A stretch of DNA of 32,000 nt from contig CP001817.1 of NCBI GenBank assembly GCA_000217635.1, positions 150,001 through 182,000 on the forward strand. Reading direction: 5' to 3'. Numbering within the stretch: position 1 is the first letter of the stretch; the number at the start of each line of letters is the position of its first letter. Origin of the DNA: Candidatus Saccharimonadota bacterium. Its GTDB lineage: Bacteria; Pseudomonadota; Gammaproteobacteria; Enterobacterales; Enterobacteriaceae. Shown here piece by piece: positions 1 to 32,000 of this stretch. The translations under genes and the position numbers were made by a program. Below the pieces are notes generated by a model. The model had not been told where the DNA came from and ran no database searches. It was given only the letters and a program-made list of their open reading frames with translations.

Positions 1-682
1 AATAACATATTTGAGCTAATAAACGACTAATATTAATTGAATTTGCTGAATTTAAACCAATTTTGTTTCGTAATTTTTTATCGTTAAAAGCTTGCTTTAC
101 CAGGCTTTGGCAATCATCAAAGCTTCCATCAATAGCTATTGTATGGATATTTTTCCTAATGTACAAAATAATTTTTTCTTGCAATGTACTAATTTTTCCT
201 TTTGGAAATAAAATTACTACACGAATATTATCCATACAATAAAACGCATGAGCAACAGCTGCACCAGTATCTCCTGAAGTAGCTGTTAAAATAGTCATTT
301 CATCATCTTTGTTATTCCAATATGATAACATATTAGCCATAAAGCGAGCGCCAAAATCTTTAAAAGCTAAGGTGGGACCATGAAATAATTCTAAACAAGC
401 AATATTTTTTTCTACTATATGTAAAAAAGGCGGTTTAAAAGAAAATGCATTTTTTACATTTTTTGTTAAATCATTTAATGAAATTTCATCTGATATAAAA
501 TATGATAAAATATTTGCACTTCGGGTAATAAAATCCATTTCTGTTAGTTCTTCTAATTTTTTAGTATTAAATTTTGGTAAAGTTTTAGGAAAAAATAATC
601 CTTGTTTTTTTCCTAAACCTAATTTAATTGCATAAGTAAAATTTACTTCTTCATGATGATCTTTTAAATTATATAATTTCAT
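1..682 (-). CDS. thrC: threonine synthase, N-terminal 227 codons (rest lies beyond window start)
   Basis: Absent from the ORF track because it runs off the window edge. Hand translation of the minus strand from ATG at 682-680 gives MKLYNLKDHHEEVNFTYAIKLGLGKKQGLFFP...CLELFHGPTLAFKDFGARFMA...LTATSGDTGAAVAHAF...NSANSINISRLLAQICY. There are no stops and it is collinear with the E. coli ThrC N-terminus, including the PLP-lysine context TLAFKD. The start overlaps the thrB stop by 14 nt. Confidence 0.9.
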   Translation of the reverse strand, partial: MKLYNLKDHHEEVNFTYAIKLGLGKKQGLFFPKTLPKFNTKKLEELTEMDFITRSANILSYFISDEISLNDLTKNVKNAFSFKPPFLHIVEKNIACLELFHGPTLAFKDFGARFMANMLSYWNNKDDEMTILTATSGDTGAAVAHAFYCMDNIRVVILFPKGKISTLQEKIILYIRKNIHTIAIDGSFDDCQSLVKQAFNDKKLRNKIGLNSANSINISRLLAQICY

Positions 683-1619
683 TTTCGGTTGTTCCTATTT
701 TTCTTGCCCCACACCGATCTATCGTGCAAATATGGACAAATCCTTTTTCTTTTTCTCTGTAGTTTTTTAAAAACCAATTTTTTATTCTTTTAGCAATATT
801 AATATTATTACAAATAGAAAATATAGTTGGTCCTGACCCTGAAATATTACATGTCAATGCGCCTAATTTAATAATTGTTTTTTTTATTTTTAAAAAATTA
901 GGAATTAATGGAATACGATATGGTTCAGCAATAACATCGTTCATAACACGAATTGCTAAATTTGGTTGTTTGGTATACAAAGCATGGATAAAAGTTGATA
1001 AATTACGACTATTTTTTATACATATCTGTTGTGTATAGTTTTTTGGTAAAATTTTTCTAGCATTAGAGGTAGTAAGCTTTGTTCCTGGCCACGCAATTAC
1101 CCATATCCATTTTTTAAAAATAGGTAATGATTGTGTAAATCTTAGTTTATCTTCGGTAATTAATTGTATACCACCTAAATAACAAGGTGCAACATTGTCA
1201 TAATGGACAGACCCTGAAATACTTCCTTCTAATTTTCCCATTAATTTTAATAATTGTCTAGGGTTGAGTTTGGTATCATAAAAATGATCTAATGCTAAAA
1301 TAATAGATACAACAGAAGAAGCGCTTGATCCTAAACCAGATCCGATTGGCATATTCTTTTCTAATTTGACTTTAATAAAACTTTTTTTATTAGTTATAGT
1401 TTCAAATAATTTTATAGCTTTCCAAGTAATATTTTCTAAAATATTTTTAGGTAATTGTTTAGAAAATTTTCCGATATGATTAATTTCTAAATTTTTAGAT
1501 TTTTTTATTGATACAATATCTCCCAATAACGTTCCATCTATTGGTATAATAGCTGCTCCTAGAATATCAAATCCTACGCCAATATTTCCGATAGAAGCAG
1601 GAGCATAAAATTTTATCAT
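669..1619 (-). CDS. thrB: homoserine kinase
   Basis: 316-aa ORF. MIKFYAPASIGNIGVGFD start and GHMP-kinase motif NMPIGSGLGSSASS. Collinear with E. coli ThrB (310 aa). Sits in thrA-thrB-thrC operon order. Confidence 0.95.
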   Translation of the reverse strand: MIKFYAPASIGNIGVGFDILGAAIIPIDGTLLGDIVSIKKSKNLEINHIGKFSKQLPKNILENITWKAIKLFETITNKKSFIKVKLEKNMPIGSGLGSSASSVVSIILALDHFYDTKLNPRQLLKLMGKLEGSISGSVHYDNVAPCYLGGIQLITEDKLRFTQSLPIFKKWIWVIAWPGTKLTTSNARKILPKNYTQQICIKNSRNLSTFIHALYTKQPNLAIRVMNDVIAEPYRIPLIPNFLKIKKTIIKLGALTCNISGSGPTIFSICNNINIAKRIKNWFLKNYREKEKGFVHICTIDRCGARKIGTTENEII

Positions 1620-1637
1620 TTTTTAAAACTCCACAAG

Positions 1638-4094
1638 TTATGATATGGTACGTAATAAATCTGAAAAAATACCAGAAGCTGTTACGTTGTTTCCGGCTCC
1701 ATAACCACGTAAAATTAGAGGAATAGGATGATAATATTTAGTGTGAAATATTAATATATTTTCTCCATTTTTTATATTATATAATGGGTTTTTTTGACTT
1801 ACTGCGATTATTTTAACATTACATTCACCTGTATTTTTTATAGTTCCAACGAATCGCAGTACTTTTTTTCTTTTTTTTGCTTTTTGAAATCGTAAATTAA
1901 AACTTGCATCTAATTCTTTTAACCGAGACATAACTAATTTGATATCTTTAATTTTTTCAAAATTATCAGGTAATATTTTTTCTATTTTTATATCTGATAA
2001 TTCTAATTGATATCCTGTTTCACGAGCTAAAATTAATAACTTTCTAGCAATATCGATACCTGATAGATCATCTCTTGGATCTGGCTCTGTAAATCCTAAA
2101 ATTTTAGCTTCTTCTGTAGCTTTTGATAAACTCATTCCTTTATCTAATTTTCCAAAAATAAACGACATAGATCCGGACAAAATTCCTTGAAAACTAATTA
2201 GTTTATCTCCTGTACGTAATAAATTTTGTAAATTTTGAATAACTGGTAGTCCAGCTCCTACATGAGTTTCATAAAAGAATTTTTTATTATATTTAAGAGC
2301 ATTAGAACGAATTTTTTTATATTGCGAACTTGATGAAGAATTTGATTTTTTATTAGCTGTAATAATATGAAATCCATTTTTTATTATATTGATATATTGA
2401 TCGGCAATTTTTTGACTCGCCGTACAATCTATTAAAACAGGGTTAATTAAATTTTCTTTTTTGGGTATTTTTAAAATTTTATCAAGACAAAAATTTTTTT
2501 TTTGATTTTTAAAATGTATTTTCCAATTTTCAAAATTTGTATTTTGTTTATGAATTAAATATTTTTTAGAATTAGTAGTTACTACTAAGTTTATTTTTAT
2601 TCCAATATCATTAAGTGTTTTAGTTTGATTAAAGATTTTATGTATTAAATTAGTACCTACCCCTCCAATTCCTAATAAAAATACATTTATTATTTTTTTT
2701 TTATGAATTATATTTTCATGTAAAACTTTTAAGAATTCTGAAATGTATTGATTATATAATATAAGGGATATAGATATATTAGAAGGATTACACACGGTAG
2801 ATACAATTTTATTATTTGTATTTTTTAAAACTTTAAAGATTTTTTTAAAAATAGAAGTATAATTATTTTTAAGGTGTTCTCCCACGATTGTAATAGCACA
2901 TAAATTATTTAATATTTTAATTGGTTTTAAAATATTATTTTTTATTTCTAAAAAAAATGTTTTTTCTAGTTGTATTAGAGATTTTTTAATTTCATTTTTT
3001 TCTATACAGATACTAATTTTATTTTGTGAAGATGAATAAATAGAAAATAATATATTAATATTTTTTAATGACATACATGAGAAAATACGAGAACAATAAT
3101 TTAAAATATGTACATTATTTAATGTGGAAATATTTAATATAGAAAGATTATTAAGAAATGTAATTCCTTTAATTTCTTTCTTTTTATTTTCTTTTAAATT
3201 TTGGGTAATTAATGTTCCTTTTTGTGCGGGGTTACATGTGTTTTTAATTAAACATGGAATATTATATTTTTTTAATGGAAATAAAGTACGTGGATGAATT
3301 ACTGTTGCTCCGAAAAATGCTAATTCCATAGCTTCTTTATAGGATAGGTTTTTTAACAATTGAGCATTTGTAACAATATTGGGATCGCTAGTATACATTC
3401 CATCTACATCAGTCCAAATTTCACATATTTTTGCATTCATACATACAGCTAATGCAGCGGCAGAATAATCTGATCCATTTCGACCGAGAAGTACTAATTC
3501 ATTTGTATAATTTCCAGCAATAAAACCTGGCATCAAAATAATATTTTTTTCAGGGATTTTTATTTTTTCTATTCTTTTTTTTGATTCATGTAAATCTATC
3601 GTAGCATTTAAATAACTTTCATTAGTAGATAAAAAAATTTTTCTTGGGTTTAAAGTAGTGACATGATATTGTTTTGATATAAGTAATTGATGCATAATTT
3701 TAATAGAAAATTTTTCTCCAATGCACATAATAGTTGCTTGGATATTTTCAGGACATTGTTTTAATATATTTATGCTTTTTAATATATTTTTTAATTTATT
3801 AGATTGTATATCGATAAAATCGATTATTTTTTTTTGAAAATTTAATTGAATTTTACATATGTTTAATAATAAATTTAAAAAATATTTTTTTATTGTATCA
3901 ATGTTTTTTTTGTGATTTTTTTTTTGTTGGATACTATCATTGATTGCTACAATTAAATAATTTGTTATCTTAGCTGGTGCAGATAATACTACTGAAACCT
4001 TTGTTTTTTTGGATGAATTAATGATAATAGAAGACACTTGTAAAAATTTTTTTGCGGTTTCAAGTGATGTGCCTCCAAATTTTAAAGTTTTCAT
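1638..4094 (-). CDS. thrA: bifunctional aspartokinase I / homoserine dehydrogenase I
   Basis: 818-aa ORF (E. coli ThrA is 820 aa). N-terminal aspartokinase (MKTLKFGGTSL, GRNGSDYSAA) and C-terminal homoserine dehydrogenase (LLGIGGVGT ... GAGLPV ... RGYGAG). Contains three in-frame A10 tracts (T10 on + strand at 2494-2503, 2693-2702, 3916-3925). Confidence 0.95.
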   Translation of the reverse strand: MKTLKFGGTSLETAKKFLQVSSIIINSSKKTKVSVVLSAPAKITNYLIVAINDSIQQKKNHKKNIDTIKKYFLNLLLNICKIQLNFQKKIIDFIDIQSNKLKNILKSINILKQCPENIQATIMCIGEKFSIKIMHQLLISKQYHVTTLNPRKIFLSTNESYLNATIDLHESKKRIEKIKIPEKNIILMPGFIAGNYTNELVLLGRNGSDYSAAALAVCMNAKICEIWTDVDGMYTSDPNIVTNAQLLKNLSYKEAMELAFFGATVIHPRTLFPLKKYNIPCLIKNTCNPAQKGTLITQNLKENKKKEIKGITFLNNLSILNISTLNNVHILNYCSRIFSCMSLKNINILFSIYSSSQNKISICIEKNEIKKSLIQLEKTFFLEIKNNILKPIKILNNLCAITIVGEHLKNNYTSIFKKIFKVLKNTNNKIVSTVCNPSNISISLILYNQYISEFLKVLHENIIHKKKIINVFLLGIGGVGTNLIHKIFNQTKTLNDIGIKINLVVTTNSKKYLIHKQNTNFENWKIHFKNQKKNFCLDKILKIPKKENLINPVLIDCTASQKIADQYINIIKNGFHIITANKKSNSSSSSQYKKIRSNALKYNKKFFYETHVGAGLPVIQNLQNLLRTGDKLISFQGILSGSMSFIFGKLDKGMSLSKATEEAKILGFTEPDPRDDLSGIDIARKLLILARETGYQLELSDIKIEKILPDNFEKIKDIKLVMSRLKELDASFNLRFQKAKKRKKVLRFVGTIKNTGECNVKIIAVSQKNPLYNIKNGENILIFHTKYYHPIPLILRGYGAGNNVTASGIFSDLLRTIS

Positions 4095-4753
4095 AATTTT
4101 TTTTATTTCTCATTTAGTATCAATATTCATGTTTAATTTTTTAAGAAATTATATGTTCTATACCATTAATAATTTATGAGTTTTAATAATAGAATTTTTT
4201 ATTATATAAAAATCTGCAATAATAAAAAATTATTTTTTTTATTAAATAAAAGTTTATTGTATTTATTATAATATCTTATTTTTAAATTATTAAAAATTTA
4301 GATAAAAATATGATTTTTTTTATAAAAACGGATAAATTGTAGCATATTTTCTAAATTTTTTCTTTTTTTTAAATACATTTGTTAATATTAGTAAATAATA
4401 AGTATTTTAATTAAAAAAATAATTTAAATATAAAATCTTTATTTTTTTAATTTTAATAAAATTTATATTGATATGAAATAGTTTTTAATTACTTAATATA
4501 ATAATGTCAATATAATCTTTAATTTTTATAAAAATAAAATAATATTTAGTATTGTAATAATTAAATTTATTATTAAATTTAACAACATATATAAGTATAA
4601 ATGAAAAATTTAACTTTATTTTAGGTTGTGATTTTTTTGAATAAGAAGTTTTATAATAAGTACGATATATTGAGATATATAATATATTTTTTGAATAATT
4701 ATTCAATATAGTACTATGTATTGAAGAGTGTATATTTTATGTATATTCTGTTT

Positions 4754-5936
4754 TTACATAGTAAAATATTTATGATACCAAAAACGAACAATTTTTTTAG
4801 ATTCTTGGATTTTTTCAATATTAACACGTAAAGAGAATAATTCTAATGCTTGTAAAAAATTTATATTTTTATGATGCTTTTTGTATTACAATGATACTGT
4901 TTTTCTATTTCTTTTTGTAGTTTCCATATTTTAGAGATAGTAATTAATATATTTTTGGGTATTCCTATGGATATAGCAGATGATTTAAGTATTTTTCGGA
5001 CAGATATAGAATATGCATTTGAAAATCCCATTATTTTTTTTTAGTTAATTTTTTTATTTTATCTAATAATGGATACCATAGTATGGAAGCAAATAAAAAA
5101 GATGCGTGGCATATTTTTTTGTTTTTATATTTTTATCAGTTTTTTTTAAAGCTTTTTTTATAATATATTTAAAAAATATTTTGTTTTTTTATTTAAAATT
5201 TTAAATAAATAAGGTAATAATGGTTTTATTAAAGAATATTTTTTTAATTTTTTTATATGTTAAATAACCAAATCCACAACAAAATAGTTTAATAGACTCG
5301 TTAAATAAACGTGCAGATGGAACATAATGTAATAGATTAGCTAATCTTGATATAGGTTCTGATGTTTTTTTAGCAATGTTCATATTTAATTGTACTGAAA
5401 AACGAATAACGCGTAACATACGCACAGGGTCTTCTCGATATCTTGTTTCTGCATCGCCAATTAAACAAATAATTTTTCTTTTAATATCATTTACACCTCC
5501 TACATAATCGCGAATTCCAAAATCTTTTATATTGTAATATAAAGCATTAATTGTAAGATCTCGTCGATATGCATCTTCTTCAATTTTTCCAAATGTATTA
5601 TCTTGTAATAATATTCCGTTTATTATTTTTTTTTGTTTTGTACGAAAAGTAGATACTTCAATAATTTCTGCTCGAAATATTAAATGAGCAATGATAAAGC
5701 GGCGTCCAATTAATCTACAGTTTTTAAAAAATCTTTTAATATCATCAGGCGTAGCGTTAGTTGCAATATCAAAGTCTTTTGGGTTTTTTTCCTAATATTA
5801 GATCTCTTACGCTTCCGCCAACTAGATATGCTTCATAACCTAATTTATTTAACCTATATATTACTTTCATAGAATTTTTACTAATTTTTATGGGAGATAT
5901 TATAGTTTTTTTTATAATTAGAGTCATATTTTTCAT
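4754..5936 (-). pseudogene. pcnB: poly(A) polymerase I remnant with multiple frameshifts and two in-frame stops
   Basis: Hand translation in four frame segments is collinear with E. coli PcnB.
- Segment 1 from ATG 5936: [53 protein letters not shown], then out of frame (TGA 5769-5771).
- Segment 2: [27 protein letters not shown]...[26 protein letters not shown]...[10 protein letters not shown], with in-frame TAA at 5201-5203 and 5189-5191.
- Segment 3: HASFLFASILWYPLLDKIKK...IGIPKNILITISKIWKLQ.
- Segment 4: HHKNINFLQALELFSLRVNIEKIQ..., stop at 4754-4756.
It lies downstream of dksA as in E. coli (dksA-gluQ-pcnB). Confidence 0.85.
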
Positions 5937-5953
5937 ATCTGTTCTATGATTAC

Positions 5954-5992
5954 ATAGTCTTATTTTTAAATTTTAATGAAAAATAAGACTAT
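5954..5992. repeat. 14-bp perfect inverted repeat (hairpin, 11-nt loop) between dksA and the pcnB remnant
   Basis: atagtcttattttt (5954-5967) pairs base for base with aaaaataagactat (5979-5992). It includes the only G/C in the neighbourhood. There is no adjacent U-run on either strand. Confidence 0.5.
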
Positions 5993-6214
5993 TAAGGAGT
6001 TATGATCATATCTTTATAATTTTAAATTTATATGATATAACATGCATATTATATTTTTTTGATATAACAAATATTTTATATACAATATATATGTATATAA
6101 ATTATAGTGATTTATATCAATGATAACTTTTTTATTTAAATAAATTTTTATATAATTTTATTATATTTATTTTTTTAATTTTTATATTTAATTTAAAAAT
6201 TAAATTTTATATCT

Positions 6215-6670
6215 TTACCTAGATATTTGTTTTTTTCGTAATTCCGCTAATGTTTTACAGTCTATACATAAATATGCTGTTGGACGCGCTTCTAACCTGC
6301 GAATACCTATTTCTATTTCACATATATCGCAATATCCAAATGTATTATTTTCTACTCTTTTTAATGTATCATTGATTTTTTTTATTAATTTATATTCACG
6401 ATCTCTTTTTCTAAGTTCTAAGCTAAAATTTTCCTCTTGTGCAGCTCTATCAATAGGATCTGGTAAATTAATATTTTTATTTTTTATAGTAAAAATATTT
6501 TTTTGAATGGTTTTTGTAATTTCTTTTTTCCAAGTAATAAGAATAGTTTTAAAATGTTTAATTTGTGCTTCATTCATATATTCTTCATTTTTATGTAAAA
6601 TATACGGTTTTAATCCTGCGATTGATAAAATGTTTAAGGATGATTTTTTAGGATTTTTTTTTATATTCAT
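6215..6670 (-). CDS. dksA: RNA polymerase-binding transcription factor DksA
   Basis: The ORF track gives 6215..6682. The second ATG (6670) yields 151 aa, collinear residue for residue with E. coli DksA ([23 protein letters not shown] vs MQEGQNRKTSSLSILAIAGVEPY), and is preceded by purine-rich GAGAAGA. Coiled-coil tip motif [10 protein letters not shown] and a 4-Cys zinc finger ([25 protein letters not shown]) are present. Confidence 0.93.
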
Positions 6671-7004
6671 TGATCTTCTCATAATTTTTGTGTATTTAAT
6701 GATTAAAAAATTGTTTTTTAAATCATAATATATTAATATTTAATAAAAATAATTAATAATATTTATATTAATAGATATAAGAATTTTTTAAAAAAATATT
6801 AAATTATTTTTATTATAAAATATATATATATATTAAATAAAATAAAGTTATTAATTTTTGATAATAAAAAAATTTAATTAGCATTTTATATTGATACAGA
6901 TATTATTATAAATAATAATGAAAATATAGTTTTTCTAAAAAATAAATATTATTTGTAGAGTTTATTCTTTATATTTTTAGTATAATTTAATTAATGAGAA
7001 AAAA

Positions 7005-7799
7005 ATGAAATGGGTTTGTGGTATAGAATATGATGGAACAAAATATTTTGGATGGCAAAAACAAAAATTAGTATGTACAATACAAGAATCTATAGAAAAT
7101 GTATTGTCAAAAATTGCCAATCATAATATTAATTTAATATGTGCCGGTCGTACAGATCGCGGCGTGCATGGTATTACGCAAATTGTTCATTTTTTAACGT
7201 TTTCTGTGCGTAGTAAAAAAGAATGGTTATTAGGAGCAAATTCATTATTACCGTCAGATATTACAATATTATGGTTAAAAAAAATTCCAGAAAATTTTGA
7301 TGCAAGATTTTCAGCTTTATCTAGGTCTTATCGATATATTATTTTTAATAGTGCTATTCGATCTAGTTTCTTGAAAAGATATAGTTATCATTTAAGAAAA
7401 ATTTTAGATATTAAAAAAATGAAACATGCAAGTCAATATTTAATAGGTCAGCATAATTTTAGTGCTTTTCGTAGCAGTGGGTGTCAATCTTTATCTCCTT
7501 ATCGTACTATCTTTTTTATACATATATTGCAATTTAAAAAATTTATAATAATTGATATTATTGCTAATTCTTTTTTGTATCATATGGTTCGTAATATTGT
7601 AGGGTGTTTAGTATTAATTGGATTGTCTATACATGAACCTTTATGGATAAAACAAGTATTAGATAAGAAAGATCATCACAAGAAATATAGCACAGCTCCA
7701 TCTCATGGATTATATTTTTTATCAGCATCATATCCATCTCATTTTTTAGTGCCTAATAATATATACAAATCTAGTTTTTTAATTTTTTTTAATATTTAG
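7005..7799 (+). CDS. truA: tRNA pseudouridine(38-40) synthase
   Basis: 264-aa ORF. GIEYDGTKYFGWQKQ and catalytic-Asp context CAGRTDRGVHG, plus RSYRYII. Collinear with E. coli TruA (270 aa). Confidence 0.93.
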   Translation: MKWVCGIEYDGTKYFGWQKQKLVCTIQESIENVLSKIANHNINLICAGRTDRGVHGITQIVHFLTFSVRSKKEWLLGANSLLPSDITILWLKKIPENFDARFSALSRSYRYIIFNSAIRSSFLKRYSYHLRKILDIKKMKHASQYLIGQHNFSAFRSSGCQSLSPYRTIFFIHILQFKKFIIIDIIANSFLYHMVRNIVGCLVLIGLSIHEPLWIKQVLDKKDHHKKYSTAPSHGLYFLSASYPSHFLVPNNIYKSSFLIFFNI

Positions 7800-7991
7800 T
7801 TTTTTTAAAAAAAAATCTATTGAATTATATTATATATTATTTTTTATAATAATGTAAAATTTTTATATCTTGAATAAGATAACAAATAAAAAAAATTAAA
7901 AATATTTATAAAATTTATTTATTTTTTCGTAAAGATAGTGTTTTATGCTGCATTAAAATATTTATTAAGTTTAATTGAATGAGATTTTAAT

Positions 7992-10587
7992 ATGTTTAAA
8001 AAAATTATTGATAAATTTTTTTTAAATTATAGTAGTCGTATTTTAAAAAAAAATAAATTATTTTGTAAAAAAAATTAATTATTTAGAAAAAGATTTGGTT
8101 AGTTTATCGGATGCAGAATTAAAAAAAAAAACAATAATATTTAAAAATCGATTAAAAAAAGGAGAAACTTTAGAACAATTATTACCAGAAGCATTTGCTG
8201 TAGTACGAGAAGCTAGTAAACGGGTTTTTGGGATGCGTCATTTTGATGTTCAATTGTTAGGAGGTATCGTATTACATCAAAACTCGATTGCAGAGATGCG
8301 TACAGGAGAAGGTAAAACTTTAACTGCAACTTTACCGGTATATTTAAATGCGTTAGAAGGAAAAGGTGTACATGTTGTTACAATGAATGATTATTTAGCT
8401 AAAAGAGATGGTAATAAAAATCGTATTTTATTTAATTTTTTAGGATTAACTGTTGGTATAAATATAAGTAAGATGTCTAAAGCAGAAAAAAGAAAAGCTT
8501 ATTCTTCTGATATTACATATGGAACTAATCATGAATATGGTTTTGATTATTTACGCGATAATATGGTTTTTTGTAGCTCTAAAAAGGTTCAAAGAGAATT
8601 ATACTATGCATTAGTTGATGAAGTGGATTCAATTTTAATAGATGAAGCCCGCACTCCATTAATTATTTCTGGTCCTGTAGATCATAGTAATAGTATATAT
8701 ATTCATATTAATAAATTAGTACGTAAATTAACTTTACAAATTAAAGATCGTGATAAAAAAAAATATATACCAGGAGACTTTTTTATCGATCGAAAAGCGC
8801 GTCAGGTATATTTAACTGAAAAAGGTATGGATACTATAGAGAAATTATTAGTTTCATATAACTTCTTAACTTCTCAGGAATCATTATACTCACCTAAAAA
8901 TATTGTATTTATTCATCATATTTTGTTAGCACTTAAAGCACATTATATATTTTTTAATAATATTGATTATATTATAAAAATAAAAAATATTATGATTGTT
9001 GATGAACATACAGGAAGAATTATGCCTGGTCGTCGTTGGTCAGAGGGTTTACATCAGGCTATTGAAGCAAAAGAGCATGTTTTAATTCAACAAGAAAACC
9101 AGACTTTAGCTTCTATTACACTGCAAAATTACTTTCGTTTATATAAAAAATTATCCGGTATGACCGGGACTGCTATCACCGAAGAATTTGAATTTCGTTC
9201 GATATATAATTTAGAAACTGTGGTTATTCCTACAAATAAACCGATGATTCGTAATGATATGTCGGATGTAATATATCTTTCTTGTACAGAAAAATATAAG
9301 GCAATTGTTGCTGCAATTAAAGATTGTGTTTTGCGTAAACAACCGGTTTTAATAGGTACTGTTTCAATTGAAAAATCTGAATTATTATCTTCTTTTTTAA
9401 AAAAAAATTTTATTAAACATAATATTTTAAATGCAAAATTTCATGCCCAAGAAGCAGATATTATTGCGCAAGCTGGTCAATTAGGCGCTGTAACTATTGC
9501 AACTAATATGGCGGGAAGAGGAACAGATATTGTTTTGGGAGGAAATTTTGATTCTTCTTATATACATGAAAAAAATAATATTAATATAAAAAAAAGGAAT
9601 TTTTTAAAAAAACGCTGGAAAAAAAATAATGCATTGGTGATTCGTAGTGGTGGTTTACATATTATAGGTACTGAAAGGCATGAATCACGTCGTATTGATA
9701 ATCAGTTAAGAGGTAGAGCAGGAAGGCAAGGTGATCCTGGTTCTTCGCGTTTTTATTTATCTTTGGAAGATCCGTTACTTCAATTATTTTTATCAGATAA
9801 AATGATTTATTTTATGAAATTATTTGGTATTAAAAAGGAAGAATCAATTGAACATCCGTGGATTAATACAGCAATAGAGAATGCGCAAAAAAAAGTAGAA
9901 AACCAAAATTTTGATGTTCGTAAAAGTTTGTTAGAATATGATAATATTATTAATGAGCAACGAAAGGTTATTTATCATGAACGAAATAAAATTATTGATT
10001 CTAGCAATTTGAGTTCGTATATTCTTGTTATTTTCTCTAATCAAATAAAAAATTTTTTAAAAAAAAATATAATTCGAAATGATTTAGATTTTAATATTTT
10101 AAAAAAATTTAAAAATTTGTTTTTTTTAGTTTATCTCGTAAAAAAATTTTTGCAAAATAAATTATTATTCTCAAATAATATTAATCATATTAATAATTAT
10201 ATTGTAAAAATTATCCAAAAAGATTATATACAACATACTTCTCAGATATCTATTAAATACAGCATGATAATTGAAAAATATGTTATATTACAAATATTTG
10301 ATCAATTTTGGAGGGATCATTTAAATTCTCTTGATTTTTTAAGGAAAAATATTTATCTTCGTAGTTATGCTCAAAAAGATCCTACACAAGAATATAAAAG
10401 AGAATCTTTTAGTATGTTTGCTTCAATGTTAGAATCTATTAAAAAATTTATAATAAAAAGTTTATTAAATATTTTTTATAAAAATTTTGAAACACATAAA
10501 TATATTTTAATAAAATTTATTGATTCTAATGATTTTAAATCTTTACGTTATTTTATTACTAAACTTTGTGAAACTATTATAATATAA
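7992..10587 (+). CDS. secA: preprotein translocase ATPase SecA, interrupted near the 5' end by a 1-nt frameshift (uninterrupted ORF 8095..10587)
   Basis: The 830-aa ORF matches E. coli SecA from residue ~36 ([10 protein letters not shown]...[27 protein letters not shown]...[14 protein letters not shown]...[19 protein letters not shown]...[10 protein letters not shown]...[30 protein letters not shown]). The conserved N-terminus [20 protein letters not shown] (E. coli [20 protein letters not shown]) is encoded from ATG 7992 in a different frame that stops at TAA 8076-8078. Confidence 0.88.
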
Positions 10588-11127
10588 TAAAATTCAATTG
10601 GTGATGTAGTAAATTTTTCTTTTTCATAATCCTGTAAATATATTAAAAGATATTAACTTGAGATTTTAATTTTAATTATTTTATTAATATTAATTTTAAT
10701 AATTGTATTACATAAATTATAATAATATAACAAATTTATTAATTAAAATCAATCTCTCAATGTACATAATATTTATGTCAAACTATTTTAGTAAATAGAA
10801 AATTTTTTTATGAAAAATAAATTATGTCTATTTTAGAACATATAATTTTAAATATTTTCAATATATAAAACGTAATAAAACATTTATTATATTGAATTTT
10901 TTTAAAAAAAATATATATGTCTTTAATATTAGGTATAATTTTCTTTCATTATTATAATATCATATTTTTAAAATAAATAATTTTTATATAATATCAAAAT
11001 ATAATCATGTTATTTATTAAATATTTTAGTTAATAATATTTATATATTTTAAGTGAAAATATTTTAAAAAAATAATAATAGAATTATAACATATATATTA
11101 CAAAAATTTTTGTAAGGATATTGATAT

Positions 11128-13767
11128 ATGGTTACAAATATTTCTAACGATTTGGATCCATTAGAAACCAATGAATGGATTGAAGCAATTGAATCAGTTT
11201 TAAAAAATGACGGAAAGAACGAGCACTTTTTTTTAATAAAAAAAATTTTAGAAAAAATAAATATTGATGCTATTAACATAAATTTTAAAAATTATAATTT
11301 TATCAATTCTATACATTATACTGAAGAACCGCGGTATCCAGGAAATTTGAAAATTGAAAAAAATATTCGTTCTGTTGTTTGTTGGAACGCAATTATGATC
11401 GTTTTACGGGCTTCTAAAAAAAATTTAGATTTAGGAGGTCATATTTCATCTTTTCAATCTTTTGCGACAGTATATGAAGTATGTTTTAATCATTTTTTTC
11501 GTGCATCAAATAAATATGATGGGGGGGATTTAATATATTTTCAAGGACATGTTTCTCCGGGAATTTATGCTCGTGCTTTTTTAGAAGATCGATTAACAGA
11601 AACTCAGTTGGATAATTTTCGACAAGAAATATGTGGTTTTGGTTTATCATCTTACCCACATCCTAATTTAATGCCAGATTTTTGGCAATTTCCAACAGTT
11701 TCTATGGGTTTAAGTTCTGTTTGTGCAATTTATCAGGCTAGATTTTTAAAATATTTACATAATAGAAATTTAAAAAATACTACATTGCAAACTGTCTATG
11801 CTTTTTTGGGTGACGGAGAAATGGATGAGCCAGAATCTAAGGGAGCGGTTGTTTTAGCTGCACGAGAGCAATTAGATAATTTAATTTTTATAATTAATTG
11901 TAATTTGCAACGTTTGGATGGCCCGGTTTTTGGTAACGGAAAAATTATTAATGAATTATCCAGTTTTTTTTCTGGATGTGGTTGGCATGTGATTAAAGTT
12001 ATATGGAGTAGTCAATGGGATACTTTATTAGATCGAGATGATCAAGGATTTTTAAAACGTTTAATGAATGAAACAGTTGATGGAAATTATCAAACCTTAA
12101 AATCAAAAAATGGAGCATATGTTCGAAAACATTTTTTTGAAAGATATGAAGAAACTAAAAAATTAGTAGAAAATTTTACAGATAGTGAACTATGGGCTTT
12201 AAAAAGAGGAGGTCATGATCCTAAAAAAATATATGCTGCTTTTCATGAAGCTAAAAAAATTAAAGAAAAACCCGTTGTAATTTTAATACATACAGTAAAA
12301 GGTTATGGATTAGGAGAAGTTGGAGAGAGTAAAAATATTTCTCATCAGATAAAAACAATAAAAGATATTAATGTAAAATATTTATATGATCGTTTTAAGC
12401 TAAATGCGCATAAATCGGTAATTAATAATTTATCTTACATTAAATTTTTACCTGGTTCTGAAGAATATCACTATATACATCAGCAACGAAAAAAATTATA
12501 TGGATATTTACCTAAAAGATTAAAAAATTTTTCTAATTCTTTTAGGATTCCTACATTAAATGATTTTAAAATATTATTACAAAAACAATCAAAACCAATT
12601 TCTACAACTATGATTTTTATAAAAATATTAAATATATTGCTACGATTTCCTGGAATTCAAAAAAAAATAGTACCTATTATCGCTGATGAAGCACGTACTT
12701 TTGGTATGGAAGCTTTATTTCAGAAAATTGGTATTTACAATCATTTAGGTCAATTATATACTCCATCAGATAAAGAAAAATTATTATATTATAAAGAAGA
12801 AAAATCAGGACAAATATTACAAGAAGGTATTAATGAATTGGGAGCATGTGCTTCTTGGTTGGCTGCTGCAACAGCTTATAGTACAAATGATTTTCCTATG
12901 ATTCCTTTTTATATATATTATTCAATGTTTGGTTTTCAACGAGTAGGAGATTTATTATGGGCGTGTGGAGATCAAAATGCGCGAGGTTTTTTAATTGGAG
13001 CTACTTCAGGTAGAACAACTTTGAATGGCGAAGGTTTACAACATGCCGATGGACATAGTCATATATTATCTTTAACGATACCTAATTGTGTATCTTATGA
13101 TCCTGCATATGGATATGAATTATCTGTAATCATACAAGATGGATTACAACGTATGTATGGTAATAAACAAGAAAATATATTTTATTATATTACAACAGTA
13201 AATGAAAATTATTTAATGCCCTCAATGTCAAATATTATGTTAGAAGGAATCTGTAAAGGAATTTATTTATTAGAGACATTTTCAGGGAAAATAGGACGGG
13301 TACAGTTATTAGGATCAGGAGCTATTTTAGAACGTATTAGAAAAGCAGCAAGTATTTTACATGCAGAATACGATATTGGATCTGATGTATATAGTGTTAC
13401 TTCATTTACAGAATTAGCACGAAACGGTCAGGATTGTACGCGATGGAATTTTTTAAATCCTTTACAAACTAAAAAAATTCCTTATGTAAGTTCAATTATA
13501 AAAAACTATCCTACTATTGCTGCAACAGATTATATAAAAGTTTTTGCTGAACAAATTCGGGCATACATACCCTCTAAAATCTTTCATGTTTTAGGAACAG
13601 ATGGGTTTGGTCGATCTGATAGTCGAAAAAATTTGCGTAATTTTTTTGAGATCGATGAAAATTATATTATAAGCGCGGCAATTAATGCATTAGTAGATAG
13701 CAATACTATAGATCAAGATATATTATTAAAAGTTTTTAAAAATTTAATATTTTTTCAGATAAAATAA
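11128..13767 (+). CDS. aceE: pyruvate dehydrogenase E1 component (ancestral C-terminus continues in the -1 frame to 13793)
   Basis: 879-aa ORF, collinear with E. coli AceE (887 aa). Matching segments include YPGNLKIEKNIRS, GGHISSFQS, FLGDGEMDEPESKGA, INCNLQRLDGPV, ADEARTFGME, GRTTLNGEGLQHADGHSH and LGTDGFGRSDSR. Confidence 0.95.
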   Translation: MVTNISNDLDPLETNEWIEAIESVLKNDGKNEHFFLIKKILEKINIDAININFKNYNFINSIHYTEEPRYPGNLKIEKNIRSVVCWNAIMIVLRASKKNLDLGGHISSFQSFATVYEVCFNHFFRASNKYDGGDLIYFQGHVSPGIYARAFLEDRLTETQLDNFRQEICGFGLSSYPHPNLMPDFWQFPTVSMGLSSVCAIYQARFLKYLHNRNLKNTTLQTVYAFLGDGEMDEPESKGAVVLAAREQLDNLIFIINCNLQRLDGPVFGNGKIINELSSFFSGCGWHVIKVIWSSQWDTLLDRDDQGFLKRLMNETVDGNYQTLKSKNGAYVRKHFFERYEETKKLVENFTDSELWALKRGGHDPKKIYAAFHEAKKIKEKPVVILIHTVKGYGLGEVGESKNISHQIKTIKDINVKYLYDRFKLNAHKSVINNLSYIKFLPGSEEYHYIHQQRKKLYGYLPKRLKNFSNSFRIPTLNDFKILLQKQSKPISTTMIFIKILNILLRFPGIQKKIVPIIADEARTFGMEALFQKIGIYNHLGQLYTPSDKEKLLYYKEEKSGQILQEGINELGACASWLAAATAYSTNDFPMIPFYIYYSMFGFQRVGDLLWACGDQNARGFLIGATSGRTTLNGEGLQHADGHSHILSLTIPNCVSYDPAYGYELSVIIQDGLQRMYGNKQENIFYYITTVNENYLMPSMSNIMLEGICKGIYLLETFSGKIGRVQLLGSGAILERIRKAASILHAEYDIGSDVYSVTSFTELARNGQDCTRWNFLNPLQTKKIPYVSSIIKNYPTIAATDYIKVFAEQIRAYIPSKIFHVLGTDGFGRSDSRKNLRNFFEIDENYIISAAINALVDSNTIDQDILLKVFKNLIFFQIK

Positions 13768-13783
13768 ACCCGCGTTTAGGTTT

Positions 13784-13789
13784 GAGAGG
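13784..13789 (+). promoter_or_regulatory. Shine-Dalgarno-like GAGAGG, 7 nt upstream of the aceF GTG start
   Basis: The sequence reads tttGAGAGGttagataGTG. It is the only purine/G-rich patch in the aceE-aceF junction. Confidence 0.5.
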
Positions 13790-13796
13790 TTAGATA

Positions 13797-15050
13797 GTGG
13801 ATATAGAAATTTTAACTCCTGATATTGGTATTGAAAAAGTAGAAGTAACTGAAATACTAGTACAGGAAGGAATAAAAATACAAAAAGAAGACAGCATTGT
13901 TTCAGTAGAAAGTCAAAAATCTGTCCTTGAAATACCATCGCCATACGCGGGTATTGTAAAAAAATTTTATATTAAAGTTGGTGATTTTTTAACGATTAAT
14001 ACATTACTTATGACTTTACATGTTAATAAGAGTATTATTCATAATAAAAATTTATTAAATAAATCAAATATATCGCAAAATAATTTATCTAAATCTTTAA
14101 AAAATATTCGTAGTTTTAATAAAAATCAAGAGAATATAAATATTTTTAAAGAACAAGAAAAAATTTATGCTTCTCCTAATATTCGTCGGGTGTCAAAAAT
14201 ATTAAAAATTAATTTGTTAGATATTGTTGGAACTGGTCGTAATGGTCGAATTATTATGGAGGATTTATATAAGTATCAACAATTAAATACACATAATAGT
14301 ATCGAAAATATTTCACAAAAAAATATTCTTTTGCATGAAAAAAATAAAAAATTAAAGATATTAAATTTTTTTAAATTAAACAAAGTACAACAAATTATAG
14401 GAAAAAATTTAATTAATACTTGGAATAATGTTCCGCATGTAACGCAATTTGATGAGGCAGATATTACAGAATTAGATCAATTTAGACAATGTTATAATAA
14501 AAAGTGTATTGATAAAAAAAATAATTTATCAATATTACCTTTTCTTATTAAATGTATTGAACGTAGTTTATATCAATTTCCAAATTTTAATAGTTCTTTA
14601 ACTTCATGTGGAACTAAAATAATACTTAAAAAAAAAATTAATATTGGCATTGCTGTGGAAACAGATTTCGGGTTATTAGTTCCGGTTTTAAAAAATTTGT
14701 ACTATAAATCAATATCCTGTATTTCTTTAGAAATTAAAAATTTAGTTTTAAAAGCAAAAAAAAATCAATTACATATATCAGAAACGCAACATGGTAGTTT
14801 CACAGTATCTAATTTAGGACATCTTGGAGGTGTGGGGTTTACACCAATTATTAATTTTCCCGAAGTTTGTATTTTAGGTATATCTAAAGCAGTTATTAAA
14901 CCGGTCTGGAAAAAAAAGCAATTTATTCCGCGTTTGATCCTTCCTTTTTCTATTTCTTATGATCATCGAGTTATTAATGGAGCGGATGCAGTACGTTTTA
15001 CGACATTTATATGTGATCTTTTACGGGATATAAGAAATTTAATAATATAA
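13797..15050 (+). CDS. aceF: dihydrolipoamide acetyltransferase (PDH E2) with a single lipoyl domain
   Basis: 417-aa ORF with a GTG start.
- N-terminus DIEILTPDIGIEKVEVTEILV matches [21 protein letters not shown] in E. coli.
- One lipoyl-lysine context (VESQKSVLEIPSP).
- E3/E1-binding domain ASPNIRRVSKILKINLLDIVGTGRNGRI.
- Catalytic SYDHRVINGADAVRF. Confidence 0.93.
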   Translation: MDIEILTPDIGIEKVEVTEILVQEGIKIQKEDSIVSVESQKSVLEIPSPYAGIVKKFYIKVGDFLTINTLLMTLHVNKSIIHNKNLLNKSNISQNNLSKSLKNIRSFNKNQENINIFKEQEKIYASPNIRRVSKILKINLLDIVGTGRNGRIIMEDLYKYQQLNTHNSIENISQKNILLHEKNKKLKILNFFKLNKVQQIIGKNLINTWNNVPHVTQFDEADITELDQFRQCYNKKCIDKKNNLSILPFLIKCIERSLYQFPNFNSSLTSCGTKIILKKKINIGIAVETDFGLLVPVLKNLYYKSISCISLEIKNLVLKAKKNQLHISETQHGSFTVSNLGHLGGVGFTPIINFPEVCILGISKAVIKPVWKKKQFIPRLILPFSISYDHRVINGADAVRFTTFICDLLRDIRNLII

Positions 15051-15140
15051 TTTAAATTTTTATATAAAAAATATTATTATTTGGTAGATTTATACTATTT
15101 AAAAAAATTTTTATTTTAAATAAACGAGAGTAAAAAACTC

Positions 15141-16556
15141 ATGAAAAAAAATATAAATGTTGATGTAGTAGTCATTGGAGGTGGTCCTTCTGGATATTCC
15201 TCAGCTTTTCGTTGTGCAGATTTAGGATTATCTGTTGTTATTATAGAAAAATACGGAGTTTTAGGCGGAACATGTTTAAACGTAGGATGTATTCCGTCTA
15301 AATCATTACTACATTTAGCTACTCTAATTAAGGAAACAAAATCATTTTTACAATATGATATAGAATTATTAAATGTCAATAAAATTAACATGAATAATAT
15401 AATGAAATGGAAAAATGATATTATTATTTCATTATCTAATGGGTTAAATTATTTAGCAAAAAAACGAAATGTGGATATTATTCATGGTGTTGCTTCTTTT
15501 ATTGATATTAATACTGTAGAAGTAGTTTGTAAAGATATACATTATATAATTTATTTTAATTATGCAATTTTAGCAGTTGGTTCAAAACCAGTACAAATAC
15601 CTAATATTCCATATGGAGATGCTCGTATTTGGAGTTCTACTCATGCATTAAATTCTATTAATATTCCAAAGCGTTTATTAATTATTGGAGCGGGTATTAT
15701 TGGCTTAGAGATGGCCACAATATATAGTGCTTTAGGATCTCAAATAGATATTATTGATAATTCTTTAGAGTTTTTTCCGGGTATAGATTCAGATATTAGA
15801 GATATTTTTATTAAATATACTAAAAAAGATTTTATGATAAATATGAATACTATTATCAATAAAATTGAATCATTAGAAAATGGAATTATGGTTACGCTGC
15901 AAAATAATAATAAAACTACAGATAAAATATTATATGATAATATATTAATTGCGACAGGAAGAATACCTAATATTGATTCTATTAATTTACAAGATATTAA
16001 TATTAAGTTAAATGAATTTGGTTTTATTAATGTAGACTTACAATTAAGAACTAATATATCACATATTTTTGCGGTAGGAGATGTTGTTGGAAAACCAATG
16101 TTGGCTCATAAAGGAATTTATGAAGCCCATATTGCTGCAGAAGTGATTGCCGGAAAGGATCATTATTTTGACCCAAAAGTGATTCCATGCGTTGCTTACT
16201 GTGACCCAGAAATTGCATGGACAGGTATTTTATCAAAAAAAGCAAAAGAATTAAAAATTCCTTGTCGTATTATATCTATTCCTTGGAATTTTTCTGGAAG
16301 AGCGATATCATCAAATTGTGCAGCATTTGGCATGACAAAATTATTGATTCATGAAGAAAATAAAAAAATAATTGGTGGTATTATAATTGGTCGACATGCT
16401 GGAGAATTAATTACTCAAATTAGTTTAGCAATTGAAATGTCATGTGATATAGAAGATGTTGCCTTAACAATTTATCCTCATCCAACATTATCAGAATCAA
16501 TTAATATTGCTGCTCAAGTATTTAACAAAACGGCTACGGATATATTAAACATATAA
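15141..16556 (+). CDS. lpdA: dihydrolipoamide dehydrogenase (E3)
   Basis: 471-aa ORF. FAD-binding VVVIGGGPSGYSSAF, redox disulfide GGTCLNVGCIPSK and C-terminal HPTLSES. Collinear with E. coli Lpd (474 aa). Confidence 0.95.
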   Translation: MKKNINVDVVVIGGGPSGYSSAFRCADLGLSVVIIEKYGVLGGTCLNVGCIPSKSLLHLATLIKETKSFLQYDIELLNVNKINMNNIMKWKNDIIISLSNGLNYLAKKRNVDIIHGVASFIDINTVEVVCKDIHYIIYFNYAILAVGSKPVQIPNIPYGDARIWSSTHALNSINIPKRLLIIGAGIIGLEMATIYSALGSQIDIIDNSLEFFPGIDSDIRDIFIKYTKKDFMINMNTIINKIESLENGIMVTLQNNNKTTDKILYDNILIATGRIPNIDSINLQDINIKLNEFGFINVDLQLRTNISHIFAVGDVVGKPMLAHKGIYEAHIAAEVIAGKDHYFDPKVIPCVAYCDPEIAWTGILSKKAKELKIPCRIISIPWNFSGRAISSNCAAFGMTKLLIHEENKKIIGGIIIGRHAGELITQISLAIEMSCDIEDVALTIYPHPTLSESINIAAQVFNKTATDILNI

Positions 16557-16751
16557 TTGAATTTTTATTATTAATAAAATAATTATTAAATTATAATTAA
16601 TAAAAAATTAAAATAACATATAAAAAAATTATATGATTGATATACCTTTAAAAGATTTTATTATTAACACAGATAATTTTTTTAAAATCATTAAATAATT
16701 TCTTAAGTTAGATTTAAATAAATGTATTTTAAAAATATTCTACTGCTATAT

Positions 16752-16786
16752 ACAATAGCTGTGGAGTTTATTTCTACAGCTATTGT
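16752..16786. terminator. GC-containing hairpin between convergent lpdA and erpA; possible terminator
   Basis: acaatagctgt (16752-16762) is the exact reverse complement of acagctattgt (16776-16786). The stem can extend inward with G-U/G-C/A-U pairs to a 5-nt loop. It lies ~195 nt after the lpdA stop and ~315 nt after the erpA stop. There is no clean U-run. Confidence 0.35.
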
Positions 16787-17102
16787 TAAAAAAATTTTTA
16801 TATTTTTATATTTTTATAAGTATACGGATCTTTTATAAAAATTATAAAATATATATGATTATGATTTTATTTTTTTTAATTTTAATTTTTATATTTTTTA
16901 TTTGGTAATGTTATATAATTAATAAATTACGTGAATAAAAAATTATTTTTCTATATTTATTTTAATCGATAATATTATACATATAATTTATTTTTATTAA
17001 AAAAAATTTTTATTGTTATATAAAGTAATTTTTATTAAGTTAGTTAAAATAATTTTTATAATATTAGTGATATTATAATCATTATATATTTATTTTATAA
17101 TA

Positions 17103-17441
17103 TTAAATACTAAATGATAAACCACAACCACATGTTGTTTTTGCATTGGGATTAATAATAATAAATTTCGATCCTTCTAAGTTTTCTATGTAATCTAGTT
17201 TTCCTCCTTTTAGATATTGTAAACTAATAGGATCTATAATTACGCAAATATTTGAATTTTTAAATATTACATCATATTTTTGTTGCTTTTTATCTAATTT
17301 AAAACCATATTGAAATCCGCTACATCCACCTCCGGTAATATAAATACGTAATTTAGTTTTTATAATCTTTATTTTTATAAGTTTTTTATTTTTTTTTGCT
17401 TTATCTGTAATTAATAATGGAAAAAAAGATATTATATTCAT
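17103..17441 (-). CDS. erpA: iron-sulfur cluster insertion protein ErpA (A-type carrier)
   Basis: 112-aa [20 protein letters not shown] and C-terminal [16 protein letters not shown] match E. coli ErpA ([17 protein letters not shown] ... NPNAKSTCGCGSSFSI). Confidence 0.93.
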
Positions 17442-17695
17442 GTAAACTCTATTATTGAACTTTATTTTTCTATTTCTAAATAGATTTATTTTATTTAATA
17501 ATAATATATTAATATATATAATTATTTATAGTATGTTTATATTATTTTAATATTTATTAAATGTTATATTTAATCATTTTAATTTTCTTTATAAAGAAAG
17601 AGCTATTTATATTAATAATATGGATTATATTTTATAAGTGTATATATATTATACTTTCTTTGAAAGATTTTTTTTATTATTTTCTGTATATTTAG

Positions 17696-18852
17696 TTAAT
17701 TGATTTTTTTACGTAAAAAAGCGGGAATATCTAAAAAATTTTTTCGTTTTGATTATTGGGTGTTATATTTTTCTCTTTCATTTTATTCTCTGAATAAGTA
17801 TTATTCGTATCGTTTTGATTTAAAGATAGTTTATTTTGATATCCAAGTAACATATCTTTAGATGATCGGTTATTCATGAGCATTATATCAGAGTGTTTAT
17901 CGCCTCCTATCCCGGTAGCTACCACTGTAACTCTTAAGGATTCTTCCATCTTAGGATCTAATGAAGTTCCTATAACTACTGTTGCATTATCTGATGAAAA
18001 TGCTCGAATTGTATTTCCTACTGTTTCAAATTCATCTAAACGTAAATCAAAACCGGCTGTAATATTCACTAATACTCCTTTTGTTCCAGATAAATCAATA
18101 TCCTCTAATAATGGACTGGAAATAGCAATTTCAGAAGCTTCTTCTGCTCTATTTTCACCAGAAGCAGACCCGGTTCCCATCATAGCATATCCCATTTCTG
18201 ACATAACGGTGCGCACGTCTGCAAAATCAACATTCATTAAACCTGGTCGAGTAATTAACTCTGCAATTCCTTGAACCGCTCCTTTTAAAATATCATTAGC
18301 TGCTTTAAACGCATCTAATAAAGATATTCCTCGTGATAAAACTTTTAACAATTTATCGTTAGGTATAGTAATTAATGAATCTACAGATTTTGATAATTCT
18401 TGTAAACCTTGTTCTGCATATATCATTCTTTTTTTTCCTTCAAAACTGAAAGGTTTTGTTACAACAGCAACCGTTAATATACCTAAATCCCTTGCTATTT
18501 TAGCAATTATAGGAGTTGCTCCTGTCCCAGTTCCTCCGCCCATACCTGCCGCTATAAAAATCATATCAGCACCTTCAAGGGCTGATTTCAGTCTTTCTGT
18601 ATCTTCTTCTGCAGCCGTTCTTCCTACTTCTGGATTTGCTCCAGCACCTAATCCTTTAGTAATATTATTTCCTATTTGTATAGTTTGTCCTACATCTATT
18701 TTACGCAAAGCTTGTGCGTCTGTATTAATTGCAAAAAATTCTACTCCCTCTATTTTTTCGCGAATCATATGTTCTACAGCATTACTTCCCCCACCACCTA
18801 TACCTATTACTTTAATAATCGCATCATTTTCTAAATTAACTGGTTCAAACAT
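17696..18852 (-). CDS. ftsZ: cell division GTPase FtsZ; annotated ORF 17731..18852 stops just before the conserved C-terminal peptide, which continues in the -1 frame to 17696
   Basis: 373-aa ORF with tubulin signature [15 protein letters not shown] start region and NVDFADV. Its AAGGA Shine-Dalgarno lies upstream of ATG 18852. The -1 frame after the A6T6 run (17733-17744) encodes [13 protein letters not shown] then a stop (TAA 17696-17698). E. coli FtsZ ends [14 protein letters not shown]. Confidence 0.9.
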
Positions 18853-18910
18853 AATTTTTTTTCCTTATTATTTTTTAGGAATAACTATTACATATAGAAT
18901 AATATGTTAT

Positions 18911-20150
18911 TTAAAATTCTTTTTTTAACCAATTGTATATTTGTCTAATCCAATTATGTAATATTCCTATTTTCTTTGGAATGATTTTTTTTATTTTTTT
19001 TCCATATTGTAATAATCCAATAATTGTTGAGTATTCTGGTTGTGTAATATTTTCTGGAAGATCTGGTAGATTTGGTTTTTTAAGGATTACATTGGTTTGA
19101 AATATTTTTGTTGCATATAGTGGTAATGATTTGATTTGCGATGCTCCACCCGTTAAAACAATTCCCATTAACAATTTATTTTTATTTTTTATTTCTAAAT
19201 TGAATTCACATTTTAATAGTTCATGATTAACTAATTGTAATAATTCAGAATATCTTGATTCAATAACTTCTACTAATTTTGCATGTTGTAAATTTTTTAT
19301 TTTTTCGCCATTTTTTTTAAAGATATCTATATTATTTTTGATATTACGTAAATCACTAATAACTGATCCGTATTTTTTCTTTATAAATTCAGCATCATAA
19401 TATGATAAAGAAAAAGCATAAGCGATATCTTTAGTAACTATATCGCCTCCATAAGGAATAACAGCACTATGCCGTAATGATCCTTGTGTATAAATACTGA
19501 TATTAATTATTTCTCCGCCGATATCTACTAAGCAAACCCCTAATTTTTCTTCTTCTGTTAAAATTGCTTCACTTGCAGCTAATCCAGAAAAAATAATTTT
19601 TGATACTTTTACCCCGCATTTTTCAATTGCTTTAGTTATATTTTTTTCAAGACTATAACAAGAAGTTATTAAATGTACATTAGCTTGCATACGTACACCG
19701 GATAGTCCTAATGGATTTTTTATATTTGATTGCTGGTCAATTGAAAATTCTTGCGGAATAATATGTGTTATGAATCGGTCATTCCTTATTTTTATTGATT
19801 GCGCAGTTTTAATAGCATTTTTAATATCGTCACGAGTAACTTCATCTTGTTTAATTGGAACTACGCCAATTTCATTTAAACATTCTATATCTTTATGTGA
19901 AATTGATACATATACTGATGTAATCTTATATTTTGCAACTTTTTCAGCTTCATAAATAGATTTTTTAATACATGAGATTAATAATTCTAAATTATTGATA
20001 TGACCATTTTCTATCCCATACGATTGATTTTGACTAAATCCAATAATTTCTATATTTTGATTATTTAGAATAGCTCCAATTAATACTATAATTTTTTTTT
20101 GACCCTATTTCCAAACCAACTACTATATTTTTATTATTTGAAATACTCAT
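18911..20150 (-). CDS. ftsA: cell division protein FtsA, interrupted by a 1-nt frameshift in an A9 tract at codon ~19
   Basis: ATG at 20150 gives MSISNNKNIVVGLEIGSKK (E. coli ...RKLVVGLEIGTAK). After the tract (T9 on + strand, 20092-20100) the protein continues in the +1 frame: IIVLIGAILNNQNIEIIGFSQ...NPLGLSGVRMQANVHLITS...LVDIGGE...VLTGGASQI...NWLKKEF. This is collinear with E. coli FtsA to the C-terminal amphipathic helix. The ORF track only shows 18911..19690, from an internal Met. Confidence 0.88.
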
Positions 20151-21548
20151 GTTTAACCTGTATTTATGGTTATTCTATTTTTTTATGATTATTTAAGGAG
20201 ATCCTTATTATATAGGATTTTTTGATTTATAATGTAATCTAGATTTTCTATTAAATTATTATGTTTATTAATCATATTATTTGATGTGTTTTATAATATA
20301 AAAAAATAGGTATTGTAATTAATAAAAATAATTTTGTAAGTACATAAAATATGTATTTATTTTTTTTATTGCTCTATTGTAGAGATTGATTCTTTATTTT
20401 AATATAAAAATTTTAAATAAAATTATAGATATTTTTTTTAAATCGATTTATTGTTATATAATTTAGTATTATTATATGCATAATTAAGTATTTATTATGA
20501 TAAATAAAATTTATTATCAGGATAGATTTTTATTTCTTATGTTTGAAAACATTAAATTCTTATATATTTTATAGATATTTAATAGATAAAATATAAAAAA
20601 AATTAATTTTTAAAAGATATCAAACATTAATAAAAAGTAAATTAGGATATATTTTGATTTTTAAAAAATATGTTAAAAAAATTTTTTATTTAATAATATT
20701 AAATATATTATATAAATAATGAACTGGATATAATATTAACTATGGTTTTATTTTTTATTTGTTCTTATATAGAATTAAATATATTTTTAATTTGAAAAAT
20801 TACGATTTTTAATAAAAAAAATTTTAAATTTGATTAATTATTTATAATTTATAGTTGCAATAATAATAAATTATTTTATATGACTTTATAATGTTATATC
20901 TCTATTTGAGATAATATGATAATAATGAATTATTTATTTTTTAGATATTTTTATTTGTAAAAGAGTATAAGTGGTTTTATAGTTTTATTATTAAAGATAA
21001 TGCATCACTTTTTTTCTTTTTACTTTTATTTATTAACTGCAACACTTATTATTAATAAGTATAGCTAATAATATTAAATTATTATACATGAATAATGTAA
21101 AAGGTTTTAATTCAATTGTATAAAATTTTAAAAATGATTTTTTTTTGTTTAAATTTTTTTTTAGAATTTTATAACATTAAAAAAGATATTATTTATTTTA
21201 ATAAATATTAAATTTAATAACTTTTAATATTAAAAATATAATTGTAAAAATATATGTTGTATTATTATTAAATAATCAATATTGTTTTTTAAAAAAGATA
21301 CATGCTATATCTTATATAATATAATGTAATATTTTATATGTAAAAAAATATTAAGTTTTAAAATAAAAATTTTAAAAAATTTTTTATTACACCAATATAG
21401 ATGTTTATTAATTTTATTAATTTTAAATTATTATATATATATTTTTAAATGATAAAAATTTAATGTCATTTAAAGTATTAGAAAATTTTTTATTTTTATT
21501 TATATAATATTATTTTTAATATGTATTATATTAATAAAATATATAGAA
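20151..21548. other. 1.4-kb non-coding spacer where the ftsL-ftsI-murE-murF-mraY-murD-ftsW-murG-murC-ddlB-ftsQ block sits in E. coli
   Basis: It is flanked by ftsA (start 20150) and rsmH (stop 21549) on the same strand. There is no ORF in the track, G/C is almost absent, and I found no recognisable remnant peptide in any frame. Confidence 0.7.
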
Positions 21549-22469
21549 TTATCTTATTTCACATATACGTAATATTGCGCTGCGTGCACGAGGATTTTTT
21601 TGAATTTCAGATATATTTGGTTTAATACGTTTAATAAAACGTATTTTTTTTTTTATTTTTCTTATTTGCAATTCAGTAATAGGAAGTTTTTTAGGTATAT
21701 TTGGATAATTACTGTAATTCTTAATAAAGTTTTTTACAATCCTATCTTCAATAGAATGAAAACTAATAATAGCAATTTTTGATCCGGAATGTAATATGTT
21801 AATAATAATTTTTAATATTTTATGTAATTCATTTATTTCTTGGTTAATATATATTCGAAAAGCTTGAAATGTTCTCGTAGCTGGATGTTTAAATTTGTCA
21901 TATTTTGGGATTGATTTTTTTATGATTTGAACTAACTCTAACGTGCTTGTTATGGTTTTTTTTTTTATTTGTAATATGATGGCTCGGGATATTTTTTTTG
22001 CGTATTTTTCTTCGCCAAAATTTTTTATTACCTGTTCTATTGTTTTTTGGTTTGTTTTTTTTAACCATTGACTAACTGATATTCCAGATTTAGGGTTCAT
22101 ACGCATATCTAAAGGTCCATCATTCATAAATGAAAATCCTCGGATACTAGAATTTAACTGTATTGAAGAAATACCTAAATCTAATAATATTCCATCTATT
22201 TTATCTCTATTTTTTTCTTTTTTTAATATTTTTTCAATATTAGAAAATTTACCTAAAAATATTTTAAATCGCGAATCTTTTATTTTTTTTCCGATTTTTA
22301 TAGATTGTGGGTCTTGATCAATACTATATAACTTTCCATTAACCCCTAATTCTTGAAGAATTGCTTTTGAATGACCACCACCTCCAAATGTACAATCAAC
22401 ATATGTACCGTCTTTTTTTATTTTTAAGTATTGTATGATTTCTTTTGTTAAAACAGGTTTATGAATCAT
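21549..22469 (-). CDS. rsmH: 16S rRNA (cytosine1402-N4)-methyltransferase
   Basis: 306-aa ORF. HKPVLTKE, DCTFGGGGHS, LLDLGISS, GPLDMRM, FKHPATRTFQAFRIYIN, SFHSIEDRIVK and NPRARSAILRI. Collinear with E. coli RsmH (313 aa). Contains two in-frame A11 tracts (T11 on + strand at 21644-21654 and 21956-21966). Confidence 0.93.
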   Translation of the reverse strand: MIHKPVLTKEIIQYLKIKKDGTYVDCTFGGGGHSKAILQELGVNGKLYSIDQDPQSIKIGKKIKDSRFKIFLGKFSNIEKILKKEKNRDKIDGILLDLGISSIQLNSSIRGFSFMNDGPLDMRMNPKSGISVSQWLKKTNQKTIEQVIKNFGEEKYAKKISRAIILQIKKKTITSTLELVQIIKKSIPKYDKFKHPATRTFQAFRIYINQEINELHKILKIIINILHSGSKIAIISFHSIEDRIVKNFIKNYSNYPNIPKKLPITELQIRKIKKKIRFIKRIKPNISEIQKNPRARSAILRICEIR

Positions 22470-22583
22470 AATTTTTATTACCTTAATGTAGAAATTTTTT
22501 ATTTAATAAATAAAATATTTTAAATAAATAATTTTTTTTTAATAATTCATTTATATTTTAAATAACTTATTTGTTTAGTATTA

Positions 22584-23096
22584 TTAATCATTAATAGTCT
22601 CATGTTTTTTTTTATAAAATTCTTTACTAATACTTATAACCCCAGATCTAACGGTTTCTATTACTTTAAATAGTTGTTTTATAATATATAAAAAATTATC
22701 GATAATGTTGCTTGTTCCAAATATTTGAATGGTATATGTATGAGCAGTAATATGAATAATATCACCGTGGTATAATTTTATTAATTGTGTAATATCAAAT
22801 TTTTTTTCATTTTCTTTTATATTAATTGTGATTAATAAAATTTCTCTTTCAATATATTGTCCTTTTTTCATCTCGGAAACACGAAATACATCGATCAATT
22901 TATGTAATTGTTTTTCAATTTGTTCAATTATCTTTTGATCTCCATGGGTTTGAATAGTCATTTTAGATAAAGTTGGATCTTCAGTAGGTGCTACAGTTAA
23001 ACTATCAATATTGTACCCACGTTGTGAAAATAGCCCTATTACTCTAGATAAAGCTCCCGATTCATTTTCTAAAAGAATGGATAGTATTCTTTTCAT
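22584..23096 (-). CDS. ilvH: acetolactate synthase III small (regulatory) subunit
   Basis: 170-aa [53 protein letters not shown] is nearly identical in pattern to the E. coli IlvH N-terminus. Confidence 0.94.
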
Positions 23097-23107
23097 ATTA
23101 TTTAACC

Positions 23108-24822
23108 TTAATTTCTTAATAACATTTCATTCATCCCGCCATTTTTTATTTGCATAGGATAAATATGTTCAGTTGGATCAATATGTATATCTAAAAATAC
23201 TAAAGATCCATGATTAACTATGTTAATCGCATGTAATAATTTTTTTTAATGTCAGAAGGTTTATTAATTATTAAGCCAATATGTCCATATGATTCTACTA
23301 ATTTTACAAAATTTGGTAATGATTTCATATATGAATGTGAATGTCGTCCAGAATATATCATATCTTGCCACTGTTTCACCATACCTAAAGATTGATTATT
23401 TAAATTGATTATTAAAATAGCTATTTTATATTGTTTTGCAGTAGATAGTTCTTGGATATTCATTTGAATACTTCCATCACCAGTAATGCATATTACTAAT
23501 TCGTTTGGAAAAGCTAATTTTACACCGAGAGCAGCTGGAAGTCCAAAACCCATAGTTCCTAATCCACCTGAATTAATCCAATGACGCGGTTTTTTAAAAT
23601 TATAATATAATGCAGTAAACATTTGATGCTGTCCAACATCTGAAGTAATATATGCATTTCCTTGAGTTAAAGAAGATAACTCTTTTATTACACCTTGTGG
23701 TTTAATAAAATTTTGAGAATTTTGATATTGAAGACATTGTATTTGTTTCCATTGATCAATTAGCTTCCACCATGCACATAAATAATTTTTTTCTCTTATA
23801 TTATTTTTTTTGTTTAAAAAATATAAGATTTCTTTTAAAATAATTTTAGCATCACCAACAATAGGAATATGCGCTGTAATTGTTTTAGAAATAGATGTAG
23901 GATCTATATCAATATGTATTATTTTAGCGGTTGGACAATACTTTTTAATGTTATTTGTTGTACGATCATCAAAACGTACCCCGATAGCTAAAATAACGTC
24001 GGAATAATGTATTGCCATATTAGCTTCATAGGTACCATGCATACCTAACATGGATAAGTTTTGTGGATGATCTCCGGGAAATGCGCCTAATGACATTAAA
24101 GATAAAACAACAGGAATATTTAATTTTGTTGCCAATTGATATAATTCTGAATGACTATTTGAATTAATGATTCCGCCTCCAGCATAAATAATCGGTTTTT
24201 TTGCTTTTATAAAAATTTTTATTGCTTTTTTAATTTGACCTATATGTCCATTTTTAATGGGATTATATGATCGAATATTGATTGATTCTGGCCATATATA
24301 ATTTTTTTTTATATTTTGATCTAATATATTTTTAGGTAAATCTATTACTACTGGTCCTGGTCGACCGCTTGTAGCTAATAAAAAAGATTTTTTAAAAATT
24401 TCTGGAATTTCTTCAGTTTTTTGTACTAAGAAACTATGCTTAACAATAGGGCGAGAAATCCCAATCATATCACATTCTTGAAATGCATCATAACCCATTA
24501 GTTCTGAAGAAACTTGACCTGAAATTATTAATAAAGGAATAGAATCCATATAAGCTGTTGCAATTCCAGTAATAGAATTGGTAGCTCCAGGCCCTGAAGT
24601 TACTAATACTACTCCAATTTTTCCAGTTGCCCGTGCATAACCATCAGCCATATGTGCGGCACCTTGTTCGTGTCTTACTAAAATGTGCTTTATTTTTTTT
24701 CCGATTGTTTTAAATGCATCATATATATCTAATACAGCGCCACCAGGGTATCCAAATATAATTTTAATATTTAAATCAATTAGTGATTGAATGACCATTT
24801 CAGCGCCTGATAATAACTTCAT
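23108..24822 (-). CDS. ilvI: acetolactate synthase III large subunit, with a 1-nt frameshift in an A8 tract ~45 codons before the ancestral stop
   Basis: The true start is ATG 24822 ([28 protein letters not shown] vs E. coli [28 protein letters not shown]), with AAGGA upstream. The 40-codon extension in the ORF track is low-complexity. ThDP motif [14 protein letters not shown]...[12 protein letters not shown] is present. The zero frame stops at 23218-23220. The -1 frame gives [43 protein letters not shown] then a stop (TAA 23108-23110), collinear with the E. coli C-terminus. Confidence 0.9.
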
Positions 24823-25077
24823 AGTATATGGTCCTTTTTTTATATATTTTTTTTTTAATTTCTTTATTTTAGTAAAAATTTTTATTTTATTATTTTTTAA
24901 AGTAAAATAACAAATAATTTTTTTTATTAATATAGTATACATATTTTAATATTATTAAAAAAACTTTTATGTTTAGTTTTTTTTAAATTTTTATTTTATG
25001 TAATATTAAAATTATTTTTTATGTTATGTTTTTTTAATTTTTAATTATATAAATATTTTTTTTATATAATATTTTCA

Positions 25078-25095
25078 CCGTCTTATATAAGACGG
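25078..25095. terminator. perfect 18-bp palindrome ccgtcttatataagacgg between dapD stop and ilvI start; possible dapD terminator hairpin
   Basis: 7-bp G/C-containing stem (ccgtctt/aagacgg) around atat, 59 nt downstream of the dapD stop on the minus strand. It is the only G/C cluster in this spacer. There is no U-run directly after it. Confidence 0.35.
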
Positions 25096-25153
25096 ATAAA
25101 AATATTATATATATTATTATGCATATAAATATTGATTATTATTAAAAAAAATA

Positions 25154-25942
25154 TTAATTTTCTCGGAGCAATAAATTAAGTTCGGTTTTTTTTAATGTTT
25201 TATAATCTACTTTTTTAACAATAACAGCGCAATATAAGTTAATTTTTTTATCCGTTGAGGGAAGAGATCCAGGTACTACTACTGATCCATTTGGAACTTT
25301 TCCATAAAAAATATTATTTGTTTCGCGATCATAAATTTTTGTACTTTGTCCGATGTACACGCCCATAGAGATGACAGATCCTTGACCAATTATTACACCT
25401 TCTACTATTTCTGAGCGCGCACCAATAAAACAATTATCTTCAATAATTGTAGGATTATTTTGTAGAGGTTCTAATACACCACCTATACCAACTCCTCCGG
25501 ATAAATGAACATTTTTTCCGATTTGAGCGCAAGATCCAACAGTTGCCCATGTGTCAATCATGCTATTTTTTCCAATATGAGCTCCGATATTAACAAAACT
25601 AGGCATAAGTATAACATTTTTATCAATAAATGAACCATATCTAACGGTTGCATATGGTATAATACGAATATTATCATTAATAAATTGATTTTCATCATAT
25701 TTTTTATATTTTAAAGGTATTTTGTCATAATATGAGTTTTCGGCGCATTTGAATATTTTATTTTTTTTTGAGTATAAATATAATAATACGGATTTTTTAA
25801 TCCATTGGTGAGTTATCCAGGTTTTATTAATTTTTTCGGATACTTTAATTTTACCAAAATTTAATAAATCAATAGCTTTATTTATTATTTTTTTATCTTT
25901 AGCTTGAATAATATAGTTTTTTATTTTATTTTTTTTGATCAT
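25154..25942 (-). CDS. dapD: tetrahydrodipicolinate N-succinyltransferase
   Basis: 262-aa [16 protein letters not shown] and hexapeptide-repeat core [51 protein letters not shown] are nearly identical to E. coli DapD. Confidence 0.95.
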
Positions 25943-26117
25943 AAATATAATCTATATTTTTTTTAGTTCTAACATGTTAATATATAACCTTTCTAAAATG
26001 ATAAACAGTTTAAATCTATTTATTTTTTTGTTAATTTTTATACTATGATATAATTTATTTGGTTTAATATTAGAATTAGATCAATTTTTATAAAAAGTTT
26101 AAAAATATTTGAATGAC

Positions 26118-26909
26118 TTAAGAGTTAATAAAAATTTTTGGGATATTTTCGTTATTTTGTATAGTGAGTATTTCACATCCGTTATTTGTGATTAAAATAG
26201 TATGTTCATATTGTGCTGATAAACCCTTATCTCTTGTTTTTATGGTCCATCCATCTTTAGAACAGTATACATCTGGTGATTTTTCATTTATCATAGGCTC
26301 GATAGTAAATGTCATTCCAGACTTTAAAATTATATCATTTTCAGTGTTTTCATAGTGTAATACTTGTGGTAACTCATGAAAATTTTTCCCGATTCCGTGA
26401 CCGCAATATTCTCTAACTATAGAAAAATTGCTTTTTTTAATATAATTTTGAATAACTTTTCCAATACCAGATATCGGTACTCCGGGTTTAACATATTTTA
26501 AAGATTCATAAAGACAATTTTTAGCCATATTACATAATAATTTTTTTTGTTCGTTTATTTTTCCGACATAAAACATTTTTGAAGCGTCACTATAATAGTT
26601 ATTTTTAATAACCGCTACATCTATATTAACGATATCTCCTTCCATTAAAAAAATATTTTTATTCGGAATTCCATGGCATACAACATCATTAACTGAGATA
26701 CATATAGATTTTGGAAATTTATGATATCCAAGACATGCTGGTATAGCTTTTTTTTTTTTTGTTATATAATCGTGACAAATTTGATTAATTTCATCAGTAG
26801 AAATAAAAGGTTTAATATGATGTTTAATCATTTCTAATACATTAGCGGTAATTTTTCCTGAAATGCGCATATATTCGATTTCTTTTTTATTTTTTAATGA
26901 TATTTTCAT
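26118..26909 (-). CDS. map: methionine aminopeptidase type I
   Basis: 263-aa ORF (E. coli 264 aa). ACLGYHKFPKSICISVNDVVCHGIP, DIVNIDV, GHGIG, EPM and QYEHTILIT metal-ligand contexts. Contains an in-frame A13 tract (T13 on + strand 26748-26760) encoding TKKKK. Confidence 0.95.
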   Translation of the reverse strand: MKISLKNKKEIEYMRISGKITANVLEMIKHHIKPFISTDEINQICHDYITKKKKAIPACLGYHKFPKSICISVNDVVCHGIPNKNIFLMEGDIVNIDVAVIKNNYYSDASKMFYVGKINEQKKLLCNMAKNCLYESLKYVKPGVPISGIGKVIQNYIKKSNFSIVREYCGHGIGKNFHELPQVLHYENTENDIILKSGMTFTIEPMINEKSPDVYCSKDGWTIKTRDKGLSAQYEHTILITNNGCEILTIQNNENIPKIFINS

Positions 26910-27328
26910 AATTTTAAATTTTTATATAGTTAATTTAATTGATATTTTATTGTAATTAAAAGTTTTTTATCTATATTTTTTATATATAATGTTTTTAAGT
27001 TTATTTATTAAATAATATATATAAGTAGATATTTAAAATATTTTATTTATATATCAAATTTTTTATGTAAAATTGTTATTATATGGTGTATTTTATATAA
27101 AGGATTATAAGAGGTAACTAATATAATATATACTATACTATACTATATAGAATAATCATTCTATATTAAAGGTTATATATAAAAATTATGAGAATTATTT
27201 TTTTTATTTAAGATTAAAAATTTTTTTTAATTTACTTAATTTTTTACTATTTATAATATAGTATAAAATATATTTAAGTTTTATTATTTTTTTAATTATG
27301 AATGGTAAAAATTTTTTTAAATATTTTA

Positions 27329-27333
27329 GAGGG
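27329..27333 (+). promoter_or_regulatory. Shine-Dalgarno GAGGG, 5 nt upstream of the rpsB ATG
   Basis: The sequence reads ttttaGAGGGttatcATG. Confidence 0.55.
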
Positions 27334-27338
27334 TTATC

Positions 27339-28055
27339 ATGGATATTAAATTAATGAAAGATATGATTACAGCCGGAGTACATTTCGGACATCAAACACG
27401 ATTTTGGAATCCTAAAATGAAACCTTTTATTTTTGGAATACAAAATAAAGTACATATTATTAATTTAGAAAAAACTGTCCCATTATTTCAAAGTGCTATT
27501 AAAGAATTACAGAATACTATTAAAAAAAATGGAAAAATATTGTTTGTAGGGACTAAGCGTGCAGCAAGTAGTTTAATTAAAGAATCAGCGATTTTATGTA
27601 AACAATTTTACGTAAATAAACGTTGGTTAGGTGGTATGCTAACAAATTGGAAAACTGTACGTCAATCCATTAAAAAATTAAAAGATTTAGAGTTACAATC
27701 TCAAGATGGAACATTTGAAAAATTAACAAAAAAAGAGGTTTTATTACGAATGCGTTCATTGCAAAAATTAGAAAATAGTTTAGGTGGAATTAAAAATATG
27801 GGAGGTTTGCCAGACGCTATCTTTATTATTGATACACTTTATGAAAATATTGCAATACAGGAAGCTAATAATTTAGGAATTCCAGTATTTGCCATTGTAG
27901 ATACTAATTCTAGTCCCGATGGTATCGATTACATTATTCCAGGAAATGATGATGCAATTCGGTCTATTAAATTATATTTAAACATACTTACATTAGAATT
28001 ATTAAAAATATTTCCTAAAAAAAATATTTCACAGTATATTAAAAGTCCTACATAA
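27339..28055 (+). CDS. rpsB: 30S ribosomal protein S2
   Basis: 238-aa [45 protein letters not shown] and [18 protein letters not shown]. Collinear with E. coli S2. Confidence 0.96.
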
Positions 28056-28175
28056 AATATTAATTTTTATTTTTTTTTAATATTTAAAGGTAAATATCTA
28101 TTTTCAATTAAAATTTAATTTACAGTATTAAATAGTAAAAAAATAAGATCATATACTTTATTAAGGGTGAAACCA

Positions 28176-28982
28176 ATGGATCATTTATTTTTGTTAATAA
28201 AAGAATTAAGAAAAAAAACTGGATCAGGATTAATAGATTGTAAAAATGCTTTGATACATACTCGTGGTGATATTAATAAAGCAATTGATTATTTAAGAAG
28301 CTCTGGAACTTGTTTAGCATTAAATAAACTTTCTAATAAAACAACAGAAGGTGGTGTATTTGTTTGTATACATAATACTACAGGTTTTATATTAGAATTA
28401 AATGCAGAAACAGATTTTGTTACACATACTAATGAATTTAAAAAATTTGGTCAAGAATTAGTAAATTATGCAAGTAAACATGATATTGATAATGTAAATG
28501 TTTTAAAAAAAATATTTAAAAAAGAAATAGTTTCTTTAATTACTAAAGTGTCAGAAAATATTAAAATTAATAGAATTAAAAAAATCTTTGGAAATATAAT
28601 AATTTCGTATATTCATATGAATAAAATTGGTGTTCTTGTCGCTTCTTCTAATTTAGAATTATCATTGAAACAAAAAGAATGTATGAAAAATATTGCTATG
28701 CATATTGTTGCATTAAATCCAATATGTTTAACGCAAAAAGAAATTCCACAAAATATTATAGATCGTGAATTATCTATTCAAACGGAATTAGCGAAAAAAA
28801 CAGGTAAATCTGCTTTATTGTTACAAAGAATTATAGATGGTCGTATGAAAAAATTTATTAATAATAATACATTATTAAATCAAAAATTTGTTATGGATAT
28901 TAAAAAAAATATTCGAGAATTTTTAGAAGAAAATAAGGTTTCACTTAGTGGTTTTATTAGACTACAAGTAGGTACAGCATAA
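28176..28982 (+). CDS. tsf: elongation factor Ts
   Basis: The ORF track starts at GTG 28167. I prefer ATG 28176 (MDHLFLLIKELRKKTGSGLIDCKNAL vs E. coli [27 protein letters not shown]) because AAGGGTG lies just upstream and the N-terminal length fits better. Ends GFIRLQVGTA, about 20 residues shorter than E. coli. Confidence 0.9.
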   Translation: MDHLFLLIKELRKKTGSGLIDCKNALIHTRGDINKAIDYLRSSGTCLALNKLSNKTTEGGVFVCIHNTTGFILELNAETDFVTHTNEFKKFGQELVNYASKHDIDNVNVLKKIFKKEIVSLITKVSENIKINRIKKIFGNIIISYIHMNKIGVLVASSNLELSLKQKECMKNIAMHIVALNPICLTQKEIPQNIIDRELSIQTELAKKTGKSALLLQRIIDGRMKKFINNNTLLNQKFVMDIKKNIREFLEENKVSLSGFIRLQVGTA

Positions 28983-29739
28983 TTCTTCATTAATTGTTTA
29001 ATAATTTGAAGTGATTTATTAAAGTTGGTTTTATTTTAATTTATAGTATTTAAGGTAGTTTTATAAAAATAAGTATTACTATTAATTTTAAAAAATTTAA
29101 TTGATTAATAAAATATAATTTTTAATATATTAAATAAATTAATTATTTTATGTAATATTTTTAAATATCAATATATTTATTTGATTATTATAATAATTTC
29201 TAAGAGTTATAAAAATTAAAATAGAATATATACATACTTTTAATTATTAATTGAATATTTATAAATAATGATTTTTTTTTCTCATTTTTTAAATGGTATT
29301 TTAATAGATCAAAAATAATAGATTTTATTGAAAAGATTAATTGATGATTATATTTATATAATTTTTATTATATTAGTTGTTTACTATTCATAATTAATAA
29401 TATGATTTTTATATATTTAATATTAAAATGGGTTTTTATAATGATTTATAATATTTTTATGAAAATTACTTAGTTTTATTCTTATTGTAAGAAATATTAT
29501 TTTATTGATTAATATAAAATATTAATAAAAAATATACTTTTAAAGAACATAATATATAAGTATATTAAAGTGATTAAATAAATGTTTTTAATATCTTTAA
29601 GTAATTTTTTTTCTAAATATATTAATGTAATATCTGTTATTATTGGATTATATTTAATATATAAAAAAAATAAAAATTTTTTTTAAGTTCTTATTAATTT
29701 TATAATTAATTCTAATACTTATATAAGGATTTCTAAAAA
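28983..29739. other. 757-bp non-coding spacer occupying the position (and roughly the length) of pyrH
   Basis: In E. coli the order is rpsB-tsf-pyrH-frr and pyrH is ~0.73 kb. Here tsf and frr are separated by 757 nt with no ORF, almost no G/C and no recognisable UMP-kinase motif in any frame. Confidence 0.6.
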
Positions 29740-30296
29740 ATGATTAATTCATTAGTAGAATATGTTCGTGTTTCCATGAATAAATGTGTTATAGTTTTTC
29801 AAGATGATTTAAACAATATACGTGCTAATCATGTTACGCCATCATTATTAAAAAATATTTATATTGAATATTTTGGTGTTAAGACTTCGTTGTTCCAATT
29901 ATCTAATATTGTTGTAGAAGACAATAATACATTAAAAATAACATTATTTGACGAATCTATAAAAAATACAGTGGAAAAAGCTATTATAAATTCAAATTTA
30001 GGTTTTAATCCAATTTCGATAGATTCTATTATTCGTATTCCTGTTCCTATTTTATCTGAGGATAGAAGAAGAGAATTAGTAAAAATGATTAAAAAAGATT
30101 CTGAACATACCCGGGTTACAATAAGAAATATTAGGCGAGATGCGCATGAAAAGTTAAAAATTTTTTTAAAAAATAAAAAATAACACAAGATTTAATGCGA
30201 GATTATAAAAAAGAAATTCAAGATTGTACCGATATGTTTATTAAAAAAATTAATAAAATAGTTGCTCTCAAAGAAAATGAGTTAATGAATGTTTAA
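29740..30296 (+). CDS. frr: ribosome recycling factor, with a 1-nt frameshift in an A6 tract (uninterrupted ORF 29740..30183)
   Basis: The 147-aa ORF is collinear with E. coli RRF residues 1-147 ([29 protein letters not shown]...[18 protein letters not shown]...[12 protein letters not shown]). The -1 frame from 30180 gives [38 protein letters not shown] then a stop (TAA 30294-30296), collinear with E. coli [38 protein letters not shown]. Confidence 0.9.
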
Positions 30297-30709
30297 TAAA
30301 ATATATTTCATTTTTTTAATATTATTCAATTTAATTATTTAATATTATAATATTTTTTTAAAAATTATTAATTTTTAATTATTTGTATAATACTATAAAT
30401 ATATTAATTTTTTTAAACTCAGATATTGTAACTATTATATTATATTATTACGGTATTTTTTTTTGAATTTATTTGTCTTTATAATTTAATAGAGAATCTT
30501 TATTTCAATATCCATTAAAAATAGAAACATTTAACTAATAAAATACATTCAGAAAGATAATATTTTTTAAACTGTGCTAATTTACTTTTTAATTAATATT
30601 AAATAATATATAATTTTAAAATTAAAGGTGCTATAAAAAATATTTTATTAAAATTTGTAATGATATTTTTATTTTTTCGATTAATTATAAATAAATAAGT
30701 ATAATACAT

Positions 30710-32000
30710 ATGTTTCATAAAACTCTTGTTTTTTTAGGGATATTATTTTTTTCTACTGTTATTTTTCCTGTGCAATCGCGTCCTATTACACGTATTGTTT
30801 TTCATGGTTTAAATCATGCAGCTAATTTAAGTATTATAAAAAAAATTATGCTTGATCAACATAAACAGAAATCTTTACAAGATATAAATAATATTATAAA
30901 GACTTTATATAATACAAATTATTTTATTAATGTGCGTGTTAAAAAAATAAAAGAAACATTTTTTTTTTATGTGACAGAGTTTCCGAAAATAAAAAAAATA
31001 TTTTTTTCCGGGAACAATATACTTTCAGAAAGTTTTTTAAATAATAGTTTACATCGATTTGGTATTTTTGAAGATTATCCTTTTAATCTTAAAAAATACA
31101 ACGATTTTTTAAGTTTTTTAAAAGAATGCTATTATAATCGAGGTATTTTTGGTATTAAAATTAAACCTTTGTATACAAAATCTTTAAATAATAATGTTTC
31201 CATTAATATTAATGTTTATGAAAATGCCTTTTTTAACGTATCTGATATAAAAATTGTAGGTAATAAACAATACCCTAATGCTTTTATTTTAAAAAAATTT
31301 TTTCAATTTAATCGATATTTCTTTTTTCCTCGTTTTTTACAGAAACAGTATACCTTTTCTCAATTTAAAGAGCATTTATTAGAGTTAAAAAATTTTTATA
31401 AAAATAATGGTTACTTAAAAATTAAGATTAATCAACTTAAGGTTTTTGAAAATCAAGATCACAATAGCGTTTCTATCGTTATTGAATTATGTGAAGGTGA
31501 AAAATATACGTTTAAAAAAATTGTAACTCATCAGGTTAAATCAGAATATTTTAATAAAAATATAGATATAAAACGTGTTTTTATTCCTGCAGTTAATTTT
31601 CAAGAGTCTGATGTTTTATTTTTAAAGAAAAATAAAAAATTATATGCACATGTTGGGTTTTCTAATGTAAAAGTGACAATACGTCATGATATTAATGAAA
31701 TCGATAAATCTGTTATTATATATATTTTAATTGAACCTAAAGAACAGTTTTTTATAAATAAAATTTATTTTGTTGGGAATACAAAATCAAAATATTCATT
31801 TTTAAAAAAAATTATTAAAACATCAAAACACTCCTATTGTGATAAGTATACTATAAAAAAAAATTGTCAGTTATTACAAAATACTGACTTATTTAATACA
31901 GTATATTTTAAGACATATAAAGCAAAAGGTTTACTTAATACAATTAATGTATACTATGTTCTAGAAGATAAAAAAGACAATCAACTTGTATGTTCCGCAG
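30710..32000 (+). CDS. bamA: outer membrane protein assembly factor BamA, N-terminal 430 codons (continues beyond window end)
   Basis: Absent from the ORF track because it is open to the window edge. Hand translation from ATG 30710 has no stops. It shows a signal-peptide-like MFHKTLVFLGILFFSTVIFPVQS followed by POTRA-like repeats (ITRIVFHGLNH..., KIKKIFFSGNN..., VSDIKIVGNKQYPNAFILKKF..., FFINKIYFVGNTKSKYSFLKKII...) collinear with E. coli BamA (IHFEGLQR, ITFSGNK, INIVGNHAF, IRFEGNDTSKDAVLRRE). Contains an in-frame T10 (30959-30968). Confidence 0.85.
   Translation, partial: MFHKTLVFLGILFFSTVIFPVQSRPITRIVFHGLNHAANLSIIKKIMLDQHKQKSLQDINNIIKTLYNTNYFINVRVKKIKETFFFYVTEFPKIKKIFFSGNNILSESFLNNSLHRFGIFEDYPFNLKKYNDFLSFLKECYYNRGIFGIKIKPLYTKSLNNNVSININVYENAFFNVSDIKIVGNKQYPNAFILKKFFQFNRYFFFPRFLQKQYTFSQFKEHLLELKNFYKNNGYLKIKINQLKVFENQDHNSVSIVIELCEGEKYTFKKIVTHQVKSEYFNKNIDIKRVFIPAVNFQESDVLFLKKNKKLYAHVGFSNVKVTIRHDINEIDKSVIIYILIEPKEQFFINKIYFVGNTKSKYSFLKKIIKTSKHSYCDKYTIKKNCQLLQNTDLFNTVYFKTYKAKGLLNTINVYYVLEDKKDNQLVCSA

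What the first reader, a model, noticed from the sequence alone, without database searches (positions are those of the whole stretch)
7992..30296. Six conserved, mostly essential genes are each broken by one 1-nt length change in a short A or A/T homopolymer, with the displaced part still open and homologous
The six sites are:
- secA: one A too many, in A9 8045-8053 or A8 8067-8074.
- aceE: A5 13738-13742, one too few.
- ftsZ: A6T6 17733-17744, one too few.
- ftsA: A9 (T9 on + strand) 20092-20100, one too many.
- ilvI: A8 23240-23247, one too few.
- frr: A6 30175-30180, one too few.

I translated the alternative frame by hand for each gene. It either continues collinearly with the E. coli orthologue to a proper stop (12, 17, 38 and 43 codons for ftsZ, aceE, frr and ilvI) or begins at a proper ATG with the conserved N-terminus (secA, ftsA). 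In DNA this A+T-rich an unselected frame should close quickly (my rough expectation is about ten codons). The truly dead pcnB in the same window has already gained nonsense codons. The displaced segments therefore look maintained.

Possible explanations:
- (a) RNA-polymerase slippage on A tracts restores the frame in a fraction of transcripts; this mechanism is already established for poly(A) tracts in Buchnera and Blochmannia.
- (b) Ribosomal -1/+1 slippage.
- (c) Homopolymer-length errors in the assembly.
- (d) Very recent inactivations.

Six of 21 non-pseudogene loci in 32 kb seems too many for (d). Several tracts (A5, A6) are shorter than those usually linked to efficient transcriptional slippage, so (b) and (c) stay open.
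Basis: partly seen in the sequence, partly recalled or inferred. Interest (0 to 1): 0.8.

Follow-up and report, generated by a model that had tools for sequence, protein, structure and literature searches.

The report
Probable homopolymer sequencing errors, Buchnera genome
Conserved genes in this stretch of the aphid symbiont Buchnera aphidicola (Cinara tujafilina) really are broken by one-base changes in A/T runs, but the pattern fits uncorrected sequencing errors in the public assembly much better than real biology.

Summary
All six tracts sit at the stated coordinates. One single-base repair per gene restores full-length SecA, AceE, FtsZ, FtsA, IlvI and Frr.

The window is the Buchnera aphidicola (Cinara tujafilina) chromosome, CP001817 (444,925 bp).

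The displaced segments evolve under the same purifying selection as the rest of each gene (dN/dS 0.146 against 0.147 versus the Cinara confinis strain). None of the six frameshifts is shared with any of four related strains. dapD carries two more A-run lesions, and the "dead" pcnB is in fact the most constrained gene in the window (dN/dS 0.059, no stop codons in the orthologue's frame).

At least 7 of 20 genes are frameshifted, including secA and frr. Validated Buchnera genomes have 1-18 such frameshifts genome-wide (P about 2e-6).

Every lesion is a +1/-1 change in a low-complexity A/T run; there are no nonsense substitutions. The depositors annotated the truncated ORFs as ordinary genes. DNA from this aphid was sequenced by 454 in that laboratory.

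Best explanation (about 0.78): homopolymer miscalls in an unpolished 454 assembly. Genuine frameshifts rescued by transcriptional slippage (already known biology) remain possible (about 0.1). Read pile-ups would decide.

The parts
7992..8053 (+). secA start codon, first 20 codons and the A9 tract (8045-8053). One A too many relative to the downstream frame.
   Evidence: C. confinis has A8 here. Deleting one A gives an 864-aa SecA collinear with the 867-aa orthologue.
8054..10587 (+). Body of secA in the +1 frame. The first in-frame start is TTG at 8095, which would drop the N-terminal 34 aa.
   Evidence: Pfam SecA_DEAD matches only from profile position 32.
11128..13742 (+). Body of aceE, ending in the T5A5 tract (A5 13738-13742). 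One base too few.
   Evidence: Relatives have T4A6 or T4A7. The 879-aa truncated ORF is deposited as AEH39724.1.
13743..13793 (+). Displaced aceE C-terminus (KFNIFSDKINPRLGLRG, then stop), collinear with E. coli KFNIDADKVNPRLA.
17733..18852 (-). Body of ftsZ, ending in the A6T6 tract (17733-17744). One base too few.
   Evidence: Relative L005 has exactly A7T6 in frame. The 373-aa truncated ORF is deposited as AEH39728.1 and has no RefSeq WP accession.
17696..17732 (-). Displaced ftsZ C-terminal peptide ([11 protein letters not shown], then stop), the conserved FtsA/ZipA-binding tail.
   Evidence: 11 of 11 residues identical to C. confinis.
20092..20150 (-). ftsA ATG, first 19 codons (MSISNNKNIVVGLEIGSKK) and the A9 tract (20092-20100). 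One A too many.
   Evidence: Relatives have TCT/TCC followed by A7.
18911..20091 (-). Body of ftsA in the shifted frame. There is no ATG/GTG/TTG start for about 150 codons.
23240..24822 (-). Body of ilvI, ending in the A8 tract (23240-23247, followed by TT). One base too few.
   Evidence: AEH39732.1 (574 aa) starts 40 codons upstream, at 24942, and lacks the true C-terminus.
23108..23239 (-). Displaced ilvI C-terminus, 43 codons (LLHAINIV...MNEMLLRN, then stop).
   Evidence: tblastn 84% identity to C. confinis, E = 4e-18. dN 0.081, dS 0.766.
29740..30180 (+). Body of frr, ending in the A6 tract (30175-30180). One A too few.
   Evidence: C. confinis and L008 have A7. The 147-aa ORF is deposited as AEH39737.1 / WP_013877874.1. 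All other homologues are about 185 aa.
30181..30296 (+). Displaced frr C-terminus, 38 codons. This is the last helix of the RRF three-helix bundle (assignment from my knowledge of the fold).
   Evidence: Repaired Frr aligns 1-185 end to end with the RRF structure 1IS1. The truncated ORF covers only 127 of 164 Pfam RRF positions.
25929..25975 (-). Not in the finding: dapD start region with two more A-run lesions. A8 25957-25964 faces A9/A11 in relatives, and C 25937 followed by A8 25929-25936 faces A8 in relatives. A TAG is left at codon 8.
   Evidence: The intervening codons read NIDYIYD in the ancestral frame against NIDFIYD in C. confinis. AEH39733.1 is the 262-aa restart ORF.
4760..5927 (-). 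Not in the finding: pcnB, split over three frames by at least 8 A-run length changes. Examples: A8 5906-5913, A5 5885-5889, A7 5784-5790, A7 5248-5254, A7 5184-5190.
   Evidence: Read in the orthologue's frame: 245 codons, 0 stops, 93.9% identity, dN/dS 0.059.

Best explanation
The window is part of the public Buchnera aphidicola (Cinara tujafilina) chromosome, CP001817. Most or all of the six frameshifts, and the two extra ones in dapD, are homopolymer-length miscalls in an assembly made from 454 pyrosequencing reads and never polished with a homopolymer-accurate technology. In the living bacterium the tracts would be secA A8, aceE A6, ftsZ A7T6, ftsA A8, ilvI A9T2 or A8T3, frr A7, and dapD A9 with C followed by A7, so all these genes would be intact.

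Shown here: the organism's identity, the lesions, their exclusive homopolymer nature, the intact selection signature, the absence of the frameshifts from relatives, and the excess over validated genomes.

Inferred: the sequencing platform of this particular record, and the true tract lengths.
For: 1. Identity. Lpd is 100% identical to AEH39726.1 / WP_013877863.1 on a 444,925-bp contig, and CP001817.1 has that length.

2. Every lesion is +1 or -1 in or beside an A/T run lying in very low-complexity context (T7A6TA6, A6T6, T5A5T3). No gene has a nonsense substitution or a larger out-of-frame indel. One edit per gene restores full-length orthologues.

3. The displaced segments show no relaxation of selection: dN/dS 0.146 against 0.147.

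4. All relatives are in frame at every site: C. confinis (L002/L007) plus whichever of L005, L006 and L008 cover it. L005 has exactly A7T6 in ftsZ, and both relatives have A7 in frr.

5. At least 7 of 20 non-pcnB genes are affected. Validated Buchnera genomes have 1-18 homopolymeric frameshifts in the whole genome, and B. aphidicola from C. cedri has 3. The binomial P is 2e-6 or less. Blochmannia vafer has 8 such genes genome-wide, and B. chromaiodes against B. pennsylvanicus has 22 frameshifting indels.

6. frr (A6) and secA are universally retained. All other Frr homologues are about 185 aa, and the truncated Frr loses 37 of 164 Pfam positions. If an A6 tract must be a miscall, the assembly is unreliable even at 6-mers.

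7. In dapD the -1/+1 pair encloses a TAG, so it cannot be a selected compensation. The enclosed codons are conserved in the ancestral frame.

8. The depositors annotated the truncated ORFs as ordinary CDSs without comment, so these sites were evidently not checked.

9. Bacteriocyte DNA of C. tujafilina from this laboratory was sequenced on 454 FLX/Titanium, and their later Serratia assembly from it needed iterative Illumina polishing. The same group's 2011 Serratia genome was 454 only. [quoted passage not shown]

10. CP001817 has the highest CDS count (394) and the most non-coding DNA (78.5 kb) among the Lachninae Buchnera rows visible in the excerpt, as expected from split and truncated genes.
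Against: - No reads or independent assembly of this strain could be found, so the true tract lengths are not observed.
- The methods of the genome paper (Lamelas et al. 2011) are not in the library. '454 only, unpolished' is therefore inferred.
- Runs of 5-6 (aceE, frr, ftsZ) are short for consensus errors if 454 coverage was high.
- The ilvI lesion may lie in a T2/T3 run, and the dapD one involves a C.
- Real homopolymer frameshifts do occur in Buchnera, and slippage rescue is documented.
- One related strain (L006) has lost ftsZ-ftsA altogether, so real decay of those two genes is not absurd.
- pcnB carries far more lesions per A-run (at least 8 over 13 runs of 7 or more) than the other genes. 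A uniform error rate does not explain that.
Confidence: 0.78

Rival explanations
1. The frameshifts are real. RNA polymerase slippage on the A/T tracts restores the frame in a fraction of transcripts, so that reduced amounts of full-length protein are made. This is the mechanism established for poly(A) tracts in Buchnera and Blochmannia.
For: - The genes are otherwise intact and under purifying selection.
- All lesions are in A/T runs.
- The mechanism is accepted in the field, and such genes are routinely annotated as functional.
- Transcript insertions in Buchnera rise exponentially with run length.
Against: - Only secA and ftsA have A9. The others have runs of 5-8, where slippage is orders of magnitude rarer.
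- secA and ftsA need a transcript deletion, the rarer event in homopolymers: 16 of 57 deletions against 151 of 157 insertions fell in runs.
- A transcriptome-wide survey saw no case of a restored frame.
- None of the sites is conserved in four related strains, whereas selectively maintained slippage sites are reported to be conserved between populations and species.
- The density is more than 10 times that of any validated genome.
Confidence: 0.1
2. Some of the frameshifts are real, very recent inactivations or C-terminal remodellings without rescue. Candidates are ftsA together with the FtsA-binding tail of ftsZ, the last 17 codons of aceE, and pcnB. The rest are errors.
For: - A related Buchnera (L006) has lost ftsZ and ftsA at the syntenic site.
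- Real frameshifting indels in Blochmannia cluster at 3' ends or occur in compensating pairs.
- pcnB has an anomalously high lesion density.
Against: - There is no relaxation of dN/dS in the displaced parts or in pcnB. All events would have to fall in the last few percent of the lineage.
- It cannot apply to frr or secA.
- It requires a burst in 7-8 of 21 genes with no older decayed examples.
Confidence: 0.07
3. The frameshifts are real and are corrected during translation, by -1 or +1 ribosomal slippage or sliding on the lysine-encoding A runs.
For: - A-rich runs provide slippery codons.
- ilvI has a strain-specific hairpin pair starting about 10 nt downstream of the tract (-16 kcal/mol, z = -3.9).
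Against: - Five of six sites have no downstream structure (z from -0.8 to +1.5).
- There are no Rfam hits.
- The sites are not conserved in relatives.
- Both shift directions would be needed.
- Part of the ilvI structure is a by-product of conserved Gly-Ser and Asp-Pro codons that relatives share.
Confidence: 0.03

Closest known systems
Homopolymer-length miscalls in 454 (Roche) pyrosequencing assemblies of A+T-rich endosymbiont genomes
   Same: The lesions are exclusively +1/-1 changes in A/T runs and hit essential genes at random. The genes are otherwise perfect, and the lesions are absent from relatives sequenced with other chemistries. Other groups found such errors and removed them with Illumina reads.
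   Different: Here the errors would have stayed in the public record and been annotated as normal but truncated proteins. Some tracts are only 5-6 nt long, which is short for a consensus error. The read evidence itself could not be inspected.
Poly(A)-tract frameshifts rescued by transcriptional slippage in Buchnera and Blochmannia (Tamas et al. 2008; Wernegreen et al. 2010, as summarised)
   Same: A single frameshift in an A/T homopolymer of an otherwise intact, selectively constrained gene of an aphid endosymbiont.
   Different: The known cases number 1-18 per genome and typically sit in long tracts (for example 11 A in B. vafer visC). Several are conserved between populations or species. Here about a third of the genes are hit, the tracts are 5-9 nt, and none is shared with relatives.
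3'-terminal and compensated frameshifting indels in Blochmannia chromaiodes/pennsylvanicus (Williams and Wernegreen 2013)
   Same: aceE and ftsZ are hit near the 3' end. dapD and the 5' end of pcnB show paired indels in neighbouring A runs.
   Different: The Blochmannia 3'-end indels affect at most 13 codons, far fewer than ilvI (43) or frr (38), and the new frame becomes the protein's C-terminus. Here the ancestral frame stays open and conserved, and the dapD pair encloses a stop codon, so it does not compensate.
Programmed ribosomal frameshifting (dnaX -1, prfB +1)
   Same: Frame change at a slippery A-rich sequence.
   Different: No conserved stimulatory elements and no conservation among orthologues. 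The two frames do not encode alternative functional products.

Membership tests
454 homopolymer assembly error | The record was derived from pyrosequencing reads without polishing by a homopolymer-accurate method | tested here: inconclusive
   C. tujafilina bacteriocyte DNA from this laboratory was sequenced on 454 FLX/Titanium, and the same group's 2011 Serratia genome was 454 only. The methods of the genome paper itself are not held.
454 homopolymer assembly error | All lesions are +1/-1 length changes of mononucleotide runs, with no other kind of inactivating mutation | tested here: met
   No nonsense substitutions were found, and there are 0 stops in 245 pcnB codons read in the orthologue's frame. 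Caveats: the ilvI lesion may be T3 to T2, and the dapD one involves a C beside an A8.
454 homopolymer assembly error | A single-base correction restores a full-length orthologue with a normal selection signature | tested here: met
454 homopolymer assembly error | Frameshift density far above that of genomes validated by Sanger or Illumina | tested here: met
   At least 7 of 20 genes, against 1-18 per whole genome. P is 2e-6 or less.
454 homopolymer assembly error | Read pile-ups or an independent assembly show the in-frame length | not testable with these tools
   No independent DNA or protein of this strain was found.
Transcriptional-slippage-rescued poly(A) frameshift gene | The frameshift is genuinely present in genomic DNA | not testable with these tools
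   Only the deposited consensus is available.
Transcriptional-slippage-rescued poly(A) frameshift gene | A tract long enough for frequent slippage (about 9 or more A/T) | tested here: not met
   Two of six tracts (secA, ftsA) are A9. The others are A5, A6, A6T6 and A8. Slippage rises exponentially with run length.
Transcriptional-slippage-rescued poly(A) frameshift gene | The gene is otherwise intact and under purifying selection | tested here: met
Transcriptional-slippage-rescued poly(A) frameshift gene | The frameshifted tract is conserved among related strains or species | tested here: not met
   All relatives are in frame at all six sites.
Transcriptional-slippage-rescued poly(A) frameshift gene | Length-heterogeneous transcripts and full-length protein | not testable with these tools
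   No RNA or proteome data are available.
Programmed ribosomal frameshift site | A stimulatory element (downstream structure or upstream Shine-Dalgarno-like sequence) at the right spacing | tested here: not met
   Five of six downstream 70-mers are unstructured. Only ilvI has a hairpin, and part of it is explained by conserved coding sequence.
Programmed ribosomal frameshift site | Conservation of the shift site in orthologues | tested here: not met
   No Rfam match.
Recent pseudogene | Relaxed selection (raised dN/dS, nonsense codons, larger indels) downstream of the lesion | tested here: not met
   Displaced segments have dN/dS 0.146 against 0.147 for the rest. pcnB has 0.059.

The most novel reading that the evidence does not exclude
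The deposited sequence is right. This Buchnera strain genuinely carries frameshifts in about a third of its genes, including secA, frr, ftsZ and ftsA, and stays alive because polymerase and/or ribosome slippage restores the frame even at A5-A8 tracts. That would be genome-wide dependence on decoding infidelity, far beyond the handful of long-tract cases known.
Probability: 0.05. Interest if true: 0.8.

Novelty: not a real feature. Interest (0 to 1): 0.13.

Why it matters
If these are errors, the point is practical. A reference genome (CP001817 / its RefSeq copy) and the protein databases carry truncated or mis-started versions of essential proteins. Examples:
- a 147-aa ribosome recycling factor, WP_013877874.1;
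- a 373-aa FtsZ lacking its FtsA-binding tail;
- an IlvI with 40 spurious N-terminal residues and 43 missing C-terminal residues.

The chromosome probably contains on the order of a hundred such lesions (my extrapolation from one 32-kb window). Gene-loss, pseudogene-count and metabolic-complementation analyses that use this genome would be biased.

If the frameshifts were real, they would greatly extend the known scope of slippage-based rescue. The evidence points the other way.

Tried and rejected
Search for an independent copy of this strain:
- Exact-protein look-up of Lpd found nothing on record.
- A metagenome scan with a strain-specific 29-mer beside the ftsA tract gave 0 hits.
- Exact look-up of repaired Frr, FtsZ and FtsA found them absent from the 15-billion-protein collection.
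- The closest relative found is the C. confinis strain, at 83% Lpd identity.

Papers not in the library: Lamelas et al. 2011 (the genome paper), Tamas et al. 2008 and Wernegreen et al. 2010. The platform and the slippage thresholds therefore come from secondary sources. No paper found comments on frameshifts in this genome.

A homologue search with a pcnB fragment returned no Buchnera proteins. The C-terminal half of pcnB could therefore only be traced against E. coli.

Tests that found nothing:
- Ribosomal-frameshift stimulators: negative except a weak, partly coding-derived structure at ilvI.
- tRNA and Rfam scans: empty.

Arguments I rejected:
- 'An open alternative frame proves selection.' A frame that was in use until recently stays open for historical reasons. 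I used dN/dS instead.
- The secA 3' pair of 1-nt gaps as a further error. The window's own frame is the only one without stops there, so it is genuine divergence or a real compensated change.


Full report
**What the window is.** The window has 22.6% G+C. Its Lpd protein (15141-16553) is 100% identical to AEH39726.1 / WP_013877863.1 of Buchnera aphidicola (Cinara tujafilina), on a 444,925-bp contig. A published table gives that length for CP001817.1. tblastn with E. coli and relatives' proteins gives this gene order: thrB, thrA, pcnB, dksA, truA, secA, aceE, aceF, lpd, erpA, ftsZ, ftsA, a 1.4-kb spacer, rsmH, ilvH, ilvI, dapD, map, rpsB, tsf, a 758-bp spacer, frr, bamA.

**Checking the observation.** All six tracts are at the stated coordinates. 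Three-frame translation shows the homologous reading frame jumping at each. One 1-nt edit per gene yields SecA 864 aa, AceE 888, FtsZ 385, FtsA 412, IlvI 571 and Frr 185. These match the orthologues of the closest available relative, Buchnera of Cinara confinis (LT667503.1, loci L002/L007: 867, 885, 384, 415, 572 and 185 aa). Repaired Frr aligns residue 1 to 185 with solved RRF structures. Random stop frequency in this composition is 0.09 per codon, so the four open C-terminal frames have a joint chance probability of 2.6e-5.

Three refinements follow from the alignments.
- For secA the first tract is the culprit: A9 against A8 in C. confinis, while the second tract has equal length in both.
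- For ilvI the missing base may be a T: A8T2 against A8T3 in L005.
- For ftsZ, relative L005 has exactly A7T6 against the window's A6T6.

**Are the displaced parts maintained?** A frame that was in use until recently stays open for historical reasons, so I measured selection directly. Against C. confinis (Nei-Gojobori), the pooled displaced segments (107 codons) have dN 0.077 and dS 0.528, giving ω = 0.146. The remaining 3008 codons of the same five genes have dN 0.103 and dS 0.701, giving ω = 0.147. The displaced parts have therefore been under full purifying selection over essentially the whole divergence. This rules out old pseudogenes. It does not separate rescue, very recent mutation and sequencing error.

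*dapD.* The gene begins [16 protein letters not shown], where C. confinis has MLELKKNIDFIYDKKNK. At the DNA level the window has A8 where relatives have A9 or A11. Twenty-seven bases later it has C followed by A8 where relatives have A8. The enclosed codons read NIDYIYD in the ancestral frame. The pair encloses a TAG, so it is not a working compensation. The simplest reading is an A9 called as A8 plus an A-to-C substitution followed by an A7 called as A8.

It is split over three frames by at least eight A-run length changes. Read in the orthologue's frame, however, its first 245 codons have no stop, 93.9% identity and ω = 0.059, the lowest in the window. Its stops are frameshift-induced, exactly as in the six genes. 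The control is invalid.

The other twelve genes show no frame-disrupting indel (thrA and thrB judged only from ORF lengths).

**Comparison with relatives and with validated genomes.** At every one of the six sites the C. confinis strain is in frame, and so are the strains in L005 (SRR21069242), L006 (SRR33594963) and L008 (SRR21069211) wherever they cover the site. Nearly all 120 listed Frr homologues are 185 aa, and only this record's is 147.

Buchnera genomes validated by Sanger or Illumina carry 1-18 homopolymeric frameshifts per whole genome, and the C. cedri strain carries 3 (PMC3164680). Blochmannia vafer has 8 such genes. B. chromaiodes against B. pennsylvanicus differ by 22 frameshifting indels genome-wide. 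Here at least 7 of 20 genes in 32 kb are hit even without pcnB. At the highest published rate that has P = 2e-6. The genes hit include secA and frr, which every Buchnera retains.

**Nature of the lesions.** Every one is a +1 or -1 change in or beside an A/T run in extremely low-complexity context, for example T7A6TA6 at frr, A6T6 at ftsZ and T5A5T3 at aceE. There is not a single nonsense substitution or larger out-of-frame indel. The coding part of the window holds 71 A/T runs of 8 or more, 210 runs of 6-7 and 201 runs of 5. Without pcnB, about 5, 2 and 1 of these are affected. The rate rises with run length.

**Provenance.** The depositors annotated the truncated ORFs as ordinary CDSs:
- Frr 147 aa, AEH39737.1;
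- FtsZ 373 aa, AEH39728.1;
- AceE 879 aa, AEH39724.1;
- DapD 262 aa, AEH39733.1;
- IlvI 574 aa, AEH39732.1, whose normal-looking length comes from 40 spurious N-terminal codons offsetting 43 missing C-terminal ones.

These sites were evidently not noticed or verified. FtsZ and IlvI have no RefSeq WP accession in the look-up.

The genome paper is not in the library. The same laboratory states that C. tujafilina bacteriocyte DNA was sequenced with 454 FLX and FLX Titanium. It also states that its later Serratia assembly from that material was polished iteratively with HiSeq reads (PMC4122931). Its 2011 Serratia genome was 454 only. [quoted passage not shown] In a 2024 re-annotation, CP001817 has the most CDSs (394) and the most non-coding DNA (78.5 kb) of the Lachninae Buchnera listed in the excerpt I read, as expected if genes are split or truncated.

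**Weighing the mechanisms.**

*Transcriptional slippage (a).* This is real, known biology, but it fits poorly.
- Only two tracts reach A9.
- secA and ftsA would need the rarer transcript deletion.
- Insertion rates fall exponentially with shorter runs, and no restored frame was seen transcriptome-wide.
- None of the sites is conserved in relatives, unlike selectively maintained slippage sites.

*Ribosomal frameshifting (b).* It lacks support. Five of six downstream regions are unstructured, there are no Rfam hits, and there is no conservation. Only ilvI has a strain-specific hairpin (z = -3.9), and part of it derives from conserved Gly-Ser and Asp-Pro codons.

*Recent inactivation (d).* It would need a burst of events in a third of the genes within the last few percent of the lineage, and it cannot apply to frr or secA. 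For ftsA together with the ftsZ tail, for the aceE 3' end and for pcnB it remains conceivable. One relative (L006) has lost ftsZ-ftsA entirely, and real 3'-terminal frameshifts occur in Blochmannia.

*Assembly error (c).* It explains everything at once: only homopolymers are hit, both signs occur, essentiality makes no difference, selection is intact, relatives lack the lesions, the dapD pair is non-compensating, and the annotation is silent. Its weak points are:
- the platform is inferred rather than documented for this record;
- runs of 5-6 are short for consensus errors at good coverage;
- pcnB has far more lesions per run than the other genes.

**Verdict.** The most likely cause is uncorrected homopolymer miscalls in the public assembly (about 0.78). 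A minority possibility (about 0.2 in total) is that some or all lesions are real, either rescued by the already known slippage mechanism or very recent. I could not find reads or an independent assembly of this strain. The decisive test is a read pile-up at the listed coordinates.

Noticed in passing
window 4760-5927 (- strand): pcnB is split by at least 8 A-run length changes, yet read in the orthologue's frame it is the most conserved gene in the window (93.9% identity, dN/dS 0.059, no stops). Its lesion density per A-run is about ten times that of the other genes. Neither a uniform error rate nor an old pseudogene explains this. The authors appear not to have annotated it as a CDS.
   Followed up: partly
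window 25929-25975 (- strand): dapD has a -1/+1 pair in two neighbouring A runs that leaves a TAG at codon 8. The database protein (262 aa) starts at an internal ATG. The intervening codons are conserved in the ancestral frame.
   Followed up: yes
window 24823-24942 (- strand): The deposited IlvI (AEH39732.1, 574 aa) starts 40 codons upstream of where homology to E. coli and all relatives begins. This offsets the 43 missing C-terminal residues and gives a deceptively normal length.
   Followed up: partly
window 28983-29739; L007 9444-10000; L006 20491-21216: pyrH (UMP kinase) is absent between tsf and frr in this strain and in the C. confinis strain. The spacers are very A+T-rich and give no tblastn signal. 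The strain from SRR33594963 still has a 241-aa pyrH there.
   Followed up: partly
L006 12319-12995: The Buchnera in SRR33594963 has no ftsZ or ftsA at the syntenic site between erpA and rsmH. Only a 677-bp spacer of 6% G+C is left, with a faint match to the FtsZ C-terminal peptide. This looks like loss of the division genes in that lineage, though they could lie elsewhere in its genome.
   Followed up: partly
window 23170-23239 (- strand): Downstream of the ilvI tract the RNA folds into two hairpins (-16 kcal/mol, z = -3.9). The first (GAUUAAC...GUUAAUC) is specific to this strain. The second comes from conserved Gly-Ser and Asp-Pro codons.
   Followed up: partly
window about 10130-10160 (secA 3' region): Relative to C. 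confinis there is a pair of opposite 1-nt gaps 14 nt apart (T8...A7 against T7...A6), changing five codons (LVYLV against YNLSY). The window's own frame is the only open one, so this looks like a genuine compensated frameshift or clustered substitutions.
   Followed up: partly
window 20151-21548: A 1.4-kb spacer of about 15% G+C lies between ftsA and rsmH, where E. coli has ftsL through ftsQ. C. confinis has a similar 1.2-kb spacer. It is presumably the remnant of the lost mur/fts genes.
   Followed up: no

What the first reader, a model, noticed from the sequence alone, without database searches (positions are those of the whole stretch)
7992..8131. The SecA N-terminus is encoded in a different frame from the ATPase body, with two candidate A tracts for the switch and an in-frame A11 just downstream
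ATG 7992 opens [28 protein letters not shown] then a stop (TAA 8076-8078), matching E. coli [20 protein letters not shown]. The long ORF frame is closed upstream by TAA 8044-8046 and has no ATG before TTG 8095.

Removing one A from either A9 (8045-8053) or A8 (8067-8074) gives a protein exactly collinear with E. coli SecA through LSD at residues 38-40. Homology does not let me choose between the two tracts.

Starting at TTG 8095 would drop about 35 N-terminal residues, including the amphipathic N-terminal helix known to be needed for SecA membrane binding. About 50 nt downstream an A11 run (8121-8131) is in frame, so the 5' end of this essential mRNA carries three slippage-prone tracts within 90 nt.
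Basis: partly seen in the sequence, partly recalled or inferred. Interest (0 to 1): 0.7.

Follow-up and report, generated by a model that had tools for sequence, protein, structure and literature searches.

The report
secA frameshift: probable homopolymer sequencing error
In this deposited Buchnera genome the first 20 codons of the essential secA gene are out of frame because a run of A's is one base too long, but at least five other conserved genes nearby carry the same kind of one-base defect, so it is most likely a sequencing error.

Summary
ATG 7992 opens a 28-codon ORF that is the true SecA N-terminus. The window comes from Buchnera aphidicola of Cinara tujafilina (CP001817.1), whose deposited SecA is the truncated TTG-8095 protein.

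In a five-sequence DNA alignment the only gap is in the A9 tract (8045-8053), where relatives have in-frame A8 or A7. The A8 and A11 tracts are ancestral and in frame.

The lesion is not special to secA. Among 16 window genes aligned to Illumina-era relatives, every frame-breaking indel is unique to this assembly:
- ftsA, ftsZ, ilvI, aceE and dapD are affected, and frr also needs a one-base repair.
- Several lesions lie in tracts of only 2-7 nt.
- One-base repairs restore highly conserved termini.

Other Buchnera genomes have 1-18 such lesions in the whole genome.

Best explanation: a homopolymer miscall in what I infer is a pyrosequencing-era assembly (about 0.75). Main rival: a real A8-to-A9 insertion rescued by transcriptional slippage, a known Buchnera phenomenon (about 0.18). 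Low interest.

The parts
7981..7985 (+). GAGAT, a weak Shine-Dalgarno-like element 7 nt upstream of ATG 7992
   Evidence: Invariant in all five aligned secA 5' regions. This supports ATG 7992 as the conserved start. Its role as a ribosome-binding site is inferred.
7992..8053 (+). secA codons 1-20 in frame 0 ([20 protein letters not shown]), running into the A9 tract
   Evidence: It matches 15/20 residues of the SecA N-terminus of the C. confinis Buchnera and extends the Pfam SecA_DEAD match to profile position 3.
8045..8053 (+). A9 tract, the single site where the frame changes; the expected length is A8
   Evidence: It is the only gap in the five-sequence 5' alignment. LT667503 and the ENA contig have A8, SRR21069242 has A7 and SRR33594963 has GAATAAA, all in frame.
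8044..8046 (+). TAA that closes the body frame upstream of the tract
8067..8074 (+). A8 tract, in frame in relatives and not the lesion
   Evidence: The ENA relative has A8 and LT667503 has A7 in the same column, both inside intact genes. Repairing here gives NKLFC, which does not match relatives, and scores 3 bits lower in Pfam.
8076..8078 (+). TAA ending the 28-codon frame-0 ORF
8095..8097 (+). TTG, the deposited start of the 830-aa SecA (AEH39723.1 / WP_013877860.1)
   Evidence: In relatives this codon is an internal CTT or TTT (Leu/Phe), so it is not a conserved start.
8054..10587 (+). secA body in the +1 frame (residues 21-864 of the repaired protein, plus the stop codon)
   Evidence: It is 79% identical to intact 867-aa SecA proteins of the nearest relatives.
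8121..8131 (+). A11 tract, in frame, encoding the conserved ELKKKT
   Evidence: It is A10 or A11 in all four relatives. It is ancestral and not part of the lesion.

Best explanation
The extra A at 8045-8053 is most likely a homopolymer-length miscall in the deposited assembly of Buchnera aphidicola BCt (CP001817.1). I infer that this genome was assembled from 454 pyrosequencing reads without homopolymer polishing. On this reading the organism has A8 at that position and makes an ordinary SecA of about 864 residues from ATG 7992. The split gene and the TTG-8095 gene model would then be products of the sequencing and annotation pipeline.

Shown: the position and uniqueness of the indel, the many parallel lesions in the same assembly, and the conservation of the out-of-frame segments.

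Inferred: the sequencing platform, and the claim that the reads would show A8.
For: 1. The indel is a +1 in a homopolymer and is unique to this assembly. Four relatives have in-frame A8, A7 or an interrupted tract.

2. Among 16 window genes aligned to relatives, every indel that is not a multiple of 3 is BCt-only:
- secA, +1, A9
- ftsA, +1, A9 at 20092-20100
- ftsZ, -1, A7 to A6 at about 17741
- ilvI, -1, TTT to TT at about 23239
- aceE, -1, A6 to A5 at about 13738
- dapD, -1, A9 to A8, plus a +1 C
In addition, frr needs a +1 in an A6 tract. Relatives have none. The C. confinis genome is Illumina-sequenced. The Logan contigs are automatic assemblies; their platform was not checked.

3. That is 6 of 16 genes. 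Published rates are 1-18 homopolymeric frameshifts per whole Buchnera genome, with 3 in the sister strain BCc. P(6 or more of 16) is at most 2e-5.

4. Several lesions lie in tracts of 2-7 nt. Transcription slippage falls off exponentially with run length, so rescue there would be inefficient. They nevertheless hit indispensable parts such as the FtsZ C-terminal peptide.

5. One-base repairs restore strongly conserved termini: FtsZ ...[14 protein letters not shown], IlvI ...[16 protein letters not shown], and RRF at 185 aa. No decay has followed any of the supposed frameshifts.

6. DNA of C. tujafilina from the same laboratory was sequenced on 454 FLX and Titanium, and the co-resident Serratia assembly had to be polished with Illumina reads. 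The laboratory's contemporaneous 454 genome used Sanger sequencing only for contig joins.

7. The deposited annotation simply truncates SecA, FtsA and Frr.
Against: - No reads were available, so the tract length itself is unverified.
- The BCt genome paper (PMC3127723) could not be read. The 454-only claim therefore rests on related papers and on my memory.
- Real homopolymeric frameshifts exist in every Buchnera genome, and an A9 tract is long enough for appreciable slippage.
- pcnB in the same window is broken by about 8 indels, which shows that real homopolymer indels accumulate in this lineage.
- The +1 C in dapD is not a typical homopolymer miscall.
Confidence: 0.75

Rival explanations
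1. The A8-to-A9 insertion is real in the Buchnera chromosome. Full-length SecA is made from the fraction of mRNAs in which RNA polymerase slips on the A9 tract and drops one A (or adds two). Ribosome sliding on the AAA-AAA run may add a smaller contribution. This would be the known endosymbiont rescue of frameshifts at poly(A) tracts.
For: - The lesion is a single indel in a long A tract in an otherwise intact gene, which is the pattern described for Buchnera and Blochmannia. In those cases 12-50% of transcripts are corrected.
- Essential genes such as dnaX, dnaG and pth carry such frameshifts in Blochmannia vafer.
- Buchnera RNA polymerase makes both insertions and deletions in runs, rising exponentially with run length up to 11 nt.
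- ftsA carries the same A9 lesion at codon 17-19.
Against: - The frameshift is not conserved in any relative, whereas conservation is the criterion used to argue for rescue.
- Rescue here needs a deletion, and 151 of 157 insertions but only 16 of 57 deletions fell in homopolymer runs.
- The CirSeq study found no transcription error that restored a reading frame.
- The parallel lesions in short tracts of ftsZ, ilvI, aceE and frr cannot be explained this way and point to a common technical cause.
Confidence: 0.18
2. The insertion is real and is not rescued. BCt makes an N-terminally truncated SecA from TTG 8095 (or from a rare ATT/ATA start at 8053-8076), as in the deposited annotation. The 28-residue N-terminal peptide is either useless or acts in trans.
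For: - GenBank and RefSeq carry the 830-aa model.
- BCc and BCt have a very reduced envelope and transporter set, and BCt is reported to lack secG. Demands on SecA may therefore be relaxed.
Against: - The 34 codons upstream of TTG 8095 are as conserved as the rest of the gene, contain no other defect and keep a conserved ATG and a GAGAT element.
- TTG 8095 is an internal Leu/Phe codon in relatives.
- The amphipathic N-terminus inserts into acidic lipids and primes SecA for high-affinity SecYEG binding.
- All 15 nearest SecA homologues are full length at 863-867 aa.
Confidence: 0.04
3. The site is a programmed +1 ribosomal frameshift of the prfB or IS-element type, used to regulate SecA.
For: A frame-0 stop at 8076 lies shortly after slippery A runs.
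Against: - The arrangement is not conserved in any relative.
- There is no stimulatory RNA structure: minimum free energy -8.1 kcal/mol, z = +0.49 against shuffles.
- No Shine-Dalgarno-like stimulator lies next to the site.
- The codon before the stop is AAT, which cannot re-pair in the +1 frame (read directly from the sequence).
Confidence: 0.01

Closest known systems
Homopolymer over- and under-calls in pyrosequencing (454) assemblies of AT-rich genomes
   Same: - One-base length errors in or next to A/T runs.
- Both signs occur.
- The errors are scattered over many conserved genes of one assembly and absent from Illumina-era relatives.
- Automatic gene models are truncated at the nearest start or stop.
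   Different: I could not inspect reads or the original methods. One lesion, the +1 C in dapD, is not a homopolymer change.
[quoted passage not shown] 2008; Wernegreen et al. 2010)
   Same: A single indel in a long poly(A) tract of an otherwise intact gene in a Buchnera genome. If the insertion is real, rescue by transcriptional slippage is mechanistically plausible for A9.
   Different: The published cases are conserved among strains or populations and were confirmed on DNA and cDNA. Here the frameshift is unique to one assembly, it needs a deletion rather than the commoner insertion, and it is accompanied by lesions in tracts too short to slip.
Ordinary SecA of Cinara-associated Buchnera (863-867 aa)
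   Same: The repaired gene is collinear from residue 1. It shares 79% identity, the synteny pcnB-dksA-truA-secA-aceE, the conserved start context and the A11 tract encoding ELKKKT.
   Different: The only difference is the extra A at 8045-8053.

Membership tests
Sequencing or assembly homopolymer miscall | The indel is +/-1 inside or adjacent to a homopolymer | tested here: met
   A9 against A8 or A7 in relatives.
Sequencing or assembly homopolymer miscall | Many similar lesions occur in other conserved genes of the same assembly and none in independently sequenced relatives | tested here: met
   Six of 16 genes carry BCt-only frame-breaking indels, and relatives carry none. frr shows the same defect. 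P is at most 2e-5 against published Buchnera rates.
Sequencing or assembly homopolymer miscall | Out-of-frame segments show undiminished protein-level conservation | tested here: met
   SecA residues 1-40 match 30/40. The repaired FtsZ, IlvI, AceE and RRF termini match relatives or E. coli.
Sequencing or assembly homopolymer miscall | Raw reads or an independent platform give a different tract length | not testable with these tools
   No second assembly of this strain is in the collections. Each protein cluster has one member on one contig, and the repaired SecA is absent.
Sequencing or assembly homopolymer miscall | The assembly derives from an error-prone homopolymer platform without polishing | tested here: inconclusive
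   The BCt paper is not held. The same laboratory sequenced C. tujafilina DNA on 454 FLX and Titanium and needed Illumina polishing for the Serratia genome. Its sister project was 454 plus Sanger for contig joins only.
Poly(A)-tract frameshift rescued by transcriptional slippage (Tamas 2008 type) | A single indel in a long (about 9 nt or more) A/T tract in an otherwise intact gene | tested here: met
   The tract is A9, and the rest of secA is an intact ORF 79% identical to relatives.
Poly(A)-tract frameshift rescued by transcriptional slippage (Tamas 2008 type) | The frameshift is conserved across related strains or populations | tested here: not met
   All four close relatives and all 15 nearest SecA proteins are in frame.
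Poly(A)-tract frameshift rescued by transcriptional slippage (Tamas 2008 type) | A mixed mRNA pool contains frame-corrected transcripts, and full-length protein is made | not testable with these tools
   This needs cDNA amplicon sequencing and proteomics.
Programmed +1 ribosomal frameshift (prfB-like) | A conserved shift site with a stop or hungry codon, a re-pairing P-site tRNA and a stimulator | tested here: not met
   The site is not conserved, there is no structure, and AAT-TAA cannot re-pair in the +1 frame.
SecA preprotein translocase ATPase | SecA_DEAD, PP-bind, P-loop and Wing/Scaffold domains in order, at full profile coverage | tested here: met
   In Pfam, the repaired protein covers SecA_DEAD positions 3-290. 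The TTG ORF covers only 32-290, with the other domains complete.

The most novel reading that the evidence does not exclude
All the BCt-only one-base indels are real: secA, ftsA, ftsZ, ilvI, aceE, dapD and frr. This Buchnera would then keep roughly a third of its core genes, including the translocase motor, the division proteins and the ribosome recycling factor, in a frameshifted state. It would make functional protein only through unusually error-prone transcription or translation, even at tracts of 5-7 nt. A narrower version, in which only the two A9 lesions in secA and ftsA are real and slippage-rescued, is covered by the first rival explanation at about 0.18.
Probability: 0.04. Interest if true: 0.75.

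Novelty: not a real feature. Interest (0 to 1): 0.12.

Why it matters
**If it is an artefact.** The value is practical.
- CP001817.1 and its GenBank, RefSeq and UniProt proteins are truncated models: SecA 830 aa, FtsA 259 aa, FtsZ 373 aa, Frr 147 aa, and IlvI and AceE with wrong C-termini.
- These models can mislead comparative studies of gene loss in Buchnera.
- This genome has served as a scaffolding reference.

**If the A9 is real.** secA and ftsA would be new examples of essential genes that depend on transcriptional slippage. That would be an incremental addition to a phenomenon known since 2008.

Tried and rejected
- **Exact look-ups of window proteins.** Neither is on record, so no independent assembly of this strain could be compared.
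- **Exact look-up of the repaired SecA.** It is absent from the collection.
- **Original papers.** The BCt genome paper and Tamas 2008 are not held.
- **FtsA N-terminal protein search.** It found only distant Buchnera. The FtsZ search was needed to reach syntenic DNA.
- **Promoter scan.** Hits equal chance in this AT-rich DNA.
- **RNA fold around the tracts.** No structure was found.
- **Rfam and tRNA scans of the window.** Nothing was found.
- **Repair at the A8 tract.** Rejected by the DNA alignment, by residues 21-25 and by a 3-bit lower Pfam score.
- **The three-tract cluster as a signal.** Rejected, because it is not significant after correction and the tracts are ancestral.

Full report
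**1. Observation**

The coordinates and sequence statements are all correct.
- ATG 7992 opens [28 protein letters not shown] and stops at TAA 8076-8078.
- The long ORF is in the +1 frame and is closed upstream by TAA 8044-8046.
- The first canonical start in that frame is TTG 8095, giving 830 aa that end at 10587.
- The tracts are A9 (8045-8053), A8 (8067-8074) and A11 (8121-8131).
- Removing one A from either A9 or A8 gives an 864-residue protein collinear with E. coli SecA.

**2. Source and annotation**

The window has 22.6% G+C. The 830-aa ORF is identical to AEH39723.1 / WP_013877860.1, the SecA of Buchnera aphidicola from Cinara tujafilina, on a 444,925-bp genome. A 2024 dataset lists that genome as CP001817.1. 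The deposited model is therefore the TTG-8095 truncation. All 15 nearest SecA homologues are full length, at 863-867 aa.

**3. Where the frame changes**

I fetched DNA for four close relatives:
- an ENA contig (L081);
- two Logan assemblies (L082 and L083);
- the complete Buchnera genome of Cinara confinis, LT667503.1 (L084).

Synteny pcnB-dksA-truA-secA-aceE is shared. In a 220-nt alignment of the secA 5' ends there is exactly one internal gap, and it lies in the A9 tract:

| Sequence | Tract and flanks |
|---|---|
| BCt (this window) | TTTT-A9-TAAAT |
| C. confinis and ENA contig | A8 |
| SRR21069242 | A7 followed by T |
| SRR33594963 | GAATAAA |

All four relatives are in frame.

The A8 tract at 8067-8074 is A8 or A7 and in frame in the two nearest relatives (interrupted in the other two), and the A11 is A10 or A11 in all four. 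Both are therefore ancestral.

At the protein level the A9 repair gives [14 protein letters not shown], against INFFL, LNFFV and LNVFV in relatives. The A8 repair gives NKLFC. Pfam SecA_DEAD scores are 416.8 bits for the A9 repair, 413.8 for the A8 repair and 397.5 for the TTG ORF, whose match begins only at profile position 32.

ATG 7992 and an upstream GAGAT are invariant across the five sequences. TTG 8095 is an internal CTT or TTT codon in relatives.

**4. The lesion is not specific to secA**

While annotating the window I found several other ORFs that match only part of their family profiles. I then aligned 16 window genes, gene by gene, to the relatives. Every indel that is not a multiple of three is unique to BCt:

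| Gene | Change in BCt | Position |
|---|---|---|
| secA | +1, A8 to A9 | 8045 |
| ftsA | +1, expected A8, found A9 | 20092-20100, codons 17-19 |
| ftsZ | -1, A7 to A6 | about 17741 |
| ilvI | -1, TTT to TT after an A8 | about 23239 |
| aceE | -1, A6 to A5 | about 13738 |
| dapD | -1, A9 to A8, plus a +1 C | 25964 and 25937 |

The ftsZ lesion puts the conserved C-terminal [10 protein letters not shown] out of frame. In addition, frr needs one more A in the A6 at 30175-30180. The relatives show no such lesions over the same genes.

One-base repairs restore conserved ends:
- FtsA becomes 412 aa.
- FtsZ ends ...[14 protein letters not shown].
- IlvI ends ...[16 protein letters not shown].
- AceE ends ...FKKFNIFSDKINPRLG...
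- RRF becomes 185 aa.

GenBank holds the truncated versions: FtsA at 259 aa and Frr at 147 aa.

**5. Base rates**

Degnan et al. 2011 counted 1-18 homopolymeric frameshifts per whole Buchnera genome, with 3 in the sister strain from C. cedri. Six of 16 genes here has P of at most 2e-5 under those rates.

Transcription slippage in Buchnera rises exponentially with run length, and insertions dominate in runs. Lesions in tracts of 2-7 nt, such as those in ftsZ, ilvI, aceE and frr, could therefore not be rescued efficiently. Yet the affected segments show no decay.

**6. Platform**

I could not read the BCt genome paper, so the following is indirect.
- The same laboratory's C. tujafilina DNA was sequenced on 454 FLX and Titanium.
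- The Serratia assembly from that material was polished with Illumina reads obtained a year later.
- The laboratory's contemporaneous 454 genome used Sanger sequencing only for contig joins.
- The C. confinis genome is Illumina-sequenced.

That BCt is an unpolished 454 assembly is an inference from these papers and from my memory.

**7. Explanation**

The most economical reading is that the A9 is a homopolymer miscall. On that reading the real gene has A8 and encodes a normal SecA starting at ATG 7992 (confidence about 0.75).

The main rival is a real A8-to-A9 insertion rescued by transcriptional slippage (about 0.18).
- This is a well-documented endosymbiont phenomenon, with 12-50% of transcripts corrected.
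- It is routinely assumed when annotating Buchnera genomes.
- It fits the A9 length.
- It fails the conservation criterion, it needs the rarer deletion slip, and it cannot explain the short-tract lesions.

A truly truncated SecA (about 0.04) conflicts with three facts: the upstream codons are intact and conserved, the start context is conserved, and the amphipathic N-terminus has a known role in lipid and SecYEG binding.

Programmed ribosomal frameshifting (about 0.01) has no conserved site and no stimulatory structure.

**8. Comparison and novelty**

As a mechanism the finding resembles the poly(A) rescue described by Tamas et al. 2008. It does not meet that class's conservation criterion, and its expression evidence cannot be tested here. 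It meets every testable criterion of an assembly artefact.

I file it as not a real feature, with low interest. The practical consequence is that several BCt gene models in public databases are probably wrong. The decisive test is simple: map any Illumina reads of C. tujafilina Buchnera to these sites.

Noticed in passing
window 18908-20150 (- strand); A9 at 20092-20100: ftsA has the same architecture as secA. ATG 20150 opens MSISNNKNIVVGLEIGSKK, and the body is then in another frame. Deleting one A of the A9 gives an intact 412-aa FtsA. Relatives have TA7 or CA7 in frame. GenBank annotates only a 259-aa C-terminal fragment (AEH39729.1).
   Followed up: yes
window about 17741 (- strand), ftsZ 3' end: An A6 where relatives have A7 or AAAGAAA shifts the last 12 codons. 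The perfectly conserved C-terminal peptide [12 protein letters not shown] is out of frame, and the deposited FtsZ is 373 aa against 384-385 aa in relatives.
   Followed up: yes
window about 23239 (- strand), ilvI 3' end: BCt has TT where relatives have TTT, immediately after an A8. The last 37 or so residues (...[25 protein letters not shown]) are out of frame, and a one-base repair restores them.
   Followed up: yes
window about 13738 (+ strand), aceE 3' end: BCt has A5 where relatives have A6 or A7, which changes the last 10 or so residues. Repair gives ...FKKFNIFSDKINPRLG, matching C. confinis.
   Followed up: yes
window 25937-25975 (- strand), dapD 5' end: Two BCt-only indels lie 27 nt apart: A9 to A8, then an extra C before an A8. 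Together they put 9 codons out of frame and create a stop. The ORF then restarts at ATG 25942. The C insertion is not a homopolymer change, so this case is ambiguous.
   Followed up: partly
window 29740-30330 (+ strand), frr; A6 at 30175-30180: The frr ORF stops at 147 aa, matching profile positions 3-137 of 176. The last 38 residues ([38 protein letters not shown]) are in another frame. Adding one A gives a 185-aa RRF collinear with E. coli. No relative DNA was available for this gene.
   Followed up: partly
window 4760-5927 (- strand): pcnB (poly(A) polymerase I) is broken by about 8 one- or two-base indels, mostly in A tracts of 5-9 nt. Residues 48-227 are still about 90% identical to intact orthologues. 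It looks like a young real pseudogene, possibly compounded by miscalls, and no ORF over 74 aa remains.
   Followed up: partly
window 28982-29740: The gap between tsf and frr, where pyrH is expected, has no ORF and no recognisable coding frame. pyrH appears fully decayed, which fits the reported loss of pyrimidine metabolism in Cinara Buchnera.
   Followed up: no
window 20150-21549: A 1.4-kb non-coding gap lies between ftsA and rsmH, where the mur/fts cluster sits in larger Buchnera genomes. Relatives have a similar gap of about 1.1 kb. It was not examined for remnants.
   Followed up: no
L001 (JBPBPJ010000072.1, labelled Janthinobacterium lividum MAG): This 50.9-kb contig encodes SecA at 65% identity and FtsZ (P0137) at 80% identity to BCt, typical of Cinara Buchnera. 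It is almost certainly a mis-binned Buchnera contig.
   Followed up: no

Follow-up and report, generated by a model that had tools for sequence, protein, structure and literature searches.

The ftsZ gene of Buchnera aphidicola (Cinara tujafilina), hereafter BCt, is split in the deposited 2011 assembly, with the docking peptide of its product encoded one frame back from the body of the protein, and we consider this split to be most probably (with a probability of roughly 0.8) a homopolymer-length miscall in that assembly, and not a recoding signal. On this reading, the real genome would carry A7T6 at the ftsZ site and would encode an ordinary FtsZ of 385 residues, with nothing recoded, and the missing A would be one of roughly ten ±1 miscalls in the window (by which we mean the whole 32-kb stretch of DNA that was analysed, with a G+C content of 22.6%). 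The preliminary description of this DNA, which proposed the ftsZ run as a recoding site, had named assembly error as the scenario that would overturn its proposal, and it is this scenario that has become the leading explanation.

As deposited, the ftsZ ORF occupies positions 18852 to 17731 on the minus strand (373 residues followed by TAG), and its product is 100% identical to a deposited BCt protein of 373 aa (P0001, annotated as 'cytoskeletal cell division protein'), contains both the Tubulin/FtsZ GTPase domain (PF00091) and the FtsZ_C domain (PF12327), and shares 83% identity with residues 1-329 of E. coli FtsZ. The conserved C-terminal peptide of FtsZ, which also ends the E. coli protein, is the motif by which FtsZ docks to FtsA and ZipA. 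In the BCt record this motif, (D/N)IP(A/S/T)FLR(K/R), is not in frame at the C-terminus and is instead present at -1. The zero frame ends with AAT AAT CAA AAC GAA AAA ATT TTT TAG, the TAG (17731-17733) lying at the end of a run of six A (17744-17739) and six T (17738-17733) on the minus strand. On the same strand, the -1 frame stays open over positions 17752 to 17696, being shut upstream by a TAA at 17753-17755 and ending, after 18 residues, with a TAA at 17696-17698; within it, the 11 residues of the docking peptide occupy positions 17737 to 17705. This layout (an ORF ending in ...NEKIF, the docking peptide following in the -1 frame, and the two bounding stop codons) had been reported in the preliminary description, and we confirm it in full on the minus strand.

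As had been proposed, the tail in the -1 frame is the C-terminal docking peptide of FtsZ and not a chance resemblance: the motif [FY]L[DN]IP[AST]FLR[KRT] matches once in the six frames of the window and never in 300 shuffles, and the analytic expectation for this 10-residue motif is about 5e-9 per window. Adding a single A in silico yields a 385-aa FtsZ with the docking peptide in frame at its C-terminus. The G/C-containing codons of the tail, previously taken as a sign of ongoing selection, are indeed there (CCC GCT and CGT, and these only), but the argument built on them holds equally well if the tail is in frame in the real genome. As for the run, the self-complementary A6T6 string AAAAAATTTTTT occurs five times in the window (at 10047, 17733, 20676, 21374 and 31292), against 0.85 occurrences expected from dinucleotide shuffles, and the string itself is not unusual for the BCt genome.

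The state of ftsZ in other Buchnera is the first line of evidence for a miscall. The 119 other FtsZ matches listed are 380-390 aa long and have the docking peptide in frame; the BCt tail agrees with the motif of all of them, and among the matches listed it is out of frame in the BCt record only. Most FtsZ proteins of Cinara-clade Buchnera end with the same 14-residue sequence, in frame, and the BCt tail is identical to the consensus of this clade across the 11 docking-peptide residues. At the DNA level, ftsZ is in frame at the five closest-relative loci (L081-L085): the Logan assembly L085 has GAAAAAAATTTTTTAGAT, that is, A7T6, as do L082-L084 (three separate assemblies with one and the same FtsZ), and C. 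confinis (L081) reads GAAAGAAATTTTTTAGAT, where BCt reads G-AAAAAATTTTTTAGAT. The relatives are in frame, and the BCt ftsZ is thus one A short. The TAG straight after the run is there because TTTTTTAGAT contains a TAG once the frame moves; the combination of slippery run and stop codon, which gives the site its appearance of a recoding signal, follows trivially when the ancestral GAAAAAAATTTTTTAGAT loses one A.

The comparison of ftsZ 3' ends with related Buchnera, which the preliminary description had suggested, thus reveals a conserved tail that is present and in frame, with A7T6 in the closest relatives. Additionally, it separates the two additions that had been put forward as restoring the frame: A7 agrees with the EKNF encoded by the relatives, and T7 was rejected as the restoring state, since the relatives do not encode EKIF. 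Two further readings of the site were also discarded, a conserved programmed frameshift because the relatives are in frame (the ftsZ frameshift was found in none of those examined), and an old pseudogene because the tail is intact and there is no rate acceleration. Exact-protein searches with BCt FtsZ, ErpA and LpdA, in a contig index that does not include the deposited genome either, returned no contig and hence no independent assembly of this genome, a unique 24-mer upstream of the ftsZ run had no exact DNA match in metagenome contigs, and an FtsZ scan of genome contigs gave, among the matches listed, free-living Enterobacterales only and no Buchnera.

Two public records stood out during these comparisons: a protein filed under 'Janthinobacterium lividum' (P0010, from a metagenome-assembled genome) is a Buchnera-type FtsZ with a Cinara-type tail, and another filed under the plant 'Nymphaea colorata' (P0056) is a Buchnera-type FtsZ with an Aphidinae-type tail. 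Both are probably the result of aphid-symbiont contamination or mis-binning.

The second line of evidence comes from the rest of the window, in which frame breaks were sought with E. coli K-12 orthologues as neutral queries, together with the corresponding loci of relatives. In the 32 kb (25 kb of them coding), A/T runs have about ten ±1 indels, i.e. approximately one per 3-4 kb, and these affect 8 of the 22 genes: ftsZ, ftsA, secA, aceE, ilvI, dapD (twice), frr and pcnB. Both signs occur, in runs of 4 to 9 nucleotides (the A6 of ftsZ, the A5 of aceE, the ilvI run and the A6 of frr are -1; the A9 runs of ftsA and secA are +1). The number of indels relative to the runs of a given length is 1/434 for A4, 1/198 for A5, 2/144 for A6, 1/73 for A7, 3/46 for A8 and 2/15 for A9, a climb with run length that is equally compatible with replication slippage. 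The indels are indifferent to how essential the gene is and to the position within it, falling at codon 20 of secA and codon 18 of ftsA as well as in the tails of frr, aceE and ilvI.

In secA, aceE, ilvI, dapD and frr, five conserved and mostly essential genes, the conserved remainder survives undamaged in another frame. In ftsA, which adjoins ftsZ upstream (gene span 18911-20150), an A9 run at 20092-20100 on the minus strand (GGGTC-A9-TTATAG, codons 17-19) stands where the relatives have TC[T/C]-A7 (8 nt), which makes it +1; residues 1-19 and 16-415 of FtsA are consequently in different frames, but the gene shows no other damage and its product has 82% identity to the FtsA of C. confinis. In secA, an A9 run at 8045-8053 on the plus strand (around codon 20) would have to be A8 to join the flanking conserved segments. 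The plus-strand T5A5 of aceE (13733-13742) corresponds to T4A6 in C. confinis, and is therefore -1, leaving the conserved C-terminus KFNIFSDKINPRLG out of frame. The minus-strand A8TT of ilvI (23238-23247) is A8TTT in the Logan assembly L085, again -1, and the last 45 conserved codons of this gene are intact but out of frame, ending at the position of the relatives' stop codon. In frr, six A followed by TAA (30175-30183, plus strand) interrupt the gene at a point where A7 would join ...FLKNKK to the conserved C-terminus of RRF. The 5' end of dapD has two A8 runs on the minus strand (25929-25964), of which the one at 25957-25964 needs +1 and the one at 25929-25936 needs -1, and only when the shifted frame is read does the segment between them (they are 33 nt apart) resemble the relatives.

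Some of these genes have additional peculiarities. The frame-corrected aceE product ends in ...NPRLG followed by LRG and the stop codon (stop region 13785-13795), with BCt having GGTTTGA and all relatives having GG(T/C/A)-T(G/A)A, and this extension of three codons (LRG) may be real or may reflect one more miscall in a T run. The ilvI ORF that starts at the first ATG (23218-24942) has 574 aa owing to about 40 extra N-terminal codons, the match to E. coli beginning at 24822, and the C-terminal frameshift is masked because these extra codons give the ORF a normal-looking length. The minus-strand pcnB (4485-5972) has at least two breaks and at least three frame pieces; the first break is at 5777-5780, where there is an A4 and CCC AAA GAC (A3) is needed (+1), and the second is in or beside an A7 run at 5114-5120, the 3' third (about 4485-5040) being unrecognisable. 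This gene may be a genuine pseudogene and not the product of miscalls alone.

A third line of evidence is the absence of any sign of decay in the affected genes. In the part of ftsA that follows the break (393 codons), dN/dS between BCt and C. confinis is 0.13, compared with 0.16 between two intact relatives and 0.16-0.17 for the intact controls lpdA and rsmH, and when dN is divided among the branches by a three-point estimate, the BCt branch is the shortest in ftsA and in ftsZ alike. The 'broken' genes behave like fully functional ones, with no relaxed constraint. Genuine gene loss in the window has another aspect: no remnant was detected by tblastn of pyrH between tsf and frr (28983-29739) or of murC between rsmH and ftsA (20151-21548), and since nothing is found in either gap, these two losses are old and complete. 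The pyrH gene is kept in C. cedri, and a murC-like ORF (488-492 aa) is kept in C. piceae and C. splendens. A scan of the window for Rfam families and tRNA genes found none.

Finally, BCt is an outlier among its relatives. With the same E. coli queries, the related loci of six Buchnera (C. confinis LT667503, Logan SRR21069242, C. cedri CP000263, C. piceae LR217739, C. splendens LR217722 and T. salignus CP135003; about 110 kb in total) gave no frame break, every gene being matched end to end in a single frame, with secA, aceE, ilvI, dapD and frr intact in all six, and the homopolymer census of these relatives is comparable to that of BCt. Validated whole genomes of Blochmannia have 4-8 homopolymer-frameshifted genes each; the eight that BCt has in 32 kb alone are far denser. 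The indels in the window are thus many, of both signs, confined to homopolymers, dependent on run length, blind to essentiality and absent from independently sequenced relatives with similar homopolymer content, which is the pattern expected from sequencing error. The approximately nine further ±1 indels in the same window argue for base-calling error and against a special property of ftsZ, and we infer a base-calling rather than a mutational cause.

The probable sequencing technology points in the same direction. The BCt genome was itself, as we take it, a 454 pyrosequencing project. Homopolymer errors of 454 reads in AT-rich endosymbionts share with the BCt indels their size (±1 in A/T runs), their two signs and their length dependence, as well as their blindness to gene function and their absence from relatives sequenced otherwise. 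This technology is unreliable in the poly-A regions of Buchnera (PMC3890641), and in the largely 454-based Portiera genome of Santos-Garcia et al. 2012 an excess of homopolymer indels was put down to sequencing error (PMC3673631). The group behind the BCt genome sequenced C. tujafilina DNA by 454 FLX/Titanium, and that assembly needed Illumina polishing (PMC4122931). In a uniform re-annotation, BCt has 394 CDSs and 78.5 kb of non-coding DNA, both higher than in C. confinis, C. cedri and C. strobi (PMC11193766), which is consistent with split genes.

Among the alternatives, the one that survives best, and which we still regard as improbable, is that the A7-to-A6 deletion is real and that full-length FtsZ comes from a minority of messages or ribosomes, either because RNA polymerase adds an A (or U) in A6T6 or because peptidyl-tRNA-Phe slips by -1 on U UUU UAG during slow decoding of the stop codon. 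The ribosomal route was assessed by comparison with known programmed frameshifts. The -1 frameshift of dnaX uses A AAA AAG, with a Shine-Dalgarno-like element upstream and a hairpin downstream. The ftsZ site resembles it in that its sequence is slippery and A/U-rich and that the -1 frame encodes a C-terminal extension, but differs from it in the elements that make such a site work: no heptamer of the type X XXY YYZ fits the zero frame (GAA AAA ATT TTT TAG), leaving the single-tRNA U UUU slip as the only ribosomal slip possible; the 63 nt after the site fold at 0 kcal/mol (z = +1.1); there is no Shine-Dalgarno-like element near the site, the nearest AGGAGG on that strand being about 160 nt upstream; and the split is not conserved, the relatives encoding the peptide in frame. 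Together with the many sister indels in the window, these results leave the earlier proposal of a recoding site unsupported.

Rescue by transcriptional slippage has better precedents, namely the poly(A)-tract frameshifts of Buchnera and Blochmannia which, according to Tamas et al. in 2008 and Wernegreen et al. in 2010, are reportedly corrected in this way. As in these cases, the ftsZ of BCt has one indel in an A/T homopolymer within an otherwise intact and constrained gene, without rate acceleration, which is the published signature of slippage rescue. The known cases have long runs (about 9 or more), are often shared between strains or species, and amount to a handful per genome, whereas in BCt the ftsZ run is A6 followed by T6, the frameshift is present in one record only, and such indels occur about once per 3-4 kb. 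Real poly(A) frameshifts exist in Buchnera and are routinely treated as functional; transcription insertions in this genus are almost exclusively found in A/T runs, and at long poly(A) runs a share of 12-50% of the transcripts is reported to be corrected. Nevertheless, slippage rises exponentially with run length, the efficient cases on record have about 9 or more As, and in the genome-wide work of Traverse and Ochman no reading frame was seen to be restored. An A6 run is a poor substrate. Moreover, secA, frr, aceE, ilvI and the double indel of dapD, including runs of A4-A6, would all depend on the same rescue, which would leave several essential proteins severely under-produced at once.

There is also a broader version of the same idea, in which the deposited run lengths are all correct. 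BCt would then tolerate dozens of ±1 length changes in the homopolymers of essential genes (secA, frr, aceE, ilvI, ftsA and ftsZ), again including A4-A6 runs, and would rely genome-wide on unusually error-prone transcription or translation, which seems to us very unlikely; under these circumstances the A6T6-UAG of ftsZ would give the docking peptide by insertion of an A or U or by a -1 slip of tRNA-Phe.

Least likely of all is a real and unrescued deletion, in which a 373-aa FtsZ without docking peptide and a frameshifted ftsA would mark a first step towards giving up an autonomous division machinery, a course taken by more reduced endosymbionts: both genes are broken in the deposited sequence and the other dcw genes between rsmH and ftsA have already been lost, but ftsA and ftsZ are intact in every other Lachninae Buchnera examined, 393 codons of ftsA remain open and constrained in a genome of 23% GC, the tail has kept the clade consensus, and this reading does not account for the matching breaks elsewhere (secA, frr, aceE, ilvI and dapD).

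Whichever of these readings applies, there is nothing new in kind at this locus: it is an artefact, or else it adds one more case to the poly(A) frameshifts already known. Were the deposited run lengths genuine, BCt would rely to an extreme degree on the infidelity of its polymerase or ribosome. If, as we favour, the ftsZ split is a homopolymer miscall, the public BCt record (including the 373-aa 'FtsZ') probably carries, by extrapolation from the window, about a hundred homopolymer errors, which could seed false claims of recoding or of 'loss of FtsA binding', and which, by truncating and splitting genes, would inflate the counts of pseudogenes and gene losses in studies of genome reduction in Buchnera.

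Follow-up and report, generated by a model that had tools for sequence, protein, structure and literature searches.

The frameshift that splits ftsA in CP001817.1 is probably a homopolymer-length miscall in the assembly, in which case the deposited A9 tract would be A8 in the genome and the gene intact. A sequencing error is the likeliest source of the split because at least six further one-base discrepancies are found in five other conserved genes of the window (the whole 32,000-nt stretch analyzed), all of which are intact in every sister genome. That sequencing error is the cause we infer from the pattern of the breaks and from the contemporaneous practice of the laboratory concerned. With an A8 tract (TCA AAA AAA ATT, Ser-Lys-Lys-Ile), a normal 412-aa FtsA would be translated from ATG 20150 and recoding would be unnecessary.

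The window belongs to the genome of Buchnera aphidicola BCt from the aphid Cinara tujafilina (CP001817.1), its sole public assembly, listed as 444,925 bp (PMC4122931 Table S1; PMC11193766). Its gene order is thrC-thrB-thrA, pcnB, dksA, truA, secA, aceE-aceF-lpdA, erpA, ftsZ, ftsA, rsmH, ilvH, ilvI, dapD, map, rpsB, tsf, frr and bamA. At 22.6% GC and with 33 A/T runs of at least nine bases in the window, an A9 run is in itself commonplace here. Exact-sequence look-up placed LpdA, AceE and the truncated FtsZ each in a one-member cluster on one contig, and no exact copy of repaired FtsA (A8 or A11), FtsZ (A7 or T7), IlvI (A9) or SecA (A8) was present in the protein collection searched. The nearest FtsA proteins to that of the window were all from Buchnera aphidicola; against the genome collection, repaired FtsA retrieved just distant Bacillales and proteobacterial matches. 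tRNA and Rfam genes were sought as an independent check on errors, and none was found within the window. One gene of the window, pcnB (approximately 5972–4500, minus strand), carries several frame changes and in-frame stops and so looks like a truly decayed gene. Its decay would mean that real lesions do accumulate in the BCt lineage, a point that counts against an artefact.

The structure of the break was read from the minus strand. ATG 20150–20148 opens 19 true FtsA codons (MSISNNKNIVVGLEIGSKK) that run into the A9 tract at 20092–20100, flanked by C and T and one base longer than the in-frame length of A8. Past the tract, frame 0 continues for ten out-of-frame codons (NYSINWSYSK) to TAA 20063–20061, so that the head as deposited occupies 20061–20150. 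The body of the gene (18911–20104, minus strand) consists of 397 open codons at a one-base offset from the ATG 20150 frame and ends with the stop at 18913–18911. Its frame is closed upstream by TAG 20107–20105, and its first ATG, GTG or TTG is ATG 19690, which gives a 259-aa product in the list of open reading frames; a start there would therefore cost 153 residues. The first-pass annotation had described the same start, the same departure from frame in the A tract, the same TAA and TAG and a loss of about 150 residues, and all of this was recovered on re-reading the sequence, with 19 genuine codons counted.

Deletion of one A yields a 412-aa ftsA open reading frame whose identity is well supported. 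The repaired protein matched the Pfam FtsA (123 bits) and SHS2_FTSA (88 bits) models, TIGR01174 (393.8 bits) and the NCBIfam equivalog NF007009 (441.7 bits against a cut-off of 409), the last with residues 3–412 aligned to positions 3–420 of a 420-position profile. The match to curated models is thus full length, covering both the phosphate-1 region at the N terminus and the insert formed by SHS2 (1C). Compared with Escherichia coli FtsA (PDB 7q6d), residues 5–106 aligned on 5–106 with a gap-free junction, and FtsA of the closest sister genome was collinear as well, in agreement with the earlier proposals that A8 restores collinearity, that full-length FtsA requires a one-base correction inside the run and that the gene is ftsA with ATG 20150 as its true start. 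What the deposited sequence does not provide is one unbroken frame, as A9 shifts the reading after codon 19. The junction peptide of the frame-corrected protein is IGSKKIIVLIGAILNNQNIEIIGFSQ. When the body frame was used as the query in an exhaustive search, the best representatives aligned from their own residue 16; the body frame therefore misses exactly what the short head supplies. Since the head agrees at 18 of its 19 residues with the N terminus of FtsA from the Buchnera of Cinara confinis, the division into head and body is not a chance arrangement.

An alignment-based homolog search identified that genome (LT667503.1, 443,747 bp) as the closest sister. Its FtsA is 87% identical to that of the window over the 255 N-terminal residues searched and 83% over the full length, begins with MSISNNKNIIVGLEIGSKKIIVLIG, which is the window junction once one A is removed, and encodes the junction peptide EIGSKKIIVLIG in frame. 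At the DNA level, C. confinis has GGA TCT AAA AAA ATT at the junction (TCT followed by A7) and the window has GGG TC, A9 and TT. A synonymous change of TCT to TCA would alone yield an in-frame A8. We propose a history for the sequence in which the tract would have originated in the C. confinis and C. tujafilina lineage, with Ser-Lys-Lys in place of Ala/Thr-Thr-Lys, and the synonymous change in BCt would have extended A7 to A8, a run whose length is hard to call. The comparison with related ftsA genes that the first-pass annotation had suggested thus places C. confinis and four other Lachninae Buchnera (those of C. splendens, C. pseudotaxifoliae, C. cedri and Tuberolachnus salignus) in frame at this site, most sisters having no A run there at all. 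Relative to the sister, ftsA contains no other stop and no other indel of a length not divisible by three.

The same comparison bears on a programmed ribosomal frameshift that would tune the level of FtsA. In favor of such a reading, tRNA-Lys can slip on an A run and the tract has an AGGG shortly before it, but that AGGG is coding sequence for Ile-Gly in the conserved LEIG motif. No downstream structure was found (minimum free energy −6.9 kcal/mol, z = +1.1, with 180 of 200 shuffled sequences folding at least as well). With neither a conserved slippery site nor a stimulatory element, and with the sisters in frame and mostly lacking the run, programmed frameshifting is extremely improbable and appears effectively refuted by the non-conservation of the site.

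Selective constraint was estimated for the repaired genes against C. confinis. dN/dS was 0.125 for ftsA, 0.088 for ftsZ, 0.139 for ilvI and 0.258 for frr, all inside the range of ten intact neighbors (0.07–0.37), at dS values of 0.54–1.0. Within the ftsA head, the codons differ from those of C. confinis by five synonymous changes and one conservative change, and the start codon, the Shine-Dalgarno-like AGG triplet at 20159–20157 and the adjoining upstream bases are kept. From the dN/dS of ftsA, the 5:1 pattern in the head and the retained start and AGG, head and body have been translated as one protein through essentially all of the divergence between the two genomes, which excludes an old pseudogene and argues against use of a downstream start. 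An intact gene and a frameshift that is very recent or rescued would look alike in these data; ongoing purifying selection on ftsA is expected of a rescued frameshift and equally of an intact gene.

A real and inactivating A9 would make ftsA a very young pseudogene or leave a truncated product started at ATT ~20044 (377 aa) or ATG 19690 (259 aa). The public gene calls are exactly such forms (P0156, 377 aa; P0160, 259 aa), and pcnB attests to ongoing decay in the lineage. Yet a product lacking its first 35 or 153 residues would be without the phosphate-1 motif, which contributes to the ATP site of the actin fold. No stop interrupts the 397 codons of the body frame in a genome of 22.6% GC, the constraint on head and body is as described above, and ftsA is kept in all surveyed Lachninae Buchnera (PMC10591338). 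Inactivation would also demand that the essential genes secA and frr had been lost simultaneously and very recently. We consider it highly improbable.

The ftsA break is far from the only one of its kind in the window. At least seven one-base run-length discrepancies were counted over the 32 kb, spread across six conserved genes that are otherwise intact (ftsA and five others), in tracts of A6–A9 and in both directions: secA and ftsA have a base too many, ilvI, ftsZ and frr lack one, and dapD shows a discrepancy in each direction. In secA (7992–10587, plus strand), ATG 7992 is followed by 20 codons, an A9 run at 8045–8053 and a stop at 8076–8078, and the body frame is open over 8047–10587. Shortening the run to A8 yields an 864-aa SecA collinear with that of E. 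coli (L38 S39 D40); the sister SecA proteins have 863–868 aa. In ilvI (23108–24822, minus strand), the frame passes an A8 run at 23240–23247 and ends at TAG 23220–23218, leaving the last approximately 44 residues in another frame; A9 would give a 571-aa IlvI collinear with those of E. coli and the sisters. In frr (29740–30296, plus strand), a 147-aa open reading frame ends at TAA 30181–30183 directly after the A6 run at 30175–30180, and the remaining 38 residues lie in another frame. With A7, the length present in C. confinis, the product is a 185-aa ribosome recycling factor that matches TIGR00496 to its last position. Assignment of this 147-aa frame at 29740 to a truncated pyrH was rejected; it is frr. 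Both secA and frr are essential genes.

The remaining two cases are ftsZ and dapD. The 373-aa ftsZ frame (gene 17696–18852, minus strand) ends at TAG 17733–17731 within GAAAAAATTTTTTAG, where A6 (17744–17739) is followed by T6 (17738–17733). The conserved C-terminal 12-residue FtsA-binding tail lies in another frame after the TAG, and one added base gives a 385-aa FtsZ; at the same spot the sequence is A7T6 in C. splendens and AAAGAAA followed by T6 in C. confinis. The first-pass annotation had reported a frameshift in the ftsZ tail of the same kind as in ftsA. The displaced tail and the stop stand, but the repair calls for one base more in A6T6 and not for one fewer in a long run. In dapD (25154–25975, minus strand), comparison with the sister showed a run at 25957–25964 that lacks one base and, at a second run (25929–25936, following C 25937), one base in excess. 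Between the two tracts, 28 nt are read out of frame and include a TAG, and the called open reading frame starts at ATG 25942. An in-frame TAG created by point mutation was considered for dapD and rejected, given that the sister comparison resolves into two one-base changes. Errors do not most typically take the form of such paired compensating changes, one of them beside a C, and the pair counts against an artefact.

The breaks were then set against the same genes in relatives. In ftsZ, ilvI and frr, C. confinis is exactly one base longer than the window within or beside the run, and across the 14 genes shared with C. confinis, net differences in length not divisible by three were confined to homopolymers, in both directions and with short runs included, the pattern expected of an artefact. 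The affected genes are intact and of canonical length in the Buchnera of C. splendens, C. pseudotaxifoliae, C. cedri and T. salignus. Frame breaks were present in 4 of 14 window genes (5 of 14 with dapD) and in none of 68 gene copies from the five Lachninae Buchnera (Fisher P = 6 × 10−4 and 7 × 10−5, respectively), secA running off all five sister loci. Homopolymer load in the same 14 genes was nearly identical in the window and C. confinis (118 versus 122 A runs of at least six bases, 11 versus 12 of at least nine) and therefore does not account for the excess of breaks.

Verified genomes offer a second yardstick. Eight verified Buchnera genomes have 1–18 homopolymeric frameshifts each (that of C. 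cedri has 3), and dispensable genes, among them murF, murE, mraY and hns, account for most of these (PMC3164680 Table 1). Their rate corresponds to 0.05–0.9 per 32 kb against 5 per 32 kb in the window, a density 5 to more than 100 times higher, with a probability of at most 0.002 for five or more in 32 kb. An artefact is favored because the breaks are dense, run in both directions, occur in tracts of A6–A9, fall in essential genes under normal constraint and are absent from five sisters at equal homopolymer load. A mixture of A8 and A9 chromosomes in the Buchnera population of the sampled aphids, with the consensus recording A9, would be another source of the extra base. Buchnera is highly polyploid, deep sequencing finds indel polymorphisms within samples (PMC3164680) and long A runs are the most mutable sites, but such a mixture leaves the same problem in several other genes, next to five clean sister assemblies, unexplained. 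We regard it as very unlikely.

A miscalled run also fits the sequencing practice of the laboratory at the time. The 2011 companion genome by the same first author was sequenced by 454 only at 25.9×, with Sanger reads used just for contig joins (PMC3213167). The same laboratory sequenced C. tujafilina DNA by 454 FLX, and the co-symbiont later needed HiSeq polishing (PMC4122931); for another genome, it conceded possible 454 homopolymer artefacts (PMC3620526). In a uniform re-annotation, BCt has 394 coding sequences and 78.5 kb of non-coding DNA, compared to 369–384 coding sequences and 53–68 kb in the sisters (PMC11193766), a combination of higher gene count and more non-coding DNA that split genes would produce. 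Laboratory practice and these figures may be taken as circumstantial support for an artefact. The BCt genome itself was presumably pyrosequenced, an assumption that we gave no weight as evidence.

The principal alternative accepts A9 as real and fixed, with full-length FtsA made from a minority of slipped transcripts (A9 to A8, or A11 with an extra Lys) and perhaps additionally by sliding of tRNA-Lys on the ribosome. The ftsA site has the expected form, a one-base indel in an A/T run of at least about nine bases (A9, 20092–20100) of an otherwise intact and constrained gene whose head is kept as coding sequence. Nine is also a length at which bacterial RNA polymerase slips appreciably (PMC5009743). 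Because ftsA is kept in 15 of 15 surveyed Lachninae Buchnera (PMC10591338), a fixed frameshift would need rescue. However, conservation across strains is the main argument for genuine endosymbiont frameshifts (PMC3017870), which are to be verified in genomic DNA, kept in relatives or both, and here the frameshift is found in neither the closest sister nor any of the five relatives, all in frame, and no second BCt assembly was present in the collection searched.

Slippage in Buchnera would also have to work in an unusual direction. The frames of ftsA and secA would be restored by a deletion or a +2 change, but indels arising in runs during Buchnera transcription are mostly +1 insertions (insertions 151/157 versus deletions 16/57). 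Such indels increase exponentially as runs lengthen, and no frame-restoring events were seen across the transcriptome (PMC5574713). Rescue would further have to act in ftsZ, frr and ilvI, at A6 and A8 runs on which slippage falls off exponentially, and at a density of breaks far above that of the verified genomes. On balance, slippage rescue of ftsA seems unlikely. Because Buchnera does have real homopolymeric frameshifts and a run of nine is sufficient for polymerase to slip appreciably, the ftsA site could nonetheless be genuine even if the other breaks are errors. There is a small but appreciable chance that A9 is real and that ftsA is a further poly(A) frameshift which transcriptional slippage rescues.

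Extending rescue to all affected genes is a different matter. BCt would then carry fixed one-base homopolymer frameshifts in about one-fifth of its core genes (secA, frr, ftsZ, ftsA, ilvI and dapD here) and live on genome-wide transcriptional or translational recoding even at A6–A8, which we think scarcely credible. If true, it would mean a reliance on error-prone expression far beyond anything documented in Buchnera or Blochmannia.

With a miscall as the preferred reading, the ftsA–ftsZ pair loses the significance attached to it by the first-pass annotation, in which both retained divisome genes were said to depend on the same kind of correction. The pairing has no special meaning because secA, ilvI, frr and dapD have the same defect, and the idea that the organism relies on such a correction is likewise not supported. 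The accompanying claim that the peptidoglycan (mur/fts) genes beside ftsA are gone holds: the 1.4-kb spacer between ftsA and rsmH (20151–21548, ~15% GC), the site of ftsL-ftsI-mur-ftsW-ddlB-ftsQ in E. coli, contained no mur or fts remnant at E < 1 by tblastn, and C. confinis has a similar gap of 1.17 kb. Overall, what the first-pass annotation observed is confirmed in all details, and its interpretation is partly supported.

What follows depends on the tract. If A9 is real, ftsA is one more example, in a divisome gene, of a mechanism known since 2008 and of modest interest; if it is not, the split is no biological feature and matters for what is built on the sequence. Other Buchnera assemblies from Cinara have used CP001817.1 as their reference and scaffold (bioRxiv 10.1101/086223), and it also enters gene-content comparisons. 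Its public gene calls are truncated for ftsA (377 or 259 aa) and ftsZ (373 aa) and apparently for secA, ilvI, frr and dapD. Any study of Lachninae Buchnera that draws on CP001817.1 for gene loss, pseudogene counts or protein length would inherit these artefacts, and the sequence needs polishing with accurate reads before comparative use.

Three known systems can be compared with the window. The first is the minimal divisome of Lachninae Buchnera, reduced to ftsZ and ftsA without peptidoglycan synthesis in 15 of 15 surveyed genomes (PMC10591338). The window is the same in every respect, with both genes adjoining rsmH and the mur/fts block deleted as in C. confinis, so that a genome which keeps ftsZ and ftsA but has lost its peptidoglycan genes is an already documented state of the clade.

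The second consists of endosymbiont frameshifts rescued by slippage. Tamas et al. (2008, PNAS) reportedly described rescue of poly(A)-tract frameshifts by transcriptional slippage in endosymbionts, with founding examples that are said to include Buchnera cell-envelope genes, and Wernegreen et al. (2010, MBE) are said to have treated such rescue in insect endosymbionts as well. Blochmannia genomes have 4–8 frameshifted genes among ~600 (Williams & Wernegreen 2010, PMC3017870). The ftsA break is like these cases in being a one-base indel in a long A run of an intact, constrained gene in an AT-rich reduced genome. Unlike them, confirmed in genomic DNA and often conserved, it is unique to one assembly, has an in-frame counterpart in the sister and is accompanied by A6–A8 breaks in essential genes at a far higher density.

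The third comprises the homopolymer errors of early next-generation sequencing (pyrosequencing) in AT-rich genomes, which are routinely corrected with Illumina reads, as in Buchnera Ak and Ua (PMC3164680). Placement of CP001817.1 among them differs in that it rests on the pattern of breaks and on the practice of the laboratory at that time. In the pattern itself the two are alike: the discrepancies occur in homopolymers only, run in both directions, affect essential and dispensable genes and are absent from independently sequenced relatives.

Two public gene calls (P0156 and P0160) cover ftsA of Buchnera aphidicola BCt, one of 377 amino acids from an ATT codon (~20044) and one of 259 amino acids from ATG 19690, and the public ftsZ record comprises 373 amino acids. 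It is these shortened FtsA and FtsZ proteins of BCt that databases propagate. At the C. splendens locus (L005), codons 5-8 of ftsA (ATA AAA AAA AAT; 10013-10024) contain an A9 run in frame; in verified sister genomes, long A runs close to the start of ftsA therefore do occur in frame. Near its 3' end (17696-17745, reverse strand), ftsZ stops at a premature TAG within an A6T6 run, and another frame encodes the intact conserved FtsA/ZipA-binding tail. The counterpart of this A6T6 is A7T6 in C. splendens and AAAGAAA followed by T6 in C. confinis.

Breaks at A runs were also found in ilvI, dapD and frr. In the C-terminal part of ilvI (23108-23247, reverse strand), an A8 run is one base shorter than in all relatives compared, and approximately 44 C-terminal residues past it are out of frame. 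The 5' end of dapD (25929-25975, reverse strand) shows two one-base differences from that of the sister C. confinis, one base being missing from the first A run and one added 28 nucleotides further on. Because the segment between both changes is out of frame and holds a TAG, the called dapD open reading frame (ORF) begins 11 codons late. The frr gene for ribosome recycling factor (29740-30296, forward strand) is in two pieces: a 147-amino acid ORF that stops directly after an A6 run (30175-30180), and the other 38 residues in another frame. With A7 at this run, the state in C. confinis, the canonical 185 amino acids are restored.

The UMP kinase gene pyrH is absent between tsf and frr in the window (28983-29739), as well as in C. 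confinis (L008) and T. salignus (L010). A full pyrH is present in C. cedri (L009), and a pyrH (AA_kinase) call lies at the locus edge in C. splendens (L005) and C. pseudotaxifoliae (L007). Judging from these loci, the loss of pyrH looks lineage-specific. Separately, one 492-amino acid Mur ligase gene is retained between rsmH and ftsA in Buchnera of C. splendens and C. pseudotaxifoliae (7838-9316 in both loci); neither the window nor the loci of C. confinis, C. cedri and T. salignus contain such a gene. This distribution fits a published figure for Lachninae Buchnera, of which 53% retain murE.

The poly(A) polymerase gene pcnB (~4500-5972, reverse strand) carries multiple disruptions. The first break is located in GGAAAAAAACCCAAAAGAC, past which similarity to E. 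coli PcnB shifts among all three frames and in-frame stops occur. The gene probably represents a real pseudogene in decay; alternatively, the disruptions are several more errors.

A further break lies in the 5' part of secA (7992-8078, forward strand). An A9 run (8045-8053), one base over the in-frame length, is reached after the ATG and 20 codons, and a stop follows at 8076-8078; with A8, SecA is 864 amino acids long and collinear with E. coli SecA. Within the window, the secA break is thus of the same type as that of ftsA, comprising a short head, an overlong A9 and a stop.

What the first reader, a model, noticed from the sequence alone, without database searches (positions are those of the whole stretch)
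30157..30296. The last 38 codons of frr (RRF) are in the -1 frame, and the switch is confined to a 4-nt window inside an A6 run followed by TAA
The zero frame reads ...KIFLKNKK and stops at TAA 30181-30183. The -1 frame is closed by TAA 30174-30176 and then reads (K)[38 protein letters not shown] with a stop at 30294-30296. This is collinear with the E. coli RRF C-terminus ([40 protein letters not shown]).

The frame change must therefore happen within 30177-30180. With A7 the junction reads KNKKITQD, against E. coli KDKEISED.

The truncated 147-aa product would lack the last helix of the three-helix bundle, so I infer it would be non-functional. The geometry matches ftsZ: a slippery homopolymer, an immediate zero-frame stop and a conserved continuation in the -1 frame (tRNA-Lys on A AAA AAA UAA).
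Basis: partly seen in the sequence, partly recalled or inferred. Interest (0 to 1): 0.66.

Follow-up and report, generated by a model that had tools for sequence, protein, structure and literature searches.

The report
One-base homopolymer break in frr
The ribosome recycling factor gene of this aphid symbiont is split by one missing A in a run of A's, and this is most likely a sequencing miscount in an old 454-era genome, not a recoding signal.

Summary
The sequence observation is correct. frr reads 147 codons and stops at TAA 30181-30183. The remaining 38 codons lie in the -1 frame. One extra A in the A6 run (30175-30180) gives a 185-aa RRF that aligns without gaps to E. coli RRF.

Five related Cinara Buchnera have an intact 185-aa frr. 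Four have A7 at this position; one has an interrupted run.

The break is one of five. secA, ftsA, ftsZ and ilvI each carry one +1 or -1 lesion at or next to an A run. Two lesions are insertions and three are deletions. All five genes are intact in two relatives (5/15 versus 0/28 genes, p=0.003).

The displaced tail shows the same purifying selection as the rest of the gene. There is no X XXY YYZ heptamer, no stimulatory RNA structure and no conservation of the shift.

The same laboratory sequenced this aphid's DNA with 454. That platform can frameshift 20% or more of the genes in low-G+C genomes.

Best reading: a homopolymer miscall (about 0.75). A real recent deletion rescued by slippage is the main rival. 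Only reads can decide.

The parts
29725..29729 (+). Shine-Dalgarno-like AAGGA, 10 nt upstream of the frr ATG
   Evidence: Read directly. Consistent with a normally expressed gene; inference only.
29740..30183 (+). frr 5' part in the zero frame: 147 codons plus the TAA stop at 30181-30183
   Evidence: Matches Pfam RRF positions 1-127 of 164. 78% identical to the closest relative.
30175..30180 (+). A6 run containing the frame break. Four of five relatives have A7 here; one has an interrupted run.
   Evidence: Adding one A gives a 185-aa RRF.
30174..30176 (+). TAA that closes the -1 frame just upstream of the break
30177..30296 (+). frr 3' part in the -1 frame: K plus 38 codons (ITQDLMR...ELMNV) and the TAA stop at 30294-30296. 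It encodes the whole third helix of the bundle.
   Evidence: Helix 150-183 in the model has pLDDT 91-97. dN/dS is 0.16 against the closest relative.
8045..8053 (+). Parallel lesion in secA: A9 where the relative has A8, so one extra A. The first 20 codons are out of frame with the rest.
   Evidence: Deleting one A gives 864 aa, against 867 in the C. confinis strain.
20092..20100 (-). Parallel lesion in ftsA: A9 on the coding strand where A8 is needed, so one extra A after codon 17
   Evidence: Repair gives 412 aa, against 415-416 in relatives.
17733..17744 (-). Parallel lesion in ftsZ: A6T6 where the closest relative has A7T6, so one A is missing. The TAG stop follows at once and the C-terminal peptide [14 protein letters not shown] is in the -1 frame.
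   Evidence: Repair gives 385 aa. The FtsZ proteins of all the other Buchnera listed, including at least ten Cinara strains, are 380-390 aa.
23238..23247 (-). Parallel lesion in ilvI: A8T2 where relatives have A8T3 or A7T3, so one base is missing. The last 44 codons are out of frame.
   Evidence: Repair gives 571 aa, against 572.

Best explanation
The frr gene is an ordinary, intact, essential RRF gene. In the deposited sequence, its conserved A7 tract (codons K146-K147-I148) is one A short. The most likely cause is a homopolymer length miscall in a 454-pyrosequencing assembly of the Buchnera aphidicola (Cinara tujafilina) genome. The organism then has A7, makes normal 185-aa RRF, and needs no frameshifting.

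Shown:
- The lesion is a single missing base in a tract that is A7 and in frame in four of five relatives.
- The tail is still under purifying selection.
- Four other indispensable or important genes in the same 32 kb carry single +1 or -1 lesions at A runs, in both directions, and none is shared with relatives.

Inferred:
- This record was produced from 454 data.
- The lesions are miscounts rather than mutations.
For: 1. Identity of the record. The window's RRF ORF comes from a 444,925-bp contig. That is exactly the published size of Buchnera aphidicola (C. tujafilina) NC_015662/CP001817, which has 23% G+C.
2. Sequencing platform. The same laboratory sequenced C. tujafilina bacteriocyte DNA with 454 FLX and Titanium. 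It concedes elsewhere that 454 homopolymer artefacts cannot be ruled out in its assemblies.
3. Relatives. All five have an intact 185-aa frr. Four have GAT AAA AAA ATT at the site.
4. Density of lesions. Five of 15 comparable genes are broken in the window (secA, ftsA, ftsZ, ilvI, frr), each by one base at or next to an A run of 6-9. The same genes give 0 of 28 in two relatives (Fisher p=0.003). Each is restored to the relatives' length by a one-base repair.
5. Direction. The lesions go both ways: two insertions and three deletions. That fits miscounting, not a shared recoding mechanism.
6. Published 454 error rate. [quoted passage not shown] Genomes where such frameshifts are taken as real show only 4-8 affected genes among roughly 600.
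7. Annotation statistics. The BCt annotation has the shortest mean CDS of the nine Buchnera compared: 919 bp against 963-982 bp.
8. Selection on the tail. dN/dS is 0.16, against 0.145 for the rest of the gene. There are no further stops or indels.
9. A genuine pseudogene in the window, pcnB, looks different: several frame switches plus in-frame stops.
Against: - No reads or independent assembly of this strain could be found, so the tract length is not directly verified.
- The original genome paper was not available, so the platform and any Sanger checking of this record are inferred.
- A7 to A6 is a fairly short run for a consensus 454 error at good coverage.
- The ilvI lesion is most simply T3 to T2, next to an A8 run rather than inside a long run.
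- Real homopolymer frameshifts in indispensable genes do occur in Buchnera and Blochmannia.
- The tail has slightly more window-specific amino-acid changes than the closest relative's tail (6 versus 2), but this is not significant (p=0.26).
Confidence: 0.75

Rival explanations
1. The deletion is real and recent, either fixed or at high frequency among the many genome copies of the symbiont. Enough full-length RRF is made by error-prone decoding. RNA polymerase could add one A in the A6 run, and/or peptidyl-tRNA-Lys could slip -1 from AAA 30178-30180 to AAA 30177-30179 while UAA waits in the A site (a 'shifty stop'). This would be the known endosymbiont 'impaired and rescued' class, not an evolved signal.
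For: - The gene is otherwise intact and its tail is under purifying selection.
- Single homopolymer frameshifts in otherwise intact, important genes are reported in Blochmannia. Rescue by transcriptional slippage is reported as experimentally shown in Buchnera and Blochmannia (Tamas 2008, as cited).
- Single-A insertions by Buchnera RNA polymerase have been recorded at A6 runs.
- -1 re-pairing of tRNA-Lys on AAA AAA is perfect, and a stop codon follows.
Against: - A6 is short. Slippage rises exponentially with run length. Events at runs of about 6 are a small minority in that data set. The overall insertion rate is about 1.3e-5 per nucleotide, and that study saw no reading frame restored.
- The shift is not shared by any relative.
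- It would need five important genes in 32 kb to depend on rescue at once, against 0 of 28 in relatives.
- There are no stimulatory elements.
Confidence: 0.15
2. The deletion is real and inactivating. The symbiont makes only a 147-aa RRF without the third bundle helix. It either tolerates this or gets recycling activity from elsewhere.
For: - The deposited annotation carries the 147-aa product as an ordinary protein.
- Genome erosion through homopolymer indels is the normal route of gene loss in these symbionts.
Against: - Every other Buchnera in the search keeps a 185-aa frr.
- The missing part is one of the three helices of domain I.
- The tail shows no decay: dN/dS 0.16, no stops, no indels.
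- From general knowledge, not tested here: frr is essential in E. coli.
Confidence: 0.04
3. This is an evolved, programmed -1 ribosomal frameshift site. It would be shared in design with ftsZ and would set the ratio of truncated to full-length protein.
For: - A slippery lysine run is followed at once by a stop.
- A conserved continuation lies in the -1 frame.
- The same layout occurs in ftsZ.
Against: - The shift is not conserved: all relatives read both sites in frame.
- There is no X XXY YYZ heptamer, because U precedes the run.
- There is no downstream structure (z=+0.81) and no upstream Shine-Dalgarno-like element.
- Three other broken genes in the window lack this layout, and two need the opposite shift.
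Confidence: 0.02

Closest known systems
454 pyrosequencing homopolymer indel errors in assemblies of low-G+C genomes (Luo et al. 2012, PMC3277595)
   Same: One-base length errors in A/T runs. Both over- and under-counts occur. They produce artificial frameshifts in otherwise perfect genes. The published expectation is 20% or more of genes in low-G+C genomes. The window has about 5 of 20 genes broken in a 23% G+C genome.
   Different: The platform of this particular record is inferred from the laboratory's related paper, not read from the record. A7 is at the short end of error-prone runs, and one lesion (ilvI) is beside a long run rather than inside it.
Endosymbiont poly(A) frameshifts rescued by transcriptional slippage (Tamas et al. 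2008; Wernegreen et al. 2010; as summarised in PMC3017870 and bioRxiv 10.1101/2022.08.28.505559)
   Same: The same genus, and a single indel in an A run of an otherwise intact, indispensable gene.
   Different: The 'long' tracts in that literature are 9 bp or more, up to 12, and some of those frameshifts are conserved among strains or species. Here the tract is A6 and the frameshift is found in this record only.
-1 ribosomal frameshifting on lysine runs: dnaX A AAA AAG, IS-element sites, and 'shifty stops' (Weiss et al. 1987; Atkins et al. 2016, PMC5009743)
   Same: tRNA-Lys can re-pair perfectly one base back on AAA AAA, and a stop codon occupies the A site. That combination is known to raise slippage (the IS1 A6 example is recalled from memory).
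   Different: The base 5' of the run is U, so tandem slippage is mismatched. There is no internal Shine-Dalgarno element, no hairpin, and no phylogenetic conservation.
Ribosome recycling factor (Pfam PF01765; E. coli RRF, PDB 1ek8)
   Same: The repaired product is a standard 185-aa RRF, gaplessly collinear with E. coli and Vibrio RRF.
   Different: As deposited, the gene is split between two frames.

Membership tests
Ribosome recycling factor (PF01765) | Full-length match to the RRF profile and to solved RRF structures | tested here: met
   The repaired 185-aa protein matches PF01765 positions 1-164 of 164 (E=7.6e-50). It aligns 1-185 to 1is1 and 2-184 to 1ek8 without gaps. The model has a three-helix bundle plus an alpha/beta domain.
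Programmed -1 ribosomal frameshift site (dnaX / IS type) | Slippery heptamer X XXY YYZ in the zero frame | tested here: not met
   The site is U AAA AAA (T30174 precedes the A6 run). Only single-tRNA slippage re-pairs perfectly.
Programmed -1 ribosomal frameshift site (dnaX / IS type) | Stimulatory element: an upstream Shine-Dalgarno-like sequence and/or a downstream hairpin or pseudoknot | tested here: not met
   The downstream 80 nt have an MFE of -2.7 kcal/mol and z=+0.81 against shuffles. The 101-nt context gives z=+0.54. No GGAGG- or AGGA-like motif lies in the 35 nt upstream.
Programmed -1 ribosomal frameshift site (dnaX / IS type) | The frameshift is conserved in related genomes | tested here: not met
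   All five relatives have an in-frame 185-aa frr.
Programmed -1 ribosomal frameshift site (dnaX / IS type) | Both zero-frame and transframe products are made | not testable with these tools
   This needs proteomics or a reporter assay.
Endosymbiont poly(A) frameshift rescued by transcriptional slippage (Tamas 2008 class) | A single +1 or -1 indel inside an A/T homopolymer of an otherwise intact gene | tested here: met
   A6 against A7 in relatives. The rest of the gene is intact and the tail dN/dS is 0.16.
Endosymbiont poly(A) frameshift rescued by transcriptional slippage (Tamas 2008 class) | A tract long enough for frequent RNA polymerase slippage (about 9 or more) | tested here: not met
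   The tract is 6 nt. Slippage rises exponentially with run length, and 9 or more is the 'long' class in the literature.
Endosymbiont poly(A) frameshift rescued by transcriptional slippage (Tamas 2008 class) | The frameshift is maintained across strains or species | tested here: not met
   It is unique to this record among six Cinara Buchnera frr sequences.
Endosymbiont poly(A) frameshift rescued by transcriptional slippage (Tamas 2008 class) | A mixed mRNA pool containing corrected transcripts | not testable with these tools
   This needs cDNA sequencing.
Homopolymer sequencing artefact (454) | The lesion is a one-base length difference in a homopolymer relative to an in-frame expectation | tested here: met
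   All five lesions are repaired by a one-base change at or next to an A run.
Homopolymer sequencing artefact (454) | An excess of such lesions compared with related genomes sequenced otherwise, in both directions, and hitting indispensable genes | tested here: met
   5/15 against 0/28 genes, p=0.003. Two insertions and three deletions. All the other listed Buchnera FtsZ proteins are 380-390 aa, against 373 aa here.
Homopolymer sequencing artefact (454) | The record derives from pyrosequencing reads | tested here: inconclusive
   The same laboratory sequenced C. tujafilina DNA with 454 FLX and Titanium. The genome paper itself could not be read.
Homopolymer sequencing artefact (454) | Independent reads show the in-frame tract length | not testable with these tools
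   No independent assembly or reads of this strain were found.

The most novel reading that the evidence does not exclude
The A6 tract is genuine. An essential translation factor in a Buchnera lineage is then expressed only through -1 slippage of peptidyl-tRNA-Lys on U AAA AAA UAA (a stimulator-free 'shifty stop'), or through RNA polymerase stuttering on only six A's. ftsZ would depend on the same trick. This would mean a symbiont can live with several core genes held at slippage-limited expression.
Probability: 0.08. Interest if true: 0.5.

Novelty: not a real feature. Interest (0 to 1): 0.12.

Why it matters
If it is an artefact, the value is practical. The deposited C. tujafilina Buchnera genome probably carries many homopolymer miscounts. 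These truncate or split core proteins in public databases: a 147-aa RRF, a 373-aa FtsZ, and truncated or split FtsA, SecA and IlvI. They can mislead gene-loss and pseudogene analyses. If it is real, it would extend the known 'impaired and rescued' poly(A) phenomenon of endosymbionts to a much shorter tract and to the ribosome recycling factor. That would be of moderate interest to people working on recoding and genome erosion.

Tried and rejected
1. Independent copy of the strain. None was found. The exact 185-aa repaired protein is not in the 15-billion-protein collection. The 147-aa ORF and the window's RpsB are not on record in the contig index. A 41-nt strain-specific DNA pattern gave no hit in metagenome contigs.
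2. The genome-contig scan with the RRF protein was wasted.
3. The original genome paper (PMC3127723) and the two key slippage papers (PMC2567471, PMC2877537) are not held. Their content is cited only through other papers or from memory.
4. Stimulatory RNA structure was tested and rejected.
5. Relaxed selection on the displaced tail was tested and not found. dN/dS is 0.16 against 0.145. Lineage-specific changes are 6/38 against 13/147 for the window, and 2 against 13 for the relative (p=0.26).
6. Restriction of the breaks to sense-strand A runs was considered as a clue. It is expected by chance: there are 204 A runs against 59 T runs of 6 or more in coding sequence.
7. The 'immediate zero-frame stop' was considered as a signal. 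It occurs in only 2 of 5 broken genes, which is unremarkable in 77% A+T sequence.

Full report
**Observation.**
- An ORF starts at ATG 29740, preceded by an AAGGA at 29725-29729. It runs 147 codons to ...KIFLKNKK and stops at TAA 30181-30183.
- The last two lysine codons are the A6 run 30175-30180. The base before the run is T30174.
- The -1 frame is closed by TAA 30174-30176. It then reads [39 protein letters not shown] and stops at 30294-30296.
- Any frame change must therefore occur within 30177-30180.

Inserting one A gives a 185-aa protein. It aligns residue for residue, without gaps, to Vibrio RRF (1is1, E=1.4e-48) and E. coli RRF (1ek8). It covers all 164 positions of Pfam RRF, while the 147-aa ORF covers only 1-127. 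An AlphaFold2 model (mean pLDDT 87.9) has bundle helices at 2-25, 107-144 and 150-183. The break therefore sits in the loop before the third helix, and the 147-aa product lacks that helix entirely. One detail in the finding is wrong: the site is U AAA AAA UAA, not A AAA AAA UAA.

**Source.** The window's own RRF ORF is recorded from a 444,925-bp contig. [quoted passage not shown] The nearest homologues are all Buchnera from Cinara aphids. The 147-aa product is present in NCBI and UniRef as an ordinary protein. The repaired 185-aa sequence is in no database searched.

**Comparison with relatives.** I retrieved frr from five related Buchnera:
- the complete C. confinis genome LT667503 (identified);
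- three Logan assemblies;
- one ENA assembly.

All five encode a 185-aa RRF. At the site, four read GAT AAA AAA ATT ACx (A7) and one reads GAT AAT AAA ATC. The window reads AAT AAA AAA TAA. So the window has one base fewer in a tract that is conserved and in frame elsewhere. This is not a conserved recoding site.

The displaced tail still looks like coding sequence under constraint.
- Against the closest relative, dN/dS is 0.16 for the 38 tail codons and 0.145 for the first 147.
- The tail has no further stops or indels.
- The excess of window-specific amino-acid changes in the tail is not significant: 6 against 2 in the tail and 13 against 13 upstream, p=0.26.

**Is it a frameshift signal?** The features that define programmed -1 sites are absent.
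- There is no X XXY YYZ heptamer.
- No Shine-Dalgarno-like element lies upstream.
- The downstream 80 nt fold worse than shuffled controls (z=+0.81). The 101-nt context gives z=+0.54.

What remains is that tRNA-Lys could slip back one base on AAA AAA with UAA in the A site. This is the 'shifty stop' situation. It could give some low level of frameshifting, but nothing suggests it was selected.

**The wider pattern.** I compared the window's genes with their orthologues in the C. confinis genome (L015) and the closest Logan contig (L013, L014). This showed that frr is one of five broken genes.

| Gene | Window tract | Relatives | Lesion |
|---|---|---|---|
| secA | A9 at 8045-8053 | A8 | one extra A; the first 20 codons are out of frame |
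| ftsA | A9 at 20092-20100, minus strand | in-frame A7; A8 is needed after the window's synonymous TCA | one extra A after codon 17 |
| ftsZ | A6T6 at 17733-17744, minus strand | A7T6 | one A missing; TAG follows at once and the FtsA-binding tail [14 protein letters not shown] is in the -1 frame |
| ilvI | A8T2 at 23238-23247, minus strand | A8T3 or A7T3 | one base missing; 44 codons out of frame |
| frr | A6 at 30175-30180 | A7 | one A missing |

A one-base repair restores each gene to the relatives' length: 864, 412, 385, 571 and 185 aa. None of the five lesions is present in either relative. That is 5 of 15 comparable genes broken in the window against 0 of 28 in the relatives (Fisher p=0.003). 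The FtsZ proteins of all the other Buchnera listed, including at least ten named Cinara strains, are 380-390 aa, against 373 here.

The lesions go in both directions. Only two of the five have an immediate zero-frame stop, so the 'geometry' shared by frr and ftsZ is not a general design. All five lie on sense-strand A runs. That is expected, because sense A runs of 6 or more outnumber T runs 204 to 59. By contrast pcnB, a dispensable gene, shows several frame switches and in-frame stops. That is what a genuine eroding pseudogene looks like.

**Explanation.** The pattern has five elements:
- single one-base length errors at A runs;
- errors in both directions;
- about a quarter of the genes affected, including core essential ones;
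- genes otherwise perfectly conserved;
- lesions unique to one record.

This is what 454 pyrosequencing assemblies of A+T-rich genomes produce. [quoted passage not shown] The laboratory that produced this genome sequenced C. tujafilina bacteriocyte DNA with 454 FLX and Titanium. It has acknowledged that such artefacts cannot be excluded in its 454-based assemblies. In genomes where homopolymer frameshifts are taken as real, they affect 4-8 genes among roughly 600, in tracts usually of 9 or more. The BCt annotation also has the shortest mean CDS of the nine Buchnera compared (919 bp against 963-982 bp), together with a long mean spacer. That fits many split or truncated gene calls. I therefore put about 0.75 on a homopolymer miscall. 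On that reading the real gene has A7 and is an ordinary frr.

**Rivals.**
- *Real, recent deletion rescued by slippage (about 0.15).* Such cases are documented in this genus. Buchnera RNA polymerase does occasionally add an A at A6 runs. But slippage rises exponentially with run length, and overall insertion rates are about 1e-5 per nucleotide. That study saw no frame restored. Five simultaneous dependencies in 32 kb are also hard to accept.
- *Real, inactivating lesion (about 0.04).* This conflicts with universal retention of full-length frr in Buchnera and with the undecayed tail.
- *Evolved programmed frameshift (about 0.02).* The comparative data contradict it.

**Limits.** I could not find reads or an independent assembly of this strain. 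I could not read the original genome paper. The platform assignment for this record, and the absence of Sanger verification, are therefore inferences. The decisive test is simple: count the tract length in Illumina or Sanger reads from C. tujafilina at the five sites.

**Verdict.** The structural consequence is correctly inferred. The recoding interpretation is not supported. The feature is most likely not biological. At best it is another member of the known endosymbiont homopolymer-frameshift class. Interest is low.

Noticed in passing
window 8045-8053 (secA), 20092-20100 (ftsA), 17733-17744 (ftsZ), 23238-23247 (ilvI): Four more genes each carry a single one-base frame break at or next to an A run. 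Two have an extra base and two have a missing base. All four are intact in two related Buchnera, and each is restored to full length by a one-base repair.
   Followed up: yes
window 4095-6214, minus strand: pcnB (poly(A) polymerase) is present only as pieces spread over all three frames, with in-frame stops. For example, ...[27 protein letters not shown] is in one frame and [16 protein letters not shown]...[16 protein letters not shown] is in another. It looks like a genuinely eroding pseudogene with several lesions, unlike the single-lesion genes. The assignment to pcnB is from memory of the E. coli sequence and was not tested.
   Followed up: partly
window 28983-29739: The 757-bp spacer between tsf and frr has only 10% G+C and no trace of pyrH. 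pyrH sits in this position in a more distant Cinara Buchnera (L004, 241 aa) and is also missing in the C. confinis strain (L001).
   Followed up: partly
L013:10559-11670, compared with window 30710-32000: bamA follows frr in the window (residues 1-431 match in one frame and the gene runs off the window end) and in the C. confinis strain. In the closest relative (Logan SRR21069242) frr is followed after 1.1 kb directly by fabZ, with no detectable bamA. This may be loss of an outer-membrane assembly gene in that lineage.
   Followed up: partly
window 20200-21548: A stretch of about 1.3 kb at roughly 15% G+C lies between ftsA and rsmH and has no ORF. In free-living relatives, the mur/fts cell-wall cluster occupies this position. 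It is presumably the remnant of that deleted cluster.
   Followed up: no
window 30181-30183: The Ile codon after the lysines is ATA in the window, against ATT or ATC in all five relatives. This synonymous change is what creates the immediate TAA in the shifted reading. It is probably coincidence.
   Followed up: partly
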